A stretch of 64,000 nucleotides of DNA from an uncultured delta proteobacterium. GTDB taxonomy: Bacteria > Myxococcota_A > Polyangia > Fen-1088. The stretch lies in contig CAVYGB010000008.1 of NCBI GenBank assembly GCA_963767925.1, positions 480,001 through 544,000 of the forward strand, given 5' to 3'. Below are positions 1 to 64,000 of this stretch, one piece after another. The translations under genes were made by a program, and so were the position numbers. The notes beneath the pieces are model-generated. The model was not told where the DNA came from, did not search any database, and worked only from the letters and a program-made list of their open reading frames with translations. How positions within the stretch are numbered: the stretch's first letter is position 1; the number at the start of each line of letters is the position of its first letter.

Positions 1-705
<705 letters not shown>

Positions 706-935
706 CGCGACCGGAGCCCCGGGAAGGCTCCCCGCCTCCCGCGACGAGAGGCTCCGGCGGCGCCGCGTGCGCCTCCACGCGGTTGCGACGAAGGCACGGA
801 CAGTCTGGCCGACACGGTGAAAGCTACTATGAGTCAGGGTCCGAGCATGTCAACCCTGGGCCTGCGGACGCTGCCCGACGGAGATCGTGCGCGCCGGGCC
901 TCGCCCCTGGCATGGGTGTGTCGTACATCTTCGGG

Positions 936-2773
936 ATGGGCTCGGTGGCTCGGCCGGAGGGAACCGCCCGCGTCGCCTCGGCGCTGCAGGCGCTGGGGAT
1001 CGACCGGCTGCTGCTGACCGTCCACGACGCCAGCTTCCCGCTCTCGCCCGGCGAGGACGTGGGGCGGGGGTCGCCCTATTCGGGGGCGGCGGGGCGCTTC
1101 CTCGGCTTCGTGCGCGCGCTGGGGTTCACCGGCGTGCAACTCGGGCCCCAGGGCAAGACTTCCCTCTACAACCCCTCCCCGTTCGACGGAACGCTGTTCG
1201 CCCGCTCATCGGCCTCCATCGCGCTGGGGGAGCTGGCCGCCGGCGAACGCTGGCAGGGGCTCCTGTCCCCCGAGCTGCTCGCGCGCCTGACCGCCGGGCT
1301 GCCCGAGGAAGCGGCCGAGCGGGTCGCCCACCGCTACGCCTGGCAGGCCCAGGAGGAGGCCCTGGCCGCCGCCTTCGCCGAGCTGCGGGCGCGGGGCCGG
1401 GGCGGGGCGGCGCTGGCGGCCGAGCAGGCGGCCTTCGCCACCGAGCACCGGGACTGGCTGCCGGCCGACGGGCGCTACGAGGCGCTCATCCGCCGCTATG
1501 GCACCGACGACTGGCGGGTGTGGCCGGCGCAGCCGGAGCCGCTGCGGCCCGAGGAGGAGGTGCTCGCCGCCCGCAACGGGTTCGGCCAGCTCGTGGCCCA
1601 CACCCAGCACCAGGCGCTGCGGGCGCGGGTGGCGGGCCTGGGGCTCAAGCTTTACGGCGATCTCCAGGTGGGCACCTCGCTGCGCGATCTCTGGCTGCAC
1701 CGGGCGCTGTTCCTCGGCGACTACGTGATGGGCGCGCCCCCCAGCCGCACCAACCCCGAGGGCCAGCCCTGGGGCTACCCGGTGCTCGATCCGGCCGGTT
1801 ATCAAGCCGGGGGGGAGAGGGGGCGCTGCGGTTCTTCCGGGCCCGGCTCGACAAGGCCTTCGTCGAGTTCGACGGCCTGCGCGTCGATCACCCCCACGGG
1901 CTGTGTTGCCCCTGGGTCTACCGGGCGGGCACGCCCGATCCGCTGCGCGCGGTGCAGGCCGGGGCCCGTCTGCACGACTCGCCGGACCTGCCGGATCACC
2001 CGGCGCTGGCCGCCTTCGCCATCGCCCGGCCCGAGCAGCTCGACGCGCGTCCCGGACACCCCCGCTACGCCGACGACTGGGTGCGGGCGCTGACCCCCGA
2101 GCAGGTCGCGCGCTACGGCGTCCTGTTCGACGCTCTGCTGGCCTCGGCCGAGCGGCACGGGCGCGATCGGGGCGACATCGCCTGCGAGGTGCTCAGCACC
2201 TGCCCCTTCCCGCTGGCGGCGGTGCTCGGCCGCCACGGGCTGGGCCGCTTCCGGGTGACCCAGAAGGCCGACCCGCTCGACCCGGGCGATCCCTACCGGG
2301 CGGCGGAGGCGCTCCCCGCCGACTGGGTCATGCTCGGCACCCACGACACGCCCCCCATCTGGCAGGTGATGCCGGGCTGGGCCCGCACGCCCCGCCTGGC
2401 GGCCTGGGCCGGGTACCTCGCCGATCGGCTGGCGTCGGGGGCCGGGCGGGCCGCGTTCGCCGCCGAGCTGGAGCGGGACCCCGGTCGGCTGGCCACCGCG
2501 CTGATGGCCGACCTGTTCCTGGGACCCGCCCGCCAGGTCTCGGTGTTCTTCCCGGACCTGTTCGGCATCCGGGAGATCTACAACCGCCCTGGCGTGGTCG
2601 ATCCGGCGAACTGGAGCCTGCGGGTCCCGGCCGAGTGGGAGGCCGCCTACGCCGCCGGCTGCGCGCGGGGTGAGGCCCTCGACCTGCGGGCGGCGCTCGC
2701 CCTGGCCCTGCGCGCCCGCGCAGCGGGCAGCGAAGGTTCCCTGACCGCCCTGGCCAGCGCCCTGGAGACATGA
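936..2773 (+). CDS. malQ: 4-alpha-glucanotransferase (amylomaltase, GH77), split by an apparent frameshift at the G7 run 1809-1815
   Basis: Frame of ORF 783..2093 gives [24 protein letters not shown] and [13 protein letters not shown]. Frame of ORF 887..2773 continues [21 protein letters not shown] and [15 protein letters not shown]. It is divergent from treS. Start (912 or 936) is uncertain. Confidence 0.8.
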
Positions 2774-3001
2774 AAGCGGCGAAACCCGGGGGGACGGGTT
2801 GGTGTTGGGTGCTGTTTGCGTCAGGCGGGGGGGCGCGTCAGGGGCATAATTACCCGGGCCTGGCTGGACCACCCTCGGGGCTCCATGCGATGCTTGGCGC
2901 GAAGCCTCATGTGAGGTTGGCGCGAGCTGCTCCGGCGCCGACCATCAAATGGAGGGGCGGCAAGGGTCCCTCGAACTTCGCGATGTAAGGAACGGATACA
3001 G

Positions 3002-4735
3002 ATGGGCGAATTCGCGCCACTGAGCTTGAAGTCGGCACCCTGGAAGGTGGTCAGCCTCGCGACGCTCAAGCGGGACGGTCGCCTGCACCTGCCCGATCTG
3101 CAGCGTGGCTTCGTCTGGACGGCAGAGCGGGTGCGGGCCCTGCACGACTCCCTCTACCGGTCGTACCCGGTGGGCGCCCTGCTGCTCTGGGAGCCGACCT
3201 GGGAAGGGCCGGAGGCCCCCTTCTCCACCCGCCCCTGGGACATCTGCCCGCCCGACGAGACCACCGGGCGCGGCGTCCCCGAGACGGGCAAGGCGATCTC
3301 GCCCGGCTCGCTGTTCGTGCTCGACGGGCAGCAGCGCCTGACCTCGATCTTCCGGATCATCTTTCGCAGCCGGATCCGCAGCAGCAACACGCCCGACCCC
3401 GATCTGCTGGTGGCCCTGTCGCCCGAGCCCGAGTGGGTGGAGAACCCCTTTCAGCTCCGCTCGCGCAGCCTGCACAAGAAGCGCAAGGACGGGCTGCTGG
3501 TGCCGGCGGAGATCCTGTTCGAGGGCGTGCGGGGGGGCAACGAGAGCATGGCCGTGCAGCGGGCCCTGGGCGAGTGGATCAACCCCACCGACGAGCGCTT
3601 CTTCCGGGCCCTCGATCGGGCCAACGCCATCCGCACCGCCATCTTGCACGCCGAGATCATCGCATACGAGGTGGACGCCGAGGCCAACGACGAGAACGTC
3701 ATCGAGATCTTCGCCCGCCTCAACCAGCAGGGCGTGCGCCTGCGCCCGGGGGACCTGGCGGCTGCCCGCCTCACCGGGCAGATGGCCAACTTCCGCCGCC
3801 AGGCCCGCCAGGTGCTGGCCATGCACGAGCTGCGGGGGTTCGCGGTCGTCGAGGGGCAAGAGGAGGGCAGCCGCAGCGGCGCCTTCGTCGACACGGATCT
3901 ATTGATCCGGGCGGCGATGTTCCTCGGCAGCGGCGGGGTCCGCTACCGCGACGCCGAGAAGAAGAAGGCCGCCGCCAACTATCAGAACATCGAGGCCGCC
4001 TGGGAGCCGGCGGTCGAGGGGTTCAAGAAGGCGGTGGCGATGTTCCGGCGGGCGGGGGTCCCCTCGGGCGACTGGCTGCCCTACCGCTACCTGCTGTTCG
4101 CCCCCGCCATCGCGGTGGCGCGCGGTCACCGCCTGGGCGACAAGTGGGTGGCCTGGGCGCTGGCCGCCAGCCTGTGGCGCCACTACAGCGGCGAGGTCGA
4201 CACCAAGCTGCAGAAGGACGCGGTGCTGGCCGAGCAGGGGGACATCGACGGGCTGATCGAGCAGGTCAAGGTGCGGGCCAAGCGCGCCGAGAGCGCGCTG
4301 CCCGAGGACGAGGACGTCACCAAGAACATCCTCAGCGAGGGGGCGGTCTCGCTCTGCCTGCTGATGCACTTCGCCCAGGTGGGGGCCCGCTCGTTCCCGG
4401 GCGGCAAGCTGCTGCACGGGACGGAGGAGCCGCTCGAGCTGCGCTACATCTTCCCCCGGGCGGTGATCGACCGATACCCCGAGCGGGACAACGAGTTCGT
4501 CCCCGACCGGCTGGGCAACCTCACCATCGTGACCCGCTCGGACAACGAACACCTGGGAGAGACCTCTCCCGACCGCTACCTGCCCCGGGTAGACGTGCGC
4601 GAGCGCGCCACCCACCTCATCCCCGAAGATCCCGTCCTGTGGCGGGTCGAGGACTTCAAGACCTTCTGCGAGACGCGCGAGGGTGAGCTGGGCGGCATGA
4701 TCCGCGGCCTGCTGACCCGCCTGGGGCTGGTCTAG
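3002..4735 (+). CDS. GmrSD-family (DUF262 + DUF1524/HNH-like) modification-dependent restriction-type protein
   Basis: DUF262 motifs LPDLQRGFVW, YPVGALLLW, VLDGQQRLTS and EIFARLNQQG. The C-terminal ELRYIFP..LGNLTIV..N resembles DUF1524 but lacks the His. Confidence 0.82.
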   Translation: MGEFAPLSLKSAPWKVVSLATLKRDGRLHLPDLQRGFVWTAERVRALHDSLYRSYPVGALLLWEPTWEGPEAPFSTRPWDICPPDETTGRGVPETGKAISPGSLFVLDGQQRLTSIFRIIFRSRIRSSNTPDPDLLVALSPEPEWVENPFQLRSRSLHKKRKDGLLVPAEILFEGVRGGNESMAVQRALGEWINPTDERFFRALDRANAIRTAILHAEIIAYEVDAEANDENVIEIFARLNQQGVRLRPGDLAAARLTGQMANFRRQARQVLAMHELRGFAVVEGQEEGSRSGAFVDTDLLIRAAMFLGSGGVRYRDAEKKKAAANYQNIEAAWEPAVEGFKKAVAMFRRAGVPSGDWLPYRYLLFAPAIAVARGHRLGDKWVAWALAASLWRHYSGEVDTKLQKDAVLAEQGDIDGLIEQVKVRAKRAESALPEDEDVTKNILSEGAVSLCLLMHFAQVGARSFPGGKLLHGTEEPLELRYIFPRAVIDRYPERDNEFVPDRLGNLTIVTRSDNEHLGETSPDRYLPRVDVRERATHLIPEDPVLWRVEDFKTFCETREGELGGMIRGLLTRLGLV

Positions 4736-4745
4736 CGGCTGACGG

Positions 4746-7445
4746 CTATTCCTCGCGGAGGGCGGCGCAGGGGTCGATCCGGGTCGCGCGGCGCGCGGGC
4801 AGCCAGGCCGCCAGCAGCCCGACCGCCATCAGCAGCAGCGTGACGGCGGTGAAGGCGATCGGATCGGTCGGCGTCACCCCGAACAGGAACCGCTGCAGCA
4901 CGCGCGTCACGCCGGCAGCCCCGGCGAAGCCGACGAGCAGGCCGGCGGCGACGATGAGGAACGCGCGCCCGAGCACGAGGCGGAGGACGTCGCGGCGGCC
5001 GGCGCCGAGGGCCATGCGCACGCCGATCTCGCGGCGGCGCTGGGTCACCGCATACGCCATCAAGCCGTAGATCCCGAACGTCGCGATCAGCGTCGCGGTC
5101 AGGGCGAACAGCGCCAGCAGCAACATCCGGAAACGCGGCTGCGCCAGCGACGCCGCCACCGCTTCGTCCATCGTCACCGTGCTCTCGATCGCCAGATCGG
5201 GCACCGCGCGGCGAATCTCGGCCCGGATACCCTCGATCACGCTGGCGGGGGTGGCCGTGCGGGCGACGAACGACACGAACCGCAGGAAGAAGGCGCCGGA
5301 CTCCTGCTGGAAGGGGACGTAGACCATGGGCTGTACCTCCTGATCGAGGCCCATCTGATGGATGTCCGCGACGACGCCCACCACCGTCCGCCACGCGTCG
5401 CCATCGCCCAGGCGCACGCGCCGGCCCAGCGCCGCGCCCGGACCACCGGGAAAATATTCGCGCACGATGCGGGCGCTGACGATCGCCACCTTCGGCGCCT
5501 CCGCCGTGTCCCGGGCGGTGAATTCGCGTCCCGCCAGCAGCGGAATCCCCATGGTCTTGAAGTACTCCGCGTCGATCTTCGGCCGGCCGGCGTCGAGCTC
5601 CGGCTTCGGCTGCCCTTCGATCTCGAAGTCGCTGCGGATGAACATCCGGCCGAAGGGCGCCGAGTTGATCAGGCTCGCGGACTTCACGCCCGGCAGATAG
5701 TGGATGCGATCGAGCACGCCCCGGGCGAAGGCCTGGATGCGCTCGGGCTGGTCGGAGAGCCGTTCGGGCAGCGTCACCTTGACGGTCTGCACGACGCCGT
5801 CGCGCCCGCGCGCTTCGAAGCCGGGCGACACCGACGTGAGGCGCACGAAGCTGTGAATCAGCAGGCCGGCGCCGATCAGGAGGACGAACGTCATCGCGAT
5901 CTGCGCGGCGACGAGCACCGTCCGCAGCCGCTCGCCCTGACTGTCACCCGTCGTGCGCGCGGCGCCCGCGTGCAGCGCGAGGCCTTCCCCGAACGCCACC
6001 CCGCTGACGCGCAGGGCGGGCAGCAGGCCGATCAGGAGCGTCGAGACCAGCGAAAGGCCGAGGCAAAACGCCAGCACCCGCCCGTCGATCACGATGCCGC
6101 CCAGGCGGGGAAACACGGAGGGCGGCACCAGCGGCAGCGTGACGTGGATCGCGATCTGGGCGAGCAACACGCCGAGGGTCGCGCCGCCCAGGGACAACAC
6201 GACCGCCTCCGTCAGCAACTGACGCACGATCCGCCGGCGTCCCGCGCCGAGGGCCATGCGGACGGACAGCTCGCCCCGGCGGGCGGTGAGGCGGGCCATC
6301 TGCAGGTGCGCGACGTTGACGCAGGCGATCAGCAGCACGAACGACACCGCCCCGAGCAGGATGAGCAGCAGCGTGCGCACCGACTCCGATCCGTAGGCCC
6401 GCAAGTCGACCACGCGCGCGAGCCGGCGGACGTTCGGGGCGAAGGCGCCTTCGAGCCCGAGGGCCCCGGCGGGGGCCACCGACGGATCGTTCACCAGCGC
6501 GGTCAACTCCGCTACCGCGCGCTCCCGGGTCAGGCCTGGCTTCAGGCGGCCCAGCAGGAAGAGAAACGCGCTCTGGCCGGTGTCGCCGGGCCAACGATTG
6601 GGCAGGAAGATGTCCGCTTCCGGCAGCGCGCCCTTCCGGATCACCGGCCGGAAGCTGAAGTCCGGCGGCAGCACCCCGACCACGGTGCGGGGGAGGCCAT
6701 CGAGGGTGATGGACCTTCCGACGATCGCGGGATCGGCGGCGAGCGTCGTGCGCCAGAGGCGATCGCTGACGATGGCGCTGCGGTCGTCCTGTGGCGCGGC
6801 GGCGCCGGTGAAGAAGGCGCGGCCGCGCGCGGGGCCGACGCCCAGGGTGGCGAAGAAGTTCGGGCTCACCTCGACCGCGGGCACCAGCAGCGGCTCGCCG
6901 CGTCCGGTGAGGGGCGCGTCGATCGGGGCGTAGGCCGCGAGCTGATCGAGCGCGCTGACGCGCGTGCGCAGCGCCTCGTACGACACGGGCGGCCAGGTGG
7001 AGAACGTCCTGAGTCCCGTCCCGGTCTGCTGCGAGGACGAGACGATGACGAGGCGATCGGCAGCGGGATAGGGCAGCGGACGCCAGAGCACGCCGTAGGC
7101 GACGGAGACGATCGCGGTGTTGAGGCCGATGCCGAGCGCGAGGGTGGCGAGGGCGGTGAAGGTGAACGCCGGGGCGCGCCCCATCAACCGGAGCGCGTGA
7201 CGCACGTCCTGGGCGAACGTCTCGACCGTCGCGAAGATCCAGGGATCGCGGGCCTGCTCGCGCAGCCGCAGCGGACTGCCGATCCGCCGCCGGGCGGCCG
7301 TCCGCGCCTGGTCGCCGCTCAAGCCCTCCGCCTCGGCCAGGGCGTCCGCCTTCATCTCCTCGTGAAAGCGCAGCTCGTCGTCCAGATCCCGATCGAACTG
7401 CTTCCGCCGGAAGAAGAACAGCAAACGTCGGAGCAGAGAACCCAC
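4746..7445 (-). CDS. Duplicated orphan ABC permease (ADOP type; 2x MacB/FtsX)
   Basis: N-terminal 'FDRDLDDELRFH' prefix domain, QDVRHALRLM, LLIACVNVA, RMALGA twice, RRREIGVRMALGA and PARRATRIDP. No ATPase gene is adjacent. Confidence 0.92.
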   Translation of the reverse strand: MGSLLRRLLFFFRRKQFDRDLDDELRFHEEMKADALAEAEGLSGDQARTAARRRIGSPLRLREQARDPWIFATVETFAQDVRHALRLMGRAPAFTFTALATLALGIGLNTAIVSVAYGVLWRPLPYPAADRLVIVSSSQQTGTGLRTFSTWPPVSYEALRTRVSALDQLAAYAPIDAPLTGRGEPLLVPAVEVSPNFFATLGVGPARGRAFFTGAAAPQDDRSAIVSDRLWRTTLAADPAIVGRSITLDGLPRTVVGVLPPDFSFRPVIRKGALPEADIFLPNRWPGDTGQSAFLFLLGRLKPGLTRERAVAELTALVNDPSVAPAGALGLEGAFAPNVRRLARVVDLRAYGSESVRTLLLILLGAVSFVLLIACVNVAHLQMARLTARRGELSVRMALGAGRRRIVRQLLTEAVVLSLGGATLGVLLAQIAIHVTLPLVPPSVFPRLGGIVIDGRVLAFCLGLSLVSTLLIGLLPALRVSGVAFGEGLALHAGAARTTGDSQGERLRTVLVAAQIAMTFVLLIGAGLLIHSFVRLTSVSPGFEARGRDGVVQTVKVTLPERLSDQPERIQAFARGVLDRIHYLPGVKSASLINSAPFGRMFIRSDFEIEGQPKPELDAGRPKIDAEYFKTMGIPLLAGREFTARDTAEAPKVAIVSARIVREYFPGGPGAALGRRVRLGDGDAWRTVVGVVADIHQMGLDQEVQPMVYVPFQQESGAFFLRFVSFVARTATPASVIEGIRAEIRRAVPDLAIESTVTMDEAVAASLAQPRFRMLLLALFALTATLIATFGIYGLMAYAVTQRRREIGVRMALGAGRRDVLRLVLGRAFLIVAAGLLVGFAGAAGVTRVLQRFLFGVTPTDPIAFTAVTLLLMAVGLLAAWLPARRATRIDPCAALREE

Positions 7446-7468
7446 GGCACCTCCTGGGAGTCAGGACA

Positions 7469-7813
7469 CTACGTCGTCTTCATCACGCGCATGATCGCGC
7501 CGAACATCTCGGAGAGCCGCGACTCCTCGAGGCCGAGCTGCTTCTTTCCGGTAGACGTGAGCGTGTAGAAGCGCGCGCGCCGGTTGTTCGCCGAGAGCTT
7601 CCACCTGGCCAGCACCCATCCCTTGACCAGCATCCGCTGCAGGGCCGGATACAGCGATCCCTCTTCGATCTTCAGCACGTCCGCCGACAGGAGCTGGATG
7701 TGCTGGGCGATGCCGTAGCCGTGCATCGACTCGATCGACAGCGTCTTGAGAATCAACATCTCGAGGGTGCCGGGAAGCAGCTCGTTCTTGCCCTTGGCCC
7801 TGGTTTCTTTCAT
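7469..7813 (-). CDS. PadR-family transcriptional regulator (acidobacterial type)
   Basis: LLPGTLEMLILKTL..MHGYGIAQHI..EEGSLYPALQRM..NNRRARFYTLT; lies directly upstream of the ADOP permease. Confidence 0.93.
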   Translation of the reverse strand: MKETRAKGKNELLPGTLEMLILKTLSIESMHGYGIAQHIQLLSADVLKIEEGSLYPALQRMLVKGWVLARWKLSANNRRARFYTLTSTGKKQLGLEESRLSEMFGAIMRVMKTT

Positions 7814-7823
7814 CAGCTTCTCT

Positions 7824-7844
7824 TTGCATAGACGAACTATGTAA
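7824..7844. promoter_or_regulatory. Palindromic operator, probable PadR autoregulatory site
   Basis: TTGCATAG-acgaa-CTATGTAA inverted repeat (1 mismatch), 10 nt upstream of the padR ATG. A minus-strand TTGACA lies at 7875-7880. Confidence 0.6.
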
Positions 7845-7927
7845 GAGGGCAGTCTCCTCCCTCTGCGGAGAGGCTGTCAACGGTTGACGATAGGCGTCGT
7901 CCGACGCGGCGAACCGGGCTGGGGCCT

Positions 7928-8476
7928 TCAGTTGGGGAAGGTGGGGAGGTCGAGGTCCTCGCACTTCGAGTCGACGGTCTTGCAGGAGGCCGGCTGCTCG
8001 AGGTTGGAGGGGAGGCTGGGGATGCCGCCGGTGAACTCCTGGCAGGTGGGGAGGGCCCCCTTCACCTGATCGAGGATCGGGACCATGTCGTTGATGCAGG
8101 CCTCGAGCTCGCCCACGGTGGCCCGGCAGGTGCTGGCGGGCTTCTCGCACGACGAGCCGATGGGATCGTTGGCCGGCCGGGCCAGGCACTGGTCGTAGGC
8201 GGTGGTGCAGGCGGCCTGCTTCTGGGGGAGGCCGCCGCTCACGAAGGCCCCCGCGGTGAGGCCAGCGCCCCGGCAGGACAGCTCCTTGATGTCGGGGGCG
8301 AAGTTGTCCGTCAGGAAGGTCTGGAGGGCGGTGCACACCTTCCGGGCGTCGTCCTCGCTGAGGCTGCCCAGCTCGGCGTCCTTGTTCACCCCGCTGGTGA
8401 AGGCCGCGCCGTTCCCGCCGCAGGTCACCGCCATCGCCGCCACGGCCAGCCCCGCCACCAGCAATCTTTGCGTCAT
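7928..8476 (-). CDS. Cys-rich putative lipoprotein, unknown function
   Basis: Signal peptide ending AMAVT-C-GG and many spaced Cys (e.g. CRATVGELEACIND), in the style of myxobacterial lipoproteins. Confidence 0.7.
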   Translation of the reverse strand: MTQRLLVAGLAVAAMAVTCGGNGAAFTSGVNKDAELGSLSEDDARKVCTALQTFLTDNFAPDIKELSCRGAGLTAGAFVSGGLPQKQAACTTAYDQCLARPANDPIGSSCEKPASTCRATVGELEACINDMVPILDQVKGALPTCQEFTGGIPSLPSNLEQPASCKTVDSKCEDLDLPTFPN

Positions 8477-8552
8477 CCTCAAGCTTGGCCGACCGCCTCC
8501 GGGGCAGCCAAACCGACCCCGGGCGGGCCTGTGATCCGCTGTGGGTGCGGGC

Positions 8553-9665
8553 TCAGTCGCGGGCGGGTCCCGCTTCCTGGACCAGCAGGCGTCGCTCGAC
8601 GAAGGCGGCGCCGCCCCGCTCGTCGCGCACCACGATCCAGATCGTCACCTCCTGCTGCCGCCGCCCGCTGCCAGGATCGCGCGGGAGGTCGGCGGCGGCG
8701 GGCGGCTCGTAGCGGGACTCGAGGGGCAGCCGCTCGGTGGGGGCGGCGCCGAAGGAGAGCGCGCTGCGGGTCTCGGGTGGGACGAACCGCCCCGCGGTGG
8801 CGAAGAAGCTGAAGCGCAGGGTCTCGGCCGGGATCTCGGCGAGCTTCACCTGGTCGGTGAAGCGATCGATGACCGGCGTCAGGTAGGGCTCGGCGGTCGC
8901 GCCGGCCGGCTCGAGCCAGAGCGGCTCGCCGGCGGCGATCGGCCGGGGGGCGTCCGGGGCCAAAAGCTCGATCGGGCCCTGCGGGGCGAGGCTGCGGGGA
9001 TCGCGGGCGGCGAAGGTCCGCACTTCGAGGATCTGCGGGTTGCGGTTGGGCCGCTGATCGGCGCGCAGAGGGCCGGGCCAGAACACAACCCGCTTGATGC
9101 CCACCGCGCTTTCGTTCCCAGCCCGGGCGGTGATCTCGAGGGCGATCGGCAGGCCCAGATCGAACCCGCCGTGCGGGCGCCCGAGGTGCCCGGGGAAGAC
9201 GTCGGCGGCGAAGGCGGCGGCGAGCTGGCTGGCGGTCAGCGCGAACCGGAAGCTGGCCCCGGCGGGCCGCGTCTCCCCCTCGGGAAGGAGCGGCCAGCTC
9301 GTCGGCCCGGGGGGCGGGCAGCGGGCGCTGCCGACGGTGCTGCGGGCGCCGCCCGCCGGATAGCTGGCCGCTCCCTCGGTGCCGGCGCCGGGGGCGCTGG
9401 GGGCCAGGGGGTCGTTGCCGCAGGCCCGCGCCGTCCAGGTGACCGGCCGTCCGCCGCCGGCCGGGTCGGCCAGCAGGGGGCGCACCTCGATCTCGGGGCC
9501 GGCGGCCTCGGGGGCCGCGGGATCGAGGATCACCTCGGGCGGCTCGACGACGACCGCCAGCAGGCGCAGGTCCCGCACCGTGCTGGGGTGCTCGAGCTCC
9601 TGGCAGGCGGCGGCCGGCAGCAGCAGGAGGCCCCCCAGCAGGCCGGCGCGCAGGTGGCGGCGCAT
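8553..9665 (-). CDS. Lipoprotein associated with the TonB-dependent receptor
   Basis: Lipobox PAAA-C, N-terminal DLRLLAVVVEPPE and C-terminal IWIVVRDERGG; starts 1 nt after the receptor stop. Confidence 0.72.
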   Translation of the reverse strand: MRRHLRAGLLGGLLLLPAAACQELEHPSTVRDLRLLAVVVEPPEVILDPAAPEAAGPEIEVRPLLADPAGGGRPVTWTARACGNDPLAPSAPGAGTEGAASYPAGGARSTVGSARCPPPGPTSWPLLPEGETRPAGASFRFALTASQLAAAFAADVFPGHLGRPHGGFDLGLPIALEITARAGNESAVGIKRVVFWPGPLRADQRPNRNPQILEVRTFAARDPRSLAPQGPIELLAPDAPRPIAAGEPLWLEPAGATAEPYLTPVIDRFTDQVKLAEIPAETLRFSFFATAGRFVPPETRSALSFGAAPTERLPLESRYEPPAAADLPRDPGSGRRQQEVTIWIVVRDERGGAAFVERRLLVQEAGPARD

Positions 9666-9666
9666 G

Positions 9667-12333
9667 TCAGAAGGTCCCCCGCAGGCCGAGCAGCGGCAAG
9701 ATCGGCAACCCGCGCACGGGGGCGCTGCCCCGGTAGCGGTAATCGTGCAGCACGTCCTCGGCGTTCACCGCGTTCGTCACGTTCTGCACGTCGAGGTAGA
9801 GCCCCAGCTTCAGCAGCGGCAAAGTGAAGGTGCGCTCGATTCGTAGATCGAGCTGGGAGAAGGCGGCCTGCCGGGCGGAGTAGGGGAGACCCCGTTCGGG
9901 CGAGAAGGCCCCGAAGTCGAGGTCGGCGAAGGCGCCGGTGATGGGCGTTATCGGGCGGCCGCTCACCAGGCGGTAGCGCAGGCCGAGCTCCCAGCTCTGC
10001 CGCCGGTAGCTGGCCACCGCCACCAGGTTGTGGGTCTGGTCGAAGGTGGCCGGGCGCCAGCGGGCGCGGACGCCCTCGTCCTGCTGGGCGCCCCGGGGGC
10101 TGGCCAGGCCGGCTTCGATCTCGTCGGCGAAGTCGGCGCTCTGCTCGGCGCGCGAGAGGGTGTAAGCGATCCAGCCGTAGAAGTGCCGGGTGAGCGGCCA
10201 GCGCAGCAGGAGCTCGATCCCGCGGGCCCGCGCCTGTCCCAGGCTGGAGAAGCGCTCGGCGCTCGGCACCGGGATGTGCGTCCGGGTCAGGTCGAACAGG
10301 GTGGCGCCGACCTGCAGCGCGCGGCCGAGGTCCCCGTCGACACCGAGCTGGAGCTGGCGGGCGCGGGTCAGGGCCAGGGCCGGGTTGCCGAACTCGTCGT
10401 CGAGGTAACGGGGGTTGGGGAGCTGGTGGTAGAGGCCGGCGCCCGCTCGCAGGGCCAGGTGGGCCCCCACCTGCCAGCGCAGCAGCAGCCGGGGGTCGAC
10501 CGAGTGGCGGCGGGTGTGCACGACGAAATACGAGTCGGCGCGCACGCCGGGCACGATCTGCAGGCCGGGCAGGGGCGAGAGGCGCGCCTCCATCCAGAGG
10601 GCGGGGGCGAGGTCGACGAAGGCCCGGCTGGCCACCACCCGATCGGGGCGGGCCAGGCCGAAGGTGCGGCCCTCGCGGGGGAAGGCGAAGTCGAAGCGGG
10701 CCCAGTCGTAGCTGAAGACGCCGTCGAAGCCGAGCGACAGGCCGAGGCGGGGGCCGAAGTCGCGGCTCAGATCCTCGCGCAGGTACAGGCGGTGGTTGCG
10801 GATGGTGCCGCGATCGCGGGCGGCGGCGAAGCCGTCGTCGCCGTAGCCGTAGGCCGGCTGCAGCCGCGAGCGCCAGGCTCCCAAGGTGGTGGTCCAGGTG
10901 AGCAGGGCCCGGTGGAAGCGGACGTGGGTGTCGAGCTCGATGCGCCGGTTGGGGTCGGCGCTCACCACATCGAGATCGTCGTCGGAGCCGAAGGCGAAGA
11001 ACGACAGCCGGCCGCCGCCGGCGGGTAGATGATCGATGCGGGCCTGGTAGTCCCAGTAGGCCGGGACGGCGGTGCTGAAGGTGGAGCCGGGGCGCTCGGG
11101 GACCACCGCCGGCAGGATGAAGTCGATGGCGCTGCGGCGGGCGGCGACGGTGATCGAGGTGGCCCGGCCGACGGGGGTCTCGATCAGGAAGGAGCCATCG
11201 AGCGGGCTGAGCTCGACCGCGCCGTGGACCTGGCGGGAAAGGGGCGGCTCCCGGCTGGTGACGTCGATGACCCCCGCGGTGATGCGGCCGTAGCGGGCGC
11301 CGAAGCCGCCGGGGAAGAAGTCGATGCGCCCGACCAGCGCCGCCGGGATCACCGAGGGGCCCACCAGGAAGTGGTAGAGGGCGGGCAGGGCCAGCCCGTC
11401 GAGGAAGACGCCCGAGTCGACCGGGGAGGCGCCCCGCACCACCAGGAGCCCCAGGCCGTAGGGCGGCCGGGCCACGCCGGGGAGGCTCTGCACCGCCCGC
11501 AGGGGATCGCCCATCGTGCCCGGGACCGACCGGGCCTCGGCGGGGGCAAGCACGTGCCGGGCCTGTTCGGGGCCGGGCGGCGGCGGCGTCACGACCGTCT
11601 CGTAGCCGGGACCCTGCAAGGCCCCGGTCAGGCAGCTCCAGAGGGCGGGCGCCTCCCACACCAGCTCCATCGGCTCGAAGTCCCGCACGCAGGGCGCGTG
11701 CCCGGGATCGAGGACGGTGACCCGCAGGCCGGCTGCCCAGGGCATCCCCGCCGGCAGCCGCAGGTCGAACCGTCCCTCGGCGTCGGTCTCGCCAGCGATC
11801 GCGCCCGCGGGCACGAGGTCGCCGGCCCGGGGGGCGACAAGGACCTGGGCGCCCGGAAGCGGCGCCCGGGTCCCCCGCTCGCGGACCCGGCCCCGGATCA
11901 CCACCCGCCCCGGCTCCGGGGCGCGCGGGGTGGCTCGCGAAAGCGGCGCGACCGCTGGCGGGGCGGAGGTGGGCCGCGGCGGGCGAAAATGAACCACGTA
12001 CTGAAACCGGATGGAAGAGGGACGGCCGTCGACCTCCGCGGGCAGAAAGCGGGTCTCCTGGATGGCCACCAGCGCGGCCTCGTCGAAGGCCTCGCCCGCC
12101 GAGGTGAGGACGGTCGCCCGGGTCACGCGCCCGTCGGTGTCGATGTCGACCTGGAGGGTGACGTCCGCGCCGAGTCCCCGGGCCAGCGCCTCGGCCGGGT
12201 AGACCGGCGCGGGCGGGCTGAGGGCGGCCGGGGGTCGGGTGAGGCGGAGGGTGCTCGGAGCCTGGGCGCGCGCGGTCGCGCCGGCGGCGATCAGCAACAG
12301 CCCGAGGAGCGCCCGCCCGGCCCGCCCGCGCAC
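9667..12333 (-). CDS. TonB-dependent receptor with N-terminal TonB C-terminal domain and carboxypeptidase-regulatory-like domain
   Basis: Signal peptide, then PVYPAEA..DIDTDGRV..FDEAALVA (TonB_C), IRGRVRERGTRAPL, plug GDPLRAVQSLPGV..FFPGGFGARYG, and barrel end LYLDVQNV..LGLRGTF with a terminal Phe. Confidence 0.9.
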   Translation of the reverse strand: MRGRAGRALLGLLLIAAGATARAQAPSTLRLTRPPAALSPPAPVYPAEALARGLGADVTLQVDIDTDGRVTRATVLTSAGEAFDEAALVAIQETRFLPAEVDGRPSSIRFQYVVHFRPPRPTSAPPAVAPLSRATPRAPEPGRVVIRGRVRERGTRAPLPGAQVLVAPRAGDLVPAGAIAGETDAEGRFDLRLPAGMPWAAGLRVTVLDPGHAPCVRDFEPMELVWEAPALWSCLTGALQGPGYETVVTPPPPGPEQARHVLAPAEARSVPGTMGDPLRAVQSLPGVARPPYGLGLLVVRGASPVDSGVFLDGLALPALYHFLVGPSVIPAALVGRIDFFPGGFGARYGRITAGVIDVTSREPPLSRQVHGAVELSPLDGSFLIETPVGRATSITVAARRSAIDFILPAVVPERPGSTFSTAVPAYWDYQARIDHLPAGGGRLSFFAFGSDDDLDVVSADPNRRIELDTHVRFHRALLTWTTTLGAWRSRLQPAYGYGDDGFAAARDRGTIRNHRLYLREDLSRDFGPRLGLSLGFDGVFSYDWARFDFAFPREGRTFGLARPDRVVASRAFVDLAPALWMEARLSPLPGLQIVPGVRADSYFVVHTRRHSVDPRLLLRWQVGAHLALRAGAGLYHQLPNPRYLDDEFGNPALALTRARQLQLGVDGDLGRALQVGATLFDLTRTHIPVPSAERFSSLGQARARGIELLLRWPLTRHFYGWIAYTLSRAEQSADFADEIEAGLASPRGAQQDEGVRARWRPATFDQTHNLVAVASYRRQSWELGLRYRLVSGRPITPITGAFADLDFGAFSPERGLPYSARQAAFSQLDLRIERTFTLPLLKLGLYLDVQNVTNAVNAEDVLHDYRYRGSAPVRGLPILPLLGLRGTF

Positions 12334-12343
12334 GAAGCGCCCT

Positions 12344-13174
12344 TTACAGCCGGTCGAGGGGGATCGGCCAGCTTCCGCCGGCGGGGCCGAAGCCGGCCGC
12401 GACCCGGCCCAGCGAGCCGGCGTCGGCGAACACGGTCCCCTCCAGCCGGTAGGGGATCTCGCCCGACATCGCCCGGCCCGCCCTGAGCTGATCGACGGAC
12501 TGCCGCGCGAGCTGCTCCAGCACGGGCGCCAGGGCCGAGGGCAGGAGCGCCAGGCGGGCGGTGACGTCGATGCTGGAGGCGGCCAGGACCCGGGGGGCGG
12601 AGAACCCGGAGGGCTGGCCGCCCGCCGCGCCCACGCCCCGGGCGACCAGCAGGTTGGCCACCGCGCCGGGGAAGTCTCCGATCGACTTGATGTCCCCGGG
12701 CGCCTCCCGGCAGCCGGCGGAGTTGCTCCCCCCCTGGCAGCTCGCGTCCCCCGGCTCGCACATCCGGAGGCAGACGGCCCCCAGGCTCTGGTTGACCCGC
12801 TCGGGGAAGACCGTCACCGCGGTCAACAGCTCCGACAGGGGCAGGGGCAGGCGGTTGGGGTTGGCCACCCGGAAGGTCAGGTCGAAGCCGATCTCCATGG
12901 TCGAGGCGTCGGGCGGCCGGCCGAAGAGCTGGTTGCAGACCAGGTTGGCGGCGATGCCCAGGCCGGCCCGCTCCTGCAGCACCTTCGGGCAATAGAAGGC
13001 CGACAGATCCTTCTGCGACGGGGACTTGACCAGGGAGGCGCCCAGAAAATTCACCTCGGGTGGCCGGACGAGCCCGCTGGCCAGCAGCTGGTCGAGGCCG
13101 GCGCACGACGAGCTACCGAGCAGCGCGACGGTCAGGCCCAGGAGCGGAAGGACGAGGCGGCGTGGAGGGTTCAA
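12344..13174 (-). CDS. Lipoprotein with LEA_2-like region
   Basis: Lipobox-like GSSS-C; FDLTFRVANPNRLPLPL and IPYRLEGTVF are LEA_2-like; first gene of the receptor operon. Confidence 0.62.
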   Translation of the reverse strand: MNPPRRLVLPLLGLTVALLGSSSCAGLDQLLASGLVRPPEVNFLGASLVKSPSQKDLSAFYCPKVLQERAGLGIAANLVCNQLFGRPPDASTMEIGFDLTFRVANPNRLPLPLSELLTAVTVFPERVNQSLGAVCLRMCEPGDASCQGGSNSAGCREAPGDIKSIGDFPGAVANLLVARGVGAAGGQPSGFSAPRVLAASSIDVTARLALLPSALAPVLEQLARQSVDQLRAGRAMSGEIPYRLEGTVFADAGSLGRVAAGFGPAGGSWPIPLDRL

Positions 13175-13292
13175 GCACCGCCGAGCTTATCAGCGCCGCC
13201 CGGGAGTTGGGACAGGGTTCGGACCAGTCGGGCCCGAGCGAAGCGAGGGAACCCGGCTACTCGAAAACAGCCCCTAGATCGGGACGGTGGGG

Positions 13293-14813
13293 TCAGCGGG
13301 GGGTGCGGCCGGAGGGCGTGCGCCGGCGGCCCGGCGTCCTGAGTGGGGTCGGCCGGGTGCCGGCCGGCTTGCTCGGGGGAGCGGCGGCAGACGGGACGGC
13401 GGGCGGGGCGGTCCTTGTCCCGCTGGCGGCCGCGGGGAGACGGGCCGCCGGCCGTGATGGGGCCCCGTTGCGCCCGACGGGCACGGGGGGGGCCGGGGCC
13501 TCGATGCGCTCGACGACGGCCCGGGCGGGGGGAGGCGGCGGGGGGCCCGGTCGCAGCAGGGCCCGCTCGAGCCGCCGCCGCTGCCAGATGGCCCCGGAGG
13601 CGAAGCCGAGGGCGGCCAGGACGCCGGCCTGGACGAACCGCAGCCGGGATCGATCGATGGGCGGCCCGTCGAAGATGCTCCAGCGCCGCCAGCGGACGGC
13701 GGCCGTCTTCTCGGCGGGCGGCGCCGGAGGCAGCGAGGCGCGCCGGGGAGGCGGGGCGGCGCCGCGCGGCCGCTCGGGGTCCGCGCGCTCCGGCAGCGGC
13801 GAGGAGCCGGAGACGGCCACGTCCATGGTCGCCTCCACCAGCAGCGCCACCCCCCGGGCCATCAGCTCGCGGCCCGGGGTGCAGCGGCCGAGCTCGGCGG
13901 CCATCTCCTCGGCGGTCTGGAAGCGGCGCTGCGGGTCGCGATCGAGCGCGCGCCGGACCGCGGCCTCGAGCGCAGCCGGGATGTCGGAGCGGAGCGAGGC
14001 GAGCGGAGGGATGGGACCCTCCAGCACGGCGGTGGCGGTCTCCTGATCGCTCTCGCGCCGGAACAGGCGCCGCTGCGCCAGCATCTCCCACAGCGCCACG
14101 CCCAGCGAGAACAGGTCGGCCCGCCGGTCGACCGGGTGGCCGGCCACCTGCTCGGGCGCGAGGTAGGCGGCGGTCCCCGCCTCCAGGTCGAGCTGGGTGC
14201 GCCGGCGTCCCAGCCGCCGGTCGGCGGCCCGGGCCGCGCCGAAGTCGACGAGCTTGACGGCGCCCGAGCGGAGCAACATGACGTGCCCCGGGCGCACGTC
14301 GCGGTGGACGAGCTCGCTCGGGCTGGTGCTGCCGAGGGTGGCGCGGTGCACGTGGGCCAGGGCCAGGGCGATCTCGGCGGCGACGTGGGCGGCGACGTCG
14401 GTGGGCATCCAGCCCCCGGTCAGCGACAGCGCCGTGAGGAGCTGCGAGACGCTGCGGCCCTCGAGCAGCTCGAGGGCCAGGAAGATCGAGCCGGCCACGT
14501 TGCCGTGGTCCTCGAGCCGGACGATGTTCGGGTGGTCGAGCTGCGAGAGGACCTCGATCTCGTGCGACAGCTCGCGGGCCGCCTCGAGGGCGGCCTCCCC
14601 CTCGCCGCGCGGGATCTTCACCGCGCAGGGGACCGGCGCCCCCTTGTCGGTCGAGCGCTCGGCCCGGTAGAGCTCGGTGCGTCGCCCCCGCCGGATGAGC
14701 TGCAGCAGGCGGTAGCGGCCCAGCAGCCGGCCCCGCCCCAGCCGCATCGTGATCTCCTCGTCCCCCCCGGCGGCCTGCCCCTCGCTGTCTGCCCGTGAGC
14801 CCGCTTTGTCCAC
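13293..14813 (-). CDS. Ser/Thr protein kinase, possibly a pseudokinase, with a C-terminal TM segment and Pro-rich tail
   Basis: CAVK, HPNIVRL, HRDVRPGH, DFG, YLAPE and DLFSLG are present; the Gly-loop reads RRGRRT. Start is uncertain. Confidence 0.85.
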   Translation of the reverse strand: MDKAGSRADSEGQAAGGDEEITMRLGRGRLLGRYRLLQLIRRGRRTELYRAERSTDKGAPVPCAVKIPRGEGEAALEAARELSHEIEVLSQLDHPNIVRLEDHGNVAGSIFLALELLEGRSVSQLLTALSLTGGWMPTDVAAHVAAEIALALAHVHRATLGSTSPSELVHRDVRPGHVMLLRSGAVKLVDFGAARAADRRLGRRRTQLDLEAGTAAYLAPEQVAGHPVDRRADLFSLGVALWEMLAQRRLFRRESDQETATAVLEGPIPPLASLRSDIPAALEAAVRRALDRDPQRRFQTAEEMAAELGRCTPGRELMARGVALLVEATMDVAVSGSSPLPERADPERPRGAAPPPRRASLPPAPPAEKTAAVRWRRWSIFDGPPIDRSRLRFVQAGVLAALGFASGAIWQRRRLERALLRPGPPPPPPARAVVERIEAPAPPVPVGRNGAPSRPAARLPAAASGTRTAPPAVPSAAAPPSKPAGTRPTPLRTPGRRRTPSGRTPR

Positions 14814-14951
14814 CTGCCCCGTGATTGTAGGTGGCAGGGGGAGGATTTCAAGCAGGAAATGTATCTTAACTTACTGTTTAGTGCGCGGCGTAAGCGGCGT
14901 CAGAGCGTCCATTGCAGGTGGGGTCCCGGCCAGCCGATGGTGACAGGAGAA

Positions 14952-16836
<1,885 letters not shown>

Positions 16837-16865
<29 letters not shown>

Positions 16866-17829
16866 CGTGTTTGGCCGGGGCGGCCCGGCTGCCCAGGGCG
16901 CGGGCGATGGCCCGCTCGGCGAGGGGGGCCATCACCGCGTAGCCGGCGGCGTTGGGGTGCAGCCCATCGTCGGTGAGGGGCGCCTTGAGGCGGCCCTCGG
17001 CGTCGGCCAGGGCGGCGTGGTAGTCGAGGTAGACGTGCCCCTTGGCCCGGGCCTGGCGCTCGAGCCAGGTGTTGAGGGCCCGCACCTGCTCGGGTGGGCG
17101 GTCGCGGCTGCGCACGATGGGCGCGCCGTCGGCGCCCTTCTTCTCGTCGGTGATTGGGAGGACCGAGGCGATGACGACCTTGATCCGGTTGGCGCTGGCC
17201 AGGTCGGCCAGGCTGGCCAGGTTGTTCTGGATCGCCTCCGGCGTGGTGGGGCCGCTGTTGCCGGCCAGGTCGTTGGTCCCGGCGAGGATCACCACCGCCG
17301 CCGGCTGCAGGGCCACCACGTCGGCCCGAAAGCGGACCAGCATCTGGGCGGTGGTCTGCCCGCCGATGCCCCGGTTGAGGTACGGCTTGCCGGGGAAGAA
17401 GCCGCCGTAGCCCTTCTTGGACCAGTTGTCGGTGATCGAGTCGCCGAAGAACACGACCCGCTTCTCGCCGGGCCGGGCGGGGGTCAGGGCGGTGTTGGCC
17501 GCCTGGAAGCGGCCGAGCCGGGGCCAGTCGACCAGGTTGTAGTCGGCGCAGGCCTGCCGCTCGGCGGGGGCGGTCAGGCGGGCGCAGCCCTTGGAGAACA
17601 CGGGGTACTTCTCGCCGGGGGCGCGGGCGGCGTATTGCCCGGGAAAATCGACGATGGGGGTGGGGTCGGGCGGGGGCACCGCCGGAGTGGGGGCCGGCGC
17701 GGCCGGGGCCGGGGCGGTCGCCGGGGCGGGGGCAGGGTCTCCCGGGCGGGGCTGGGCGTGAAGCGAGCTGCCCGTGAGGGTCAGCGTGAGCGCGGTGGCG
17801 AGCCACCCGCCGTGTCGTCTCGGGTTCAT
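16837..17829 (-). CDS. Secreted SGNH/GDSL hydrolase
   Basis: VVFFGDSIT, NRGIGGQTT, ILAGTND and DGLHP; signal peptide after ATG 17829 with a GGAGG SD. Confidence 0.9.
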
Positions 17830-17867
17830 CGGACCTCCTGTTGCTGCACGGGTCATCATCGTCGGTC

Positions 17868-18344
17868 TCACCTGCGGGCGGCCTCGTCGAGGGCCGCGCC
17901 GCTGAGCCGGAAGCGGGTCCACTGCGGGACCGCCACCGCTCCCAGGCTCTCGTAAAAGGCGATGGCCGGCTGGTTCCAGTCGAGCACCGACCACTCCAGG
18001 CGGCCACAGCGGCGCTCGACGGCGAGCCGGACCAGGTGGAGCAGGAGGGCCTTGCCGACGCCGCGGCGGCGCAGGGCCGGCCGGACGAAGAGGTCCTCGA
18101 GGTACAGGCCGGGCCGGGCCAGGAAGGTAGAGAAGCTGGTGAAGAACACGGCGAAGCCAGCCGCCTCGCCCTGCCACTTTGCGATCAGGGCCTCGGCGGC
18201 CGGGCGCGGTCCGAAGAGGCACTCCGCGAGCTCGCTCTCGCTGGCGACCACCTCGTGGGCCAGCCGCTCGTATTCGGCGAGCTCGCGGATGAACCGGAGG
18301 AGGAGCGGAACGTCCGCCGGTTGCGCGGCGCGGATCGCGATCAC
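17868..18344 (-). CDS. GNAT N-acetyltransferase (diamine acetyltransferase-like)
   Basis: IRELAEYE, FSTFLARPGLYLEDLFV, RRRGVGKALL and RLEWSVLDWNQPAIAFY. Confidence 0.92.
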   Translation of the reverse strand: MIAIRAAQPADVPLLLRFIRELAEYERLAHEVVASESELAECLFGPRPAAEALIAKWQGEAAGFAVFFTSFSTFLARPGLYLEDLFVRPALRRRGVGKALLLHLVRLAVERRCGRLEWSVLDWNQPAIAFYESLGAVAVPQWTRFRLSGAALDEAARR

Positions 18345-18368
18345 GCCCCGGTCATACCACGGGGCCCC

Positions 18369-19277
18369 TCAGTTGAAGGTGGCGGTGAAGGCGAGCGAAA
18401 AGCCGAACAGGGTCCAGGTCGGTTTGCTGTTCATGAGGACCTCCGAGTCCTTGACCCGGGCGGCGAAGAGCTGGCCGGCCACCCCGAGACCCCAGTTGTC
18501 CGAGACCCACCACTCCTTGCCGCCCACCAGGTTCAGGCCCAGGCCGGCGTCCGACTCGCTCACGGTGACGCTCTCCTCGCCGGTGGTGTCCTCGAGCGAG
18601 GACCGGGCCACCAGGAGCGAAGCGGCGAGGAAGGTGTTGGTCGGCATGAAATAGTAGGCCGCCCCGACGCCGAAGCCAGTCGCGTCTGCCGTCCGGTTGC
18701 TCAACGAGCTCGTGCTGGCGCCCCGCTTGACGTCCGGGTTGACCGCCGAGTCGACGAGGAGCTCGCCGAACAGGGCCAGGTTCTCGGTCACGGCGGCGCC
18801 GACGGCGATGTCGATGCCCAGGCCGGCGCCGCTGATCGAGCTGTCCACCCCGGCGAGGTCGGCGCTCATGTGCGTGTACCCGGGCCCGAGCATCATGCGC
18901 AGGTAAAAGCCGTCGTGGCGGTGGGCGCCCGGATCGAGCGCGATGGCGCCGAGGCCCGGGTACTGGGCGGCGGGGTAGCCGGGAGGGGGCTGCCCGGGGG
19001 CGGGGTAGCCGGGCGGCGGATAACCGGGGGCGGGGTAGCCAGGTGGCGGATATCCAGGGACGGGCGGCGGGGCCTGGACCGGCTGCGCCGGGTAGGGGTA
19101 AGGCGCGGGTGCAGCGGGAGGTGGCGCCGGGTAGGGCGCGGGCGGCGGTGGCGGCTGAGCCCCGGCCGTCGCGGGGGCGAAGGTCGCGAGCGAGATCGCG
19201 AGGGAGATCGCGAAAGAGCTCCCGAGGGAGGACCCCCCCCGGACGATCGCAAGCTGGGTGAGGGCGTGGCGCTTCAT
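18369..19277 (-). CDS. Outer-membrane beta-barrel protein with Pro/Tyr/Gly-rich N-terminal repeats
   Basis: Signal peptide, PPPGY/PAPGY repeats, HRHDGFYLR, amphipathic strands, GKEWWVSDNWGLG and C-terminal FTATFN. Confidence 0.72.
   Translation of the reverse strand: MKRHALTQLAIVRGGSSLGSSFAISLAISLATFAPATAGAQPPPPPAPYPAPPPAAPAPYPYPAQPVQAPPPVPGYPPPGYPAPGYPPPGYPAPGQPPPGYPAAQYPGLGAIALDPGAHRHDGFYLRMMLGPGYTHMSADLAGVDSSISGAGLGIDIAVGAAVTENLALFGELLVDSAVNPDVKRGASTSSLSNRTADATGFGVGAAYYFMPTNTFLAASLLVARSSLEDTTGEESVTVSESDAGLGLNLVGGKEWWVSDNWGLGVAGQLFAARVKDSEVLMNSKPTWTLFGFSLAFTATFN
18955..19060 (-). repeat. Imperfect 15-bp coding repeat (P-x-P-G-Y)n
   Basis: Translates as PVPGYPPPGYPAPGYPPPGYPAPGQPPPGYPAAQYPG; boundaries are approximate. 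Confidence 0.7.
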
Positions 19278-19353
19278 GAAGCGCACTCTGGCACCGGGCT
19301 GCGCGGGACCTGCGATTTGATTTTGACGCATTTTAGGACAGGCCGGCCACCCC

Positions 19354-19381
19354 TCAAGGGCCCTGACCGATCCGTCGAACA
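19354..19381 (+). promoter_or_regulatory. sigma28-like promoter of the FHA gene
   Basis: TCAA-N16-GTCGAACA. Confidence 0.5.
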
Positions 19382-19399
19382 CCAGAGGTGCGAGCCACG

Positions 19400-19903
19400 A
19401 TGGCCAAATACGTTGCGGACTACGTCGACGACCTGCGCGCCCACGGGGCCAGCAAGATGTCCACGGAGACGATTCATCCTGCCCTGGTGCTGACCGGGGT
19501 GGTGGGGACCCTGCGCGAGCAGAAGCGCGCTTCGGGCACGATGGCCACCGACATGACCGAGATGTTGACCCTGAGCAAGCTGGTGGGCAGGGTCTTTCCG
19601 GTCAGCAAGCGCAAGGACTCGCCCCCCGGACCGGTGGTGGTGGGGCGCAGCTCCGAGAACGACGTCTCCATCGCCGACTACTCGATCTCCAACCGCCACT
19701 GCTTCTTCGTCATCGGGGGCCGCGAGCCCCAGCTCATCGATTGTGGCTCCACCAACGGAACCCTGATCAATGGTACGAAGGCGCCCGCCAAGCAGCCGGT
19801 GTCCCTCAAGGGGGGCGAGACCGTGGTCATCGGCCGGTTCGCCTTCCTGTTCTTCCGTCCGGTCGGATTCCTCGAGTACCTGGTCCAGCAGCAGCAGGGC
19901 TGA
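19400..19903 (+). CDS. FHA-domain protein
   Basis: VVVGRSSENDV..SISNRHC..DCGSTNGTLING, the conserved FHA G-R, S-x-x-H and NG residues. An alternative GTG start is at 19388. Confidence 0.9.
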   Translation: MAKYVADYVDDLRAHGASKMSTETIHPALVLTGVVGTLREQKRASGTMATDMTEMLTLSKLVGRVFPVSKRKDSPPGPVVVGRSSENDVSIADYSISNRHCFFVIGGREPQLIDCGSTNGTLINGTKAPAKQPVSLKGGETVVIGRFAFLFFRPVGFLEYLVQQQQG

Positions 19904-19951
19904 GCGGTCGCCTCTCTCGGACCTCGCCGGGGTCCGAGACACGGATTTGAC

Positions 19952-19979
19952 TCAAGGTTCTTCCGCCCGGATCCGATGC
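19952..19979 (+). promoter_or_regulatory. sigma28-like promoter of the sigma54 activator gene
   Basis: TCAA-N16-TCCGATGC, with 7 nt between it and ATG 19987. Confidence 0.55.
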
Positions 19980-19986
19980 TTGCGAC

Positions 19987-21198
19987 ATGGACCTGACACG
20001 GACGTTCGCCGGTGACCCCGGGTCATCGGCGTCCGCCGCTAAGACCACGTTCCAGGATGGGCTGGTGTGCTCCCCGGTCTCACCGCTGGTCGACCTGCGG
20101 CGGACCTGCATCCGGGTAGCCGCCACCCAGGCGACGGTGCTCCTGACCGGGGAGACGGGCACCGGCAAGGAGGTCTTCGCCCGGCTCATCCACGCCAACA
20201 GCCCGCGGGCCAAGCACCCCTTCGTGCCGGTCAACTGCAGCGCCATCCCCGAGGCCCTGCTGGAGAGCGAGCTGTTCGGGTACGTCAAGGGGGCCTTCAC
20301 CGGCGCGACCCATCCCCGCCGGGGGCGGGTGGCGCTGGGCGAAGGTGGCACCCTCATGCTCGACGAGATCGGCGAGCTGCCCCTGGGCCTGCAGGTCAAG
20401 CTGCTGCGCCTGCTGCAAGAGCGCACCTACGAGCCGGTGGGCAGCTCGGAGTCAGTGGTGGCCGACTTCCGCCTGGTGGCCGCCACCAACCGCAACCTCG
20501 TCGAGGAGGTGCGGCTGGGCCGCTTCCGCAAGGACCTCTACTACCGCCTCAATGTCTGCCCCATCCACCTGCCGCCGCTGCGCGAGCGGCGGGGCGACAT
20601 CGCCGAGCTGTTCTTTCACTTCTGGCAAGGCCGCGGCGAGCGCCGCGAGATCGACGCCGCCGTGATCGAGCGCCTGCAGCTCTACGAGTGGCCGGGCAAC
20701 GTGCGCGAGCTCGAGAACCTCGTCGAGCGGCTGTCGGTGATCGCCGAGGGGGACGTGATCCGGCTGGAGGATCTGCCCTCGCCGCTGTGGGAGCCGGTCG
20801 AGCACGCGGAGTCGAGCTCGCTGGAGACCACCTCGCTGCTGACCAGCGGCTACTCGATCGCGGTGCCGCCGGCCTCGACGCCGGAGCCGAGCTTCCCCTT
20901 CGAGCGGCCGCTCCCCCTGACCACCCCGACGCCGGCCCCCCTGGATCCGGAGGGGGTGCGCGAGCTCCTCACCGACGCCGAGGGGGGGACGCCCCGCCCC
21001 GAGGTGCTGCCCCGGCCCCACCTGGCCTTACCGGTAGACCTGCCTGGCTACCTGCGCGACCTGGAGAAGGCCTACATCGACGAGGCCCTGACCCAGACGG
21101 GAGGCAACAAGAAGGAGGCCGCCCGCCTGCTGGGAATGGGGCGCACGACCCTCGTCGAGAAGCTCCGCCGCCGCAACGCCGGCACGTCAGCGGCCTGA
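19987..21198 (+). CDS. sigma54-dependent activator (bEBP; FleQ/FlrA-like position) lacking an N-terminal sensory domain
   Basis: [45 protein letters not shown] and a C-terminal Fis HTH ([20 protein letters not shown]). Confidence 0.93.
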
Positions 21199-21227
21199 CC
21201 GCGACACACCCCTGACGAGATCGGGGG

Positions 21228-21243
21228 CGGCACACCGCCTGCA
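21228..21243 (+). promoter_or_regulatory. sigma54 -24/-12 promoter
   Basis: CGGCACACCGCCTGCA: GG-N10-GC with a GGCAC core. Confidence 0.65.
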
Positions 21244-21255
21244 GCGGCCCTGGCC

Positions 21256-22617
21256 GTGACCATCGCCGCAGCGCTGCTCCTGACAGGCTGGCTGGCCGCC
21301 GAGGCTCCCGGCGAGGCCGCGGGGTCCCCCGACCCGACCGTGCCCCTCGTGCTGACCGCCGAGCGGCTGGCGCTACCCCGCCTGCGCGGCCCGCTCGAGC
21401 TGCGGGTGGACGCCCTGGGGGCGGCGATCGAGCTGCAGGCCCCGCGCGATCTCGGCGCCCTGGCGGCGGCCGTGGCCCGGGGGGCCCGCAACATCTGCCC
21501 GAGCTGGGAGGTCGGCGAGGGCCGCATCGTGCTCCGCTGTCGAACCCGGCGGCTGCGCGCCCGGGTGACCGGCGAGCGCAAGGGCGGGCAATTCCTCGAC
21601 CTGCAGGAGCTGCGAGGGCTGCCCCGGGACGAGGAGGTCGACCGGCTCGACCTGTTTTACGATCCGATCCCCGCCGGTCTCGGTGGCCCCTGCCCGGGGA
21701 CCACGCCGGGGGTCCAGGCCGAGTGCAGCTTGCGCGACGGCAAGACCGACCAGGCAGAGGCCCTGTTCCGGCAGGCGCTGGTGGGCGCTGACCAGACCAT
21801 GGCGGTGCTGCGGCTGGGGGATCTCGCGGCCGCCCGCGGCGACTTCCCGGGGGCGGCGCTCATGTGGAGTCGGGCGGGCTCGCGGGGGCCCTTCGGACGG
21901 CTGGCCGCCACCCGGGTCTGTGAGCTGAGCGGGTCCTGTCTGGGCAGCAAGGATCCCGGGCGGCTGTTCGACGCCGGCGAGGTGGCGGAGCCGATGCGGA
22001 CCGAGCTGGCCATACGCGGCGCCCGCGCCGAAGCCTTCGTGGGGAGGCTGCAGGCGGCCGTGCTCCGCCTGCGGGCGATGGTGGCGCTGGGATCGGTGAG
22101 CGGCGGCTGCGTGACGGTGGGGGCCCACATGTGCCGGCGCGTGCTGCAGGTGGCGGTGGAAGAAGGCGATCCCGAGGTCGCCCGCCTGGCCATCGAGGTC
22201 TACCTGTCGCTGCCCGACCGCGAGGAGGGCCCGGACAACGTGACCCTGGCGCGAATCGTCGCGGAGCGGGCGTTGCGGCTGGGCGCGCCCGCCTTCGCGG
22301 CCAACCTGCAGGCCTCGGTGGCCGCCGCGGTCTCCGACAAGGAGATCCCCGAGCACCTCCTGCGCACCGCCGAGCTCTATCTGCTGAGCGGAGACGGCGC
22401 CCGCGCCCAGCTCATCGCCGACTACGCCGACTCGCGCCTGACGCCCGGCCAGCTCCGCAGCCGGCGCTGGGCGCAGGTGCGGCGGACCCTCCTCGAGATG
22501 GCCCAGTCCTCGCCCAACGATCTCCGCCTCGCGCGCGAGCTGATCGAGGGCGAGGCGGCGCGCGACCTGGCCGACGCCATGATCTCGCTCTCGCGCGCCC
22601 GGACGCGGCAGCCATGA
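21256..22617 (+). CDS. Unknown secreted, Cys-containing, helical (TPR-like) protein preceding flgB
   Basis: Signal-like N-terminus, GC3-biased frame and TPR-like segments (AEALFRQAL, LRLGDLAAARGDFPGAALMW). No family recognised. Confidence 0.65.
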   Translation: MTIAAALLLTGWLAAEAPGEAAGSPDPTVPLVLTAERLALPRLRGPLELRVDALGAAIELQAPRDLGALAAAVARGARNICPSWEVGEGRIVLRCRTRRLRARVTGERKGGQFLDLQELRGLPRDEEVDRLDLFYDPIPAGLGGPCPGTTPGVQAECSLRDGKTDQAEALFRQALVGADQTMAVLRLGDLAAARGDFPGAALMWSRAGSRGPFGRLAATRVCELSGSCLGSKDPGRLFDAGEVAEPMRTELAIRGARAEAFVGRLQAAVLRLRAMVALGSVSGGCVTVGAHMCRRVLQVAVEEGDPEVARLAIEVYLSLPDREEGPDNVTLARIVAERALRLGAPAFAANLQASVAAAVSDKEIPEHLLRTAELYLLSGDGARAQLIADYADSRLTPGQLRSRRWAQVRRTLLEMAQSSPNDLRLARELIEGEAARDLADAMISLSRARTRQP

Positions 22618-22653
22618 ACCTGACTCGGAGGGCGCTCCCGACGTCCTCCGGGC

Positions 22654-22669
22654 TGGCATGACGTTGGCA
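22654..22669 (+). promoter_or_regulatory. sigma54 -24/-12 promoter of the flgB operon
   Basis: TGGCATGACGTTGGCA: GG(22655-56)-N10-GC(22667-68). Confidence 0.7.
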
Positions 22670-22683
22670 ATGGGTTCCCGGCC

Positions 22684-23013
22684 ATGAGGATCTTCGACGC
22701 TACTTTGACTATTCTCGAGCGGTCCCTCGACGTACGCCTCGCGCGCCACAGCGCGCTCTCCGGGAATCTCGCCAATATCGACACGCCCGGGTACGTGCCC
22801 AAAGACATCGATGTGACGGACGCGATGGTGAGCGGCGAACCCGCCGCCCTCGCGGTGAGCGCGGCGATGATCACCGGGGAGCGGGACAGCGTCGATCTCG
22901 ATCGCACGATGGCCACCCTCGCCGAAAACGGCATGCAATACGGGGCCGGCGCGCGGGCGGCTGGCAAGAAGCTGGCGATCCTGCGCTACGTGGCCACCGA
23001 CGGCAACGGCTAG
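22684..23013 (+). CDS. flgB: Flagellar basal-body rod protein FlgB
   Basis: LSGNLANIDTPGYVPKD and SVDLDRTMATLAENGMQY. Confidence 0.92.
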   Translation: MRIFDATLTILERSLDVRLARHSALSGNLANIDTPGYVPKDIDVTDAMVSGEPAALAVSAAMITGERDSVDLDRTMATLAENGMQYGAGARAAGKKLAILRYVATDGNG

Positions 23014-23028
23014 TCAGGGAGGTGACAC

Positions 23029-23439
23029 ATGGACTTTTTCACGGCTTTGCGAATCAGTGGCTCGGGGCTGTCCGCGGAACGCACGCGGGTCAACATCGCG
23101 GCTTCGAACCTGGCCAACGCGGAGACGACCCGGACCGCGCAGGGTGGGCCCTACCGCCGCCTGGATCCGGTGTTCAGCCCGGTGCAGGTGACCGACATGC
23201 CCGAGGGGCCCGAGGCGGTGCAGGTGACCCGCATCGTGAGCGACGACTCGCCCGGCCGGCGGGTCTATAGCCCCGGGCACCCCGACGCCGACGACGACGG
23301 CTACCTCAGCTTGCCCAACGTCAACCCGATCCACGAGGTGGTCAACCTCCTGTCGGCCTCGCGCGGCTACGAGGCCAACTCCACCGCGGTGGAGACCCTC
23401 AAGCAGATGGCCGGCCGGGCCCTGGACATCCTGCGCTGA
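23029..23439 (+). CDS. flgC: Flagellar basal-body rod protein FlgC
   Basis: ISGSGLSAERTRVNIAASNLANAETT..GGPYRR, PGHPDAD, PNVN and ASRGYEAN. Confidence 0.96.
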   Translation: MDFFTALRISGSGLSAERTRVNIAASNLANAETTRTAQGGPYRRLDPVFSPVQVTDMPEGPEAVQVTRIVSDDSPGRRVYSPGHPDADDDGYLSLPNVNPIHEVVNLLSASRGYEANSTAVETLKQMAGRALDILR

Positions 23440-23451
23440 GGGAGGTGACCC

Positions 23452-23865
23452 ATGGCCAGTGAAACCGAGCTCCGGCTGATCAGCCCGATCGAGTCCGTCG
23501 GTCCGCAGCGGCTGCTGCAGCCCAAGATCTCTCCCCTCGCCGAGGGGTTCTCCAGCGAGCTGGGCCACGCCATCCAGGGGCTGGAGAGCCGGCGCCCGGA
23601 TCCCGCGGTGGCCCCGGTCGAGGCCATGCCCGGGGTGGGCGAGGTCGGCGAGGGCTTCGGCGGGCAGATCAAGCAGGCCGTCCGGGCCCTCGACGACCTG
23701 CAGCTCGCCGCCGACCGCCAGGCCGACGCCGTGGCCCTCGGCTCGGGCAACCTGCACGAGACCGCCATCGCCTTCGAGAAGGCCGACGTCGCCATCCGTC
23801 TGGCCAGCCGCATCCGCAACAAGATCGTCGAGGCTTACAACGAGATCATGCGGATGAGCGTGTAG
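23452..23865 (+). CDS. fliE: Flagellar hook-basal body protein FliE
   Basis: NLHETAIAFEKADVA..IRNKIVEAYNEIMRMSV. Confidence 0.93.
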   Translation: MASETELRLISPIESVGPQRLLQPKISPLAEGFSSELGHAIQGLESRRPDPAVAPVEAMPGVGEVGEGFGGQIKQAVRALDDLQLAADRQADAVALGSGNLHETAIAFEKADVAIRLASRIRNKIVEAYNEIMRMSV

Positions 23866-23869
23866 AGGT

Positions 23870-25435
23870 ATGGAACCTCTCTTCAAACAGCTTCGCGAGC
23901 TGCCGGCGCGCTTCGCGGCCCTCGCCGCCGGCACCCGCTACCTGCTCGCCGGCGGCGCGGCGCTGGTGGTGCTGGCGGTGGCCGTCTGGATCACCCTCCG
24001 GGGTGACGGCAGCTACGAATACGCCTTCAGCAACCTCACGCCCGAAGACAGCAGCGAGGCCTCGGCGGTGCTCAAGGGGGCGGGGATCCCCTTCCGGGCC
24101 GAGGCGGGCGGCACCGCCCTGGCGGTGCCGGCCGGGCGGGTGCACGAGGTGCGGCTGATGCTGGCCGCCTCCGGCCTGCCCCGCGGCGGAGGGGTCGGCT
24201 TCGAGATCTTCGACCGCGGCGATCTCGGCGTCTCCGAGTTCACCCAGAAGGTGAACCTGCGGCGGGCCATCGAGGGGGAGCTGGCCCGCACCATCTCCCG
24301 GTTGGGTCCGGTGCGCTCGGCGCGGGTGCACATCAACCTCCCGGAAAAAGGCGTCTACAAGAACGAGGACCGCAAGGCCACCGCGGCGGTGGTGCTGAAC
24401 CTGCAGCCGGGCCGGGTGGTCGAGGAGCGTGAGCTGGCCGGCATCCGCCACCTGGTCTCGGCGGCGGTGGCGGGGCTGTCGCCCGACGCGGTGGCGGTGA
24501 TGGACGGGCGGGGGACCGTGCTGGCCGGGGAGCGCGCGGAGGGGGAGAAGCAGAGCTCGGTCCAGCGCGACATGGAGGCCTCGCTCGAGGAGCGCCTGCG
24601 CGACTTGCTGGAGCCGGTGGTGGGCCGGGGCGGGGTGGTGGCCAAGGTGACGGCCACCCTCGACTCCCGTGAGGTCTCGACCACCGCCGATGCCTACGAC
24701 CCGGAGAGCGCGGTGGTGCGCAACGAGCGCAAGACCACCGAGCTGACGACGGCCGACAGCGACTCCCGCCCGGGAGTGGCGGGGGCGGCTTCCGTCGATC
24801 CGCCGGAGGCGGTGGGCGGCCCGGTGGGCAAGCGCCACCAGAGCAGCCGCGAGGACACCCAGAAGAGCTACGACATCAGCAAGACGACAACCCAGACGGT
24901 GTCGCGCACGCCCCGGCTGGTGCGGCTGTCGGCCGCCCTGCTGATCTCGAGCGTGGAGGGCAAGCCCCGGCCCGAGGCCGAGCTCAAGCGCCTCTCCGAC
25001 CTGGCCAAACACGCCATCGGCTTCGACGCCGAGCGGGGCGATCAGCTCGAGATCTCGAGCGCCCCCTTCGTGCAGGACCCCGAGACGGCGGGGGTGACGG
25101 CGCCCATCTGGCAGCGGCCGGAGCTGGTGCGCTACGGGACGGGAGGGCTGATCGCCCTGCTGGCCCTGGCCGCCTTCTTCATCTTCGTGATGCGGGGCCG
25201 CCGCCGGTTCAGCTCGGCCGAGCTGGCGATGATCAAGCCCGGGTCCAAGGTGGCCCAGATCGAGGCGGAGATGCGGCGAACCGAGACCGCGGCGGTCGAG
25301 GGCGCGGCGGCGAACAAGGCGCTCGCCAGCCAGACCCGGGCCCGCCAGCTCGTGGAGGCCGATCCAGCGCGGGCGGCCCACCTGCTGCGGGCCTGGATCG
25401 CCACCGACAGCGAGGCAGGAGAGCGCGGTGGCTGA
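23870..25435 (+). CDS. fliF: Flagellar M-ring protein FliF
   Basis: Two TMs, GFEIFD..GVSEFTQKVN..RAIEGELARTI, ARVHI and AIGFDAERGD. Confidence 0.95.
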   Translation: MEPLFKQLRELPARFAALAAGTRYLLAGGAALVVLAVAVWITLRGDGSYEYAFSNLTPEDSSEASAVLKGAGIPFRAEAGGTALAVPAGRVHEVRLMLAASGLPRGGGVGFEIFDRGDLGVSEFTQKVNLRRAIEGELARTISRLGPVRSARVHINLPEKGVYKNEDRKATAAVVLNLQPGRVVEERELAGIRHLVSAAVAGLSPDAVAVMDGRGTVLAGERAEGEKQSSVQRDMEASLEERLRDLLEPVVGRGGVVAKVTATLDSREVSTTADAYDPESAVVRNERKTTELTTADSDSRPGVAGAASVDPPEAVGGPVGKRHQSSREDTQKSYDISKTTTQTVSRTPRLVRLSAALLISSVEGKPRPEAELKRLSDLAKHAIGFDAERGDQLEISSAPFVQDPETAGVTAPIWQRPELVRYGTGGLIALLALAAFFIFVMRGRRRFSSAELAMIKPGSKVAQIEAEMRRTETAAVEGAAANKALASQTRARQLVEADPARAAHLLRAWIATDSEAGERGG

Positions 25436-26456
25436 TTCTCGATCGGATGGACGGGGCGGCGATCCCGTCGGGCTGGGCGCCCGGCGGGCGGCGGCGGTGC
25501 TGGTGGGGCTGGGCCGGGACACAGCCGGCCAGGTGTTCCGCCAGCTCGACGAGGCGACGATTCGCCAGCTCGCCCTCGGGGCGCGCGAGCTGCGGCGCAA
25601 TCCCAACCTGGTGGCCGAGGCGCTCGACACCTTCGTCCAGGCGATGGAGAGCCTGGTCGGAGACGCCGCCGCCAGCGACGGCCTCCTGCGCGAGTTCGCC
25701 ACCCGGGCGCTGGGCCCCGAGGCGGCCCGGCGGGCCTTCGACGGGGTGGCTGCCCCCCCGCCTGTCGATGAGGTGCTGGGCCCGGTGGCCCAGGCCGACG
25801 CCGAGGCCCTGGCCATGATCCTCGGGCGCGAGCAGCCGCAGACGGTGGCCCTGGTGCTGGGGTCGCTCGAGCAGCAGCGGGCGGCCGCCGTGCTCAAGCT
25901 CTTGCCCGAGCGGTCCAAGCCGCAGGTGCTGCGCCGGCTGGCCACCCTCGAGTCGGTGGCGCCCGAGGTGCTGCGCGAGGTGGGTCAGGCCCTCTCGTCG
26001 GAGCTGCGGGCGGCCCACGGCGGCGGCACCCGCCGGGTGGACGGCAAGGCGGCCGCGGTGTCGCTGCTGCGGCGCTGTCCCGCGGTGCAGCAGACCGAGG
26101 TGGTGGGCGAGATCGAGAAGGACGATCCCGAGCTGGCCACCGAGCTGCGCACGAAGCTCTTCACCTTCGAGGATCTCGTCAACCTCACGGACCGGGACAT
26201 CCAGACCTTCCTCCGGGAGATCGACAGCGCCCGGCTCACCGTGGCCCTCAAGGGGGCCAGCCCGTCGGTCACCGCCAAGGTGTTCAAGAACATGTCGAGC
26301 CGGGCGGCCGAGATGCTCAAGGACGAGATCGCGGCCATGGGGCCGGTGCGGGTTGCGGCGGTGGAAGAGGCCCAGAACGAGCTCGTCAAGACGGCGTTCG
26401 CCCTGGCGGAGCAGGCCCGCATCACGCTGGTCGGCCCCGCGGACAAGATGGTCTAG
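25428..26456 (+). CDS. fliG: Flagellar motor switch protein FliG
   Basis: EQPQTVALVL (EHPQ-like), LFTFEDL, NMSSRAA and MGPVR..VEEAQ. Confidence 0.94.
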   Translation: MADSRSDGRGGDPVGLGARRAAAVLVGLGRDTAGQVFRQLDEATIRQLALGARELRRNPNLVAEALDTFVQAMESLVGDAAASDGLLREFATRALGPEAARRAFDGVAAPPPVDEVLGPVAQADAEALAMILGREQPQTVALVLGSLEQQRAAAVLKLLPERSKPQVLRRLATLESVAPEVLREVGQALSSELRAAHGGGTRRVDGKAAAVSLLRRCPAVQQTEVVGEIEKDDPELATELRTKLFTFEDLVNLTDRDIQTFLREIDSARLTVALKGASPSVTAKVFKNMSSRAAEMLKDEIAAMGPVRVAAVEEAQNELVKTAFALAEQARITLVGPADKMV

Positions 26457-27161
26457 ATGGCGGCGCCCCCCTTCAAGCCCCGGCGTCCCAGCTTCATGGG
26501 TCAGGCCGATCCGGCCGTGCCCCAGATCCGGCGCGCCTTCATGCCCGCAGAGTCGGACCAGGTCGGCGAGCCCCTGCCGGTGGTCTCGGCCGAGGTGGTG
26601 TCCAGTGTGCCGGTGCTGGGGTCCGGCCACCCGTCGATGGCCCTGCCGGCGCCGCCGTCCCCGCCCCCGCTGTTGCCCCCGCCGACGGGGCCGGGGTCGG
26701 CGCCCGCGGACGCGGCCGCTCACGCCGACGCGCAACGCCTGGAGCACGCCCTCGATCGCCTGCAGATGCTGGGCGATCGGCTGGCGGCCGAGGCCCGGGC
26801 CGACGCGGTCGAGGTGGCGCTGCTGGTGGCGCGCAAGATCGTGGAGGGGGAGCTGGAGGTCAACGTCGACCGCTTCCTGGCCATGGTGCGCTCGGCGGTG
26901 CGCCGGCTGGGTGAATCCCGGCGGGTCGTCATCCGCCTGGCCCCCGCCGACGCCGAGGTCGTCGAGTCGATGCGCCAGCGCAACGGCGGCGAGCTGGCCG
27001 GCTTCAGCTCGATCCAGATGGAGATCACGGCCGACCCAACCCTCAAGCGCGGCGACGTCGTCGTGGAAGGCGATCTGGTGGCCATCGACGGACGACTCGA
27101 CACGCGGATGGCAGAGATGCGGCGGGCCCTGGCCGAGCAGGCCATGGAGGAGACGACGTGA
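26457..27161 (+). CDS. fliH: Flagellar export protein FliH
   Basis: Lies between fliG and fliI; VARKIV..VVIRLAPAD..DPTLKRGDVVVE..IDGRL. Confidence 0.85.
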   Translation: MAAPPFKPRRPSFMGQADPAVPQIRRAFMPAESDQVGEPLPVVSAEVVSSVPVLGSGHPSMALPAPPSPPPLLPPPTGPGSAPADAAAHADAQRLEHALDRLQMLGDRLAAEARADAVEVALLVARKIVEGELEVNVDRFLAMVRSAVRRLGESRRVVIRLAPADAEVVESMRQRNGGELAGFSSIQMEITADPTLKRGDVVVEGDLVAIDGRLDTRMAEMRRALAEQAMEETT

Positions 27162-28599
27162 GCCTACTGGACGTGAGCCGCATCGAGCGGGCCCTGGTCG
27201 ACCTCGATCCGGTGGCGGTCTCCGGCCGGGTCACCCGGGTCTCGGGGATCGTCGTCGAGGCGGCCCTGCCCCAGGTGGCGGTGGGCACCTCCTGCGAGAT
27301 TCATGCGGTGGGGGGCAAGATGATCGCCTCGGAGGTGGTGGGATTCGTCGGGGCCCACGCCCTGCTGATGCCCTTCGGCGAGGTCAAGGGCATCGGCGAG
27401 GGCTGCGCGGTCCGACCCCGCACCAGCGCCGGGGAGATCCTGGTGGGCCAGGCCCTGCTGGGGCGGGTGGTCAACGCGGCGATGGTCCCGCTCGACGGGC
27501 TGGCGCCGCTGCACCTTGCGCTCGCGGGTGCCCCTGCACGCCGCGCCTCGCCGCGGCCATGGGCCGGCGGCGGATCGCCGCCCCGCTCGAGCTGGGGATC
27601 CGGGCCCTCGACGCCTTCCTCACGGCGGGCGAGGGGCAACGGCTGGGGATCATGGCCGGCCCGGGGGTGGGCAAGAGCGTGCTGCTGGGGATGTTGGCCC
27701 GCAACGCCGCCGCCGACGTCATCGTGGTGGGGCTGGTGGGCGAACGGGGCCGCGAGGTGCGCGAGTTCGTCGAGCGGGACCTGGGCCCCGAGGGCCTCCG
27801 CCGCTCGGTTGTGGTTGTCGCCACCGGCGACGAGTCGCCGCTGGTGCGGGTGCGGGCGGCGATGGCCGCCACGGCGGTGGCGGAGTTCTTCCGCGAGCGG
27901 GGCAAGAAGGTGCTCCTGCTGGTGGACTCGCTGTCCCGGGTGGCGATGGCCCAGCGGGAGATCGGGCTCGCGGCGGGCGAGCCGCCCACCTCGCGCGGGT
28001 ACCCGCCCTCGGTCTTCGCCCTGCTGCCCCGCCTGATCGAGCGGGCGGGCAACGACGCGGGACCGGGGAGCATCACGGCCCTCTACACGGTGCTGGCGGA
28101 GGGCGACGATCTCAACGAGCCGGTCTCCGACGCGGCCCGCGCCGCCCTCGACGGTCACGTCGTGCTGTCGCGCAAGCTGGCCAACGCGGGCCACTTCCCC
28201 GCCATCGACGTGCTAGCCAGCATCAGCCGGGTGATGACCGACGTGGTGACCGCCGGTCACAAGGAGCTGGCCCTCAGCGCCCGCGAGCTGCTGGCGGCTT
28301 ACCGCGAGTCGGCCGACCTGATCGAGGTGGGGGCCTACGCGGCGGGGAGCAATCCCCGGGTCGATCGGGCCATCCGCTGCCGGGATACCCTGAGCGCCTT
28401 CCTCCGCCAGCGCGGCGACGAGCGGCCGGCGCTGAGCCAGACGCTGAGCGAGCTCAAGCGGGCCCTGGCCCCCGCCGGCGGCCCGGCGCCGGGCGCGCCC
28501 GGCGTCGCGGGGATGCCGGGATTCCCGGGCGCGCCGGGAGCCACGGGAGCGTCCGGAGTCCCGGGCGCGCTGGGAGGAGGCAAGCCAGACCATGTTTGA
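27158..28599 (+). CDS. fliI: Flagellar export ATPase FliI, with apparent frameshifts near 27516 and 27548
   Basis: N-terminus SGRVTRVSG..LLGRVVN. After the frame changes come GEGQRLGIMAGPGVGKS, GERGREVREF, DSLSRVAMAQREIGL, GYPPSVF and LDGHVVLSR. Confidence 0.92.
28492..28581 (+). repeat. 9-bp periodic repeat encoding 10 Gly-X-Y triplets at the FliI C-terminus
   Basis: GAP GVA GMP GFP GAP GAT GAS GVP GAL GGG. Confidence 0.8.
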
Positions 28600-29356
28600 G
28601 ATCTTGATACCGCTCTGCCTGCTGCTCACCTCGGAGGGGCCTCCCCCGGCCCAGCCGGCCCACGGAGAGGCGAAGGGCGAGGCCGCCAAGAAGGAGGCCG
28701 CGCCACCCCGCAAGGCCCCCGAGCCGCCGCCGGCGGGCAAGAGCGACAAGGCCGAGGGCCGCGCGGCGGCGCACGCGCCCGGGCGCCCGGGCGACAAGCC
28801 CGCCACCGAGAAGCCACCGGGCGAAAGGCCGGTCCCGCCGACCTTGACCGGGACCGCCTTCCGGCAGGAGCTGTCCCAGGGCAAGCGGGTGGGCGACCTG
28901 GAGCACCCGCCCTCCGAGCGGGAGCGGATGCAGAACCTGGCCGCCGACCTGGCCCGGACCCGCGAGGCCCTCCGGGCCGAGACCGCCCGGCTGGAGGCCT
29001 TGATTCGACAGGCGCCCGCGGAGGCTGGCCGGCCGGTGGGATCACCCGCGACCGGCGCCGCCCCGCCGGCCCCCCTGGGGTTGGGTCCGCCGGGTGGTCG
29101 TCCGGTCGACCCCAGCCAGGTCGAGCTCGTCGCCAAAACCTTCCGGGGGATGAAGCCCGAGCAGGCGGCGGCCCTCATCGGCCACCTCGATCGGGCACTG
29201 GCCGCCGAGGTGCTGGCCCGCATGCGCCCGCCCGACGCCGGGGCGATCCTCGGCCTGCTCCGGCCCGAGCTCGGCGCCGCCTTGACCACCGAGATGGCCA
29301 ACCGGCCGGCAGCGGCTGGCGGCGGCAAGAAGAAGGCCGAGAAGGGGACACCATGA
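28592..29356 (+). CDS. MotE/FlbB-like protein (MgtE N-terminal-like domain)
   Basis: Signal or TM start, a coiled coil, and C-terminal VAKTFRGMKPEQAAALI..VLARMRPPDAGAIL. Confidence 0.78.
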   Translation: MFEILIPLCLLLTSEGPPPAQPAHGEAKGEAAKKEAAPPRKAPEPPPAGKSDKAEGRAAAHAPGRPGDKPATEKPPGERPVPPTLTGTAFRQELSQGKRVGDLEHPPSERERMQNLAADLARTREALRAETARLEALIRQAPAEAGRPVGSPATGAAPPAPLGLGPPGGRPVDPSQVELVAKTFRGMKPEQAAALIGHLDRALAAEVLARMRPPDAGAILGLLRPELGAALTTEMANRPAAAGGGKKKAEKGTP

Positions 29357-30423
29357 ATCCAGCACGTGGTCCGGGACCTGCCGGAGCTTCGCGGGCGTCT
29401 CACGGCGAGGGCGTGGGCGGCGGGCGGGGGTCCAAGGGCGCGCGGGGTCCCAAGGCTCCCGACTTCGCCAAGATGCTGAACGAGCCCGCGCAGGCCAGGG
29501 CCGGCGAGGACGCTCCGGACGAGCCCGAGGTGTCGGAGATGAGCGCGGGCGAAGACGGGATGGCCGCCACCGGGGTCCAGCGGGGCAACGCGCAGGGCCG
29601 GGACGAAGAGACCGATCAGGACGAGACCACCGAGGCCGAGCTCGGTGGCGAGGGGTCGCCCGATCGCTACTTCGGGCCCCAGGTGCCCGAACTGCCCGAG
29701 AAGCCCGAGGACGGTGAGAAGGGCGACAAGGGGGAGGGCGGTCCGGGCCGAGGGGGGCCGGGGAACCGGTCCGAGCAGCCACGGTTCGGGCTGCCTGCGC
29801 GGTCGGAGCCGGCCGGCCAGGCCGCGCCGCCCGGGTTCTCGGTGACCAGAGGGTCCGCGGGCGCAACGAGCAACGAGGCGCCCGGCCGGTCGTCGCCGCC
29901 AGCGAAGGGTCCCCGCGCCGCCGAGCCCGGGGCGGAGTCGTCCGCGCTGCTCGAGCTGTCGGGCTTCCGCGGCCTGAGCGGGCCCCCGCTCGAGACCGCG
30001 GCCAACGCTCCGCCGCCGCCGCTGCCACCGGCGGGCGCGTTCCTGCTGGAGCAGGCCGTGCGGGACGAGGGCTTGATGGTGGCGGTGCTGCCCCGGGCGG
30101 CCCACATCTCCATCCAGACCGACGATGGCCGGGCCCTCGAGCTGCATCTGCGGCTGTCGCCCGAGGGGGCCCATATCCGGGCCTCGGGCGCGCTGGCGCC
30201 GATGATCGGCGCCCAGCTCCCGGCCCTGGGGCTCGAGCTGGCCGCGCAGGGCTTGACCCTCAGCGGCTTCGAGCTGGGCGGTGGCGAGCGCCGCTCCGGT
30301 CTCGACCCCGAGCCGGCCGATGAAGACGCGGGCACGTCCCGTTCGGTCCGCCCGCTGGCGGCCGCGGCTGCCGAGCCCGCTCCGGCGGCACCGTTGCCGG
30401 GGCGCATTCACCTCAAGCTCTGA
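29353..30423 (+). CDS. fliK: Probable hook-length control protein FliK
   Basis: Low-complexity N-terminus, C-terminal [27 protein letters not shown], and position directly before flgD. Confidence 0.68.
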
Positions 30424-30434
30424 AAGGAGAGGCG

Positions 30435-31124
30435 ATGAATTCAGCGAACAACACGGGGCGGGTCGAGGGCCAGACCATCGGCCGGGGCAACGAGATCCCC
30501 ACCGCCGGCTCGAACACGCTCGGCAAGGACGAGTTCCTCCGCCTGCTGATGACCCAGCTCTCGCAGCAGAATCCCACCTCGCCGGCGAGCAGCGAGGCCT
30601 TCGTGGCCCAGCTCGCGCAGTTCGCCAGCCTCGAGCTGGCCCAGAGCACGAACGCCCGCCTGGAGAGCCTGCTGCTGGCCCAGGCGGCGGCCAACCAGAC
30701 GGCGTTGACCGGCTTCGTGGGCAAAGACGTCACCTTCCGCACCGACGGGCTGACGCTGGAAGCGGGGCTGCCGGCCAGCTCCGCCGCCCACCTCGACGGG
30801 CCGGCCAAGAGCGTGACCGCGGTGATAAGCGACGCCCAGGGCAAGACCATCCGAACCCTGCAGCTCGGCCCCCAGGCGGCCGGCGTGCTGGCCATCGGCT
30901 GGGACGGGCGCGACGACCGGGGCAACACGATGCCCCCGGGGTCGTATCGCCTGCGGGTGACCGCCGTCGATGCGGCGGACAAGAGTGTGGGCGTGGAGCA
31001 ACGGGGGACCGGGCACGTGACAGGCGTGGCCTTCGAGAACGGCACCGCTCAGTTGAAGGTCGGTGATCTGACCGTGAAGGTCGCGGACGTTCTGGAAATC
31101 AAGGAAAGGACAACAGCACCATGA
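30435..31124 (+). CDS. flgD: Flagellar hook-capping protein FlgD
   Basis: [34 protein letters not shown] and WDGRDDRG (FlgD Ig domain). Confidence 0.95.
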
Positions 31125-32422
31125 GTCTATTGACGGCACTGTATTCGGGAGCCAGCGGCATCGACAACAACAGCACCGAGCTGTCGGTGGTCGGCGACAA
31201 CATCGCCAACGCCAACACGGTCGGCTTCAAGGCCAGCCGCGCTTCCTTCGCGGATGCGGTGGCCCAGACGCTGGTGGGTGGGTTGCCCACCGGGGGTGGG
31301 CAGCGCGGAATGGGCGTGCGGCTCCAGTCCGTGCAGAAGATCCTCACCCAGGGCTCGCTGCTCAACACGGGGGTGTCGACCGACTTCTCCATCCAGGGCG
31401 GCGGGCTGTTCGTCGTGCGGGACAACGTGAGCGGCCAATCGATGAACACCTATACCCGGGCGGGACAGTTCACGGTGAACGCCCAGGGCCTGCTGGTGAA
31501 CCTCGACGGCCTGCCGGTCCAGGGCTACCTGGCCGACGCGGCCGGGCTGGTCAACACCGCCTCGCTGGGCGATCTGCCCCTCGGCAGCATCAGCGATCCG
31601 CCCCGGCCCACCGCCAACGTCGCGATGCGGGCCAACCTGCAGTCGGACGCCGCGATCCCGGCGCTGCCCTTCGATCCCCTGGCGGCGGCGACGACCTCGA
31701 ACTTCTCCTCGAGCACGACGGTGTACGACTCGCTCGGCAAGCCCCACCAGGTGGACACCTACTTCCGCCGGACGGGGGTGGGCACCTGGGAGTGGCACGG
31801 GCTGACCGACGGGGGGAACCTGACCGGCGGCGTCCCCGGGACGCCGACCGAGATCGCGACCGGCACCCTGACCTTCGACGCCCAGGGGCGCCTCGCGGCC
31901 AACACCGCGACCAGCAACTTCAGCCCCCTCAACGCCACCAGCCCCCAGGCGCTGACCTTCGACTTCGGGACCCCGGTCGGCGGCGGGGGGACCGGCCTCG
32001 AGGGGATCACCCAGTTCGCCTCGGCCTCGTCCACCAGCTTCCTCAGCCAGGACGGGCACGAGGCGGGGACCTTGAGCCGGATCGCGACCGACGAGCTGGG
32101 CCAGATCACCGGCATCTTCTCCAACGGGGAGACCCGGGTCGTGGGGCAGCTCGCCCTGGCCAGCTTCGAGGCGCCCGATCGCCTCGAGCGGGTGGGCGGC
32201 AACCTGCTGACCGAGACGCGGGAGTCGGGGCAGCCGACCATCGGCGTTCCGGGCGGCGGGGAGCGGGGCGTGATCGCCGCCGGGACGCTCGAGCAGTCGA
32301 ACGTCGACATGGCGGGGGAGTTCGTCCGCATGATCGCCGCCCAGCGCGGCTTCCAGGCCAACTCCAAGACCATCACCACCGCGGATCAGCTCCTGGCCGA
32401 GCTGATGACCATCAAGCGATGA
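31121..32422 (+). CDS. flgE: Flagellar hook protein FlgE
   Basis: [26 protein letters not shown] and [23 protein letters not shown]. Confidence 0.96.
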
Positions 32423-32468
32423 TCACCTGGCCGCCGGGGCCCGGGGCACGGCGAGAAGCGAGGATCTC

Positions 32469-32720
32469 ATGATCGCCGTGACCCGCCTCGACGGGACCGA
32501 GCTGGTGGTGAACGCCGACCTGATCGTCACCATCGAACGGACGCCGGACACCGTCGTCTCCCTGACCACGGGCGACCGGATCATGGTGAAGGAGAACCTC
32601 GAGGAGATCGTGCAACGGGCGATCGCCTATCGGCACCGGGTCCTGCAGGGGCCCGGCGCGCGCGCCGAAGCAGGGGCGCCCGCGCCGGGCCAGCACGACC
32701 AGCAGAGAGAAGGGGTGTAG
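32469..32720 (+). CDS. flbD: Flagellar FlbD-family protein
   Basis: MIAVTRLDG..VNADLIVTIERTPDTVVSLTTG; lies between flgE and motA. Confidence 0.9.
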   Translation: MIAVTRLDGTELVVNADLIVTIERTPDTVVSLTTGDRIMVKENLEEIVQRAIAYRHRVLQGPGARAEAGAPAPGQHDQQREGV

Positions 32721-32721
32721 C

Positions 32722-33492
32722 TTGGACATCACGACAGTCGGGGGCCTCGTCTTCGCGTTGGCCTGCATCCTGGTCGGGCAGGCCCTCGAGGGTGGTCACG
32801 CCAGCTCGCTGGCCCAGGCCACGGCGGCGATCATCGTCATCGGCGGCACCATCGGGGCGGTGGCGGTCGCCTTCCCGACCAAGGACTTCGTCCGTGGGCT
32901 GAAGATGTTCGGCATGGCCCTGAAGCAGAAGAAGAACGATCTGCCCCAGCTGGTCCAGCAGATCGTGGATCTGGCGGGCCTGGCCCGCCGGGACGGCGTC
33001 CTGGCCCTCGAGCAACGGCTGGGGAACATCCAGGATCCCTTCCTGAAACGGGCGGTCGGCTTCCTCGTCGACGGCGTCGACTCGGCGGTGGCGCGCGACG
33101 CCCTCGAGACGGAGATCCAGGCCGAATACGAGGAGGGGGTGGTGGGGGCCAAGGTGTGGGAGGCGGCGGGCGGCTTCGCCCCAACCGTCGGCATCCTGGG
33201 GGCCGTGCTCGGCCTCATCCACGTCATGGAGAACCTCTCTGACCCCTCCAAGCTGGGCGGCGGCATCGCGGTGGCCTTCGTGGCCACCGTGTACGGGGTC
33301 GGCGCGGCCAACCTGCTGTTTCTGCCGGTGGCCAACAAGCTCAAGCGCAAGCTGGGGCTGGAGAAGGAGCGCAAGGTGCTGATGGCCGAGGGGGTGCTGT
33401 CGATCCAGGCCGGCCTCAACCCCCGGGTGCTCGAGGAGAAGCTACGGGCCTACGCCGGCGGCCACCTGCCGCATGCGCCGGCCAAGAAGTGA
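32722..33492 (+). CDS. motA: Flagellar stator MotA
   Basis: ARRDGVLALE (conserved R/E), GGFAPTVGILGAVLGLI, AFVATVYG and NPRVLEEKL; TTG start. Confidence 0.94.
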   Translation: MDITTVGGLVFALACILVGQALEGGHASSLAQATAAIIVIGGTIGAVAVAFPTKDFVRGLKMFGMALKQKKNDLPQLVQQIVDLAGLARRDGVLALEQRLGNIQDPFLKRAVGFLVDGVDSAVARDALETEIQAEYEEGVVGAKVWEAAGGFAPTVGILGAVLGLIHVMENLSDPSKLGGGIAVAFVATVYGVGAANLLFLPVANKLKRKLGLEKERKVLMAEGVLSIQAGLNPRVLEEKLRAYAGGHLPHAPAKK

Positions 33493-33525
33493 CAAAGCAG
33501 CAGCGACCGAAAGAAGTGACCGAAC

Positions 33526-34305
33526 ATGGCCAAGAAGCAACACCACGAGGAGCACGAGAACCACGAGCGCTGGCTGGTCTCCTACGCTGACTTCATCACC
33601 CTCCTGTTCGCGTTTTTCGTGGTCATGTATTCGGTCAGCCGGGTCGACAACAAGCGGATGGCCCAGGTGGTCAACTCCATCAAGTTCGCCCTGCACTTCG
33701 AGGGGACCGGCGGGGTCGACGCCTTGCCGCTGTTCGAGGGGCCGCCCTCCGAGGGGGGGTGCATCGCCCAGACGGGCACCGGCGCCAAGATCGAGCCGGT
33801 GCCCAAGAACAAGCAGATCGCCGAGCACATCCGGCAGCGGGTGCAAAAGCGCCTCGACACCATGTTGATGAACCGCCCCGACCTCGCCAAGTCGGTGATC
33901 GTCCAGACCGAAGGCAAGCGGCTGGTGGTCCGCCTGTCGGCGGCGCGGTTCTTCGACCCGGCCCACGCCGCCATCCGGCCGGAGATGATCCCGGTGCTCG
34001 ACGTGATCGCTTCGGAGATGGTCGCCATCGGCCGGCCCCTGCGGGTCGAGGGGCACACCGACAGCTCGCCCGCCCTCGGCAAGCGCTTCCGGGACAACTG
34101 GGAGCTGTCGACCTCCCGGGCGGCGGCCGTGGTCAGCTACATCGAGCGGGCCCACCAGATGGACGGCAAGCTGCTGAGCGCGGTGGGCAAGGGGGCCTCG
34201 CACCCCATCCAGGACAACTGGACGGCCGAGGGCCGGGAGGCCAACCGGCGCATCGACCTGGTTGTCGAGGTCGGCGAGGACGGCCTGGGCGTGCTGGCCC
34301 GCTGA
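33526..34305 (+). CDS. motB: Flagellar stator MotB
   Basis: ERWLVSYADFITLLFAFFVVMY (catalytic Asp), VEGHTD, NWELSTSRA and NRRID. Confidence 0.95.
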   Translation: MAKKQHHEEHENHERWLVSYADFITLLFAFFVVMYSVSRVDNKRMAQVVNSIKFALHFEGTGGVDALPLFEGPPSEGGCIAQTGTGAKIEPVPKNKQIAEHIRQRVQKRLDTMLMNRPDLAKSVIVQTEGKRLVVRLSAARFFDPAHAAIRPEMIPVLDVIASEMVAIGRPLRVEGHTDSSPALGKRFRDNWELSTSRAAAVVSYIERAHQMDGKLLSAVGKGASHPIQDNWTAEGREANRRIDLVVEVGEDGLGVLAR

Positions 34306-34375
34306 GGGCGAGGGCGGGGCTTCGCCTCCGGGACGAGGGCGAGGACGGGGACGGGCGGCCTCGTGCGGTCGTCCG

Positions 34376-35581
34376 TCAGGTGGAGGGGCGGTCGGCTTCT
34401 TCGGCGGCGATCTGGCGCCAGGCGGGGAGCTCGGCGGTCAGCTCCAGGCGAGCCAGCAGGGCGGTGTCGAGGCGGGGGGCCAGGCTGAGGTGGCCCGCCG
34501 GCGCGGGCGCCACCTCGCCGGCGAGGGCGCTCGCCACGTGCAGGGCGCAGACCGGCTCGAGGCCGGTGGGGTTCGAGCGCTGGGGCGCGTGCTGGTGGGC
34601 CACGGCGTCCACGATGGTGTCGGGCAGGCCCCAGATGCCCAGCAGGTAGGCGCCAATCTCGGCGTGGGTGACACCGAGCACCTCGGCCTCCACCTCCCAG
34701 ATCGGGCGCCCGGAGGATAGGGCCAGCTCGAGGACGCGGCCGAACGGCTCGGGCAGGTGGCTCATCAGCACCAGGATGCCGGTGTCCTTGAGCCGGGCGG
34801 CCGAGCCGGCGTCCTGGGCCGACTGGCGATCGCGGAGCAGGCGCCGGGCGATCTGGGCGGTGAGCTGGGTGTGGCGGTCAGCCGCCGCCAGGTCGAAGCC
34901 GCCCCAGAGGTCGTCGCGGATCTGGGCCGTCTGCACCTCGGACGACTGGGCCAGGGTTCGCACCAGCTCGAGGCCGAGCGCGGAGACCGCCGTCCGGACG
35001 TCGACGACCCGCTGGCGCAGGCCGAAGAAGGCCGAGTTGACGATTTGCAAAAATTTGGCGGAGAGGCCGGGGTCCCGCTCCAGGGCCGCGGCCGCCTCGG
35101 GCATCGTCACCTGGGGGTTGGAGAGCACCTCGACGATCGGGCCGTAGAGCGCCTGGCGCACGGGGAGCTGTCCGATCTGGCCGACCGCGCTGCGCAGGGA
35201 GGGCGTCTCGACCAGGGTCTGCTGCCGGCAGGCGCGCTCGATGACCCCCTGGAGCTCCCGCCCGTCGAAGGGCTTCGAGATGAACTGGTGGGCGATGTAC
35301 ACCATCCGCCGGGTCACCTCCTGCTCGGTCTGGCCCGAGAGGACGATGCGGATGACATGGGGGTACTCCTGTTGCACGGTCCGCAACAGGGCCGCCCCGT
35401 CGATCCCCGGCATGCGCATGTCGGTGACCACCAGATCGTAGCGGCCGGCCGCCAGCTCGCGCAGGGCCTGCTCTCCGCCCTCGGCGAACGTCATCTCCCA
35501 TTGCTTGCGTTGCTTGCGGAGGAGGCCGCGCAGCCCTTCGAGGACGTTGGGCTCGTCGTCGACGAACAGGATTCGCTTCAT
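34376..35581 (-). CDS. Response regulator, REC + HDOD
   Basis: ILFVDDE..VVTDMRMPGIDG..LSG..FISKP, then DPGLSAKFLQIVNSAFFG..HAEIGAYLLGIWGLP. Confidence 0.92.
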   Translation of the reverse strand: MKRILFVDDEPNVLEGLRGLLRKQRKQWEMTFAEGGEQALRELAAGRYDLVVTDMRMPGIDGAALLRTVQQEYPHVIRIVLSGQTEQEVTRRMVYIAHQFISKPFDGRELQGVIERACRQQTLVETPSLRSAVGQIGQLPVRQALYGPIVEVLSNPQVTMPEAAAALERDPGLSAKFLQIVNSAFFGLRQRVVDVRTAVSALGLELVRTLAQSSEVQTAQIRDDLWGGFDLAAADRHTQLTAQIARRLLRDRQSAQDAGSAARLKDTGILVLMSHLPEPFGRVLELALSSGRPIWEVEAEVLGVTHAEIGAYLLGIWGLPDTIVDAVAHQHAPQRSNPTGLEPVCALHVASALAGEVAPAPAGHLSLAPRLDTALLARLELTAELPAWRQIAAEEADRPST

Positions 35582-35600
35582 GTCGGTTCCCTGTGCAGAT

Positions 35601-35628
35601 CGGTCGTCGGAAGCGGGGTGAGGCTTGA
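35601..35628 (-). promoter_or_regulatory. sigma28-like promoter of the REC-HDOD gene
   Basis: Minus strand TCAA-N16-GACGACCG (weaker -10). Confidence 0.4.
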
Positions 35629-35671
35629 GCCCCCCACGCCGCCGGGCGCCGGCGCCAGCCCCCCGGACGAC

Positions 35672-35699
35672 TCAATGTCCCGGGCGGGGCAGCCGAAGG
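35672..35699 (+). promoter_or_regulatory. sigma28-like promoter of the histidine kinase gene
   Basis: TCAA-N16-GCCGAAGG. Confidence 0.55.
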
Positions 35700-35732
35700 A
35701 TCAGCCATCGTGGGTAGCGGCGGGCGGGGACT

Positions 35733-37340
35733 GTGAAGAAGGGCGTCCACACGCTGTTGATGGCCGCGCGCCAGATCGCGCTGCTGGCCGCGGAGCGTGG
35801 CGACCTGAGACGCCGGGTCAACGAGACGCTGCCCTTGCCGATGTACGTGGTGCGGCCGGCGAGCAACGTCGATCAGCTCGTCGAGCTCGTGACGCGCACC
35901 AAGACCGAGGTGGCGCTGGTGGAGGTGAGCGAGGCGGGCCCCCTGAGCTTCCTCGAGCGGCTCCGCACCGCCGATCCCGACATGGAGATCCTCCTGGTGG
36001 CCGACGGGGGGAAGGTCGATCTGGCGGCGGCGGCCAGCTTCCGGGCCTCCTTCGACATCCTCGAGCAGCCCTTCCAGAACGCGCTGCTGGCCCGGCGGGT
36101 GGAGCTGGCCCGCGATCGGCGCTACCTGCGGCGGGCCGAGCAGCGGCGCGAGCGCCTCGAGGCGCGCATGAGCGCCATCATGCAGACGGTGCCCACCGGG
36201 ATCCTCTCTTTCGACGACGAGAGCCTGATCCACGACTGGAACCCGGCGGCGGCCCGCATCTTCGGCTACTCGGAGGTGGAGGTGCTGGGGCGGAACGTCT
36301 GGGACATCACCGGCCTCGACGCCACCGCCCTGCGGGGCGGCGACGGCCGGCTGACCCTCGACAAGAAGCTCGAGCGGTCGGCCCGCCGGCGCGACGGCAG
36401 CTCCTTCCCCATCGAGATCTCCCTGGTCTCGCTCCCCCTGTCGGAGCGGAACATGACCTGCGCCATCGTCGAAGATCAGACCGCCGCCAAGGCCCTCGAG
36501 CTGGAGCTGCGCCAGGCCCAGAAGCTCCAGGCGGTGGGGCAGCTCTCGGCCGGCCTGGCCCACGAGATCAACACCCCCTGCCAGTACATCGGGGACAACG
36601 CCGCCTTCCTCGAGACGACCCTGGGCGATCTGGTCCCCTTGCTCTCCAGCTACCGGGAGCTGATCCAGGTGGCCGAGGGCGGGCCCCTGCCGCCCGATCG
36701 GGTGGCCGGGCTGCGCGAGCGGGAGCGCGACGCCGACGTGGAGTACGGCCTCGAGCGCCTGCCCCGGGCCATCGAGGGCATCACCCAGGGGGTGAAACAC
36801 ATCGCCTCGATCGTGGCGGCGATGAAGTCCTTCTCGCGGACCGACTGGCGCGAGGGGAACAACATCGACCTCAACGAGCTGCTGAGCAACGTGCTCACCG
36901 TGATCCGCCACGATCTGCAGGCGGTGGCCGATCTGGAGACCGACCTGCAGCCGCTGCCGGCCATCGTGGGCCACGGGGGCGACCTGCACCAGGCGCTCTA
37001 TCACATCGTCCGCAACGGCGTCGACGCCATCGCCGTCCGGGCCGGCGACGAGCCGGGGCGGGGCAAGATCGTCGTGCGCTCGCGCCGGGAGGAGACGGGG
37101 GTGACCCTGACCTTCAGCGACACCGGCTGTGGCATCCCCGAGCGCATCCGCCCCCGGGTGTTCGAGCCGTTCTTCACCACGAAGGTGGTGGGCAAGGGGA
37201 CCGGGCAGGGCCTGGCGGTGGCCTGGTCGATCATCGTGGAGAAACACCGCGGGCGGCTCACCTTCGACAGCACCGAGGGCGAGGGCACCACCTTCTACGT
37301 GCACCTGCCCTGGGCCCCGGCCCGGGTCAAGGTGGGCTGA
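35733..37340 (+). CDS. Cytoplasmic PAS sensor histidine kinase with a degenerate REC-like N-terminus
   Basis: PAS WNPAAARIFGY..RRRDGSSFPIE; H-box AHEINTP; RNGVDA, DTGCGI, FEPFFTTK and GTGQGL. Confidence 0.93.
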   Translation: MKKGVHTLLMAARQIALLAAERGDLRRRVNETLPLPMYVVRPASNVDQLVELVTRTKTEVALVEVSEAGPLSFLERLRTADPDMEILLVADGGKVDLAAAASFRASFDILEQPFQNALLARRVELARDRRYLRRAEQRRERLEARMSAIMQTVPTGILSFDDESLIHDWNPAAARIFGYSEVEVLGRNVWDITGLDATALRGGDGRLTLDKKLERSARRRDGSSFPIEISLVSLPLSERNMTCAIVEDQTAAKALELELRQAQKLQAVGQLSAGLAHEINTPCQYIGDNAAFLETTLGDLVPLLSSYRELIQVAEGGPLPPDRVAGLRERERDADVEYGLERLPRAIEGITQGVKHIASIVAAMKSFSRTDWREGNNIDLNELLSNVLTVIRHDLQAVADLETDLQPLPAIVGHGGDLHQALYHIVRNGVDAIAVRAGDEPGRGKIVVRSRREETGVTLTFSDTGCGIPERIRPRVFEPFFTTKVVGKGTGQGLAVAWSIIVEKHRGRLTFDSTEGEGTTFYVHLPWAPARVKVG

Positions 37341-37347
37341 GCGGCGG

Positions 37348-38880
37348 TCAGCCGGGCCCGGCCGGCGCGGCGGCCGGGCGATCGAAGACGGTCACGCTGT
37401 TGCCGCCGGTGGCCCTGGCCGCGTCGAGGGCCCCGTTGCCGAGGGCCAGCAGGGTCTGCCAGTCTCCCGCGGCCCCGCCCTGGGAGGCGGTGCAACCGAG
37501 CGAGATGGTGACCCGCGGGGACCAGCCGGCGCCGATGTCGTAGTCCTCGGTGCAGATCAGCTTGCGCGAGCGCTCGGCCACCACGACCACCCCCGCCCGG
37601 CCGGTCTCGGGCAGGACGAACAGGAACTTGCCCTCGACGACCCGGGCGACGATGTCGCTCCGCCGCAGCCGGCTTCCGAGCCGGCGTGCCACCTCCTGCA
37701 ACAAGGTGGTCACCTGCTCGGGGCGGAGGCGGGTCGACAGCTCGCCCCAGGCGTCGACCTCCGCGAGGATCAGGCCGACCGGGGCGTCCAGCCGGGCGGC
37801 CTCGGCCAGGCTCTCTTGCAGGTAGCGCTCGGCGAAGGCCCGGGTCGGCAGGCGGGTCTCGGGATCGTACTCCGGCTGAGGATCCGGGAGCCGGCGGCGG
37901 CCCCCGCCGGTGGCTTCCCCGGCCGGCGCTTCGGCCGCGGCGCCGCCCTCGGCCACGTTGGCGATGGCCAGCGCCTCCTCGGCTTGCTCGGCCACCCGGG
38001 CGATGGATGCGGCGTCGCCGAGGTCGATCTGGAACAGGCTGGCCGCCTGGGGGATGGCGGCGACCAGGCGCCGAACGACGTTTTCCAGGGCGAAGCCGGG
38101 CTGGCCGATGATCTTCCGCGCCTCGATGTGGGCGCGCTGGGCGGCGCCGCTGGCGTCGGGCCGGATCCAGATGTCGGCCACGCTGCCCGAGAGCGCGGTC
38201 GTGCGCAGCAAGGTGGTGAGGTCCTCGCCCAGCTCCGCCTCCAGCTCGTCGGGCGGGGGGTGGTGGCTGTGGCTGATGGCGATCCGGAAGCAATCGGGCA
38301 GCCGCCAGCGGCCGACCAGCCAGGCTCCCACCTCGGTGTGGTCGCAGCCGAAGATGTTGCGCTCGCCCGCCCCGACGCGGTCGTGGTCCTGGGCGGCGGT
38401 CTGCAGGAGGTCCTGGTAGACGGGATCGCCGAGCTGGCGCAGGGCCAGCATGCCGATGTCCTGCAGCAGGGCGGCCAGGAAGGCCTCCTCGCGCAGGCCG
38501 AAGCCGATCTCGGCGGCGATCTCGCGCGCGCTCAGGGCGGCCAGCACCGAACGTTTCCAGTAGCTGGACACGGCGGCGATCTGGCCGTCGCGGGCGTCGC
38601 GCAGGAGCGAAGACGAGAGGATGAGGGTGCGGACGGCGTTGACCCCCAGCAGGGTCACGGCGTTGGTCAGGGTCCGGACCTCGTCGCGCCAGGAGAAGGC
38701 GGGTGAGTTGGCCGCCTTCATCACACGCGCCGCCAGGGCGGGGTCGTTGCCCACGAGCTTGGCGATCTCCTCGAGGTCCAGGTTCTCCCGCTGGCACAGC
38801 TCGAGCGCGCGGATGGCCACCGTGGGGAGCGTGGGCAGGACGGCGAGGCCCCCCAGGCGGGACTTCAGGGCTTCGTTCAC
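37348..38880 (-). CDS. HDOD + degenerate GGDEF-domain protein
   Basis: GTG 38880 overlaps the upstream TGA. LPTLP..DPALAARVMKAANS..LLQDIG..HTEVGAWL, then YDPETRLPTR..RRSDIVARVVEGKF (no GGDEF). Confidence 0.87.
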   Translation of the reverse strand: MNEALKSRLGGLAVLPTLPTVAIRALELCQRENLDLEEIAKLVGNDPALAARVMKAANSPAFSWRDEVRTLTNAVTLLGVNAVRTLILSSSLLRDARDGQIAAVSSYWKRSVLAALSAREIAAEIGFGLREEAFLAALLQDIGMLALRQLGDPVYQDLLQTAAQDHDRVGAGERNIFGCDHTEVGAWLVGRWRLPDCFRIAISHSHHPPPDELEAELGEDLTTLLRTTALSGSVADIWIRPDASGAAQRAHIEARKIIGQPGFALENVVRRLVAAIPQAASLFQIDLGDAASIARVAEQAEEALAIANVAEGGAAAEAPAGEATGGGRRRLPDPQPEYDPETRLPTRAFAERYLQESLAEAARLDAPVGLILAEVDAWGELSTRLRPEQVTTLLQEVARRLGSRLRRSDIVARVVEGKFLFVLPETGRAGVVVVAERSRKLICTEDYDIGAGWSPRVTISLGCTASQGGAAGDWQTLLALGNGALDAARATGGNSVTVFDRPAAAPAGPG

Positions 38881-39614
38881 GTGATGTTGGGCTCGTGCCG
38901 GGGGGAGCGGCGGCCGGCCGCGAGGAAGGCGGCGATGCGGTCGGGCAGGCTGCGGCTGTCGAGCGGCCCGGCCAGGTACCCCTCGCAGCCGGCGGCCTTG
39001 ATTCGCTCGGCGTCCTCGGCGCTGGCCGGGCTGGCCAGCGCCACGACCGGGAGGTCGCCGGTGTCCGGGCGGGCCTTGAGCTGGCGGGTCAGCTCGAGCG
39101 CGTCGGCGCCCCCGAGGTGCAGGTCGATCAGCACGAGGTCCGGGCGCAGGCGGGCCAGCAGGGCCCACATCTGGTCGCCGGTGGTCGCCTTGTAGACGTC
39201 GTAGCCGCTGTGGGTGAGCAGGCGCAGCAGCGCGGGCAGGTCGGCGCCGTTGTCGTCGACCACGAGGATGCGCGAGCGCCGCCGGTGGGGCCGCTCTGGC
39301 CGCCGGGGGTCACCCGGGCGCTCCGCCTGCTCGAGCAGGTCCCGGAGCTGGAGGGCGCTGGCCAGCAGGTCATCCAGGCAGGCGTCGAAGGCCGGCGAGC
39401 CGGGGGCCACCAGCCGGTCGCGCAGCGTCTCGGCCAGCACCACCACCGCGTCGAGGGGGGTGTGCAGGGCCTGCGACCCGCCAGGTAGCGGCTCGCCTCC
39501 GGCCGGACGATCGTGCCAGACCTCCGGACCAACCTTCCCTGGCCGGGCGGGCGGGGCGGCCCGTCCGCGCGCGCCGGGAGGGCGCGGCTCTCGTTCGTCT
39601 CGCTGGGCGCTCAT
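38877..39614 (-). CDS. Atypical response regulator (REC) with an N-terminal HisKA-like helix
   Basis: RILVVDDN..PDLVLIDLHL..AAGCEGYLAGP (conserved Lys missing); SQALHTPLDAV lies upstream of it. Confidence 0.75.
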   Translation of the reverse strand: MSAQRDEREPRPPGARGRAAPPARPGKVGPEVWHDRPAGGEPLPGGSQALHTPLDAVVVLAETLRDRLVAPGSPAFDACLDDLLASALQLRDLLEQAERPGDPRRPERPHRRRSRILVVDDNGADLPALLRLLTHSGYDVYKATTGDQMWALLARLRPDLVLIDLHLGGADALELTRQLKARPDTGDLPVVALASPASAEDAERIKAAGCEGYLAGPLDSRSLPDRIAAFLAAGRRSPRHEPNIT

Positions 39615-39646
39615 CGCTGACCGACTACCTGGGCGCGGCTTCGATC

Positions 39647-39674
39647 GCTTCGGCAGCCCGTCTCCGGACGTTGA
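39647..39674 (-). promoter_or_regulatory. sigma28-like promoter of the REC / HDOD-GGDEF operon
   Basis: Minus strand TCAA-N16-GCCGAAGC. Confidence 0.55.
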
Positions 39675-39718
39675 GTCGAGGCCGAAGAAATCAGGTGTAG
39701 CGACGAGGGCTTCAGGGC

Positions 39719-39745
39719 TCAAGTTACCTCCAGGGGGGTCGATGC
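39719..39745 (+). promoter_or_regulatory. sigma28-like promoter of FlhG paralog 1
   Basis: TCAA-N15-GTCGATGC, starting TCAAGTT. Confidence 0.62.
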
Positions 39746-39765
39746 CAGCCCTGGGAGGAGGACGG

Positions 39766-41130
39766 GTGCAACAGACATCGGACGCGTCGCCGCCGGGGCT
39801 TTCGCCGGGAGCAGCGCGGAGTACGCGGTTCGTGAGCGTGGGCGGCGGCAAAGGGGGGGTGGGCAAGAGCCTGGTGGCGGCCAACCTCTCGGTCGCGCTG
39901 GCCCACGCCGGGCACGAGGTGGTGCTCTGCGATCTCGACCTCGGCGCAGCCAACCTGCACCTGCTGATGGGTCAGATGCAGGCCCGGGCGGGCATCCCCG
40001 CCCTGCTCGCTGCCGACGGCGTCCTGGAGGAGGCGCTGACCGATACGGTGGTGCCGGGGTTGCGGCTGGTAGCCGGCACGGGCGGAGCGGCCGGCGCCGC
40101 CAACGTCTCCTTCGCCCAGAAGCTCCGCATCATCCGCAAGCTGCGCAACCTGCGCAGCGACTTCGTCGTGATCGACGTGGGTGCGGGGGTCGGCTACAAC
40201 GCGCTCGACTTCTTCGAGCTCGGGCAGATGCGGCTGATCGTCGCCACCCCCCAGGTGACGTCGATGCACGACGCCTACGCCTTCCTCAAGGGCGCCCTGC
40301 TGCGCACCCTGCGCCACCACGCCAAGGGCGAGGCCGAGCGCGAGCTGCTCGAGCCGGCCCTGGCCACCAAGGATCGGGAGAAGGTCAAGGATGCCCTGCT
40401 GCGCATCGGCGACGTCAACCCGACCTTCGGGGCCAAGGTCCAGCAGATCGTCGGCCACTTCGGGGCCAACCTGGTCGGCAATCAGGTCGAGAGCCGGTCC
40501 CAGCTCGGGGTGTTCCAGGCGGTGGCCCGCATGGCCGAGGACTTCCTGGGCCTCAAGCTGCCCATCCTGGGCTGCATCCCGGCCAGCGCCCGCCTGGCCA
40601 ACTCGGTCAACCAGCGGCACCCCTTCCTGGCCACGGTGGCGCCCGGCCAGCACACCCCCGAGACCGACGCCTTGAGGTCGATCATGGAGGGGCTGCTTGT
40701 CGCCGATCTGGCGCCGGAGGAAGAGCTGCTCGTCGAGCTGATCGAGGAGGGGACCCCCGAGGTGTTCGAGACGCCGTCCGACCCCTCCTCGCCGGTGATC
40801 CCGACGCCCGTGCTGGCCGGCAACGAGAGTCCGGTCCGCGCCAGCCCGGCCAGTGCCAGCCCGGCCAGTGCCAGCCCGGCCAGTGCCAGCCTGGCCAGCG
40901 AAGCCGGGGAGGCGCCCGCCGCGCTCGAGGTCCTGTCGGCGCTGGCACCGGGCGAGATCGAGGTGCCAGATCTGCCGGCCGCGGTGGTCAAGCCCCGGGT
41001 GCTGGCGCCCCGCCTGCGCAAGCGCAAGCCGGAGTCGGAGGAGACCAAGCGCAAGCGGGCCCTCGACCGGCAGGGGCGGCGCCGCAAGATCACCCTGCCG
41101 GGGATGACCCCCTTCCGGTTCAAGGGCTGA
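39766..41130 (+). CDS. MinD/FlhG(FleN)-like ATPase, paralog 1, with a long C-terminal tail
   Basis: Deviant Walker A GGGKGGVGKS, DLDLGAANLH, VIDVGAG and ATPQVTSMHDAYAFLK; GGAGGAGG SD before GTG 39766. Confidence 0.87.
   Translation: MQQTSDASPPGLSPGAARSTRFVSVGGGKGGVGKSLVAANLSVALAHAGHEVVLCDLDLGAANLHLLMGQMQARAGIPALLAADGVLEEALTDTVVPGLRLVAGTGGAAGAANVSFAQKLRIIRKLRNLRSDFVVIDVGAGVGYNALDFFELGQMRLIVATPQVTSMHDAYAFLKGALLRTLRHHAKGEAERELLEPALATKDREKVKDALLRIGDVNPTFGAKVQQIVGHFGANLVGNQVESRSQLGVFQAVARMAEDFLGLKLPILGCIPASARLANSVNQRHPFLATVAPGQHTPETDALRSIMEGLLVADLAPEEELLVELIEEGTPEVFETPSDPSSPVIPTPVLAGNESPVRASPASASPASASPASASLASEAGEAPAALEVLSALAPGEIEVPDLPAAVVKPRVLAPRLRKRKPESEETKRKRALDRQGRRRKITLPGMTPFRFKG
40840..40899 (+). 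repeat. 15-bp tandem repeat x4 (GCCAGCCCGGCCAGT; ASPAS)
   Basis: Three exact copies and one variant copy, in frame. Confidence 0.9.
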
Positions 41131-41159
41131 CCCCGGTGCGCAACTACAAATCCGTTGGA

Positions 41160-41187
41160 TCAAGCAGCGGCGCGAAAGCGCCGATGC
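41160..41187 (+). promoter_or_regulatory. sigma28-like promoter of the HDOD gene
   Basis: TCAA-N16-GCCGATGC. Confidence 0.55.
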
Positions 41188-41198
41188 CGTAGATCGCC

Positions 41199-42443
41199 GT
41201 GACTGCGTCCGCGATGTTGGACCTTCAAGCCGCCGTCCGGGCCCTCATCCGGAGCGAATCGGTGCCGATCCAGCCCTACCCCGGGGTGGCGATGCGGCTG
41301 CAGAAGCTGGTGTCCAGCGGCAACTACGGCACCCGCGAGCTGGCCACCATCGCCGCCGGCGAGCCGGTGGTGGTCTCCCGGCTGTTCCTGTGTGCCAACG
41401 GCGCGGCCTTCGCCAGCTCGGGGGAGGCCAAATCGCTGGCCGAGGCGATCACCCGCCTGGGCGGCCAGGAGGTGGTGCGGATCGCCATCGCCGCCTGCCT
41501 GGGCGTGCAGAACGCCCGCCCCGGCCCCCTGGCCTCGGTCCGCGCCCGGATCTGGCAGGAGGCCATCACGGGCGCCTTGATCGCCGCGCAGATCGGCCAC
41601 GCCCGGCGGGTCAGCGCCGACGAGGCCTTCCTGTGTGGGCTGCTCCACGACATCGGGCGGGTGGTGGCGGTCTCCTGCCTGGAGGTCGTGCTGGCCCGCC
41701 ACGGGGACCGGCGGCTGCTGTCGGAGGACGAGTGGCTGGCCGAGATCGAGCCGCTGAAGACCGAGATGGGCGTCCTGGTGGCCACCCACTGGAAGCTCCC
41801 CGACGTGGTGAAGGCGGCGATCTCCGATCACCGGGCGGCGCCCGAGGCCGGCCCCCACGGCGTCATGGCGACAATCATCCGCACCTCCGACGAGGTCGTC
41901 CGGCTCCTGATGTCCGAGGCGCACGTGACCGACAGCGCCCTGCTGGCCATCCCCACCATGAACCGGGCCGAGGCCACCTTGCTGCTGGGGGTCATCCCCT
42001 CGATCGGGCCGCTGGTGGCGGGCCTCACCGACAAGCCACCCTCCTCGGGCGTCTCGGGCACGTTTGCCATCCCCTCCCAGGTGGTCAAGCCGGCCCAGCC
42101 TGCCCCGGAGGCGGCCCCCCCGGAGGAGAGCGACATCCCGGTCACTCTGTTCAAGGGACGCCAGCCCTTGCCCGGCCGCTGCAACCAGATGTTCAACCGT
42201 TCGTTCAGCGTCGCCGTCGCCCAGCCGGTCGAGGAGAACTACCTGGTCAAGGTGGTGTTCGCCCAGCCCGGGGAGGTCGCCTTCGAGGTCCACGCCCGGG
42301 TGCTGTCCTGCACGCCCGGACCGCGGGGCTTCCAGGTCCAGGCCGCCCTGTTCGCGCTGGCCGGACCGGGCAAGGAGCGCTGGAACGCCCTCCTCAAGTC
42401 GGTCACCGCCGCCCCGCCGTCCCGCCGCCCCGATCCGCAGTAG
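41199..42443 (+). CDS. HDOD-domain protein with a C-terminal beta-rich (PilZ-barrel-like) domain
   Basis: YPGVAMRL..SLAEAITRLG..AFLCGLLHDIG..HWKLP. The C-terminal FSVAV..FEVHARV resembles a PilZ barrel without the RxxxR motif. Confidence 0.8.
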   Translation: MTASAMLDLQAAVRALIRSESVPIQPYPGVAMRLQKLVSSGNYGTRELATIAAGEPVVVSRLFLCANGAAFASSGEAKSLAEAITRLGGQEVVRIAIAACLGVQNARPGPLASVRARIWQEAITGALIAAQIGHARRVSADEAFLCGLLHDIGRVVAVSCLEVVLARHGDRRLLSEDEWLAEIEPLKTEMGVLVATHWKLPDVVKAAISDHRAAPEAGPHGVMATIIRTSDEVVRLLMSEAHVTDSALLAIPTMNRAEATLLLGVIPSIGPLVAGLTDKPPSSGVSGTFAIPSQVVKPAQPAPEAAPPEESDIPVTLFKGRQPLPGRCNQMFNRSFSVAVAQPVEENYLVKVVFAQPGEVAFEVHARVLSCTPGPRGFQVQAALFALAGPGKERWNALLKSVTAAPPSRRPDPQ

Positions 42444-42477
42444 CCCGGGTGGCGCCGCCCCCGGCCCCTCGGGGGTT

Positions 42478-42504
42478 TCAAGTTCTCGGCGGGGGAGTCG
42501 ATGG
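42478..42504 (+). promoter_or_regulatory. sigma28-like promoter of FlhG paralog 2
   Basis: TCAA-N15-GTCGATGG, starting TCAAGTT; same layout as paralog 1. Confidence 0.62.
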
Positions 42505-42512
42505 CTGAAGCG

Positions 42513-43646
42513 ATGAGCTCTGCAAAGTCGAGCCAGGCCCGGCCGCCGGCCTCGCGGATCGTGAGCGTGGGCGGGGGCAAAGGCGGCGTCGGCAAGAGCC
42601 TGCTCGCGACGAACCTCTCGGTGGCGCTGGCGCAGGCTGGATACCAGGTGGTCCTGTGCGACCTCGATCTCGGCGCGGCGAACCTGCATCTGATGATGGG
42701 GGTGGATCAGCCGCGGGCCGGCATCGCCGCGCTGCTGACCGGTCGGGGATCGCTGGAGGATGCCGTCACCGAGACCGAGGTGCCCCGGCTGCGGTTGCTG
42801 GCCGGGACCGGCGGCACCATCTCGGCGGCCAACATCTCCCACAGCCAGAAGCTGCGGATCATCCGCAAGCTGCGCAGCCTGCGCAGCGACTTCGTCGTGA
42901 TCGATTGCGGGGCCGGTGTGGGCTACAACGTGCTCGACTTCTTCGAGCTCGGGCAGCAGCGGATCGTCGTGGCGACGCCCCAGGTGACCTCGGTGCACGA
43001 CGCCTACGCCTTCCTCAAGGGCGCCGTCCTGCGCACCTTGCGGCACCACGCGACCCGCGCCTCGGAGGTGGCCCTGCTCGACCGGGCCGTCTCGAGCAGG
43101 GAGCGGGAGAAGGTGAAGGACCTGCTGCTGCAGATCGGGGAGCAGGACCGGGCCTTCGGGGCCAAGGTGGAGCGGATCCTCAAGCAGTTCGGGGCCTACC
43201 TGGTTGTCAACCAGCTCGAGCACGCCGGTCAGATGCGGATCTTCCAGGCGGTCTCGCGCATGGTGGAGGACTTCCTGGGGATCGCCCTGCCGATCCTCGG
43301 CTGCGTGCCCCAGAGCGGCCTGCTGGCCGAGTCGGTCAACGACCGGCAGCCCCTGCTGGCCCGTTTCCCCGCCGGTGAGGTCGACGCGGCCCGGGCCTTC
43401 TGCGCCATGGTCGAGGCGGTGGCGGCGGGAGACCTGGCGCCCGAGGAGGAGCTGCTGCTCGAGCTCATCGAGACCGGCACCGTCGATCCTCCGGTCACCC
43501 CTGGCGAGCCCGCCCTGCTCGAGCTGGGGGCGTTCTGGTCGGACGGGATCCCGGCCTCCGAGGAGGAGGACGTGCCCATCGACATGGACGAGCCCTCGGG
43601 CCTTTTCGTCCGCCCGCCCGACGCCAGCCTCGTGTCGACCGAGTGA
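42513..43646 (+). CDS. MinD/FlhG(FleN)-like ATPase, paralog 2, with an acidic tail
   Basis: GGGKGGVGKS, DLDLGAANLH and VIDCGAG; closely similar to 39766..41130. ATG 42501 falls inside the putative -10 box, so 42513 is preferred. Confidence 0.87.
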   Translation: MSSAKSSQARPPASRIVSVGGGKGGVGKSLLATNLSVALAQAGYQVVLCDLDLGAANLHLMMGVDQPRAGIAALLTGRGSLEDAVTETEVPRLRLLAGTGGTISAANISHSQKLRIIRKLRSLRSDFVVIDCGAGVGYNVLDFFELGQQRIVVATPQVTSVHDAYAFLKGAVLRTLRHHATRASEVALLDRAVSSREREKVKDLLLQIGEQDRAFGAKVERILKQFGAYLVVNQLEHAGQMRIFQAVSRMVEDFLGIALPILGCVPQSGLLAESVNDRQPLLARFPAGEVDAARAFCAMVEAVAAGDLAPEEELLLELIETGTVDPPVTPGEPALLELGAFWSDGIPASEEEDVPIDMDEPSGLFVRPPDASLVSTE

Positions 43647-43656
43647 GGCCAGCGCA

Positions 43657-44304
43657 CTAGCGGCCGGGGTCGGCCTCTGGCTCGCCGCCCAGCTCCCGCA
43701 CGCCTTCCTGGTAGGCCTCGTTGATCTCGGCCATCCGGGCGCCGCTGCCGCCCCGATCGGGGTGGTAGCGGGCGGCCAGGGCCCGGCGCTGCAGGCGGAT
43801 CAGCTCGAGCAGGGCGGGGCGGTCGCGAAACCCAAGCACCTCCCACCAGGGCGGCCGCTCGCGGGGCAGGGGGGCGATGCGGAACCCCACCAGCATCTGG
43901 GCCAGGTCGGCCACGCCCCAGCGGAGCTGGCCCTGCACCGCCTCGAGGTGCTTGGCCACCGCGGCCAGGTTGTCCGCCACCCGATCCCAGGTGTCGCAGC
44001 AGACGCAGTGGGGTGCCCCCTCGAGATCGAAGTAGACCGCGACGCCCGGATCCTCCGGCTGCTTGCTGTCCGGACGGGTCAGGGTGGGGGCGGCGGGCGC
44101 GTTGCTGCTGAGCACCAGGTTCCGGGTGGCCAGCTTGTCGAGCTGCGAGCGGACCCGGCCGGTGGCCACCGCCAGGGAGACCGGGGTGCCCGACTCCGAA
44201 AACGGCGTGCGCCGGCGGCGGCTGCGCGGCGTGCGCGGCCGGCCGGCGGGCCAGCACAGGGGGTGCGGCGTTGGCCGTCCGGGGGGCGACGCGCCCGGCG
44301 GCAT
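43657..44304 (-). CDS. J-domain (DnaJ-like) protein of the small phage/prophage-associated type
   Basis: PLCWPAGRPRT..DPGVAVYF..CDTWDRVADNLAAVAKHLEA..RWG..PWWEVLG..YHPDRGGS..MAEINEAY. The ATG overlaps the radical SAM TGA (TGATG). Confidence 0.8.
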   Translation of the reverse strand: MPPGASPPGRPTPHPLCWPAGRPRTPRSRRRRTPFSESGTPVSLAVATGRVRSQLDKLATRNLVLSSNAPAAPTLTRPDSKQPEDPGVAVYFDLEGAPHCVCCDTWDRVADNLAAVAKHLEAVQGQLRWGVADLAQMLVGFRIAPLPRERPPWWEVLGFRDRPALLELIRLQRRALAARYHPDRGGSGARMAEINEAYQEGVRELGGEPEADPGR

Positions 44305-46331
44305 CACGGCGCCGCGACGGGCGCGCGGTCCGCGGGCGCCGGGGTCGGTGCGGGCGGCGCCATGGCCGCCCCGAAGCAGGCGTTCCAGGAGAGCACCCGC
44401 TGCGGGGGCACCCCCGCCCGGTCGAGCAGGGCGAGGGCCTCGGCGTACTCCACCCAGGGCAGCACCAGGAAGACCTGGTCCGGGCGGGCCCGGACGTTCT
44501 CCTCGTCGAGGGCCGCCACCGGGTGGCCGAGGAAGGTCTGCCCGATGCGGTTGGAGCGGCTGTCGAGCACGCCGGTGAGGCGCAGGCCCGCCAGATCGAT
44601 GTCCTCCGCGTACAGCCCGAAATAGCGGTCCATGGCCGGCAGGACGACGACCTCCTGCTGGGTGGCGCGCAGGCGATCGAGCTCCGCCTGGAACCCGGCG
44701 TAGATCGCGCCCACGTGGGGGATGGCCCGGGCCAGCAGGTGGTGCTTCTCCCGGCAGGTCAGGCAGACGATGTTGAGCCCGGACAGGCCGATCGGGCTGC
44801 GCAGGGCGGGCGGGCCGCCGCTGGCCGTCTCGGGCGGGTAGGGGATGTCGACGTCGTGATCCCGGTGTCCGCAGCGGGGGCAGCGCAGGGTCATCCGGGA
44901 GCTGGTCGGCGAGAGGGGGCGCCCGGCCTCGACCAGGGTGAGCTGCTTGCGGTGGTTGCGGTCGTTGCGCTCGCGCAGCTCGAGGTACAGCTCCCGGTAG
45001 CGGGCGTCGGACAGCTCGGTCATGTTGACCATGTCGCGCCACAGGTAGCGGGACACGTCGCCCATGCTGCGCAGGAAGGCCTCCCGGTCGGGGATGAGGC
45101 CGGTCTTCTCGGCGTGGGCGTAGACCTGGGTGCCGGGGTAGGGGATGACCGCCGACCAGTCCACGAAGTAGAGGTGATGTTCGTCCTGGAAGCGGAGGGA
45201 CTCGGCCAGGGTCTCCTCGTTCTCGGCGGGGTCCCCGAAGAGGAAGTTGGCCTGGATGCCGATGCGCGCCTCCCGGGTCATCGCCACCGCGTCGGCGATC
45301 TGACCGGCGCTGATCTTCTTTTGCATGCTGTCGAGGACGAGGTTGCTGCCGCTCTCGAAGCCGTAGGAGATGTGGATGCAGCCGGCGTCTTTCATCAGCC
45401 GGAGCAGGGCCTGGTCGAGCTGGTCGACCCGGAGCTGGCAATACCAGGTGATGCCCAGGGGCTTGACCCGCTCGCAGAACTCGGCGATCCGCTTCTTGTT
45501 GGCCGAGAACAGCTCGTCGTAGATCATGAAGTAGCGCACGCCGAAGCGGGCCAGGCAGGCCTCGATGTGCCCCACCACGTTCTCGATCGAGTGGCGTTTG
45601 TAGGCCCCCATGCCGGCGTGGTAGCAGAACGTGCAGCGGAAGGGGCAGGAGCGGCTGGCGGTGATGGGGATGTGGCGGGCGCCCGAGAGCAGGGTCTCGT
45701 GGTAGGAGAAGCGCTGCTCGGACTGGATGTCGAGGTACGACTCCATCCCGAACAGGTCGAGGTCGGGGTGGGCCAGCTCGTCGAGCGCCTCCACGGTCTT
45801 GCCCTCGCCGCTGTAGACCGGGGCCCCTTCCCGCCAGCCCCAGACGCCGGCCACCTGGTCGGCGCCCTGGCCCGCGCCGATGGCGGCCAGCAGCTCGGAG
45901 AAGATCACTTCGCCTTCGCCCACCACCATGAACTCCGGGCGCACGGCGCGCATCACCAGCTCGCTCTCGCAGGAGGTGATGCCCCCACCCAGCACGACCG
46001 GCGCCGGGGTCCGCGCGCGCACGAAGGCCACGATCTTCTCGATCTCGGCGAAGGCGATGGTCAGGCCGCCCACCCCCACCACGTCGATGGCCTCCTCTCG
46101 CAGGAGCCGGTCCAGCTCGGCGTAGCGCTCGCTGGGGCCGTGGTTGTTCATGTTCAGCGGGACCACCTGGTGGCCATCCCGGCGGATGTGGGCCGAGAGG
46201 TAGGAGAGCCCGATGGGGAAATAGAGGGTGTTTCGCCCGGCGGCGTAGCTCGGCGAGATCAGCAGCACCCGCAGGGGGCGGGTGGCCGCCGGCGGGCGCG
46301 GCCGCTTACCAAGTGACAGGAGCGAGGTCAC
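44304..46331 (-). CDS. Cobalamin-binding radical SAM protein with C-terminal Cys pairs and a Rossmann-like domain
   Basis: FPIGLSYLSA..VVLGG..GEGE (B12-binding); SRSCPFRCTFC (CxxxCxxC); YGFESGS; PYPGT; then CPRC..CLTC. Confidence 0.9.
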   Translation of the reverse strand: MTSLLSLGKRPRPPAATRPLRVLLISPSYAAGRNTLYFPIGLSYLSAHIRRDGHQVVPLNMNNHGPSERYAELDRLLREEAIDVVGVGGLTIAFAEIEKIVAFVRARTPAPVVLGGGITSCESELVMRAVRPEFMVVGEGEVIFSELLAAIGAGQGADQVAGVWGWREGAPVYSGEGKTVEALDELAHPDLDLFGMESYLDIQSEQRFSYHETLLSGARHIPITASRSCPFRCTFCYHAGMGAYKRHSIENVVGHIEACLARFGVRYFMIYDELFSANKKRIAEFCERVKPLGITWYCQLRVDQLDQALLRLMKDAGCIHISYGFESGSNLVLDSMQKKISAGQIADAVAMTREARIGIQANFLFGDPAENEETLAESLRFQDEHHLYFVDWSAVIPYPGTQVYAHAEKTGLIPDREAFLRSMGDVSRYLWRDMVNMTELSDARYRELYLELRERNDRNHRKQLTLVEAGRPLSPTSSRMTLRCPRCGHRDHDVDIPYPPETASGGPPALRSPIGLSGLNIVCLTCREKHHLLARAIPHVGAIYAGFQAELDRLRATQQEVVVLPAMDRYFGLYAEDIDLAGLRLTGVLDSRSNRIGQTFLGHPVAALDEENVRARPDQVFLVLPWVEYAEALALLDRAGVPPQRVLSWNACFGAAMAPPAPTPAPADRAPVAAP

Positions 46332-47673
46332 GCGCGATCTCCGTGCTGTGGGTGGTCCGGCTGGGGCCCTGGATCAGGTCGAGCACGCCAGGCAGGTAGC
46401 GCTCGATGTGCAGCTGCCGCTGGGCGACCCGCACCCGCTCCTGCAGGGCGGGATAGTCCTGGGCCTCGAGGCGCCGGTCGAGGTCGGACAGGTCGGACTG
46501 GCCCAGCACCAGCCCGATCCCATGCTCGCGCACGATGGTGGCCATGTACGCCAGCTCCTCGCTCACCAGCACCGGCAGCCCGGCGGCCAGGTAGGCGAAC
46601 AGCTTGCTGGCCAGGGCGCCGCGCAGGTGGTCCTTACCGACCGCCAGGTCGGAGGGAAAGGGGTAGAGCAGCAGGCCGAAGTCGAAGCGGCCGTGCAGCT
46701 CGGCCAGCAGGCGGGCCTGGGGCATCCAGCTCCGCAAGGAGAAGCGGGGCGCCTCGGCGGCGAGGGTCTGGTAATCGCCGAAGAAGTCCTGGAACAGCTC
46801 CGGTGTCTTGCAGTAGGAGGGGTAGGCGGTGATGAAGAGGCCTCGATCGAGCAGCCGGCGGAACAGGGGGACACACTGCAGGTCGCCGAAGATGCGGGGG
46901 GCGGTGGTCCGGCTGCGGAGCTGGCCGGCGTGCACCAGGTGCCAGCCCTGGCGCTGGCGGGGGACCGGGGGCCGCATCCAGGCGGCGGGGGGGCAGGGCA
47001 GGAGCTGGGCGGAGGGGACCGTGGCCTGGGCCAGGCGAGCCCGCATCGGCTCGCCCCCGTCCTTGTAGATGAAGCCGGCGGTCGACCGGCGCAGGTAGCG
47101 CTCCGAGGCGCGCATGAGGGCGATCTCGTCGGCGGTGAACACGCCGGCCTCGACGAAGGCCGACTCCGCCGCGGGGTCGATGAACGACTCCATCCAGTCG
47201 TAGACCTCCTGGACCAGGCGAAGCTCCGGGCGGAGGGCGTGGATGAGCTGGCTCAGGAAGGACTGCTTGGCGTGCGCTTGCAGGTAGATCGGCACCGGGG
47301 CCAGCCGGAGCACCAGCTCGGACAGGGCCCAGAAGGAGCCCTGGCAGGAGAAGCTTTCGGTGAAGGTGTCGGCGGGCGCTGGCGAGAACAGGTAGACCCC
47401 GAAGACGGCGTAGCCCCGTTCGCGCAGGGCGTGGGCCACGTATTCGATGGTGGGGAAGTTGCTGCGGTGGGGGGCCACGAAGACCACCGCCCGGGGCGCC
47501 GCCGCGATGCGGGCGGCCAGCGCGCGGATCTCGGGGATCCGCTCGGGCGCGAAGCCCCAGGAGCGGCCCACGACGGCCGCGATGCGGGCGGCCGTGTCGG
47601 CGTCGGCCACGGCGTGCAGGGGGATGAGCGAGGCGCGCTCGATGAGCGCGGGACCTCGGGACCGATCAGGCAA
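46306..47673 (-). CDS. Putative glycosyltransferase (GT-B, GT4-like C-terminus)
   Basis: LVHAGQL..FDFGLL..ALASKLFAYLAAGLPVLVS..VREHGIG; TTG start after GAGGAG. Confidence 0.72.
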   Translation of the reverse strand: MPDRSRGPALIERASLIPLHAVADADTAARIAAVVGRSWGFAPERIPEIRALAARIAAAPRAVVFVAPHRSNFPTIEYVAHALRERGYAVFGVYLFSPAPADTFTESFSCQGSFWALSELVLRLAPVPIYLQAHAKQSFLSQLIHALRPELRLVQEVYDWMESFIDPAAESAFVEAGVFTADEIALMRASERYLRRSTAGFIYKDGGEPMRARLAQATVPSAQLLPCPPAAWMRPPVPRQRQGWHLVHAGQLRSRTTAPRIFGDLQCVPLFRRLLDRGLFITAYPSYCKTPELFQDFFGDYQTLAAEAPRFSLRSWMPQARLLAELHGRFDFGLLLYPFPSDLAVGKDHLRGALASKLFAYLAAGLPVLVSEELAYMATIVREHGIGLVLGQSDLSDLDRRLEAQDYPALQERVRVAQRQLHIERYLPGVLDLIQGPSRTTHSTEIARDLAPVTW

Positions 47674-50359
47674 GGGAAGCTCCTCTTTTTTCGGGGGTCG
47701 AGAGCGCGCGGCGCAGGTGCTCGAGCAGGCTCTCGGCCCGGTTGCGGTAGGTGTGCTGGGCGCGGATGCGGGCCTGGGCGGCGGCGATGGTGGCCCGGCG
47801 CCAGGGCTCGTCCTGCAGGGCCCGGCGGATGAGGGCGACCATGTCGGCCTCGCCGTCGAACAGGTGCAGCTCGCGGCCGATGGCGAACTGGTCGGCGGTC
47901 TCGCCCGGGAAGTCGTCGGCGGCGTCGCGCCGGGCGATGACGAACCCGCCGGCGGAGAACCCCTCGAGGACCCGGGGGTGCATGTTGCACCCCCGGTTGA
48001 TGTGCAGGACCACCTTGTGGCTGCGCAGGACCTCGCGCAGCGGTTCGCCCGCCGAGACCACCCCCCGGGCGTGGCCGCGAAAGCGGACCAGCTCATGCCA
48101 CCCCAGCCCGTACAGGGCCAGGGGCAGGCCGGCCCGCAGGACGGCGTCGGCCACCCGGATCCGGTCCTGGCTGCGCGCCACCATCAGGGCCCAGAATAGG
48201 AGCTCGTCCCAGCGCTCGACGGTGAGCGGCCCCAGGCGGGGGCGGGCCTCGGCCAGGATGGGCTCGAGCTGGACGCGGGAAAGAGGGATCTCCGCCTCAC
48301 GGTCCAGCCGTTCGGTGAACCAGCCGCGCAGGCCACGCGCGAAGTCGGGCTCGGCCGGCTCGACGACGTTGGTGGCGTACACCACCTCGTCGCGGCAGCG
48401 CTCCGGGATCTCGCCGCCCACCCACTCCGAGCGGACGGCGAAGGGCAGGTGGGCCACCCGGGGATACCCCAGGGTCCGGTAGAGCTCCTGGACCGGGGTG
48501 CTGAAGCCGAAGGCCAGGTCGTGGCTCCCGATCTTGCGGATGCGGGCGGGATCGCGGAGGTGCGGCAGCTCGTCCTGGATCCAGGTGACGACCGGCAGGT
48601 GGTCGGGGAGGGCAAAGCCGAGGTCGGGGCGGAGGTAGTTGACCAGGCCGACGAAGTCGACCTCCCGCTCGAGCAGGCGGTTGGCCAGCGTCTGGTGGTG
48701 GAGGATGCGTCCCGGCGCCTCCTCTTCGAGCACCAGGCACTCGTGGCCCAGCTCGCGCAGCCCGGCCGCCAGGTCGCCGACGACGTGCCGGACGACGCTC
48801 GTGTAGAGGGAGGTGAGCCAGGCGATGCGCAGGGGCCGCCGAACCCGCCCCTCGAGCACGGCGACGGTCTGCTCGGCGTGGCGGCCGTCGTATCTCGATT
48901 CGAGCTGCTCGACCGCCAGCGCCAGGTTGCGCATGCGTCCGACTTCGACCGCCTCGAGCTGGCTCGACAGGCTCGGATCGACGCCGGCGCGGACGGCGGG
49001 GATGGCGTGGTCGGGCCGCTCTCGCAGGAAGGCGACGAGCTCCTCGCCGGCCCGGAGCCCCAGGAAGAGGTGGGTCCGGTCAGGGACCAGCCAGCTCGAG
49101 AAGTCGACCGTCTCCAGCAACACGGCCAGGGCGGCCGGGTCGGGCTCGACAAGGTAGGCCAGCCGGCACCAGTTGGGCTGGGCGACCGTCACCTCGGTCG
49201 ACAGCAGGATCTCCGCGGCGGCGGCGGCGGCGGTCCAGGCGCCGACGCAGACGTGGGCCAGGCTGGCCTGCGTCGGGCTCATCACCGCCCGGTGCACCTC
49301 GTCGGGATCGGGGAGGGGATTGACCTCCCGGAGCAGGGGCCCCTCGATCCTGAGGAGCAGCAGGTAGGGGGCGCGTTGCAAGGTGACGCTGTCTGCCCGG
49401 TACTCCAGCCGCCAGGGCAGGTCGGGCAACTGCACGACGGTGGGGCGGTCGGAGCCGATCTTCTCCAGCCGGGCCGCTACCTCGGGAAAGCCGGCCCGCA
49501 GGGCAGTCAAATTGCGGCCCCAGATCCCCCGGCGCAGGCCCCGCTGCTTGCGCTGTTCAAGCTGGAGATCGCGGGCCAGCTTGCGCCGGAAGCTGTCGGG
49601 GAAGACCGGCTGCTTGCACCAGCGCTCCACCTGGTCGAAGGCCTGCAGGTCGGCCCAGCACTCCAGGATCTTCCAGGCCACGTCGGTCGCCCGCCGCTCG
49701 TGGTGGAGGAACCAGTAGAACTTGAGGGCGTGGTAGCGCTGGCCGGCCTCGAACAGGAAGTCGGCGATGGTGCGCAGGGCAGCGGGGGGGAGCAGATCGC
49801 CGGCGGCCAGCAGGGCCAGGAAGCGCGCCGAGAAGCCGCTGCACAGGTCACGCACCGCCAGCCGGGCGAGCGCCAGGCCCGGGGCGGGGCGGGCGGGCGT
49901 GTCGACGCCCGCCTCGACGACGAGGGCGTCGCCAGGGGCCACCCCGTTGGCGATGAGGAACTGCCAGAGCTCGAGGTAGACCTTGAGGGCCAGGGCGGGC
50001 GAGGGCGTGTCGGGGAGCTCGGCGACCTTGCAGCGCTCGAGCAGCGCGGGGCCCAGGCGGCTCTCCATGGCCTGGACGACCAGGCTCCGGGCGGCGGCCG
50101 GGTCGGGCTCGATCACCAGCACCTGGCTCAAGGAGGGGAGGCGATCGAAGGCGCCGGCCAGGACCTCGGGGCCGGCCGCTCCCACCAGCACCAGGACCCG
50201 CACGTTGTCCGGGGGCGCGCTGGAGAACCGGATGGCTCCGTCGAGGATCGCCGCCGCTTCCGCCTCGGACTGCGGCGGGCGTCCTCCGGGGAGCTCGCCC
50301 GGCTCCCAGGCGCTGTCGACGCCGCCGCTGGCCGGGTGCCCGGGATCGTCGGGGATCAC
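47666..50359 (-). CDS. Large glycosyltransferase, CgeB/Glyco_trans_1_2 C-terminus with Maf-like N-terminus (paralog B)
   Basis: GTG 50359 overlaps the upstream TGA. VVTWIQDELP, LYGLGW, SHKVVLHIN..HPRVLEGFSAGGF..ELHLF..QHTYRNRA. The longer 1580-aa ORF call is an upstream GC-rich extension. Confidence 0.8.
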   Translation of the reverse strand: MIPDDPGHPASGGVDSAWEPGELPGGRPPQSEAEAAAILDGAIRFSSAPPDNVRVLVLVGAAGPEVLAGAFDRLPSLSQVLVIEPDPAAARSLVVQAMESRLGPALLERCKVAELPDTPSPALALKVYLELWQFLIANGVAPGDALVVEAGVDTPARPAPGLALARLAVRDLCSGFSARFLALLAAGDLLPPAALRTIADFLFEAGQRYHALKFYWFLHHERRATDVAWKILECWADLQAFDQVERWCKQPVFPDSFRRKLARDLQLEQRKQRGLRRGIWGRNLTALRAGFPEVAARLEKIGSDRPTVVQLPDLPWRLEYRADSVTLQRAPYLLLLRIEGPLLREVNPLPDPDEVHRAVMSPTQASLAHVCVGAWTAAAAAAEILLSTEVTVAQPNWCRLAYLVEPDPAALAVLLETVDFSSWLVPDRTHLFLGLRAGEELVAFLRERPDHAIPAVRAGVDPSLSSQLEAVEVGRMRNLALAVEQLESRYDGRHAEQTVAVLEGRVRRPLRIAWLTSLYTSVVRHVVGDLAAGLRELGHECLVLEEEAPGRILHHQTLANRLLEREVDFVGLVNYLRPDLGFALPDHLPVVTWIQDELPHLRDPARIRKIGSHDLAFGFSTPVQELYRTLGYPRVAHLPFAVRSEWVGGEIPERCRDEVVYATNVVEPAEPDFARGLRGWFTERLDREAEIPLSRVQLEPILAEARPRLGPLTVERWDELLFWALMVARSQDRIRVADAVLRAGLPLALYGLGWHELVRFRGHARGVVSAGEPLREVLRSHKVVLHINRGCNMHPRVLEGFSAGGFVIARRDAADDFPGETADQFAIGRELHLFDGEADMVALIRRALQDEPWRRATIAAAQARIRAQHTYRNRAESLLEHLRRALSTPEKRGASLA

Positions 50360-53094
50360 GAGCCACCCCCCAGGGTGCCGGCGGGGTTCTCCAGGCTGGG
50401 CGGCCGGGCGCTGCGGGCGGGTGACCCGGCCCCGAAGGCGGACAGCCGCCGGTCCAGATCGCCGAGGATGATGGCGGCCCGGTTCTCGTAGGTGTGGGCG
50501 CGCTGGATGCGAGCCTGGGCGGCGGCGATGACCCCGCGGCGCCAGGGCTCGTCGGTCAGGGCGCGGCGGATGAGCCTGGCCATCTCCTCGTCGTCGTGAA
50601 ACAGGTGAAGCTCGCGGCCGAGGTCGAACTGGTCGGTGGTCTCGCCCGGCAGGTCGTCGCAGTCCTCGTGTCGGCCCAGGACGAAGCCCCCCGCCGAGAA
50701 CCCCTCCAGCACCCGGGGGTGGAGGTTGCACTCGCCGTTGATGTGCAGCACGACCTTGCTCTCGCGGAACAGCCGGCGCAGGGCCACGCCCGGGGCGACG
50801 ACCCCCCGGGCGTGGGGGCGGAAGCGGGGCACCGTCTCCCAGCCGCGCCCGTGCAGCACCAGCGGCAAGCCCGCGGCCAGCACGGCGTCGGCCACCCGCA
50901 GGCGGTCGAGGCGGCGGGCGAACATCGCGCACCAGAACACCAGGCGCTGGGCGACCTCGTCGCTCAGCGGGTGGCCGAGGGCGGCGCAGCCCTCGCGCAG
51001 CAACGGCTCGATCTTGGGGGTGCCGATGGGGATCCGGGGCAGGGCGCTCAGGCGCGCTTCGAGCCAGGCCCCCAGTCCCGGCAGCGGCGCCTCGCCCACC
51101 TCCTCGAGGTGGGTGGCATAGACAACCTCGTCCCGGCAATCGTCGTCGGGAGGCAGCGCGGGGGTGGGTGACCCGAGCACCGCGAAGGGCAGGTGCCCGA
51201 CCCAGGGATAGCCCAGGTCCTGGTAACGCCGCTGGACCGTCGTGCTGTAGCCGTAGACCAGGTCGAGCGGGCCGAGCGCGCGGATGTGGGCCGGATCGGC
51301 CAGCACCGGCAGCTCGTCCTGGATCCAGGTGACAACCGGCAGCCCGGGCGGGAAGACCTGGCCGAGCTCGGGCCGGGTGTGGTTGGTGAGAAACACGAGG
51401 TCGGGGGCCAGCTCGAGCAGCTTGGCGGTGAGGTATTCGTAGCCGAGCTCCTGGCCGGAGCGTTCTTCGAGCAGGACGAAGGCGGCGTGCCCCAGCCGCT
51501 GCAGGGCGGTGGCGAAGTCGGCCGCCAGGTACTGCACGACGGTTGTGTAGCGGGAGGTGACGAAGACGATACGCAGCGGGCGGGCCCGCGGTCCCTGCAG
51601 GGCGGCCAGGACGTGGCGGGCGTGGCCGACCTCGTAGCGCTTCTCGAGGACGGCGAGGTTGTCGCTGGTGCGCTGGACGCGCAGGCGGTTCACCGCGGTC
51701 AGGCCGGCCTGCAGCCGGGGCCCCACGCCGAACCAGACTCCCGGGATGACCCGGTTGGGCTCGCGGTCCAGGGTGCGGAGGAAGTCCCGATCGGCCTGCT
51801 GGCCCACGAACAGGTGGACCCGGTCGGGCTGCAGCCGGTCGGAGAGATCGGCGGTCTCGAGCAGCAGGGCCAGGGCGGCGGCGTCCGCCTCGATCAAATG
51901 GACCACCCGGTGCCAGCCGGGGAGGGGGCTTGACACGTCCGTGCACAGCAGCAGGTGGGCCTCGGCGGCGTGCCGGACCCAGCCCGCCACGCAGGCGTGG
52001 GCCTGATCCCGCTGGGCGGGGGGCGACATCGCGGCGTCGACGTCCTCGGGCACCGGCGGCGGGTTGAGCTCGCTGAGCCGGCTCCCCTCGATCCGCACCA
52101 GGAGGGGATAGGGCCGCCGCTGCACCGACAGGCCGCCGTGGGCGTACGCCATCCAGGGCACCTCGGGCAGCTCGACCAGCTCGAGGTCCGCGCGCGCGGC
52201 CCGCGCTGCCGCCACCTGGGCCGCCGCCGCCGGGAAGTGGTCCTGCAGGGCGGCCAGGTTGCGGGTGAAGGTCTCCGCCCGCAGGGCCTCCTGGTCGACC
52301 CGGGCCGCTTCGAGCTGGGAGCCCAGCGACTCGCGGATGCCGGCCGGGAAGATCTCCTGCTGCAGCCAGCGCCTGACCTGGGGGAAGGCGGTGAGGTCGC
52401 TCCAGCATTCGAGGATGCGCCAGGCGAGCTGAGGCTGGGCCGCGCTCTCGTGAATGAGGAGGTAGAGCTTGAGGGCGTGGTACCGATCGCCCTGGGCGAA
52501 CAGGAAGTCGGCCACCGTCCGCAGGAAGCTGGCGGGGACCTCGGCGGGATCGTTCAGCTCGGCGAGGAAACGGGCGGAGAACCCGGTGCAGAGGTCGCGC
52601 ACGACGTCGCGCGCGCGCCGGTGGTCGGCGCTGGCGGTGAGGGTGGGATCGAGGACCACCAGGGCGCCGCCGGGGCGGGCCTGGGTCGCCAGGAAGAAGG
52701 TGAAGAGCTGCCGGTAAAGGTTGCGTCCGAAGGCCGGGGTGCCGGTCGGCTCGGGCAGGTCGGCGACCTGGCAGCGATCGGGCGCGATCGGGCCCCAGCC
52801 CTCGGGCGTGCGGGCCAGCAGGCCCACCAGGTTGCGCAGGTCGGGCTCGACGACGAGCACCGCGCGCAGCACCGGCAGCTCACGGAAGGCGGCGGTCAGC
52901 GTCGTGCGGTCGGAGGCGCCCACCAGGACGAGGACCGAGATCTCCTCGCGGGTGAGGCCGGACAGGGTCACGGCCCGGGCCAGGGCCTCGGGGCCGGTCG
53001 GCGTCGCGGGCGCCAACGGGCCGGGGGCGCGCGCCTCGACGGCGGTGGTGCCCGCGGCCTCGAGCTGCTGGGCCAGGGCGGCCAGGGTTGTCAC
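50356..53094 (-). CDS. Large glycosyltransferase, CgeB/Glyco_trans_1_2 C-terminus with Maf-like N-terminus (paralog A)
   Basis: FTRNLAAL, HLIEAD..LLETADLS..VHLFVG, VVTWIQDELP, SKVVLHING..HPRVLEGFSAGGF..AHTYENRA. Start is uncertain. Confidence 0.8.
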   Translation of the reverse strand: MTTLAALAQQLEAAGTTAVEARAPGPLAPATPTGPEALARAVTLSGLTREEISVLVLVGASDRTTLTAAFRELPVLRAVLVVEPDLRNLVGLLARTPEGWGPIAPDRCQVADLPEPTGTPAFGRNLYRQLFTFFLATQARPGGALVVLDPTLTASADHRRARDVVRDLCTGFSARFLAELNDPAEVPASFLRTVADFLFAQGDRYHALKLYLLIHESAAQPQLAWRILECWSDLTAFPQVRRWLQQEIFPAGIRESLGSQLEAARVDQEALRAETFTRNLAALQDHFPAAAAQVAAARAARADLELVELPEVPWMAYAHGGLSVQRRPYPLLVRIEGSRLSELNPPPVPEDVDAAMSPPAQRDQAHACVAGWVRHAAEAHLLLCTDVSSPLPGWHRVVHLIEADAAALALLLETADLSDRLQPDRVHLFVGQQADRDFLRTLDREPNRVIPGVWFGVGPRLQAGLTAVNRLRVQRTSDNLAVLEKRYEVGHARHVLAALQGPRARPLRIVFVTSRYTTVVQYLAADFATALQRLGHAAFVLLEERSGQELGYEYLTAKLLELAPDLVFLTNHTRPELGQVFPPGLPVVTWIQDELPVLADPAHIRALGPLDLVYGYSTTVQRRYQDLGYPWVGHLPFAVLGSPTPALPPDDDCRDEVVYATHLEEVGEAPLPGLGAWLEARLSALPRIPIGTPKIEPLLREGCAALGHPLSDEVAQRLVFWCAMFARRLDRLRVADAVLAAGLPLVLHGRGWETVPRFRPHARGVVAPGVALRRLFRESKVVLHINGECNLHPRVLEGFSAGGFVLGRHEDCDDLPGETTDQFDLGRELHLFHDDEEMARLIRRALTDEPWRRGVIAAAQARIQRAHTYENRAAIILGDLDRRLSAFGAGSPARSARPPSLENPAGTLGGGS

Positions 53095-53320
53095 CGGCCT
53101 GGCTCCAGGCGGCAGCGGTTCGGGGGCGAAGGTTGGGACCGGTGACGAGTCATCTTTGCGGCGCGATCTCTCGAGCGTCGGGCGAGATGCACATGCCGGG
53201 CCGGGCGACCCCGCGCGCCAGCGCCAGCGTTTTGACCGGCGCCCGCGGCGATCGCGCCAGCGGGCTGACACGAAACCCGCGCCGTCGCTCCGGGAGCGCC
53301 GATCCGACGTGGTTTCCGTC

Positions 53321-53335
53321 CGGCACGGCGCTTGC
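53321..53335 (+). promoter_or_regulatory. sigma54 -24/-12 promoter of the nucleotide-sugar operon
   Basis: CGGCACGGCGCTTGC, close to the YGGCACG-N4-TTGC consensus. Confidence 0.75.
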
Positions 53336-53447
53336 CTTTCCGGCGGGGCGCCAGGCTCCCGACGATGAAACATCTGCACATTCACCGGCCCCCGCGGATC
53401 GAACCGGAGGCGGCCGTCGTCACGAACCCGACGGAGGTCTCCCCAAC

Positions 53448-54491
53448 ATGAAGAAGGTCGTCGTCACCGGCGGAGCGGGTTTCATCGGAAGCCATCTCTG
53501 TGAAGCCCTGCTGGGCGAGGGGGCCGAGGTGCACGCGGTCGACAACTTCAGCACCGGGCGCGAGCAGAACCTCGCCCACCTGAAGAGCGAGCCGCGCCTG
53601 CACCTGCACCCGCTGGACGTCAACGAGGGGGAGCGCCTGCTGCCCCTGTGTCAGGGCGCCGACACGGTCTTTCACCTCGCCGCGCTGGCCGACATCGTCC
53701 CCTCCATCGAGCGGCCGCTCGACTACATGCGGGCCAACGTCGACGGCACCCTGTCGGTGCTGGAGGCGGTCCGCCGGGGCGGGGCCGGGCGCCTGGTGTA
53801 CGCCGCCTCGTCCTCCTGTTACGGCATCACCCACATCCACCCCACGCCGGAGACGGCGGAGTGTTCGCCCCGCTACCCCTACGCGCTCAGCAAGCACCTG
53901 GGCGAGCAGGCGGTGCTGCACTGGTGCGAGGTGTACGGCCTGCCGGTGCTGTCGCTGCGGCTGTTCAACGTCTACGGGCCGCGCGCGCGCACCCACGGCA
54001 CCTACGGCGCGATGTTCGGCGTGTTCCTGGCCCAGAAGCTGGCCGACAAGCCCTACACCGTGGTGGGGGACGGCACCCAGAGCCGGGACTTCACCTATGT
54101 CACCGACGTGGCGGAGGCCTTCGTGAGGGCCGGCGCCAGCCGCCTGCAGGGGCGCATCTTCAACGTCGGGACCGGCCGGCCCGTCACCGTGAACCGGATC
54201 GCCGAGCTGCTGGGGGGGCCGGTGGTGCACATCCCCAAGCGCCCGGGCGAGCCGGACATCACCCACGCCGACGTCACCGAGGCCCGGGCGGCGCTGGGCT
54301 GGGCGGCTCGCACCCCCATCGAGACGGGGGTGCGGCTGCTGCTCGAGCAGATCGAGGCCTGGAAAGATGCTCCCGTCTGGACGCCCGAGAGCATCTCGCG
54401 CGCCACCGCCTCCTGGTTCACCTTCCTGGGCGCGGGCGGCAGCCCCGACAAGCCCACCCACCCGGCGGTCCCCGGAGCTTCCCGGCGATGA
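53448..54491 (+). CDS. NAD-dependent epimerase/dehydratase
   Basis: [35 protein letters not shown] and [16 protein letters not shown]. Confidence 0.94.
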
Positions 54492-55540
54492 GCGACGAGA
54501 GCCGACCCGGCCTGACCCAGGGGGACGTTTTCGCCGCCCTCGAACGTTTCTCCCAGCTCCGGGTGGCGGTGGTGGGCGAGGCCATCATCGACGAATACGT
54601 CTACTGCGACGCCATGGGGAAGTCGGGCAAGGAGCCCATCCTCGTGAGCCGCTTCGTCTCCTCCGAGTCTCACGGGGGCGGCACCCTGGCGGTGGCCAAC
54701 CACCTGTCGGAGTTCTGCCACACCGTCGAGATCGTGAGCGCGCTCGGCAGCGAGGAGCCGCGCGAGGAGTTCGTGCGCTCGAGCCTGCGGGCCAACGTGG
54801 CGCCCCACTTCATCCGCAAGAGCGGCTCGCCCACCATCGTGAAGCGGCGCTACCTCGACGCCTATTCGCTGGCCAAGATGATGGGGGTCTACCACCTCAA
54901 CCCGGCGCCGCTGGCCCGCCCCGACGAGGAGGCCTTCGCGGCCTTGCTGGACGACGTCTTGCCCCGCTGCGACCTGGTGATCGTCGCCGACTACGGGCAC
55001 GGTCTGATCACGCCCGCCCTGGTGCAGCGGCTGTGCGGGCGCAGCCGCTTCCTCTCGATCAACACCCAGATGAACGCCGCCAACCAGGGCTACCACACCC
55101 TGTCGAAGTACCGGCGCGCCGACTTCGTCTGCCTGCACGAGGGGGAGCTGCGCATGGACGCGCGCGACACCCAGAGCGAGCTCGGTGACCTCATCCGCAT
55201 GGCGGCGGTCCGAATGGGCACCCGGGCCTTCTGCGTGACCCGGGGCAAGAAGGGCACCATCTACTACCGGCAGGGCGAGGAGATCCTGCAGTGCCCCTCG
55301 CTGGCCCGGGAGGTCGTCGAGCGGGTGGGCGCCGGGGACGCCGTGCTCGCCCTGACCTCGCTGGGCGCGGCCTGCGATCTGCCGGCCGACCTGGTGGGCA
55401 CCCTCGGAAACCTGGCGGGCGCCCAGCAGGTGGCGGTGATCGGCAACCGGGCCTCGGTGTCCCGGGAGCGGCTGGTGGCCCGGGTGCGGGAGATGTTCCC
55501 CTCCTGGACCGAGGCCCGGTCCAAGAAGACCGCGGGCTGA
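54488..55540 (+). CDS. PfkB-family kinase, RfaE/HldE kinase-domain-like (heptose-7-phosphate kinase)
   Basis: VAVVGEAIIDEY, TIVKRRY, IVADYGHG and VGAGDAV; no adenylyltransferase domain. Confidence 0.82.
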   Translation: MSDESRPGLTQGDVFAALERFSQLRVAVVGEAIIDEYVYCDAMGKSGKEPILVSRFVSSESHGGGTLAVANHLSEFCHTVEIVSALGSEEPREEFVRSSLRANVAPHFIRKSGSPTIVKRRYLDAYSLAKMMGVYHLNPAPLARPDEEAFAALLDDVLPRCDLVIVADYGHGLITPALVQRLCGRSRFLSINTQMNAANQGYHTLSKYRRADFVCLHEGELRMDARDTQSELGDLIRMAAVRMGTRAFCVTRGKKGTIYYRQGEEILQCPSLAREVVERVGAGDAVLALTSLGAACDLPADLVGTLGNLAGAQQVAVIGNRASVSRERLVARVREMFPSWTEARSKKTAG

Positions 55541-55541
55541 C

Positions 55542-56138
55542 ATGGGCACCCTGGGCGAGCCCAAGGCGGTCTTCCTCGACCGGGACGGCGTCCTCATCGA
55601 GGACCACGGACCGCTGATCCGCGCCGAGGAGATCGTCCTGCAGCCGAGCGCGCCGCGGGCGCTGCGCAGGCTGAAGGAGGCCGGGTACCGGCTCATCGTC
55701 GTGAGCAACCAGACGGCGGTCTCGCGCGGCCTGCTGAGCGAGGACGATGTGCGCAACCTGCAAGCCGTGGTGGAGCAGCGGCTGTGCGCGGCGGGCGGGG
55801 TGCCCCTCGACGGGTTCTACTTCTGCCCCCACCACCCCCGGGCCACGCTGGCCGCCTACCGGCGGGTTTGCGACTGCCGCAAGCCGGCCCCCGGGCTGCT
55901 GCGCCAGGCCGGGCAGCGCGAGGGGATCGATCTCAGCCGGAGCGTGATGATCGGCGACCGCACCAGCGACGTCGTCGCCGGGGTGCGGGCCGGCTGCCGC
56001 ACCATCCTTGTCGAGACCGGGCGCCACCTCGACCCCCAGATCGAGGTGCTGGGCGGCTTCCTCAGCGCCGAGCCCGACATGAGCTGCCAGGACCTCGGCG
56101 AGGCGGCCCGCTACCTGCTGGCCGGAGATGCCTCGTGA
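55542..56138 (+). CDS. gmhB: D,D-heptose-1,7-bisphosphate phosphatase (HAD IIIA)
   Basis: AVFLDRDGVL, VVSNQ, CPHHP..CDCRKPAPG and MIGDRTSD. Confidence 0.9.
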   Translation: MGTLGEPKAVFLDRDGVLIEDHGPLIRAEEIVLQPSAPRALRRLKEAGYRLIVVSNQTAVSRGLLSEDDVRNLQAVVEQRLCAAGGVPLDGFYFCPHHPRATLAAYRRVCDCRKPAPGLLRQAGQREGIDLSRSVMIGDRTSDVVAGVRAGCRTILVETGRHLDPQIEVLGGFLSAEPDMSCQDLGEAARYLLAGDAS

Positions 56139-56905
56139 GGGCGCTGGTGCTGTGCGCGGGGTTCGGCCGCCGGCTGGGTGGCCTCTGCCAGGACAGCCCC
56201 AAGCCGCTGCTCGAGGTCGGGGGCCTGCCCATCGTCGAGCACATCCTGCGCCGGCTGGGCCAGCACGGCGTGCAGGAGGCGTTCGTCAACCTCCACTACC
56301 GGGCCGAGCAGTTCCCGCCCCGCCTGGGCGACGGCCGCCGCTTCGGCTTCCCCATCCGCTACCTGCACGAGGAGGCCCCCCTCGGCACCGGCGGGACGGC
56401 CCGCGATCTGCTGGCCCAGGTCGGCGTCGGCGGCGACCTGCTGGTCCACTACGGCGACATCTTGACCGACCACGACCTGGGCGCCCTGCTGCGGCAGCAC
56501 CGGGCCGGATCGGCCTGGGCCACCCTGCTCCTGCACCGGCGCCCGCACAGCAACAGCCACGCCGTCCTCGAGCCCGACGGCCGCGTCTCGCGCTTCGTCG
56601 AGCGGCCGGCGGTGCCGCCGAGCTTCGAGGAGGCCCGCCCCCCCTGGGTGTTCTCGGGCGTGTGTGTGCTGTCCCCGGCCTGCGCGGCCGCGCTGCCGGC
56701 CCGGCCCGAGCTGGATCTACCCCGCGACGTCTTCCCCAGCCTGGCCGAGGAGGGGCGCCTGCAGGGCCAGCCGCTCGCCGGTCACCGGGTAGCGGTCGAC
56801 TCGCCCGAACGCCTGCAGGCCGCGCGCGACGCCTGGGCCGGCGGTCAGTTCCGTCCCTGGGAGTCGTCGCACAAGGAGGAGCCGTGGCCACCGCCCCATT
56901 CATAG
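56135..56905 (+). CDS. Sugar-phosphate nucleotidyltransferase (NTP_transferase family, HddC-like)
   Basis: ALVLCAGFGRRL..PKPLL..VNLHY..EEAPLGTGG..YGDIL. Confidence 0.88.
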   Translation: MRALVLCAGFGRRLGGLCQDSPKPLLEVGGLPIVEHILRRLGQHGVQEAFVNLHYRAEQFPPRLGDGRRFGFPIRYLHEEAPLGTGGTARDLLAQVGVGGDLLVHYGDILTDHDLGALLRQHRAGSAWATLLLHRRPHSNSHAVLEPDGRVSRFVERPAVPPSFEEARPPWVFSGVCVLSPACAAALPARPELDLPRDVFPSLAEEGRLQGQPLAGHRVAVDSPERLQAARDAWAGGQFRPWESSHKEEPWPPPHS

Positions 56906-57528
56906 AGCAGTACCTGTCGCGCTGCAAAGCCGCCCTGGACGGCGTGCCGGCCAGCGACATCCAGGACGTCGTGCGCGTCCTGCTCGGCGCCTACGAGCGC
57001 CAGGCGCGGGTCTTCATCGCCGGCAACGGGGGCAGCGCCTCGCTGGCCTCCCACCTGGCCTGCGACCTGGAGAAGACCGCGGCCGGTCCCCGTCCCCGGC
57101 AGGCCCCCCGGCGGCTGCGGGCCCAGTCCCTCAACGACAACCTGGCGATGTTGACCGCCTGGGCCAACGACGAGGGCTACCAGCACGTCTTCTCCGAGCC
57201 GCTGCGGGTCCACGCCGTGCGGGGGGATGTCCTGCTGGTGATCAGCGCCAGCGGCAACTCGCCCAACATCGTGCTGGCGCTGGAGGCGGCGGCCGAGATC
57301 GGCCTGACCACCATCGCCATGGTGGGCTTCGACGGTGGGCGGGCCCTGGCCCTGGCCCAGTACCGCCTGCACGTCCGCATCAGCGACTACGGGATCGTGG
57401 AGGGCGCACACGGGGTGTTGACCCACGTCATCACCGCCTGCCTGCAGAAGGCGCTCTCCGAACGCAAGCCGACGGGCAAGACCGGATCGTATCCGGTGGC
57501 GCCGGTCGCAGGGGAGGTGAAGGCATGA
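56884..57528 (+). CDS. gmhA: Phosphoheptose isomerase (SIS)
   Basis: FIAGNGGSASLASH, TAWANDEGY, ISASGNSPN and GFDGG; AAGGAGG SD before GTG 56884. Confidence 0.88.
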   Translation: MATAPFIEQYLSRCKAALDGVPASDIQDVVRVLLGAYERQARVFIAGNGGSASLASHLACDLEKTAAGPRPRQAPRRLRAQSLNDNLAMLTAWANDEGYQHVFSEPLRVHAVRGDVLLVISASGNSPNIVLALEAAAEIGLTTIAMVGFDGGRALALAQYRLHVRISDYGIVEGAHGVLTHVITACLQKALSERKPTGKTGSYPVAPVAGEVKA

Positions 57529-58523
57529 GCGAGCGCGATCGCGTCCTGGTTACCGGAGGAGCGGGCTACGTCGGATCGGCCCTGGTGCCGCGCCTGCTGC
57601 GGGAGGGTCATCCGGTCACGGTGCTCGACCGGTATTTCTACGGCGAGCAGGTGTTCGACGAGGTCCGCAGCGACCCCGGCCTGCGCGAGATAAAGGGGGA
57701 CCTGCGCGACCCCGAGGCGGTGCAGCGCGCGCTGGAGGGGGTGGGGTCGGTCATCCACCTGGCCTGCATCTCCAACGATCCCTCGTACGACCTCGATCCC
57801 GGCCTCGGCAAGTCGATCAACTACGACGCCTTCCGGCCGCTCGTGCGGGCGGCCAAACAGCAGGGCTGCCACCGCTTCATCTACGCCTCCTCCTCGAGCG
57901 TGTACGGCATCAAGGAGGAGCCCGAGGTGACCGAGGACCTCCCCCTCGAGCCGCTCACCGACTACTCGAGCTTCAAGGCGCTGTGCGAGACGGTGCTGGA
58001 GGAGGAGCGGGCCCCCGGCTTCGCCACCGTCATCCTGCGGCCCTCCACCGTGTGCGGCTACGCCCCCCGCCTGCGGCTCGACCTGGTGGTGAACATCCTC
58101 ACCAACCACGCCGTCCACCGCGGACAGATCCGGGTGCTCGGCGGCGCCCAGATGCGGCCCAACATCCACATCGACGACATGGTGGAGGCCTACCTCCGCC
58201 TGCTGAGCGTGCCGGCCGAGCAGATCGACGGGCAGACCTTCAACGTCGGAGGGGCCAACCACACCGTGCGGGAGCTGGCCGAGATCGTGCGCGAGACGCT
58301 CGACCGGCGCCTGCCGATCGAGGTGGTGCCGACCAACGACGAGCGGTCGTACCGGGTGTCGTCGGAGAAGATCCAGAAGGTCCTGGGTTTTCAGGCCCGC
58401 CGGACGGTGGCCGACGCGGTCCGGGACCTGAAGCAGGCCTTCGACGCCGGGCGGGTGCCGGGCCCGCTCGAGAACCCCCTCTACTTCAACATCAAGCGAA
58501 TGCAGGAGCTCCATGTCCGCTAG
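57525..58523 (+). CDS. NAD-dependent epimerase/dehydratase (extended SDR)
   Basis: VLVTGGAGYVGS, HLACISNDPS, YASSSSVYG, YSSFK and RLRLDLVVN. Confidence 0.93.
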   Translation: MSERDRVLVTGGAGYVGSALVPRLLREGHPVTVLDRYFYGEQVFDEVRSDPGLREIKGDLRDPEAVQRALEGVGSVIHLACISNDPSYDLDPGLGKSINYDAFRPLVRAAKQQGCHRFIYASSSSVYGIKEEPEVTEDLPLEPLTDYSSFKALCETVLEEERAPGFATVILRPSTVCGYAPRLRLDLVVNILTNHAVHRGQIRVLGGAQMRPNIHIDDMVEAYLRLLSVPAEQIDGQTFNVGGANHTVRELAEIVRETLDRRLPIEVVPTNDERSYRVSSEKIQKVLGFQARRTVADAVRDLKQAFDAGRVPGPLENPLYFNIKRMQELHVR

Positions 58524-60689
58524 CCGTCTCGAAGTGAAATGGTCCTGGCCCGCCGGCGCCGAGCGCGGCGAGCGCGGCGAGGGTCCCACCCCGGCGCCGG
58601 GGGCGGAGGCCCGCCTGGCCCTGTTCCGGTCGATGCTGCGCATCCGGCGCATCGAGGAGAAGATCGCCGAGCGTTACGCCGACAACGAGATGCGCTGTCC
58701 GGTGCACCTGTCGGTGGGGCAGGAGGCGGCGGCGGTGGGGGCCTGCGCGGCCCTGCGCACCGAGGACCAGATCGTCAGCACCCACCGCTGCCACGGCCAC
58801 TACCTGGCCAAGGGCGGCGATCTGACGGCGATGATCGCCGAGCTGCACGGCAAGGCCAACGGTTGCTGCGGCGGTCGGGGCGGCTCGATGCACCTGTTCG
58901 ACGTGCAGGCGGGGGTGTTGGCCAGCGTGCCGATCGTCGCCAGCTCGGTGCCGGTGGGGGTGGGCATCGCCCTGTCCTTCCAGCAGCGGCGCGAGGACCG
59001 GGTGTGCATGACCTTCCTCGGCGACGCCGCCATGGAAGAGGGCGTCTTCCACGAGGCGGCCAACTTCGCCGTCCTTGCACCGCCTGCCGGTTGTCTTCTT
59101 CGTCGAGAACAACCTCTATTCGGTCTACACCCGCCTCGATCAGCGGCAGCCGGCCCGCCCGCTGGCTCGCCTGGCCGAGGCCCACGGGTTGCCGGTGCGC
59201 AGCCTCGACGGCAACGACGTGCTGGCGGTGTACGAGGCGGCCCAGGAGGCGGTGGCCCGGGCCCGCAGCGGCGAGGGACCCTCGGCCATCGTGGCCGACA
59301 CCTACCGCTGGCGCGAGCACTGCGGCCCCAACTACGACGACGACCTCGGCTACCGCCCCGGCGGCGAGCTGGCGGCCTGGCAGGCCCGCTGCCCGGTCGA
59401 GCGCTTCCGCCAGAGCCTGCGCGAGGGCAACGTGCTGGAGGCTTCGATAGAGGCAGCGGTGGGGCGGGAGATCGACGAGGAGATCGAGGCGGCCTTCGCC
59501 GCGGTCGCCGCCGCGCCGTTCCCCGCGCCCGAGACCCTGACCGAGGGGGTGTGGCGCACCCCGCGGGCGGGGCTGGTCTCGGTGCAGCCCGAGCCCGAGC
59601 GGGCGGCGCCGGCCACCCGCGAGATCACGGCGGCGCAGGCCATCTGCGAGGCCACCGCCCAGGCCCTGCAGGCCGACCCGGCGGTGTTCGTGATGGGGGA
59701 GGGGGCCACCGACCCCAAGGGGATCTTCGGCACCACCGCCGGCCTGCGTCGAGCAGTTCGGGACCGGCCGCATCCTGGAGATGCCGGTGGCCGAGAACGG
59801 CTTCACCGGGGTGGCCATCGGCGCCGCCACCATGGGCCAGCGGCCCATCGTGATCCACCAGCGGGTCGAGTTCGCCCTGCTGGCCTTCGAGCAGCTCGCC
59901 AACAACGCGGCCAAGATGCACTACGTCTCGCGGGGCGCCCACGCCGTGCCCCTGGTGGTGCGCCTGGTGGTGGGCCGCGGCTGGGGCCAGGGCCCCGCCC
60001 ACTCCCAGAGCCTCGAGGCCCTGTGGAGCTACATCCCCGGGCTCAAGGTTGTCATGCCCGCGACCCCCGCCGACTGCAAGGGGCTGCTGCTGGGGGCCAT
60101 CGAGGACGACAACCCGGTGATCTTCATCGAGCACCGCTGGGTCCACTACGGCAAGGGGCAGGTCCCCGCCGAGGGGCGGGCCATGCCGCTCGACGGGCCC
60201 CGCCGGCTGCGGAAGGGCGACGCCGTGACCATCGTCGCGACGTCGTACATGACGCTCGAGGCGCTGCAGGCGGCCGAGGCCCTGGCCCGCCAGGGGGTGG
60301 AGGTCGATCTGATCGACCTGCGCGTCCTCAGCCCCCTGCGCGACGAGCTGATCGTCGAGTCGGTGGAGCGCACCGGCCGGCTGATCACGGTCGACACCGG
60401 CTTCCTCAACCTCGGCCTCGGCGCCGAGATCACCGCCCGGGTCAGCGAGAAGGCCTTCTCCCGGCTCAAGGCGCCGCCGATCCGCATTGGCCTGGCCAGC
60501 CACCCCACGCCCAGCTCGCGCACCCTGGCCGGGGCCTATTACCCCCGCTCGACCCAGATCGCCGAGGCGGCGGCCCGCCTGGTCGGCCTCGGCGCCTCCG
60601 AGATCAACCGCCTGGTCGGCCAGATGCAGGCCCTGCGAGACAGCCTCCCGCTCGACATCCCCCACCCGGCCTTCAAGGGGCCGTTCTGA
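58513..60689 (+). CDS. Fused TPP-dependent E1 alpha/beta (pyruvate dehydrogenase/transketolase-like), with apparent frameshifts near 59075 and 59746
   Basis: Alpha: [48 protein letters not shown]. It reads on without a stop into beta: VFVMGEG, MPVAEN, NNAAK, HSQSLE, FIEHR, DLRVLSP. Confidence 0.87.
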
Positions 60690-60696
60690 GGTCGCC

Positions 60697-61808
60697 ATGA
60701 AGGTTCGCTATTCCTATCTCCCGCAGCAGTTCGCCGAGATCGACGAGCTGCTCGCCCAGGTCAAGGCGCTCGTCCAGACCGGCGACTTCACCCTCGGCAA
60801 GGAGCTGGTCACCTTCGAGGAGCGGTTCGCCGCGCTGGTCGGCGCCCGCCACGCCATCGGGGTCGGCTCGGGCACCGACGCGATCAAGCTGTCCCTCAAG
60901 GCCCTCGGCGTCGGCCAGGGCGACGAGGTGATCACGGCGGCCAACACCTTCATCGCCACCGTGGGCGCCATCGCCGAGCTGGGCGCCCGCCCGGTCTTCG
61001 TCGACTGCTACCGACACCTTCTGCATGGACGTCGACAAGGTGGCCGCCGCCATCACCGGTCGGACCCGGGCCATCATGCCGGTGCACTTCACCGGCTACC
61101 TCACCGACATGCCTCGCCTGTGCGCGATCGCCGAGAAACACGGCCTGCCGGTGGTCGAGGACGCCTGCCAGGCCATCCTGGCGGGCGATCGACGGCCGCT
61201 GCGGCGGGACCTGGGGCCAGACCGGGGCCTTCTCCCTGCACCCGCTCAAGAACCTCAACGTGTGGGGCGACGGCGGGGTGATCGTCACCAGCGACGGGGA
61301 GGTGGCCGAGCGGCTGCGCCTGCTGCGCAACCACGGGATGCGCAACCGCGACGAGATCGCCATCCTCGGCTACAACTCGCGCCTCGACACCTTGCAGGCG
61401 GTGGTCGGCAACTGGCTCATCGGGCGCACCGAGGAGATGACCGCCAGTCGCATCGCCAACGCCCAGTACTACGACCGCCACTTCTCGGAGATCCGGGGCA
61501 TCAAGCTGCCGCCCCGCCCGGCCAACATGAGGTGCGTCTTCCACCTCTACGTGGTCATCGCCGAGGAGCGGGACGCGCTGCTGCAGCACTGCCAGGCCCG
61601 GGGCATCGAGTGCAAGGTCCACTACCCCATCCCGCTGTACCGGCAGGAGGCCCTCCGCCACCTGGGGCACAAGCGGGGGGACTTCCCGGTGGCCGACTTC
61701 CAGGCCGCCAGTTCGATCACCTTCCCCTGCGATCAGCACCTCGGCCGGGCCGAGCAGGACTTCGTGATCGCGACGGTGGCCGACTTCTACCGGGGCCGGC
61801 GGAGCTGA
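60697..61808 (+). CDS. DegT/DnrJ/EryC1/StrS PLP-dependent sugar aminotransferase 1, with apparent frameshifts near 61009 and 61184
   Basis: [52 protein letters not shown] and GYNSRLD, spread over three frames. Confidence 0.88.
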
Positions 61809-61809
61809 C

Positions 61810-62910
61810 GTGGCGACCGTCCCCTTCGTCGACCTGCGGGCCCAGTTCGAGGCGGAGGCCGAGGCCCTCCTGCCGAAGATCCGCGCCGTGCTCCAGTCCG
61901 GCCAGTGGATCGGGGGGGAGGTGGTGGAGGCCTTCGAGCGGGGCGTCGCCGCCCTGTGCGGGGTGGAGCACGCGGTGGCGCTCGCCTCCGGGACCGACGC
62001 CCTCATCCTGGCCCTGCGGGCGCTGAACATCGGCCCGGGCGACGAGGTGATCACCGCCCCCAACTCCTTCGTCTCGACCACCGCCGCCATCGTGCTGTGT
62101 GGGGCCCGGCCGGTGTTCGCCGACGTGGGGCCCGACCAGAACATCGACCCCCGGGAGGTCGAGCGGGCCATCACCAGCCGCACCCGGGCCATCTTGCCGG
62201 TGCACCTCACCGGGCGGGTGGCGCCCATGAAGGCCCTGCTCGAGATCGCCCGCCGGCGGGACCTGCGGGTGATCGAGGACGCCGCCCAGTCGGTAGGGTC
62301 CCGGCTCGACGGCCGGGCCGCCGGCTCCTTCGGGGACGTGGGCTGCTTCTCGGCCCACCCCCTCAAGAACCTCAACGCCGCCGGCGACGCTGGCTTCGTT
62401 GTGACCGCCGACAGCCAGCTCGCGGCGCGCATCGCCCGGCTGCGCAACAACGGACACGCCGACCGCAACACCGTGCTCGAGTGGGGCACCGTCTCGCGCC
62501 TGGATCCCATCCAGGCGGCGGTGCTGCTGCATCGGCTCGAGGCGCTGCCGGCGGTGATCGAGGCGCGCCGACGGAATGCGGCCCGCTACCGGGAGCTGCT
62601 CGATCCCGGCCTGGCCTTCTCCCCGCCCTGCCGGCCCGAGGAGTGGAACACCTTCCACACCTTCGTGGTGCAGGTCGACCGGCGCGACGAGCTGCAGGCC
62701 CACCTGCGGGCCCAGGGGATCGAGACCGCCATCCACTATCCGGTCCCCATCCACCTGCAGCCGGCCGCCCGGGAGCTCGGCTACCGCCGGGGCGACTTCC
62801 CGGTGGCCGAGACCCAGGCCGGCCGCATCCTCTCGCTGCCGGTCCATCCCTGGCTGAAGGAGGGCGACATCGCCCGGGTGGCCGAGACGATCCGAGGGTT
62901 CTATCGATGA
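61810..62910 (+). CDS. DegT/DnrJ/EryC1/StrS PLP-dependent sugar aminotransferase 2
   Basis: SGTDAL, PVHLTG, IEDAAQ, FSAHPLKNLNAAGDAG and IHYPVPIHLQPA. Confidence 0.93.
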   Translation: MATVPFVDLRAQFEAEAEALLPKIRAVLQSGQWIGGEVVEAFERGVAALCGVEHAVALASGTDALILALRALNIGPGDEVITAPNSFVSTTAAIVLCGARPVFADVGPDQNIDPREVERAITSRTRAILPVHLTGRVAPMKALLEIARRRDLRVIEDAAQSVGSRLDGRAAGSFGDVGCFSAHPLKNLNAAGDAGFVVTADSQLAARIARLRNNGHADRNTVLEWGTVSRLDPIQAAVLLHRLEALPAVIEARRRNAARYRELLDPGLAFSPPCRPEEWNTFHTFVVQVDRRDELQAHLRAQGIETAIHYPVPIHLQPAARELGYRRGDFPVAETQAGRILSLPVHPWLKEGDIARVAETIRGFYR

Positions 62911-64000
62911 TCGACACCGGCGCGGCGATCGAATACGACGGCCTCTATCAGCGGTACCTGCACTCGCTCGTCGACACCTTGCGGGGGTTCTCCTCGGGGA
63001 TCGAGGGGCTGGAGTTCTGGGTGCCGAACGAAGATCCCCAGGTCAGCCTGGCCCACATGCTGGACGCGGCGGCCAGCGAGGGCCGGCGCGAGCTGCGGGT
63101 GCGCTTCGGCCCGGAGTCCGCCCCGAAGATGAAGCCGCCGGCGGTCGACGCGCTGGCCGCGCAGTACGGCCGGTCCCGGGTCTGGGTCACCGCCGGCGCG
63201 CTCCTTGTCGAGGTGGAGGAGCTGCATGCCCGGGCGGTCGCCGCTCCCGAGGCGGGCGGTCAGGTCGCGCCGCGCGAGGTGCCGGCGCCGGATCCCGCCG
63301 CGCGGCCGGCGCCCGCCGCGCCGCCCAGGGTGGTGGCCCGGGGAGACTGCTACCGCCAGGCGCTCCGCGAGACCGCGGGCCCCCCGCAGCGGGAGGGCCT
63401 GGCGAGCGAACCCCCGGCCGCCGGCGGCGAGCCGGTCGAGGTCGAGGAGGACGGCTTGCGCCTGCAGCTTCACGTCGACCGGGCCAGCCACACCGTCCTG
63501 CAGGCGCGCTTCGCCGGCGCGGGCGACCCCGAGGCCCGGGCTCTGTTCGAGCGCTTCTGCGCGGTTGTCGAGGGGTTGCCCCTGCTCGAGGCCGCGCAAC
63601 ACGGGGTGATCCGGCTGGAGTTCCTGCTGCGCGACCGGACCCAGGGGCCACCGGTGCCTGGCATCGTCACGCCCGCCGCCGCCGACCCCCGGTTCGATCT
63701 GCCGCAGCGGCTGGTCCGGGCCGCCCTGACCGACTACCGGGCGCGCACCGGCTACGCCGAGACCGAAAACCGCTACGACCGGCCGCTGGCCGATCGCTGG
63801 CGCGCGGCGGCCACCCCCGAGCGGCTGCAGCAGCTCCGGGAGGTCCTCGATCGCCTGGCCCGGGCCCAGGGCTGGGCGCCCGAGCAGGTGGAGGTCGCCG
63901 CCATCGAGCACCAGGTGCGGGTGGTGATGGTGCTGGACCCGGCGCTGTCCCGGGTGGCCCAGGGGCGGGCGCTGCTCATCTTCGAGCGGGCCATCCAGGA
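62907..64000 (+). CDS. Hypothetical protein, runs off the window end
   Basis: ATGA overlap with the DegT2 stop. The frame MIDTGAAIEYDGLYQRYLHSLVDTLRGF..LEFWVPNEDP.. appears open to 64000. Confidence 0.7.
   Translation, partial: MIDTGAAIEYDGLYQRYLHSLVDTLRGFSSGIEGLEFWVPNEDPQVSLAHMLDAAASEGRRELRVRFGPESAPKMKPPAVDALAAQYGRSRVWVTAGALLVEVEELHARAVAAPEAGGQVAPREVPAPDPAARPAPAAPPRVVARGDCYRQALRETAGPPQREGLASEPPAAGGEPVEVEEDGLRLQLHVDRASHTVLQARFAGAGDPEARALFERFCAVVEGLPLLEAAQHGVIRLEFLLRDRTQGPPVPGIVTPAAADPRFDLPQRLVRAALTDYRARTGYAETENRYDRPLADRWRAAATPERLQQLREVLDRLARAQGWAPEQVEVAAIEHQVRVVMVLDPALSRVAQGRALLIFERAIQ

Follow-up and report, generated by a model that had tools for sequence, protein, structure and literature searches.

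The intergenic gaps around a flagellar operon in a myxobacterium, an uncultured delta proteobacterium, contain eight TCAAG-type boxes that belong to a genome-wide set, and sequence comparison indicates that this set is probably read by sigma B, a non-flagellar paralog of the sigma28 factor FliA, which would be held in check by a FlgM-like protein, while one of the eight boxes would switch on the top activator of the flagellar operons. In the window, i.e., the whole 64,000-nucleotide stretch of DNA analyzed here, all eight motifs lie exactly at the starts and on the strands recorded in a first-pass annotation (Table 1), and this observation is confirmed. They take the form TCAA[GCT]-spacer-hexamer, with a 15-nt spacer in six of the eight and a 14-nt spacer in the other two (39719 and 42478). 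The labels given to the downstream genes are correct by Pfam and NCBIfam, except that two genes called FlhG are recognized as MinD/ParA-type ATPases, FlhG itself being beyond what these families show. The interpretation of the boxes as a single late sigma28 regulon attached to the flagellar locus is partly supported: the sigma28-type architecture (a bipartite TCAAG −35 and GYCGAT −10 with a CGA core) and the enrichment before signaling genes (29/373, 7.8%, vs. 2.1% of other genes) are borne out, whereas lateness and attachment to the flagellar locus are not.

The boxes were scored with a weight matrix seeded with the first-pass pattern and trained on upstream sequences taken solely from outside the window. 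The eight sites are its eight best matches in the 64 kb, at 16.3–19.8 bits, followed by an intragenic match at 14.8 bits. The six intergenic gaps hold eight matches of at least 16 bits, whereas 1000 Markov-1 resamplings average 0.007 and never exceed 1, and, as had been noted, no box precedes treS (best score −2.7), the DUF262/GmrSD gene (1.8), or the head of the TonB operon (−1.5). In upstream intergenic DNA outside the window, the pattern TCAA[GCT]-N-[GT][CT]CGA[TA] gives 44 sense-strand matches at spacer 15, vs. 14 on the antisense strand and 0–9 at the 13 other spacers tested. The matrix, at 15 bits or more, finds 111 upstream regions at spacer 15, 22 at spacer 14, and 2–14 at others, and its consensus is TCAAG-N15 (85%) or N14 (14%)-GYCGATG, with CGA at 98–99%. 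Thus, the motif is far above chance and not confined to the flagellar locus. The TCAAG-N15/14-GYCGAT box marks some 110–130 promoter sites genome-wide, enriched before signaling and chemosensory genes, of which more than 90% lie away from the flagellar locus, although the window is unusually rich in them (seven counted, vs. at most six in any of 140 genome tiles; 70 tiles contain no copy). Coding ATGs are absent 7–8 nt downstream of the −10 hexamer and begin at 9–12 nt (24/166). Unrestricted whole-genome pattern counts, which have no spacer peak because the signal is swamped by codon periodicity and missed genes, were set aside in favor of the upstream-restricted counts; since the gene calls span 77% of the genome and leave genes out, some "intergenic" matches are coding. 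From their architecture, their orientation, and the family sigma factors in the genome, the boxes are predicted to be sigma28 (FliA/WhiG/SigD)-type promoters.

Table 1. Positions of the promoter boxes and associated features (window positions, except for the two sigma factor genes, given on contig C8).
Feature	Position	Strand	Score or basis
TCAAG-N15-GTCGAA box before FHA gene (19400–19903)	19354..19379	+	17.2 bits
TCAAG-N15-TCCGAT box before head sigma54 activator	19952..19977	+	19.8 bits
Head sigma54 enhancer-binding protein, AAA+ with GAFTGA, Fis-type HTH	19987..21198	+	Pfam, sequence
Sigma54-type −24/−12 site before flgB (22684)	22654..22669	+	TGGCATGACGTTGGCA, GG-N10-GC spacing
TCAAG-N15-GACGAC box before REC-HDOD gene (34376–35581, minus)	35603..35628	−	17.0 bits
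TCAAT-N15-GCCGAA box before PAS histidine kinase (35733–37340)	35672..35697	+	16.6 bits
TCAAC-N15-GCCGAA box before REC protein (38877–39614) and HDOD-GGDEF (37348–38880)	39649..39674	−	17.9 bits
TCAAG-N14-GTCGAT box before MinD/FlhG-like ATPase 1 (39766–41130)	39719..39743	+	19.2 bits
TCAAG-N15-GCCGAT box before HDOD protein (41199–42443)	41160..41185	+	18.3 bits
TCAAG-N14-GTCGAT box before MinD/FlhG-like ATPase 2	42478..42502	+	16.3 bits
Sigma A, flagellar FliA (25 kb past the window)	C8:569463-570161		190.1 bits (FliA/WhiG cut-off 189.6)
Sigma B, non-flagellar FliA paralog (~207 kb beyond the window)	C8:751503-752272		Intact orthologue 227.6 bits

A check for a sigma28-family gene reveals three FliA-family sigma factors, which fall into three separate supported groups (100/99, 100/99, and 100/100); sigma C, at 148.9 bits, is below the FliA/WhiG cut-off. 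At or close to the genes linked to each paralog, there is a conserved box that differs among the three. The genes fliC and flgM, which adjoin sigma A, carry the box TTA[AT]C-N11-cCGT-GHCGAA and reach 7.5 and 12.5 bits on the TCAAG model; therefore, the expectation of the same motif before flagellin fails, and with it the "late" character of the regulon. A matrix of this second box, built from 16 sites, all from relatives, ranks the G000 fliC (29.5) first and flgM (26.3) second genome-wide, and this box class is conserved in 12/17 flagellin and 4/5 flgM regions; within 64 FliA loci, no flagellin upstream region was found. Sigma C has a sigma70-like promoter of its own and a third box, GCAAC-N14/15-NYCGA, downstream; these two features and the lack of a nearby FlgM gene led to its rejection as the main reader of TCAAG. 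Of the E. coli region-4 residues K208 and R220, which contact phosphates and not bases as described in bioRxiv 10.1101/2020.01.02.893370, both are kept in sigma B, while sigma A changes K208 and sigma C changes both.

Cross-reading between the sigma factors is possible, since the CGA core is common to all three boxes. Sigma B could start the program and yet share the TCAAG set, with some of its boxes also read by sigma A, by sigma C, or, in some relatives, by B2 paralogs; such shared use appears rather unlikely. It would accommodate the 12.5 bits of the flgM box, the frequent TTAAG or TAAAG form of the flgM2 boxes (see below), and the TCAAC of the 39674 box, one base from the GCAAC of sigma C, and it has parallels in the weak reading of the −35 by E. 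coli sigma28 (bioRxiv 10.1101/2020.01.02.893370) and in the inseparable WhiG1 and WhiG2 promoters reported by Denis et al. (PMC12871210). However, the TCAAG and flagellin/flgM matrices separate their sites in both directions, and the preferred spacers differ, with 12 GCAAC matches at 14 compared with 40 TCAAG matches at 15.

The assignment of the set to sigma B is favored by the sigma B locus. Sigma B is present in 24/24 family relatives, including nine without flagellar markers, i.e., the same nine in which searches detected neither flagellin nor FliG nor the head activator. A FlgM-like gene, flgM2 (PF04316, over the cut-off), follows sigma B at a distance of no more than 700 nt in 22 of the 23 relatives examined, being further off in G015. 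The TCAAG box sits at this locus, 9–10 nt before the flgM2 ATG in 21/22 relatives (G016 has a TTCAG variant), such that a FlgM-family gene stands behind a sigma B-type box, as in a FliA/FlgM pair. The box is found in eight of the nine flagellum-less genomes, at 17.4–21.0 bits, where release of FlgM2 by hook-basal-body export cannot apply. The sigma B operon also contains a receiver-domain sigma54 activator, preceded by GCCGAT-type boxes scoring 8.9–20.4 in the 17 family relatives that have the gene in the locus, and a sigma54-type site precedes sigma B in 19/21 by a spacing-only pattern without background control and in 4/21 by a stricter one. An ATPase gene adjoining sigma B, considered as CpaF, belongs to the PilT/PilU family according to NCBIfam. 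In this assembly, sigma B is frameshifted, split by a one-base gap, which is probably an assembly error because 5/20 conserved ORFs and rpoN are also split. It is highly improbable that a regulator other than a sigma factor binds the boxes, or that they are remnants of a regulon in decay with a truly broken sigma B, as the frameshift might suggest, given that frameshifts are common in the assembly, sigma B is a single open frame in most relatives, and the strand bias, the fixed spacer, and the onset of ATGs are those of promoters.

The persistence of the box and of its likeliest sigma factor where no flagellin, FliG, or head activator was detected also speaks against a late flagellar attachment. 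Loss together with flagella, as in a late flagellar regulon, was not observed at flgM2 or at the G001 orthologue of the PAS kinase, which keeps TCAAT-N15-GCCGAA at 18.7 bits in a genome without detected flagellar markers. Whole-genome pattern counts give an excess at spacer 15 both in flagellum-less relatives (123 vs. 183 over two control spacers, ratio 1.34) and, more strongly, in flagellated ones (363 vs. 437, ratio 1.66), the excess being slight in G019 and absent in G016, G018, G023, and flagellated G013. HDOD genes number 5–16 copies in flagellated relatives vs. 0–2 in flagellum-less ones, except for five in G001, and, thus, track flagella, which fits a motility role for the HDOD targets. 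This covariation and the larger excess in flagellated relatives would suit a reading of the boxes by sigma A as ordinary late promoters, with the flagellin box as their strongest variant; sigma A passes the FliA/WhiG cut-off and is encoded close to a window dense in the motif, and the −10 CGA core is common to both boxes. This explanation is nevertheless quite improbable, as the boxes of fliC and flgM belong to a conserved class of their own, on which the eight window sites score −11.4 to 5.9, the TCAAG box is found at sigma B, flgM2, and the PAS kinase in genomes without detected sigma A or flagellin, and a sigma of the late tier could drive the activator of the operon encoding it only if another promoter acted as starter, none of which was identified.

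An early role for the boxes is suggested by one of them, which precedes the activator likely to stand at the top of the flagellar operons. This head activator heads the flgB operon and has no N-terminal sensor domain; its AAA+ domain, the sole Pfam domain found, begins at residue 36, and Pfam and sequence inspection reveal no FleQ/REC-like N-terminal domain. Its orthologue is present in 15/15 flagellin-positive and 0/9 flagellin-negative family relatives (E ≤ 1e-95). The TCAAG box precedes 14 of the 15 orthologues, compared with 1.0% of 3000 random genes, and is missing in G008; in G013, where the activator beside flgB is not orthologous, the true orthologue was used for this count. A leaderless mRNA is predicted, since the predicted +1, placed by the E. 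coli numbering C-13 G-12 (bioRxiv 10.1101/2020.01.02.893370), is the A of the ATG. Sigma54-type sites stand before flgB, flgF, fliL, and the fliA-containing operon in this genome, and an equivalent of the flgB site is seen by eye in 11/12 upstream sequences of relatives. As in FleQ/FlrA systems, a sigma54 AAA+ activator both co-occurs with and stands upstream of sigma54 flagellar operons. Since a further activator immediately precedes flgB in many relatives, we only infer the targets of the head activator, and we likewise infer a FleQ-like role without classing it as FleQ.

Two pairs of window boxes stand back to back, namely, 35672 (+) with 35628 (−) and 39719 (+) with 39674 (−). The FHA box recurs upstream of the G012 orthologue and of an FHA gene adjoining the G013 flagellar cluster. 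The REC-HDOD homologue of G012 has TAAAG-N15-GTCGAA, while no box was found before the syntenic G001 gene (best score 4.0), and the G001 orthologue of HDOD-GGDEF has TCAAA-N15-GCCGAA (15.0 bits). MinD/FlhG-like ATPase 2, whose ATG (42513) lies 10 nt past the −10 hexamer, has homologues in G012, G005, and G017 with boxes at 21.6–25.3 bits. Elsewhere, box scores of at least 14 occur in 2/25 FHA-GGDEF homologues (mostly paralogs) and 2/10 DUF4388-DnaJ homologues; by sequence comparison, the box of targets other than sigma B's own locus is poorly conserved among relatives. The proposal that chemotaxis genes share the motif holds for five of the nine chemosensory operon heads (at least 15 bits, vs. 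3.0% of 4384 operon heads), none of them shown to steer the flagellum. Outside the window, no significant enrichment was found for FHA (1/29), sigma54 activators (1/40), or HDOD genes (1/7), and none of seven type IV pilin-like clusters exceeds 8.2 bits. The enrichments of STAS, CheW, and SpoIIE are partly circular, since the family HMMs were seeded partly from targets.

SigF of Myxococcus xanthus is FliA-like. This alternative sigma is tied to pilus-driven social motility (PMC9548883) and resembles sigma B, which adjoins the PilT-family gene, in being myxobacterial and pilus-linked; the likeness falls short of orthology, because a sigma B query found no orthologue in one Anaeromyxobacter and one Myxococcaceae genome. 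Broad or non-flagellar sigma28 regulons are, as a general idea, already published. In Bdellovibrio bacteriovorus, the attack-phase FliA box TTAAG-N16-CCGATA, found at 92/140 attack-phase promoters (Karunker et al. 2013, PMC3627812), has the same geometry as TCAAG-N15-GCCGAT and precedes many non-flagellar genes. However, one FliA is proposed there for flagellar and other genes, whereas here the broad and flagellin/flgM sets differ in box and likely in sigma, and the FlgM-like partner is encoded away from flagellar genes. In Actinomycetota, flagellum-linked and flagellum-independent sigma28 clades (WhiG1/WhiG2) coexist (Denis et al., PMC12871210), and Actinoplanes missouriensis has FliA1-3 (PMC13689560). 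As here, genes for chemotaxis, type IV pili, and c-di-GMP enzymes are among their predicted targets, together with the promoter of the sigma itself (PMC12871210, PMC13689560). The anti-sigma is RsiG in actinobacteria, unlike the FlgM-like neighbor of sigma B, and separate regulons are described as not assignable to co-occurring WhiG clades (PMC12871210), while the three boxes separate here and a sigma54 tier would lie between two of the sigmas. The CGA core corresponds to C-13 G-12 A of E. coli FliA class 3/4 promoters (bioRxiv 10.1101/2020.01.02.893370). Geobacter sulfurreducens likewise has sigma54 sites before flgB, fliL, and a fliA-containing operon, with the same sigma54-to-FliA order (PMC2725144), and a FliA/FlgM pair for flagellin is a further feature that the present genome has in common with these systems (bioRxiv 10.1101/2020.01.02.893370; PMC2725144). 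In both, sigma28 is described as the last tier, while the prediction for the present genome is that a second sigma28 transcribes the head sigma54 activator.

In the proposed wiring, the receiver-domain activator beside sigma B would drive sigma B via the sigma54 site, and sigma B would transcribe both this activator and flgM2, generating positive and negative feedback, respectively. Further targets would be pilT, five or six of the nine chemosensory operons, and many c-di-GMP, HDOD, PP2C/STAS, and kinase genes. Moreover, sigma B would transcribe the sensor-less activator (19987), and the amount of this activator would switch on the flgB, flgF, and fliL sigma54 sites; the fliL-fliA operon would then supply sigma A, reading only the TTA[AT]C-N11-cCGT-GHCGAA box at fliC and flgM. 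Hence, the order would run from sigma B to the activator, the sigma54 flagellar operons, sigma A, and, finally, flagellin. The broadest form of this model is evenly poised between holding and failing: the family would have tripled sigma28, each copy with its own −35 box, and sigma B would be a lifestyle master switch with two feedbacks over more than 100 signaling, chemosensory, and pilus genes, atop a sigma54–sigma28–sigma54–sigma28 chain into which flagella plug through one promoter. In the literature searched, which covered few subscription journals, no paper turned up on this TCAAG regulon or on the placement of a sigma28 over the sigma54 activator of flagellar genes.

The site list provides candidate regulation for more than 100 genes in an uncultured soil lineage. 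In addition, three co-resident sigma28 paralogs with boxes differing mainly at the −35 constitute a natural set for studying promoter choice by region 4, a split left unresolved in the actinobacterial WhiG study as presented in PMC12871210. In textbooks, sigma28 forms the final level of flagellar gene expression. This order would be inverted if, as proposed, a sigma28 paralog stands at the top and one conserved promoter links flagella to it. Such an arrangement would also explain how flagella can be gained or lost in this family, in which 15/24 relatives are flagellated, with the switch retained.

All eight boxes that the first-pass annotation had assigned to intergenic gaps of the window were recovered, and they are its eight top matches (16.3–19.8 bits) to a matrix seeded with that pattern, refined only on sites outside the window and converged at 155 sites with the consensus TCAAG-N15(14)-GYCGATG. 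Intergenic gaps hold 8 matches versus 0.007 in resampled gaps, and the genes described as motif-free (treS, DUF262 and the TonB operon) indeed all score below 2 bits. The window, C8:480001-544000 of the source genome, contains the flgB–motB operon, flanked by FHA, sigma54-activator, HDOD, kinase, GGDEF and MinD-like genes, and is among the densest stretches for the box in the source genome (9.3 Mb assembly, 84% complete); fliC, flgM, fliA, flhA and fliL form a second flagellar cluster 15–36 kb beyond it. The motif is nevertheless genome-wide and extends beyond the flagellar locus to which it had been tied: beyond the window, the plain pattern matches the sense strand 44 times at spacer 15, 9 times at spacer 14 and 0–8 times at each of the other 12 spacers. 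At 15 bits or more, spacer 15 occurs in 111 upstream regions, a somewhat optimistic count because the matrix was trained on the same sites, spacer 14 in 22 and the remaining spacers in 2–14; we estimate 110–130 true sites.

Among the best 80 targets outside the window, taken from 155 candidates for a Pfam scan, signalling proteins make up 23 (receiver, histidine and Ser/Thr kinase, GGDEF, HD, EAL-HDOD, PP2C, STAS, CheW, GAF), others include one ECF sigma and several solute-binding or secreted proteins, and 21 have no Pfam family. The box precedes 29 of 373 signalling genes versus 2.1% of other genes (odds ratio 3.9) and, as anticipated for chemotaxis genes, heads five of nine chemosensory operons, a sixth reaching 13.9 bits. 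Ten back-to-back box pairs occur in the genome, two of them inside the window. The targets also include five periplasmic-binding-protein genes (PF13458), and further dense clusters lie near chemosensory, PP2C/STAS partner-switching and HDOD genes. A 128-aa gene divergent from flgF, assigned no family by NCBIfam, carries a TCAAG-type box (15.2 bits) that recurs in three relatives (G009, G010, G015; 18.0–21.1 bits).

Three FliA-family paralogs are present, which form separate supported groups in a tree of 40 rows, four long rows being insecurely placed and the root being the midpoint only. Additional sigma B-like paralogs in G010, G007, G015, G011 and G022 (L361–L365; 54–66% identity), distant from flagellar genes, are sister to sigma B.

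Features of the source genome (G000; contig or window coordinates)
Feature	Position	Context
Sigma A	C8:569463-570161	last in fliL-flhG operon
Sigma B	C8:751503-752272	in pilT, receiver-activator, sigma, FlgM-like locus
Sigma C	C8:3090367-3091050	adjoins YscJ/FliF-family gene; locus C8:3090367-3092616 (L002)
128-aa gene	C8:569000-569453 (+)	divergent from flgF
453-aa gene	window 21256-22617 (+)	between head activator and flgB
Dense box clusters	C6:333000-354000, C10:305900-316100, C2:1489900-1502000	
fliI	window 27158-28599	frame split
rpoN	C8:277779-279237	frame split
Several nuo genes	C8:755600-763953	frames apparently split
31-nt element, example copies	C1:79978, C2:1831547, C6:93986, C10:1613385	

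The first-pass annotation had read the eight genes as a single late sigma28 regulon; the sigma28-type character of the promoters stands, given the FliA-family sigmas and the promoter-like box, but the late flagellar assignment does not. Instead of the motif expected before flagellin, fliC and flgM carry a different box, which in relatives reads TTA[AT]C-N11-cCGT-G[TAC]CGAA (12/17 flagellin and 4/5 flgM upstream regions). On a matrix built from those 16 sites, with the source genome excluded, its own fliC and flgM boxes rank first and second genome-wide, and the eight window sites score −11.4 to 5.9. A third box, GCAAC (once ACAAC)-N14/15-NYCGA, lies downstream of sigma C in 10 of 21 loci; the GCAAC form occurs in 16 upstream regions of the source genome, 12 at spacer 14, mainly ahead of genes of unknown function.

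Of the three paralogs, sigma B is the likely reader of the TCAAG boxes. Sigma specificity is usually marked by self-promoters on the sigma's own anti-sigma and operon, and a TCAAG-type box lies 9–10 nt before the ATG of flgM2, the FlgM-like gene beside sigma B, in 21 of 22 relatives with flgM2 in reach (G014 omitted because its locus is split, G015 assessed separately, G016 with a TTCAG variant). The box is likewise found ahead of the receiver-activator gene in the sigma B operon, and several genomes carry it before pilT too. Sigma B is present in 24/24 relatives (76–100% identity). Searches of nine of these genomes (86–100% complete) yielded no flagellin, FliG or head activator, and eight of the nine keep the flgM2 box. 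Sigma B alone retains both region-4 residues reported to touch the −35 element in E. coli sigma28 (bioRxiv 10.1101/2020.01.02.893370), a match lending weak support since both residues contact the DNA backbone. In 19 of 21 loci, sigma B itself has a sigma54-type site upstream.

Several observations weigh on the other side. Sigma B of the source genome has a one-base gap versus G001, and 5/20 conserved ORFs plus rpoN are split; the apparently split frames of fliI, rpoN and several nuo genes point to frequent assembly indel errors. Across whole genomes, the pattern is in 1.34-fold excess in relatives lacking flagella and in 1.66-fold excess in flagellated ones (kin, not independent), and the excess is missing in G016, G018, G023 and G013. 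Two test targets (FHA-GGDEF, DUF4388-DnaJ) retain the box in few homologues, and it is missing from one of three syntenic genes in G001. HDOD-domain gene number follows flagella (5–16 in flagellin-positive relatives, 0–2 in eight of nine others), so the window signalling genes may well serve motility, as originally held. Separately, an identical 31-nt stretch is dispersed in 26 copies, some pairs 161 nt apart, possibly as a small mobile or REP-type repeat.

The head activator encoded from window position 19987, a sigma54 activator without sensor domain whose activity is therefore likely set by its own level, tracks flagellin exactly (15/15 flagellin-positive, 0/9 flagellin-negative relatives). 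T[CAT]AAG-N14/15-NYCGAT precedes its orthologues in 14 of 15 cases versus 1.0% of random genes, with the ATG 9–15 nt past the hexamer in 12 of the 14; in the source genome, the predicted +1 (E. coli numbering, as in bioRxiv 10.1101/2020.01.02.893370) is the A of its ATG. Sigma54-type sites precede flgB, flgF and fliL, and the TCAAG box is absent before flgB in this genome. The adjacent 453-aa unannotated gene is kept in flagellated relatives, and it resembles TPR proteins of the ESM Atlas, among them DUF7494/PflA-like clusters (score 0.91–0.93; a lead only). In G013, the flagellar cluster on C3 (L227, L244) is far more divergent than in other family members (FliG 29%, FliF 32% identity), with the head-activator orthologue on a different contig.

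A broad FliA regulon in Bdellovibrio (PMC3627812), flagellum-independent sigma28 clades (WhiG2, PMC12871210; Actinoplanes, PMC13689560) and a sigma54-to-FliA order in Geobacter (PMC2725144) are already described; a literature search covering few subscription journals found no account of the regulon in this family, nor of a sigma28 placed above a flagellar activator. In the most economical wiring, every arrow of which is inferred, the receiver-activator would act via sigma54 on sigma B, sigma B would drive the head activator, and this in turn would switch on the sigma54 flagellar operons, with sigma A among their products transcribing fliC and flgM. A second activator ahead of flgB in most relatives counts against this placement of the head activator. 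Under the proposed wiring, the TCAAG box at the head activator would have an early, not a late, role in flagellar expression.
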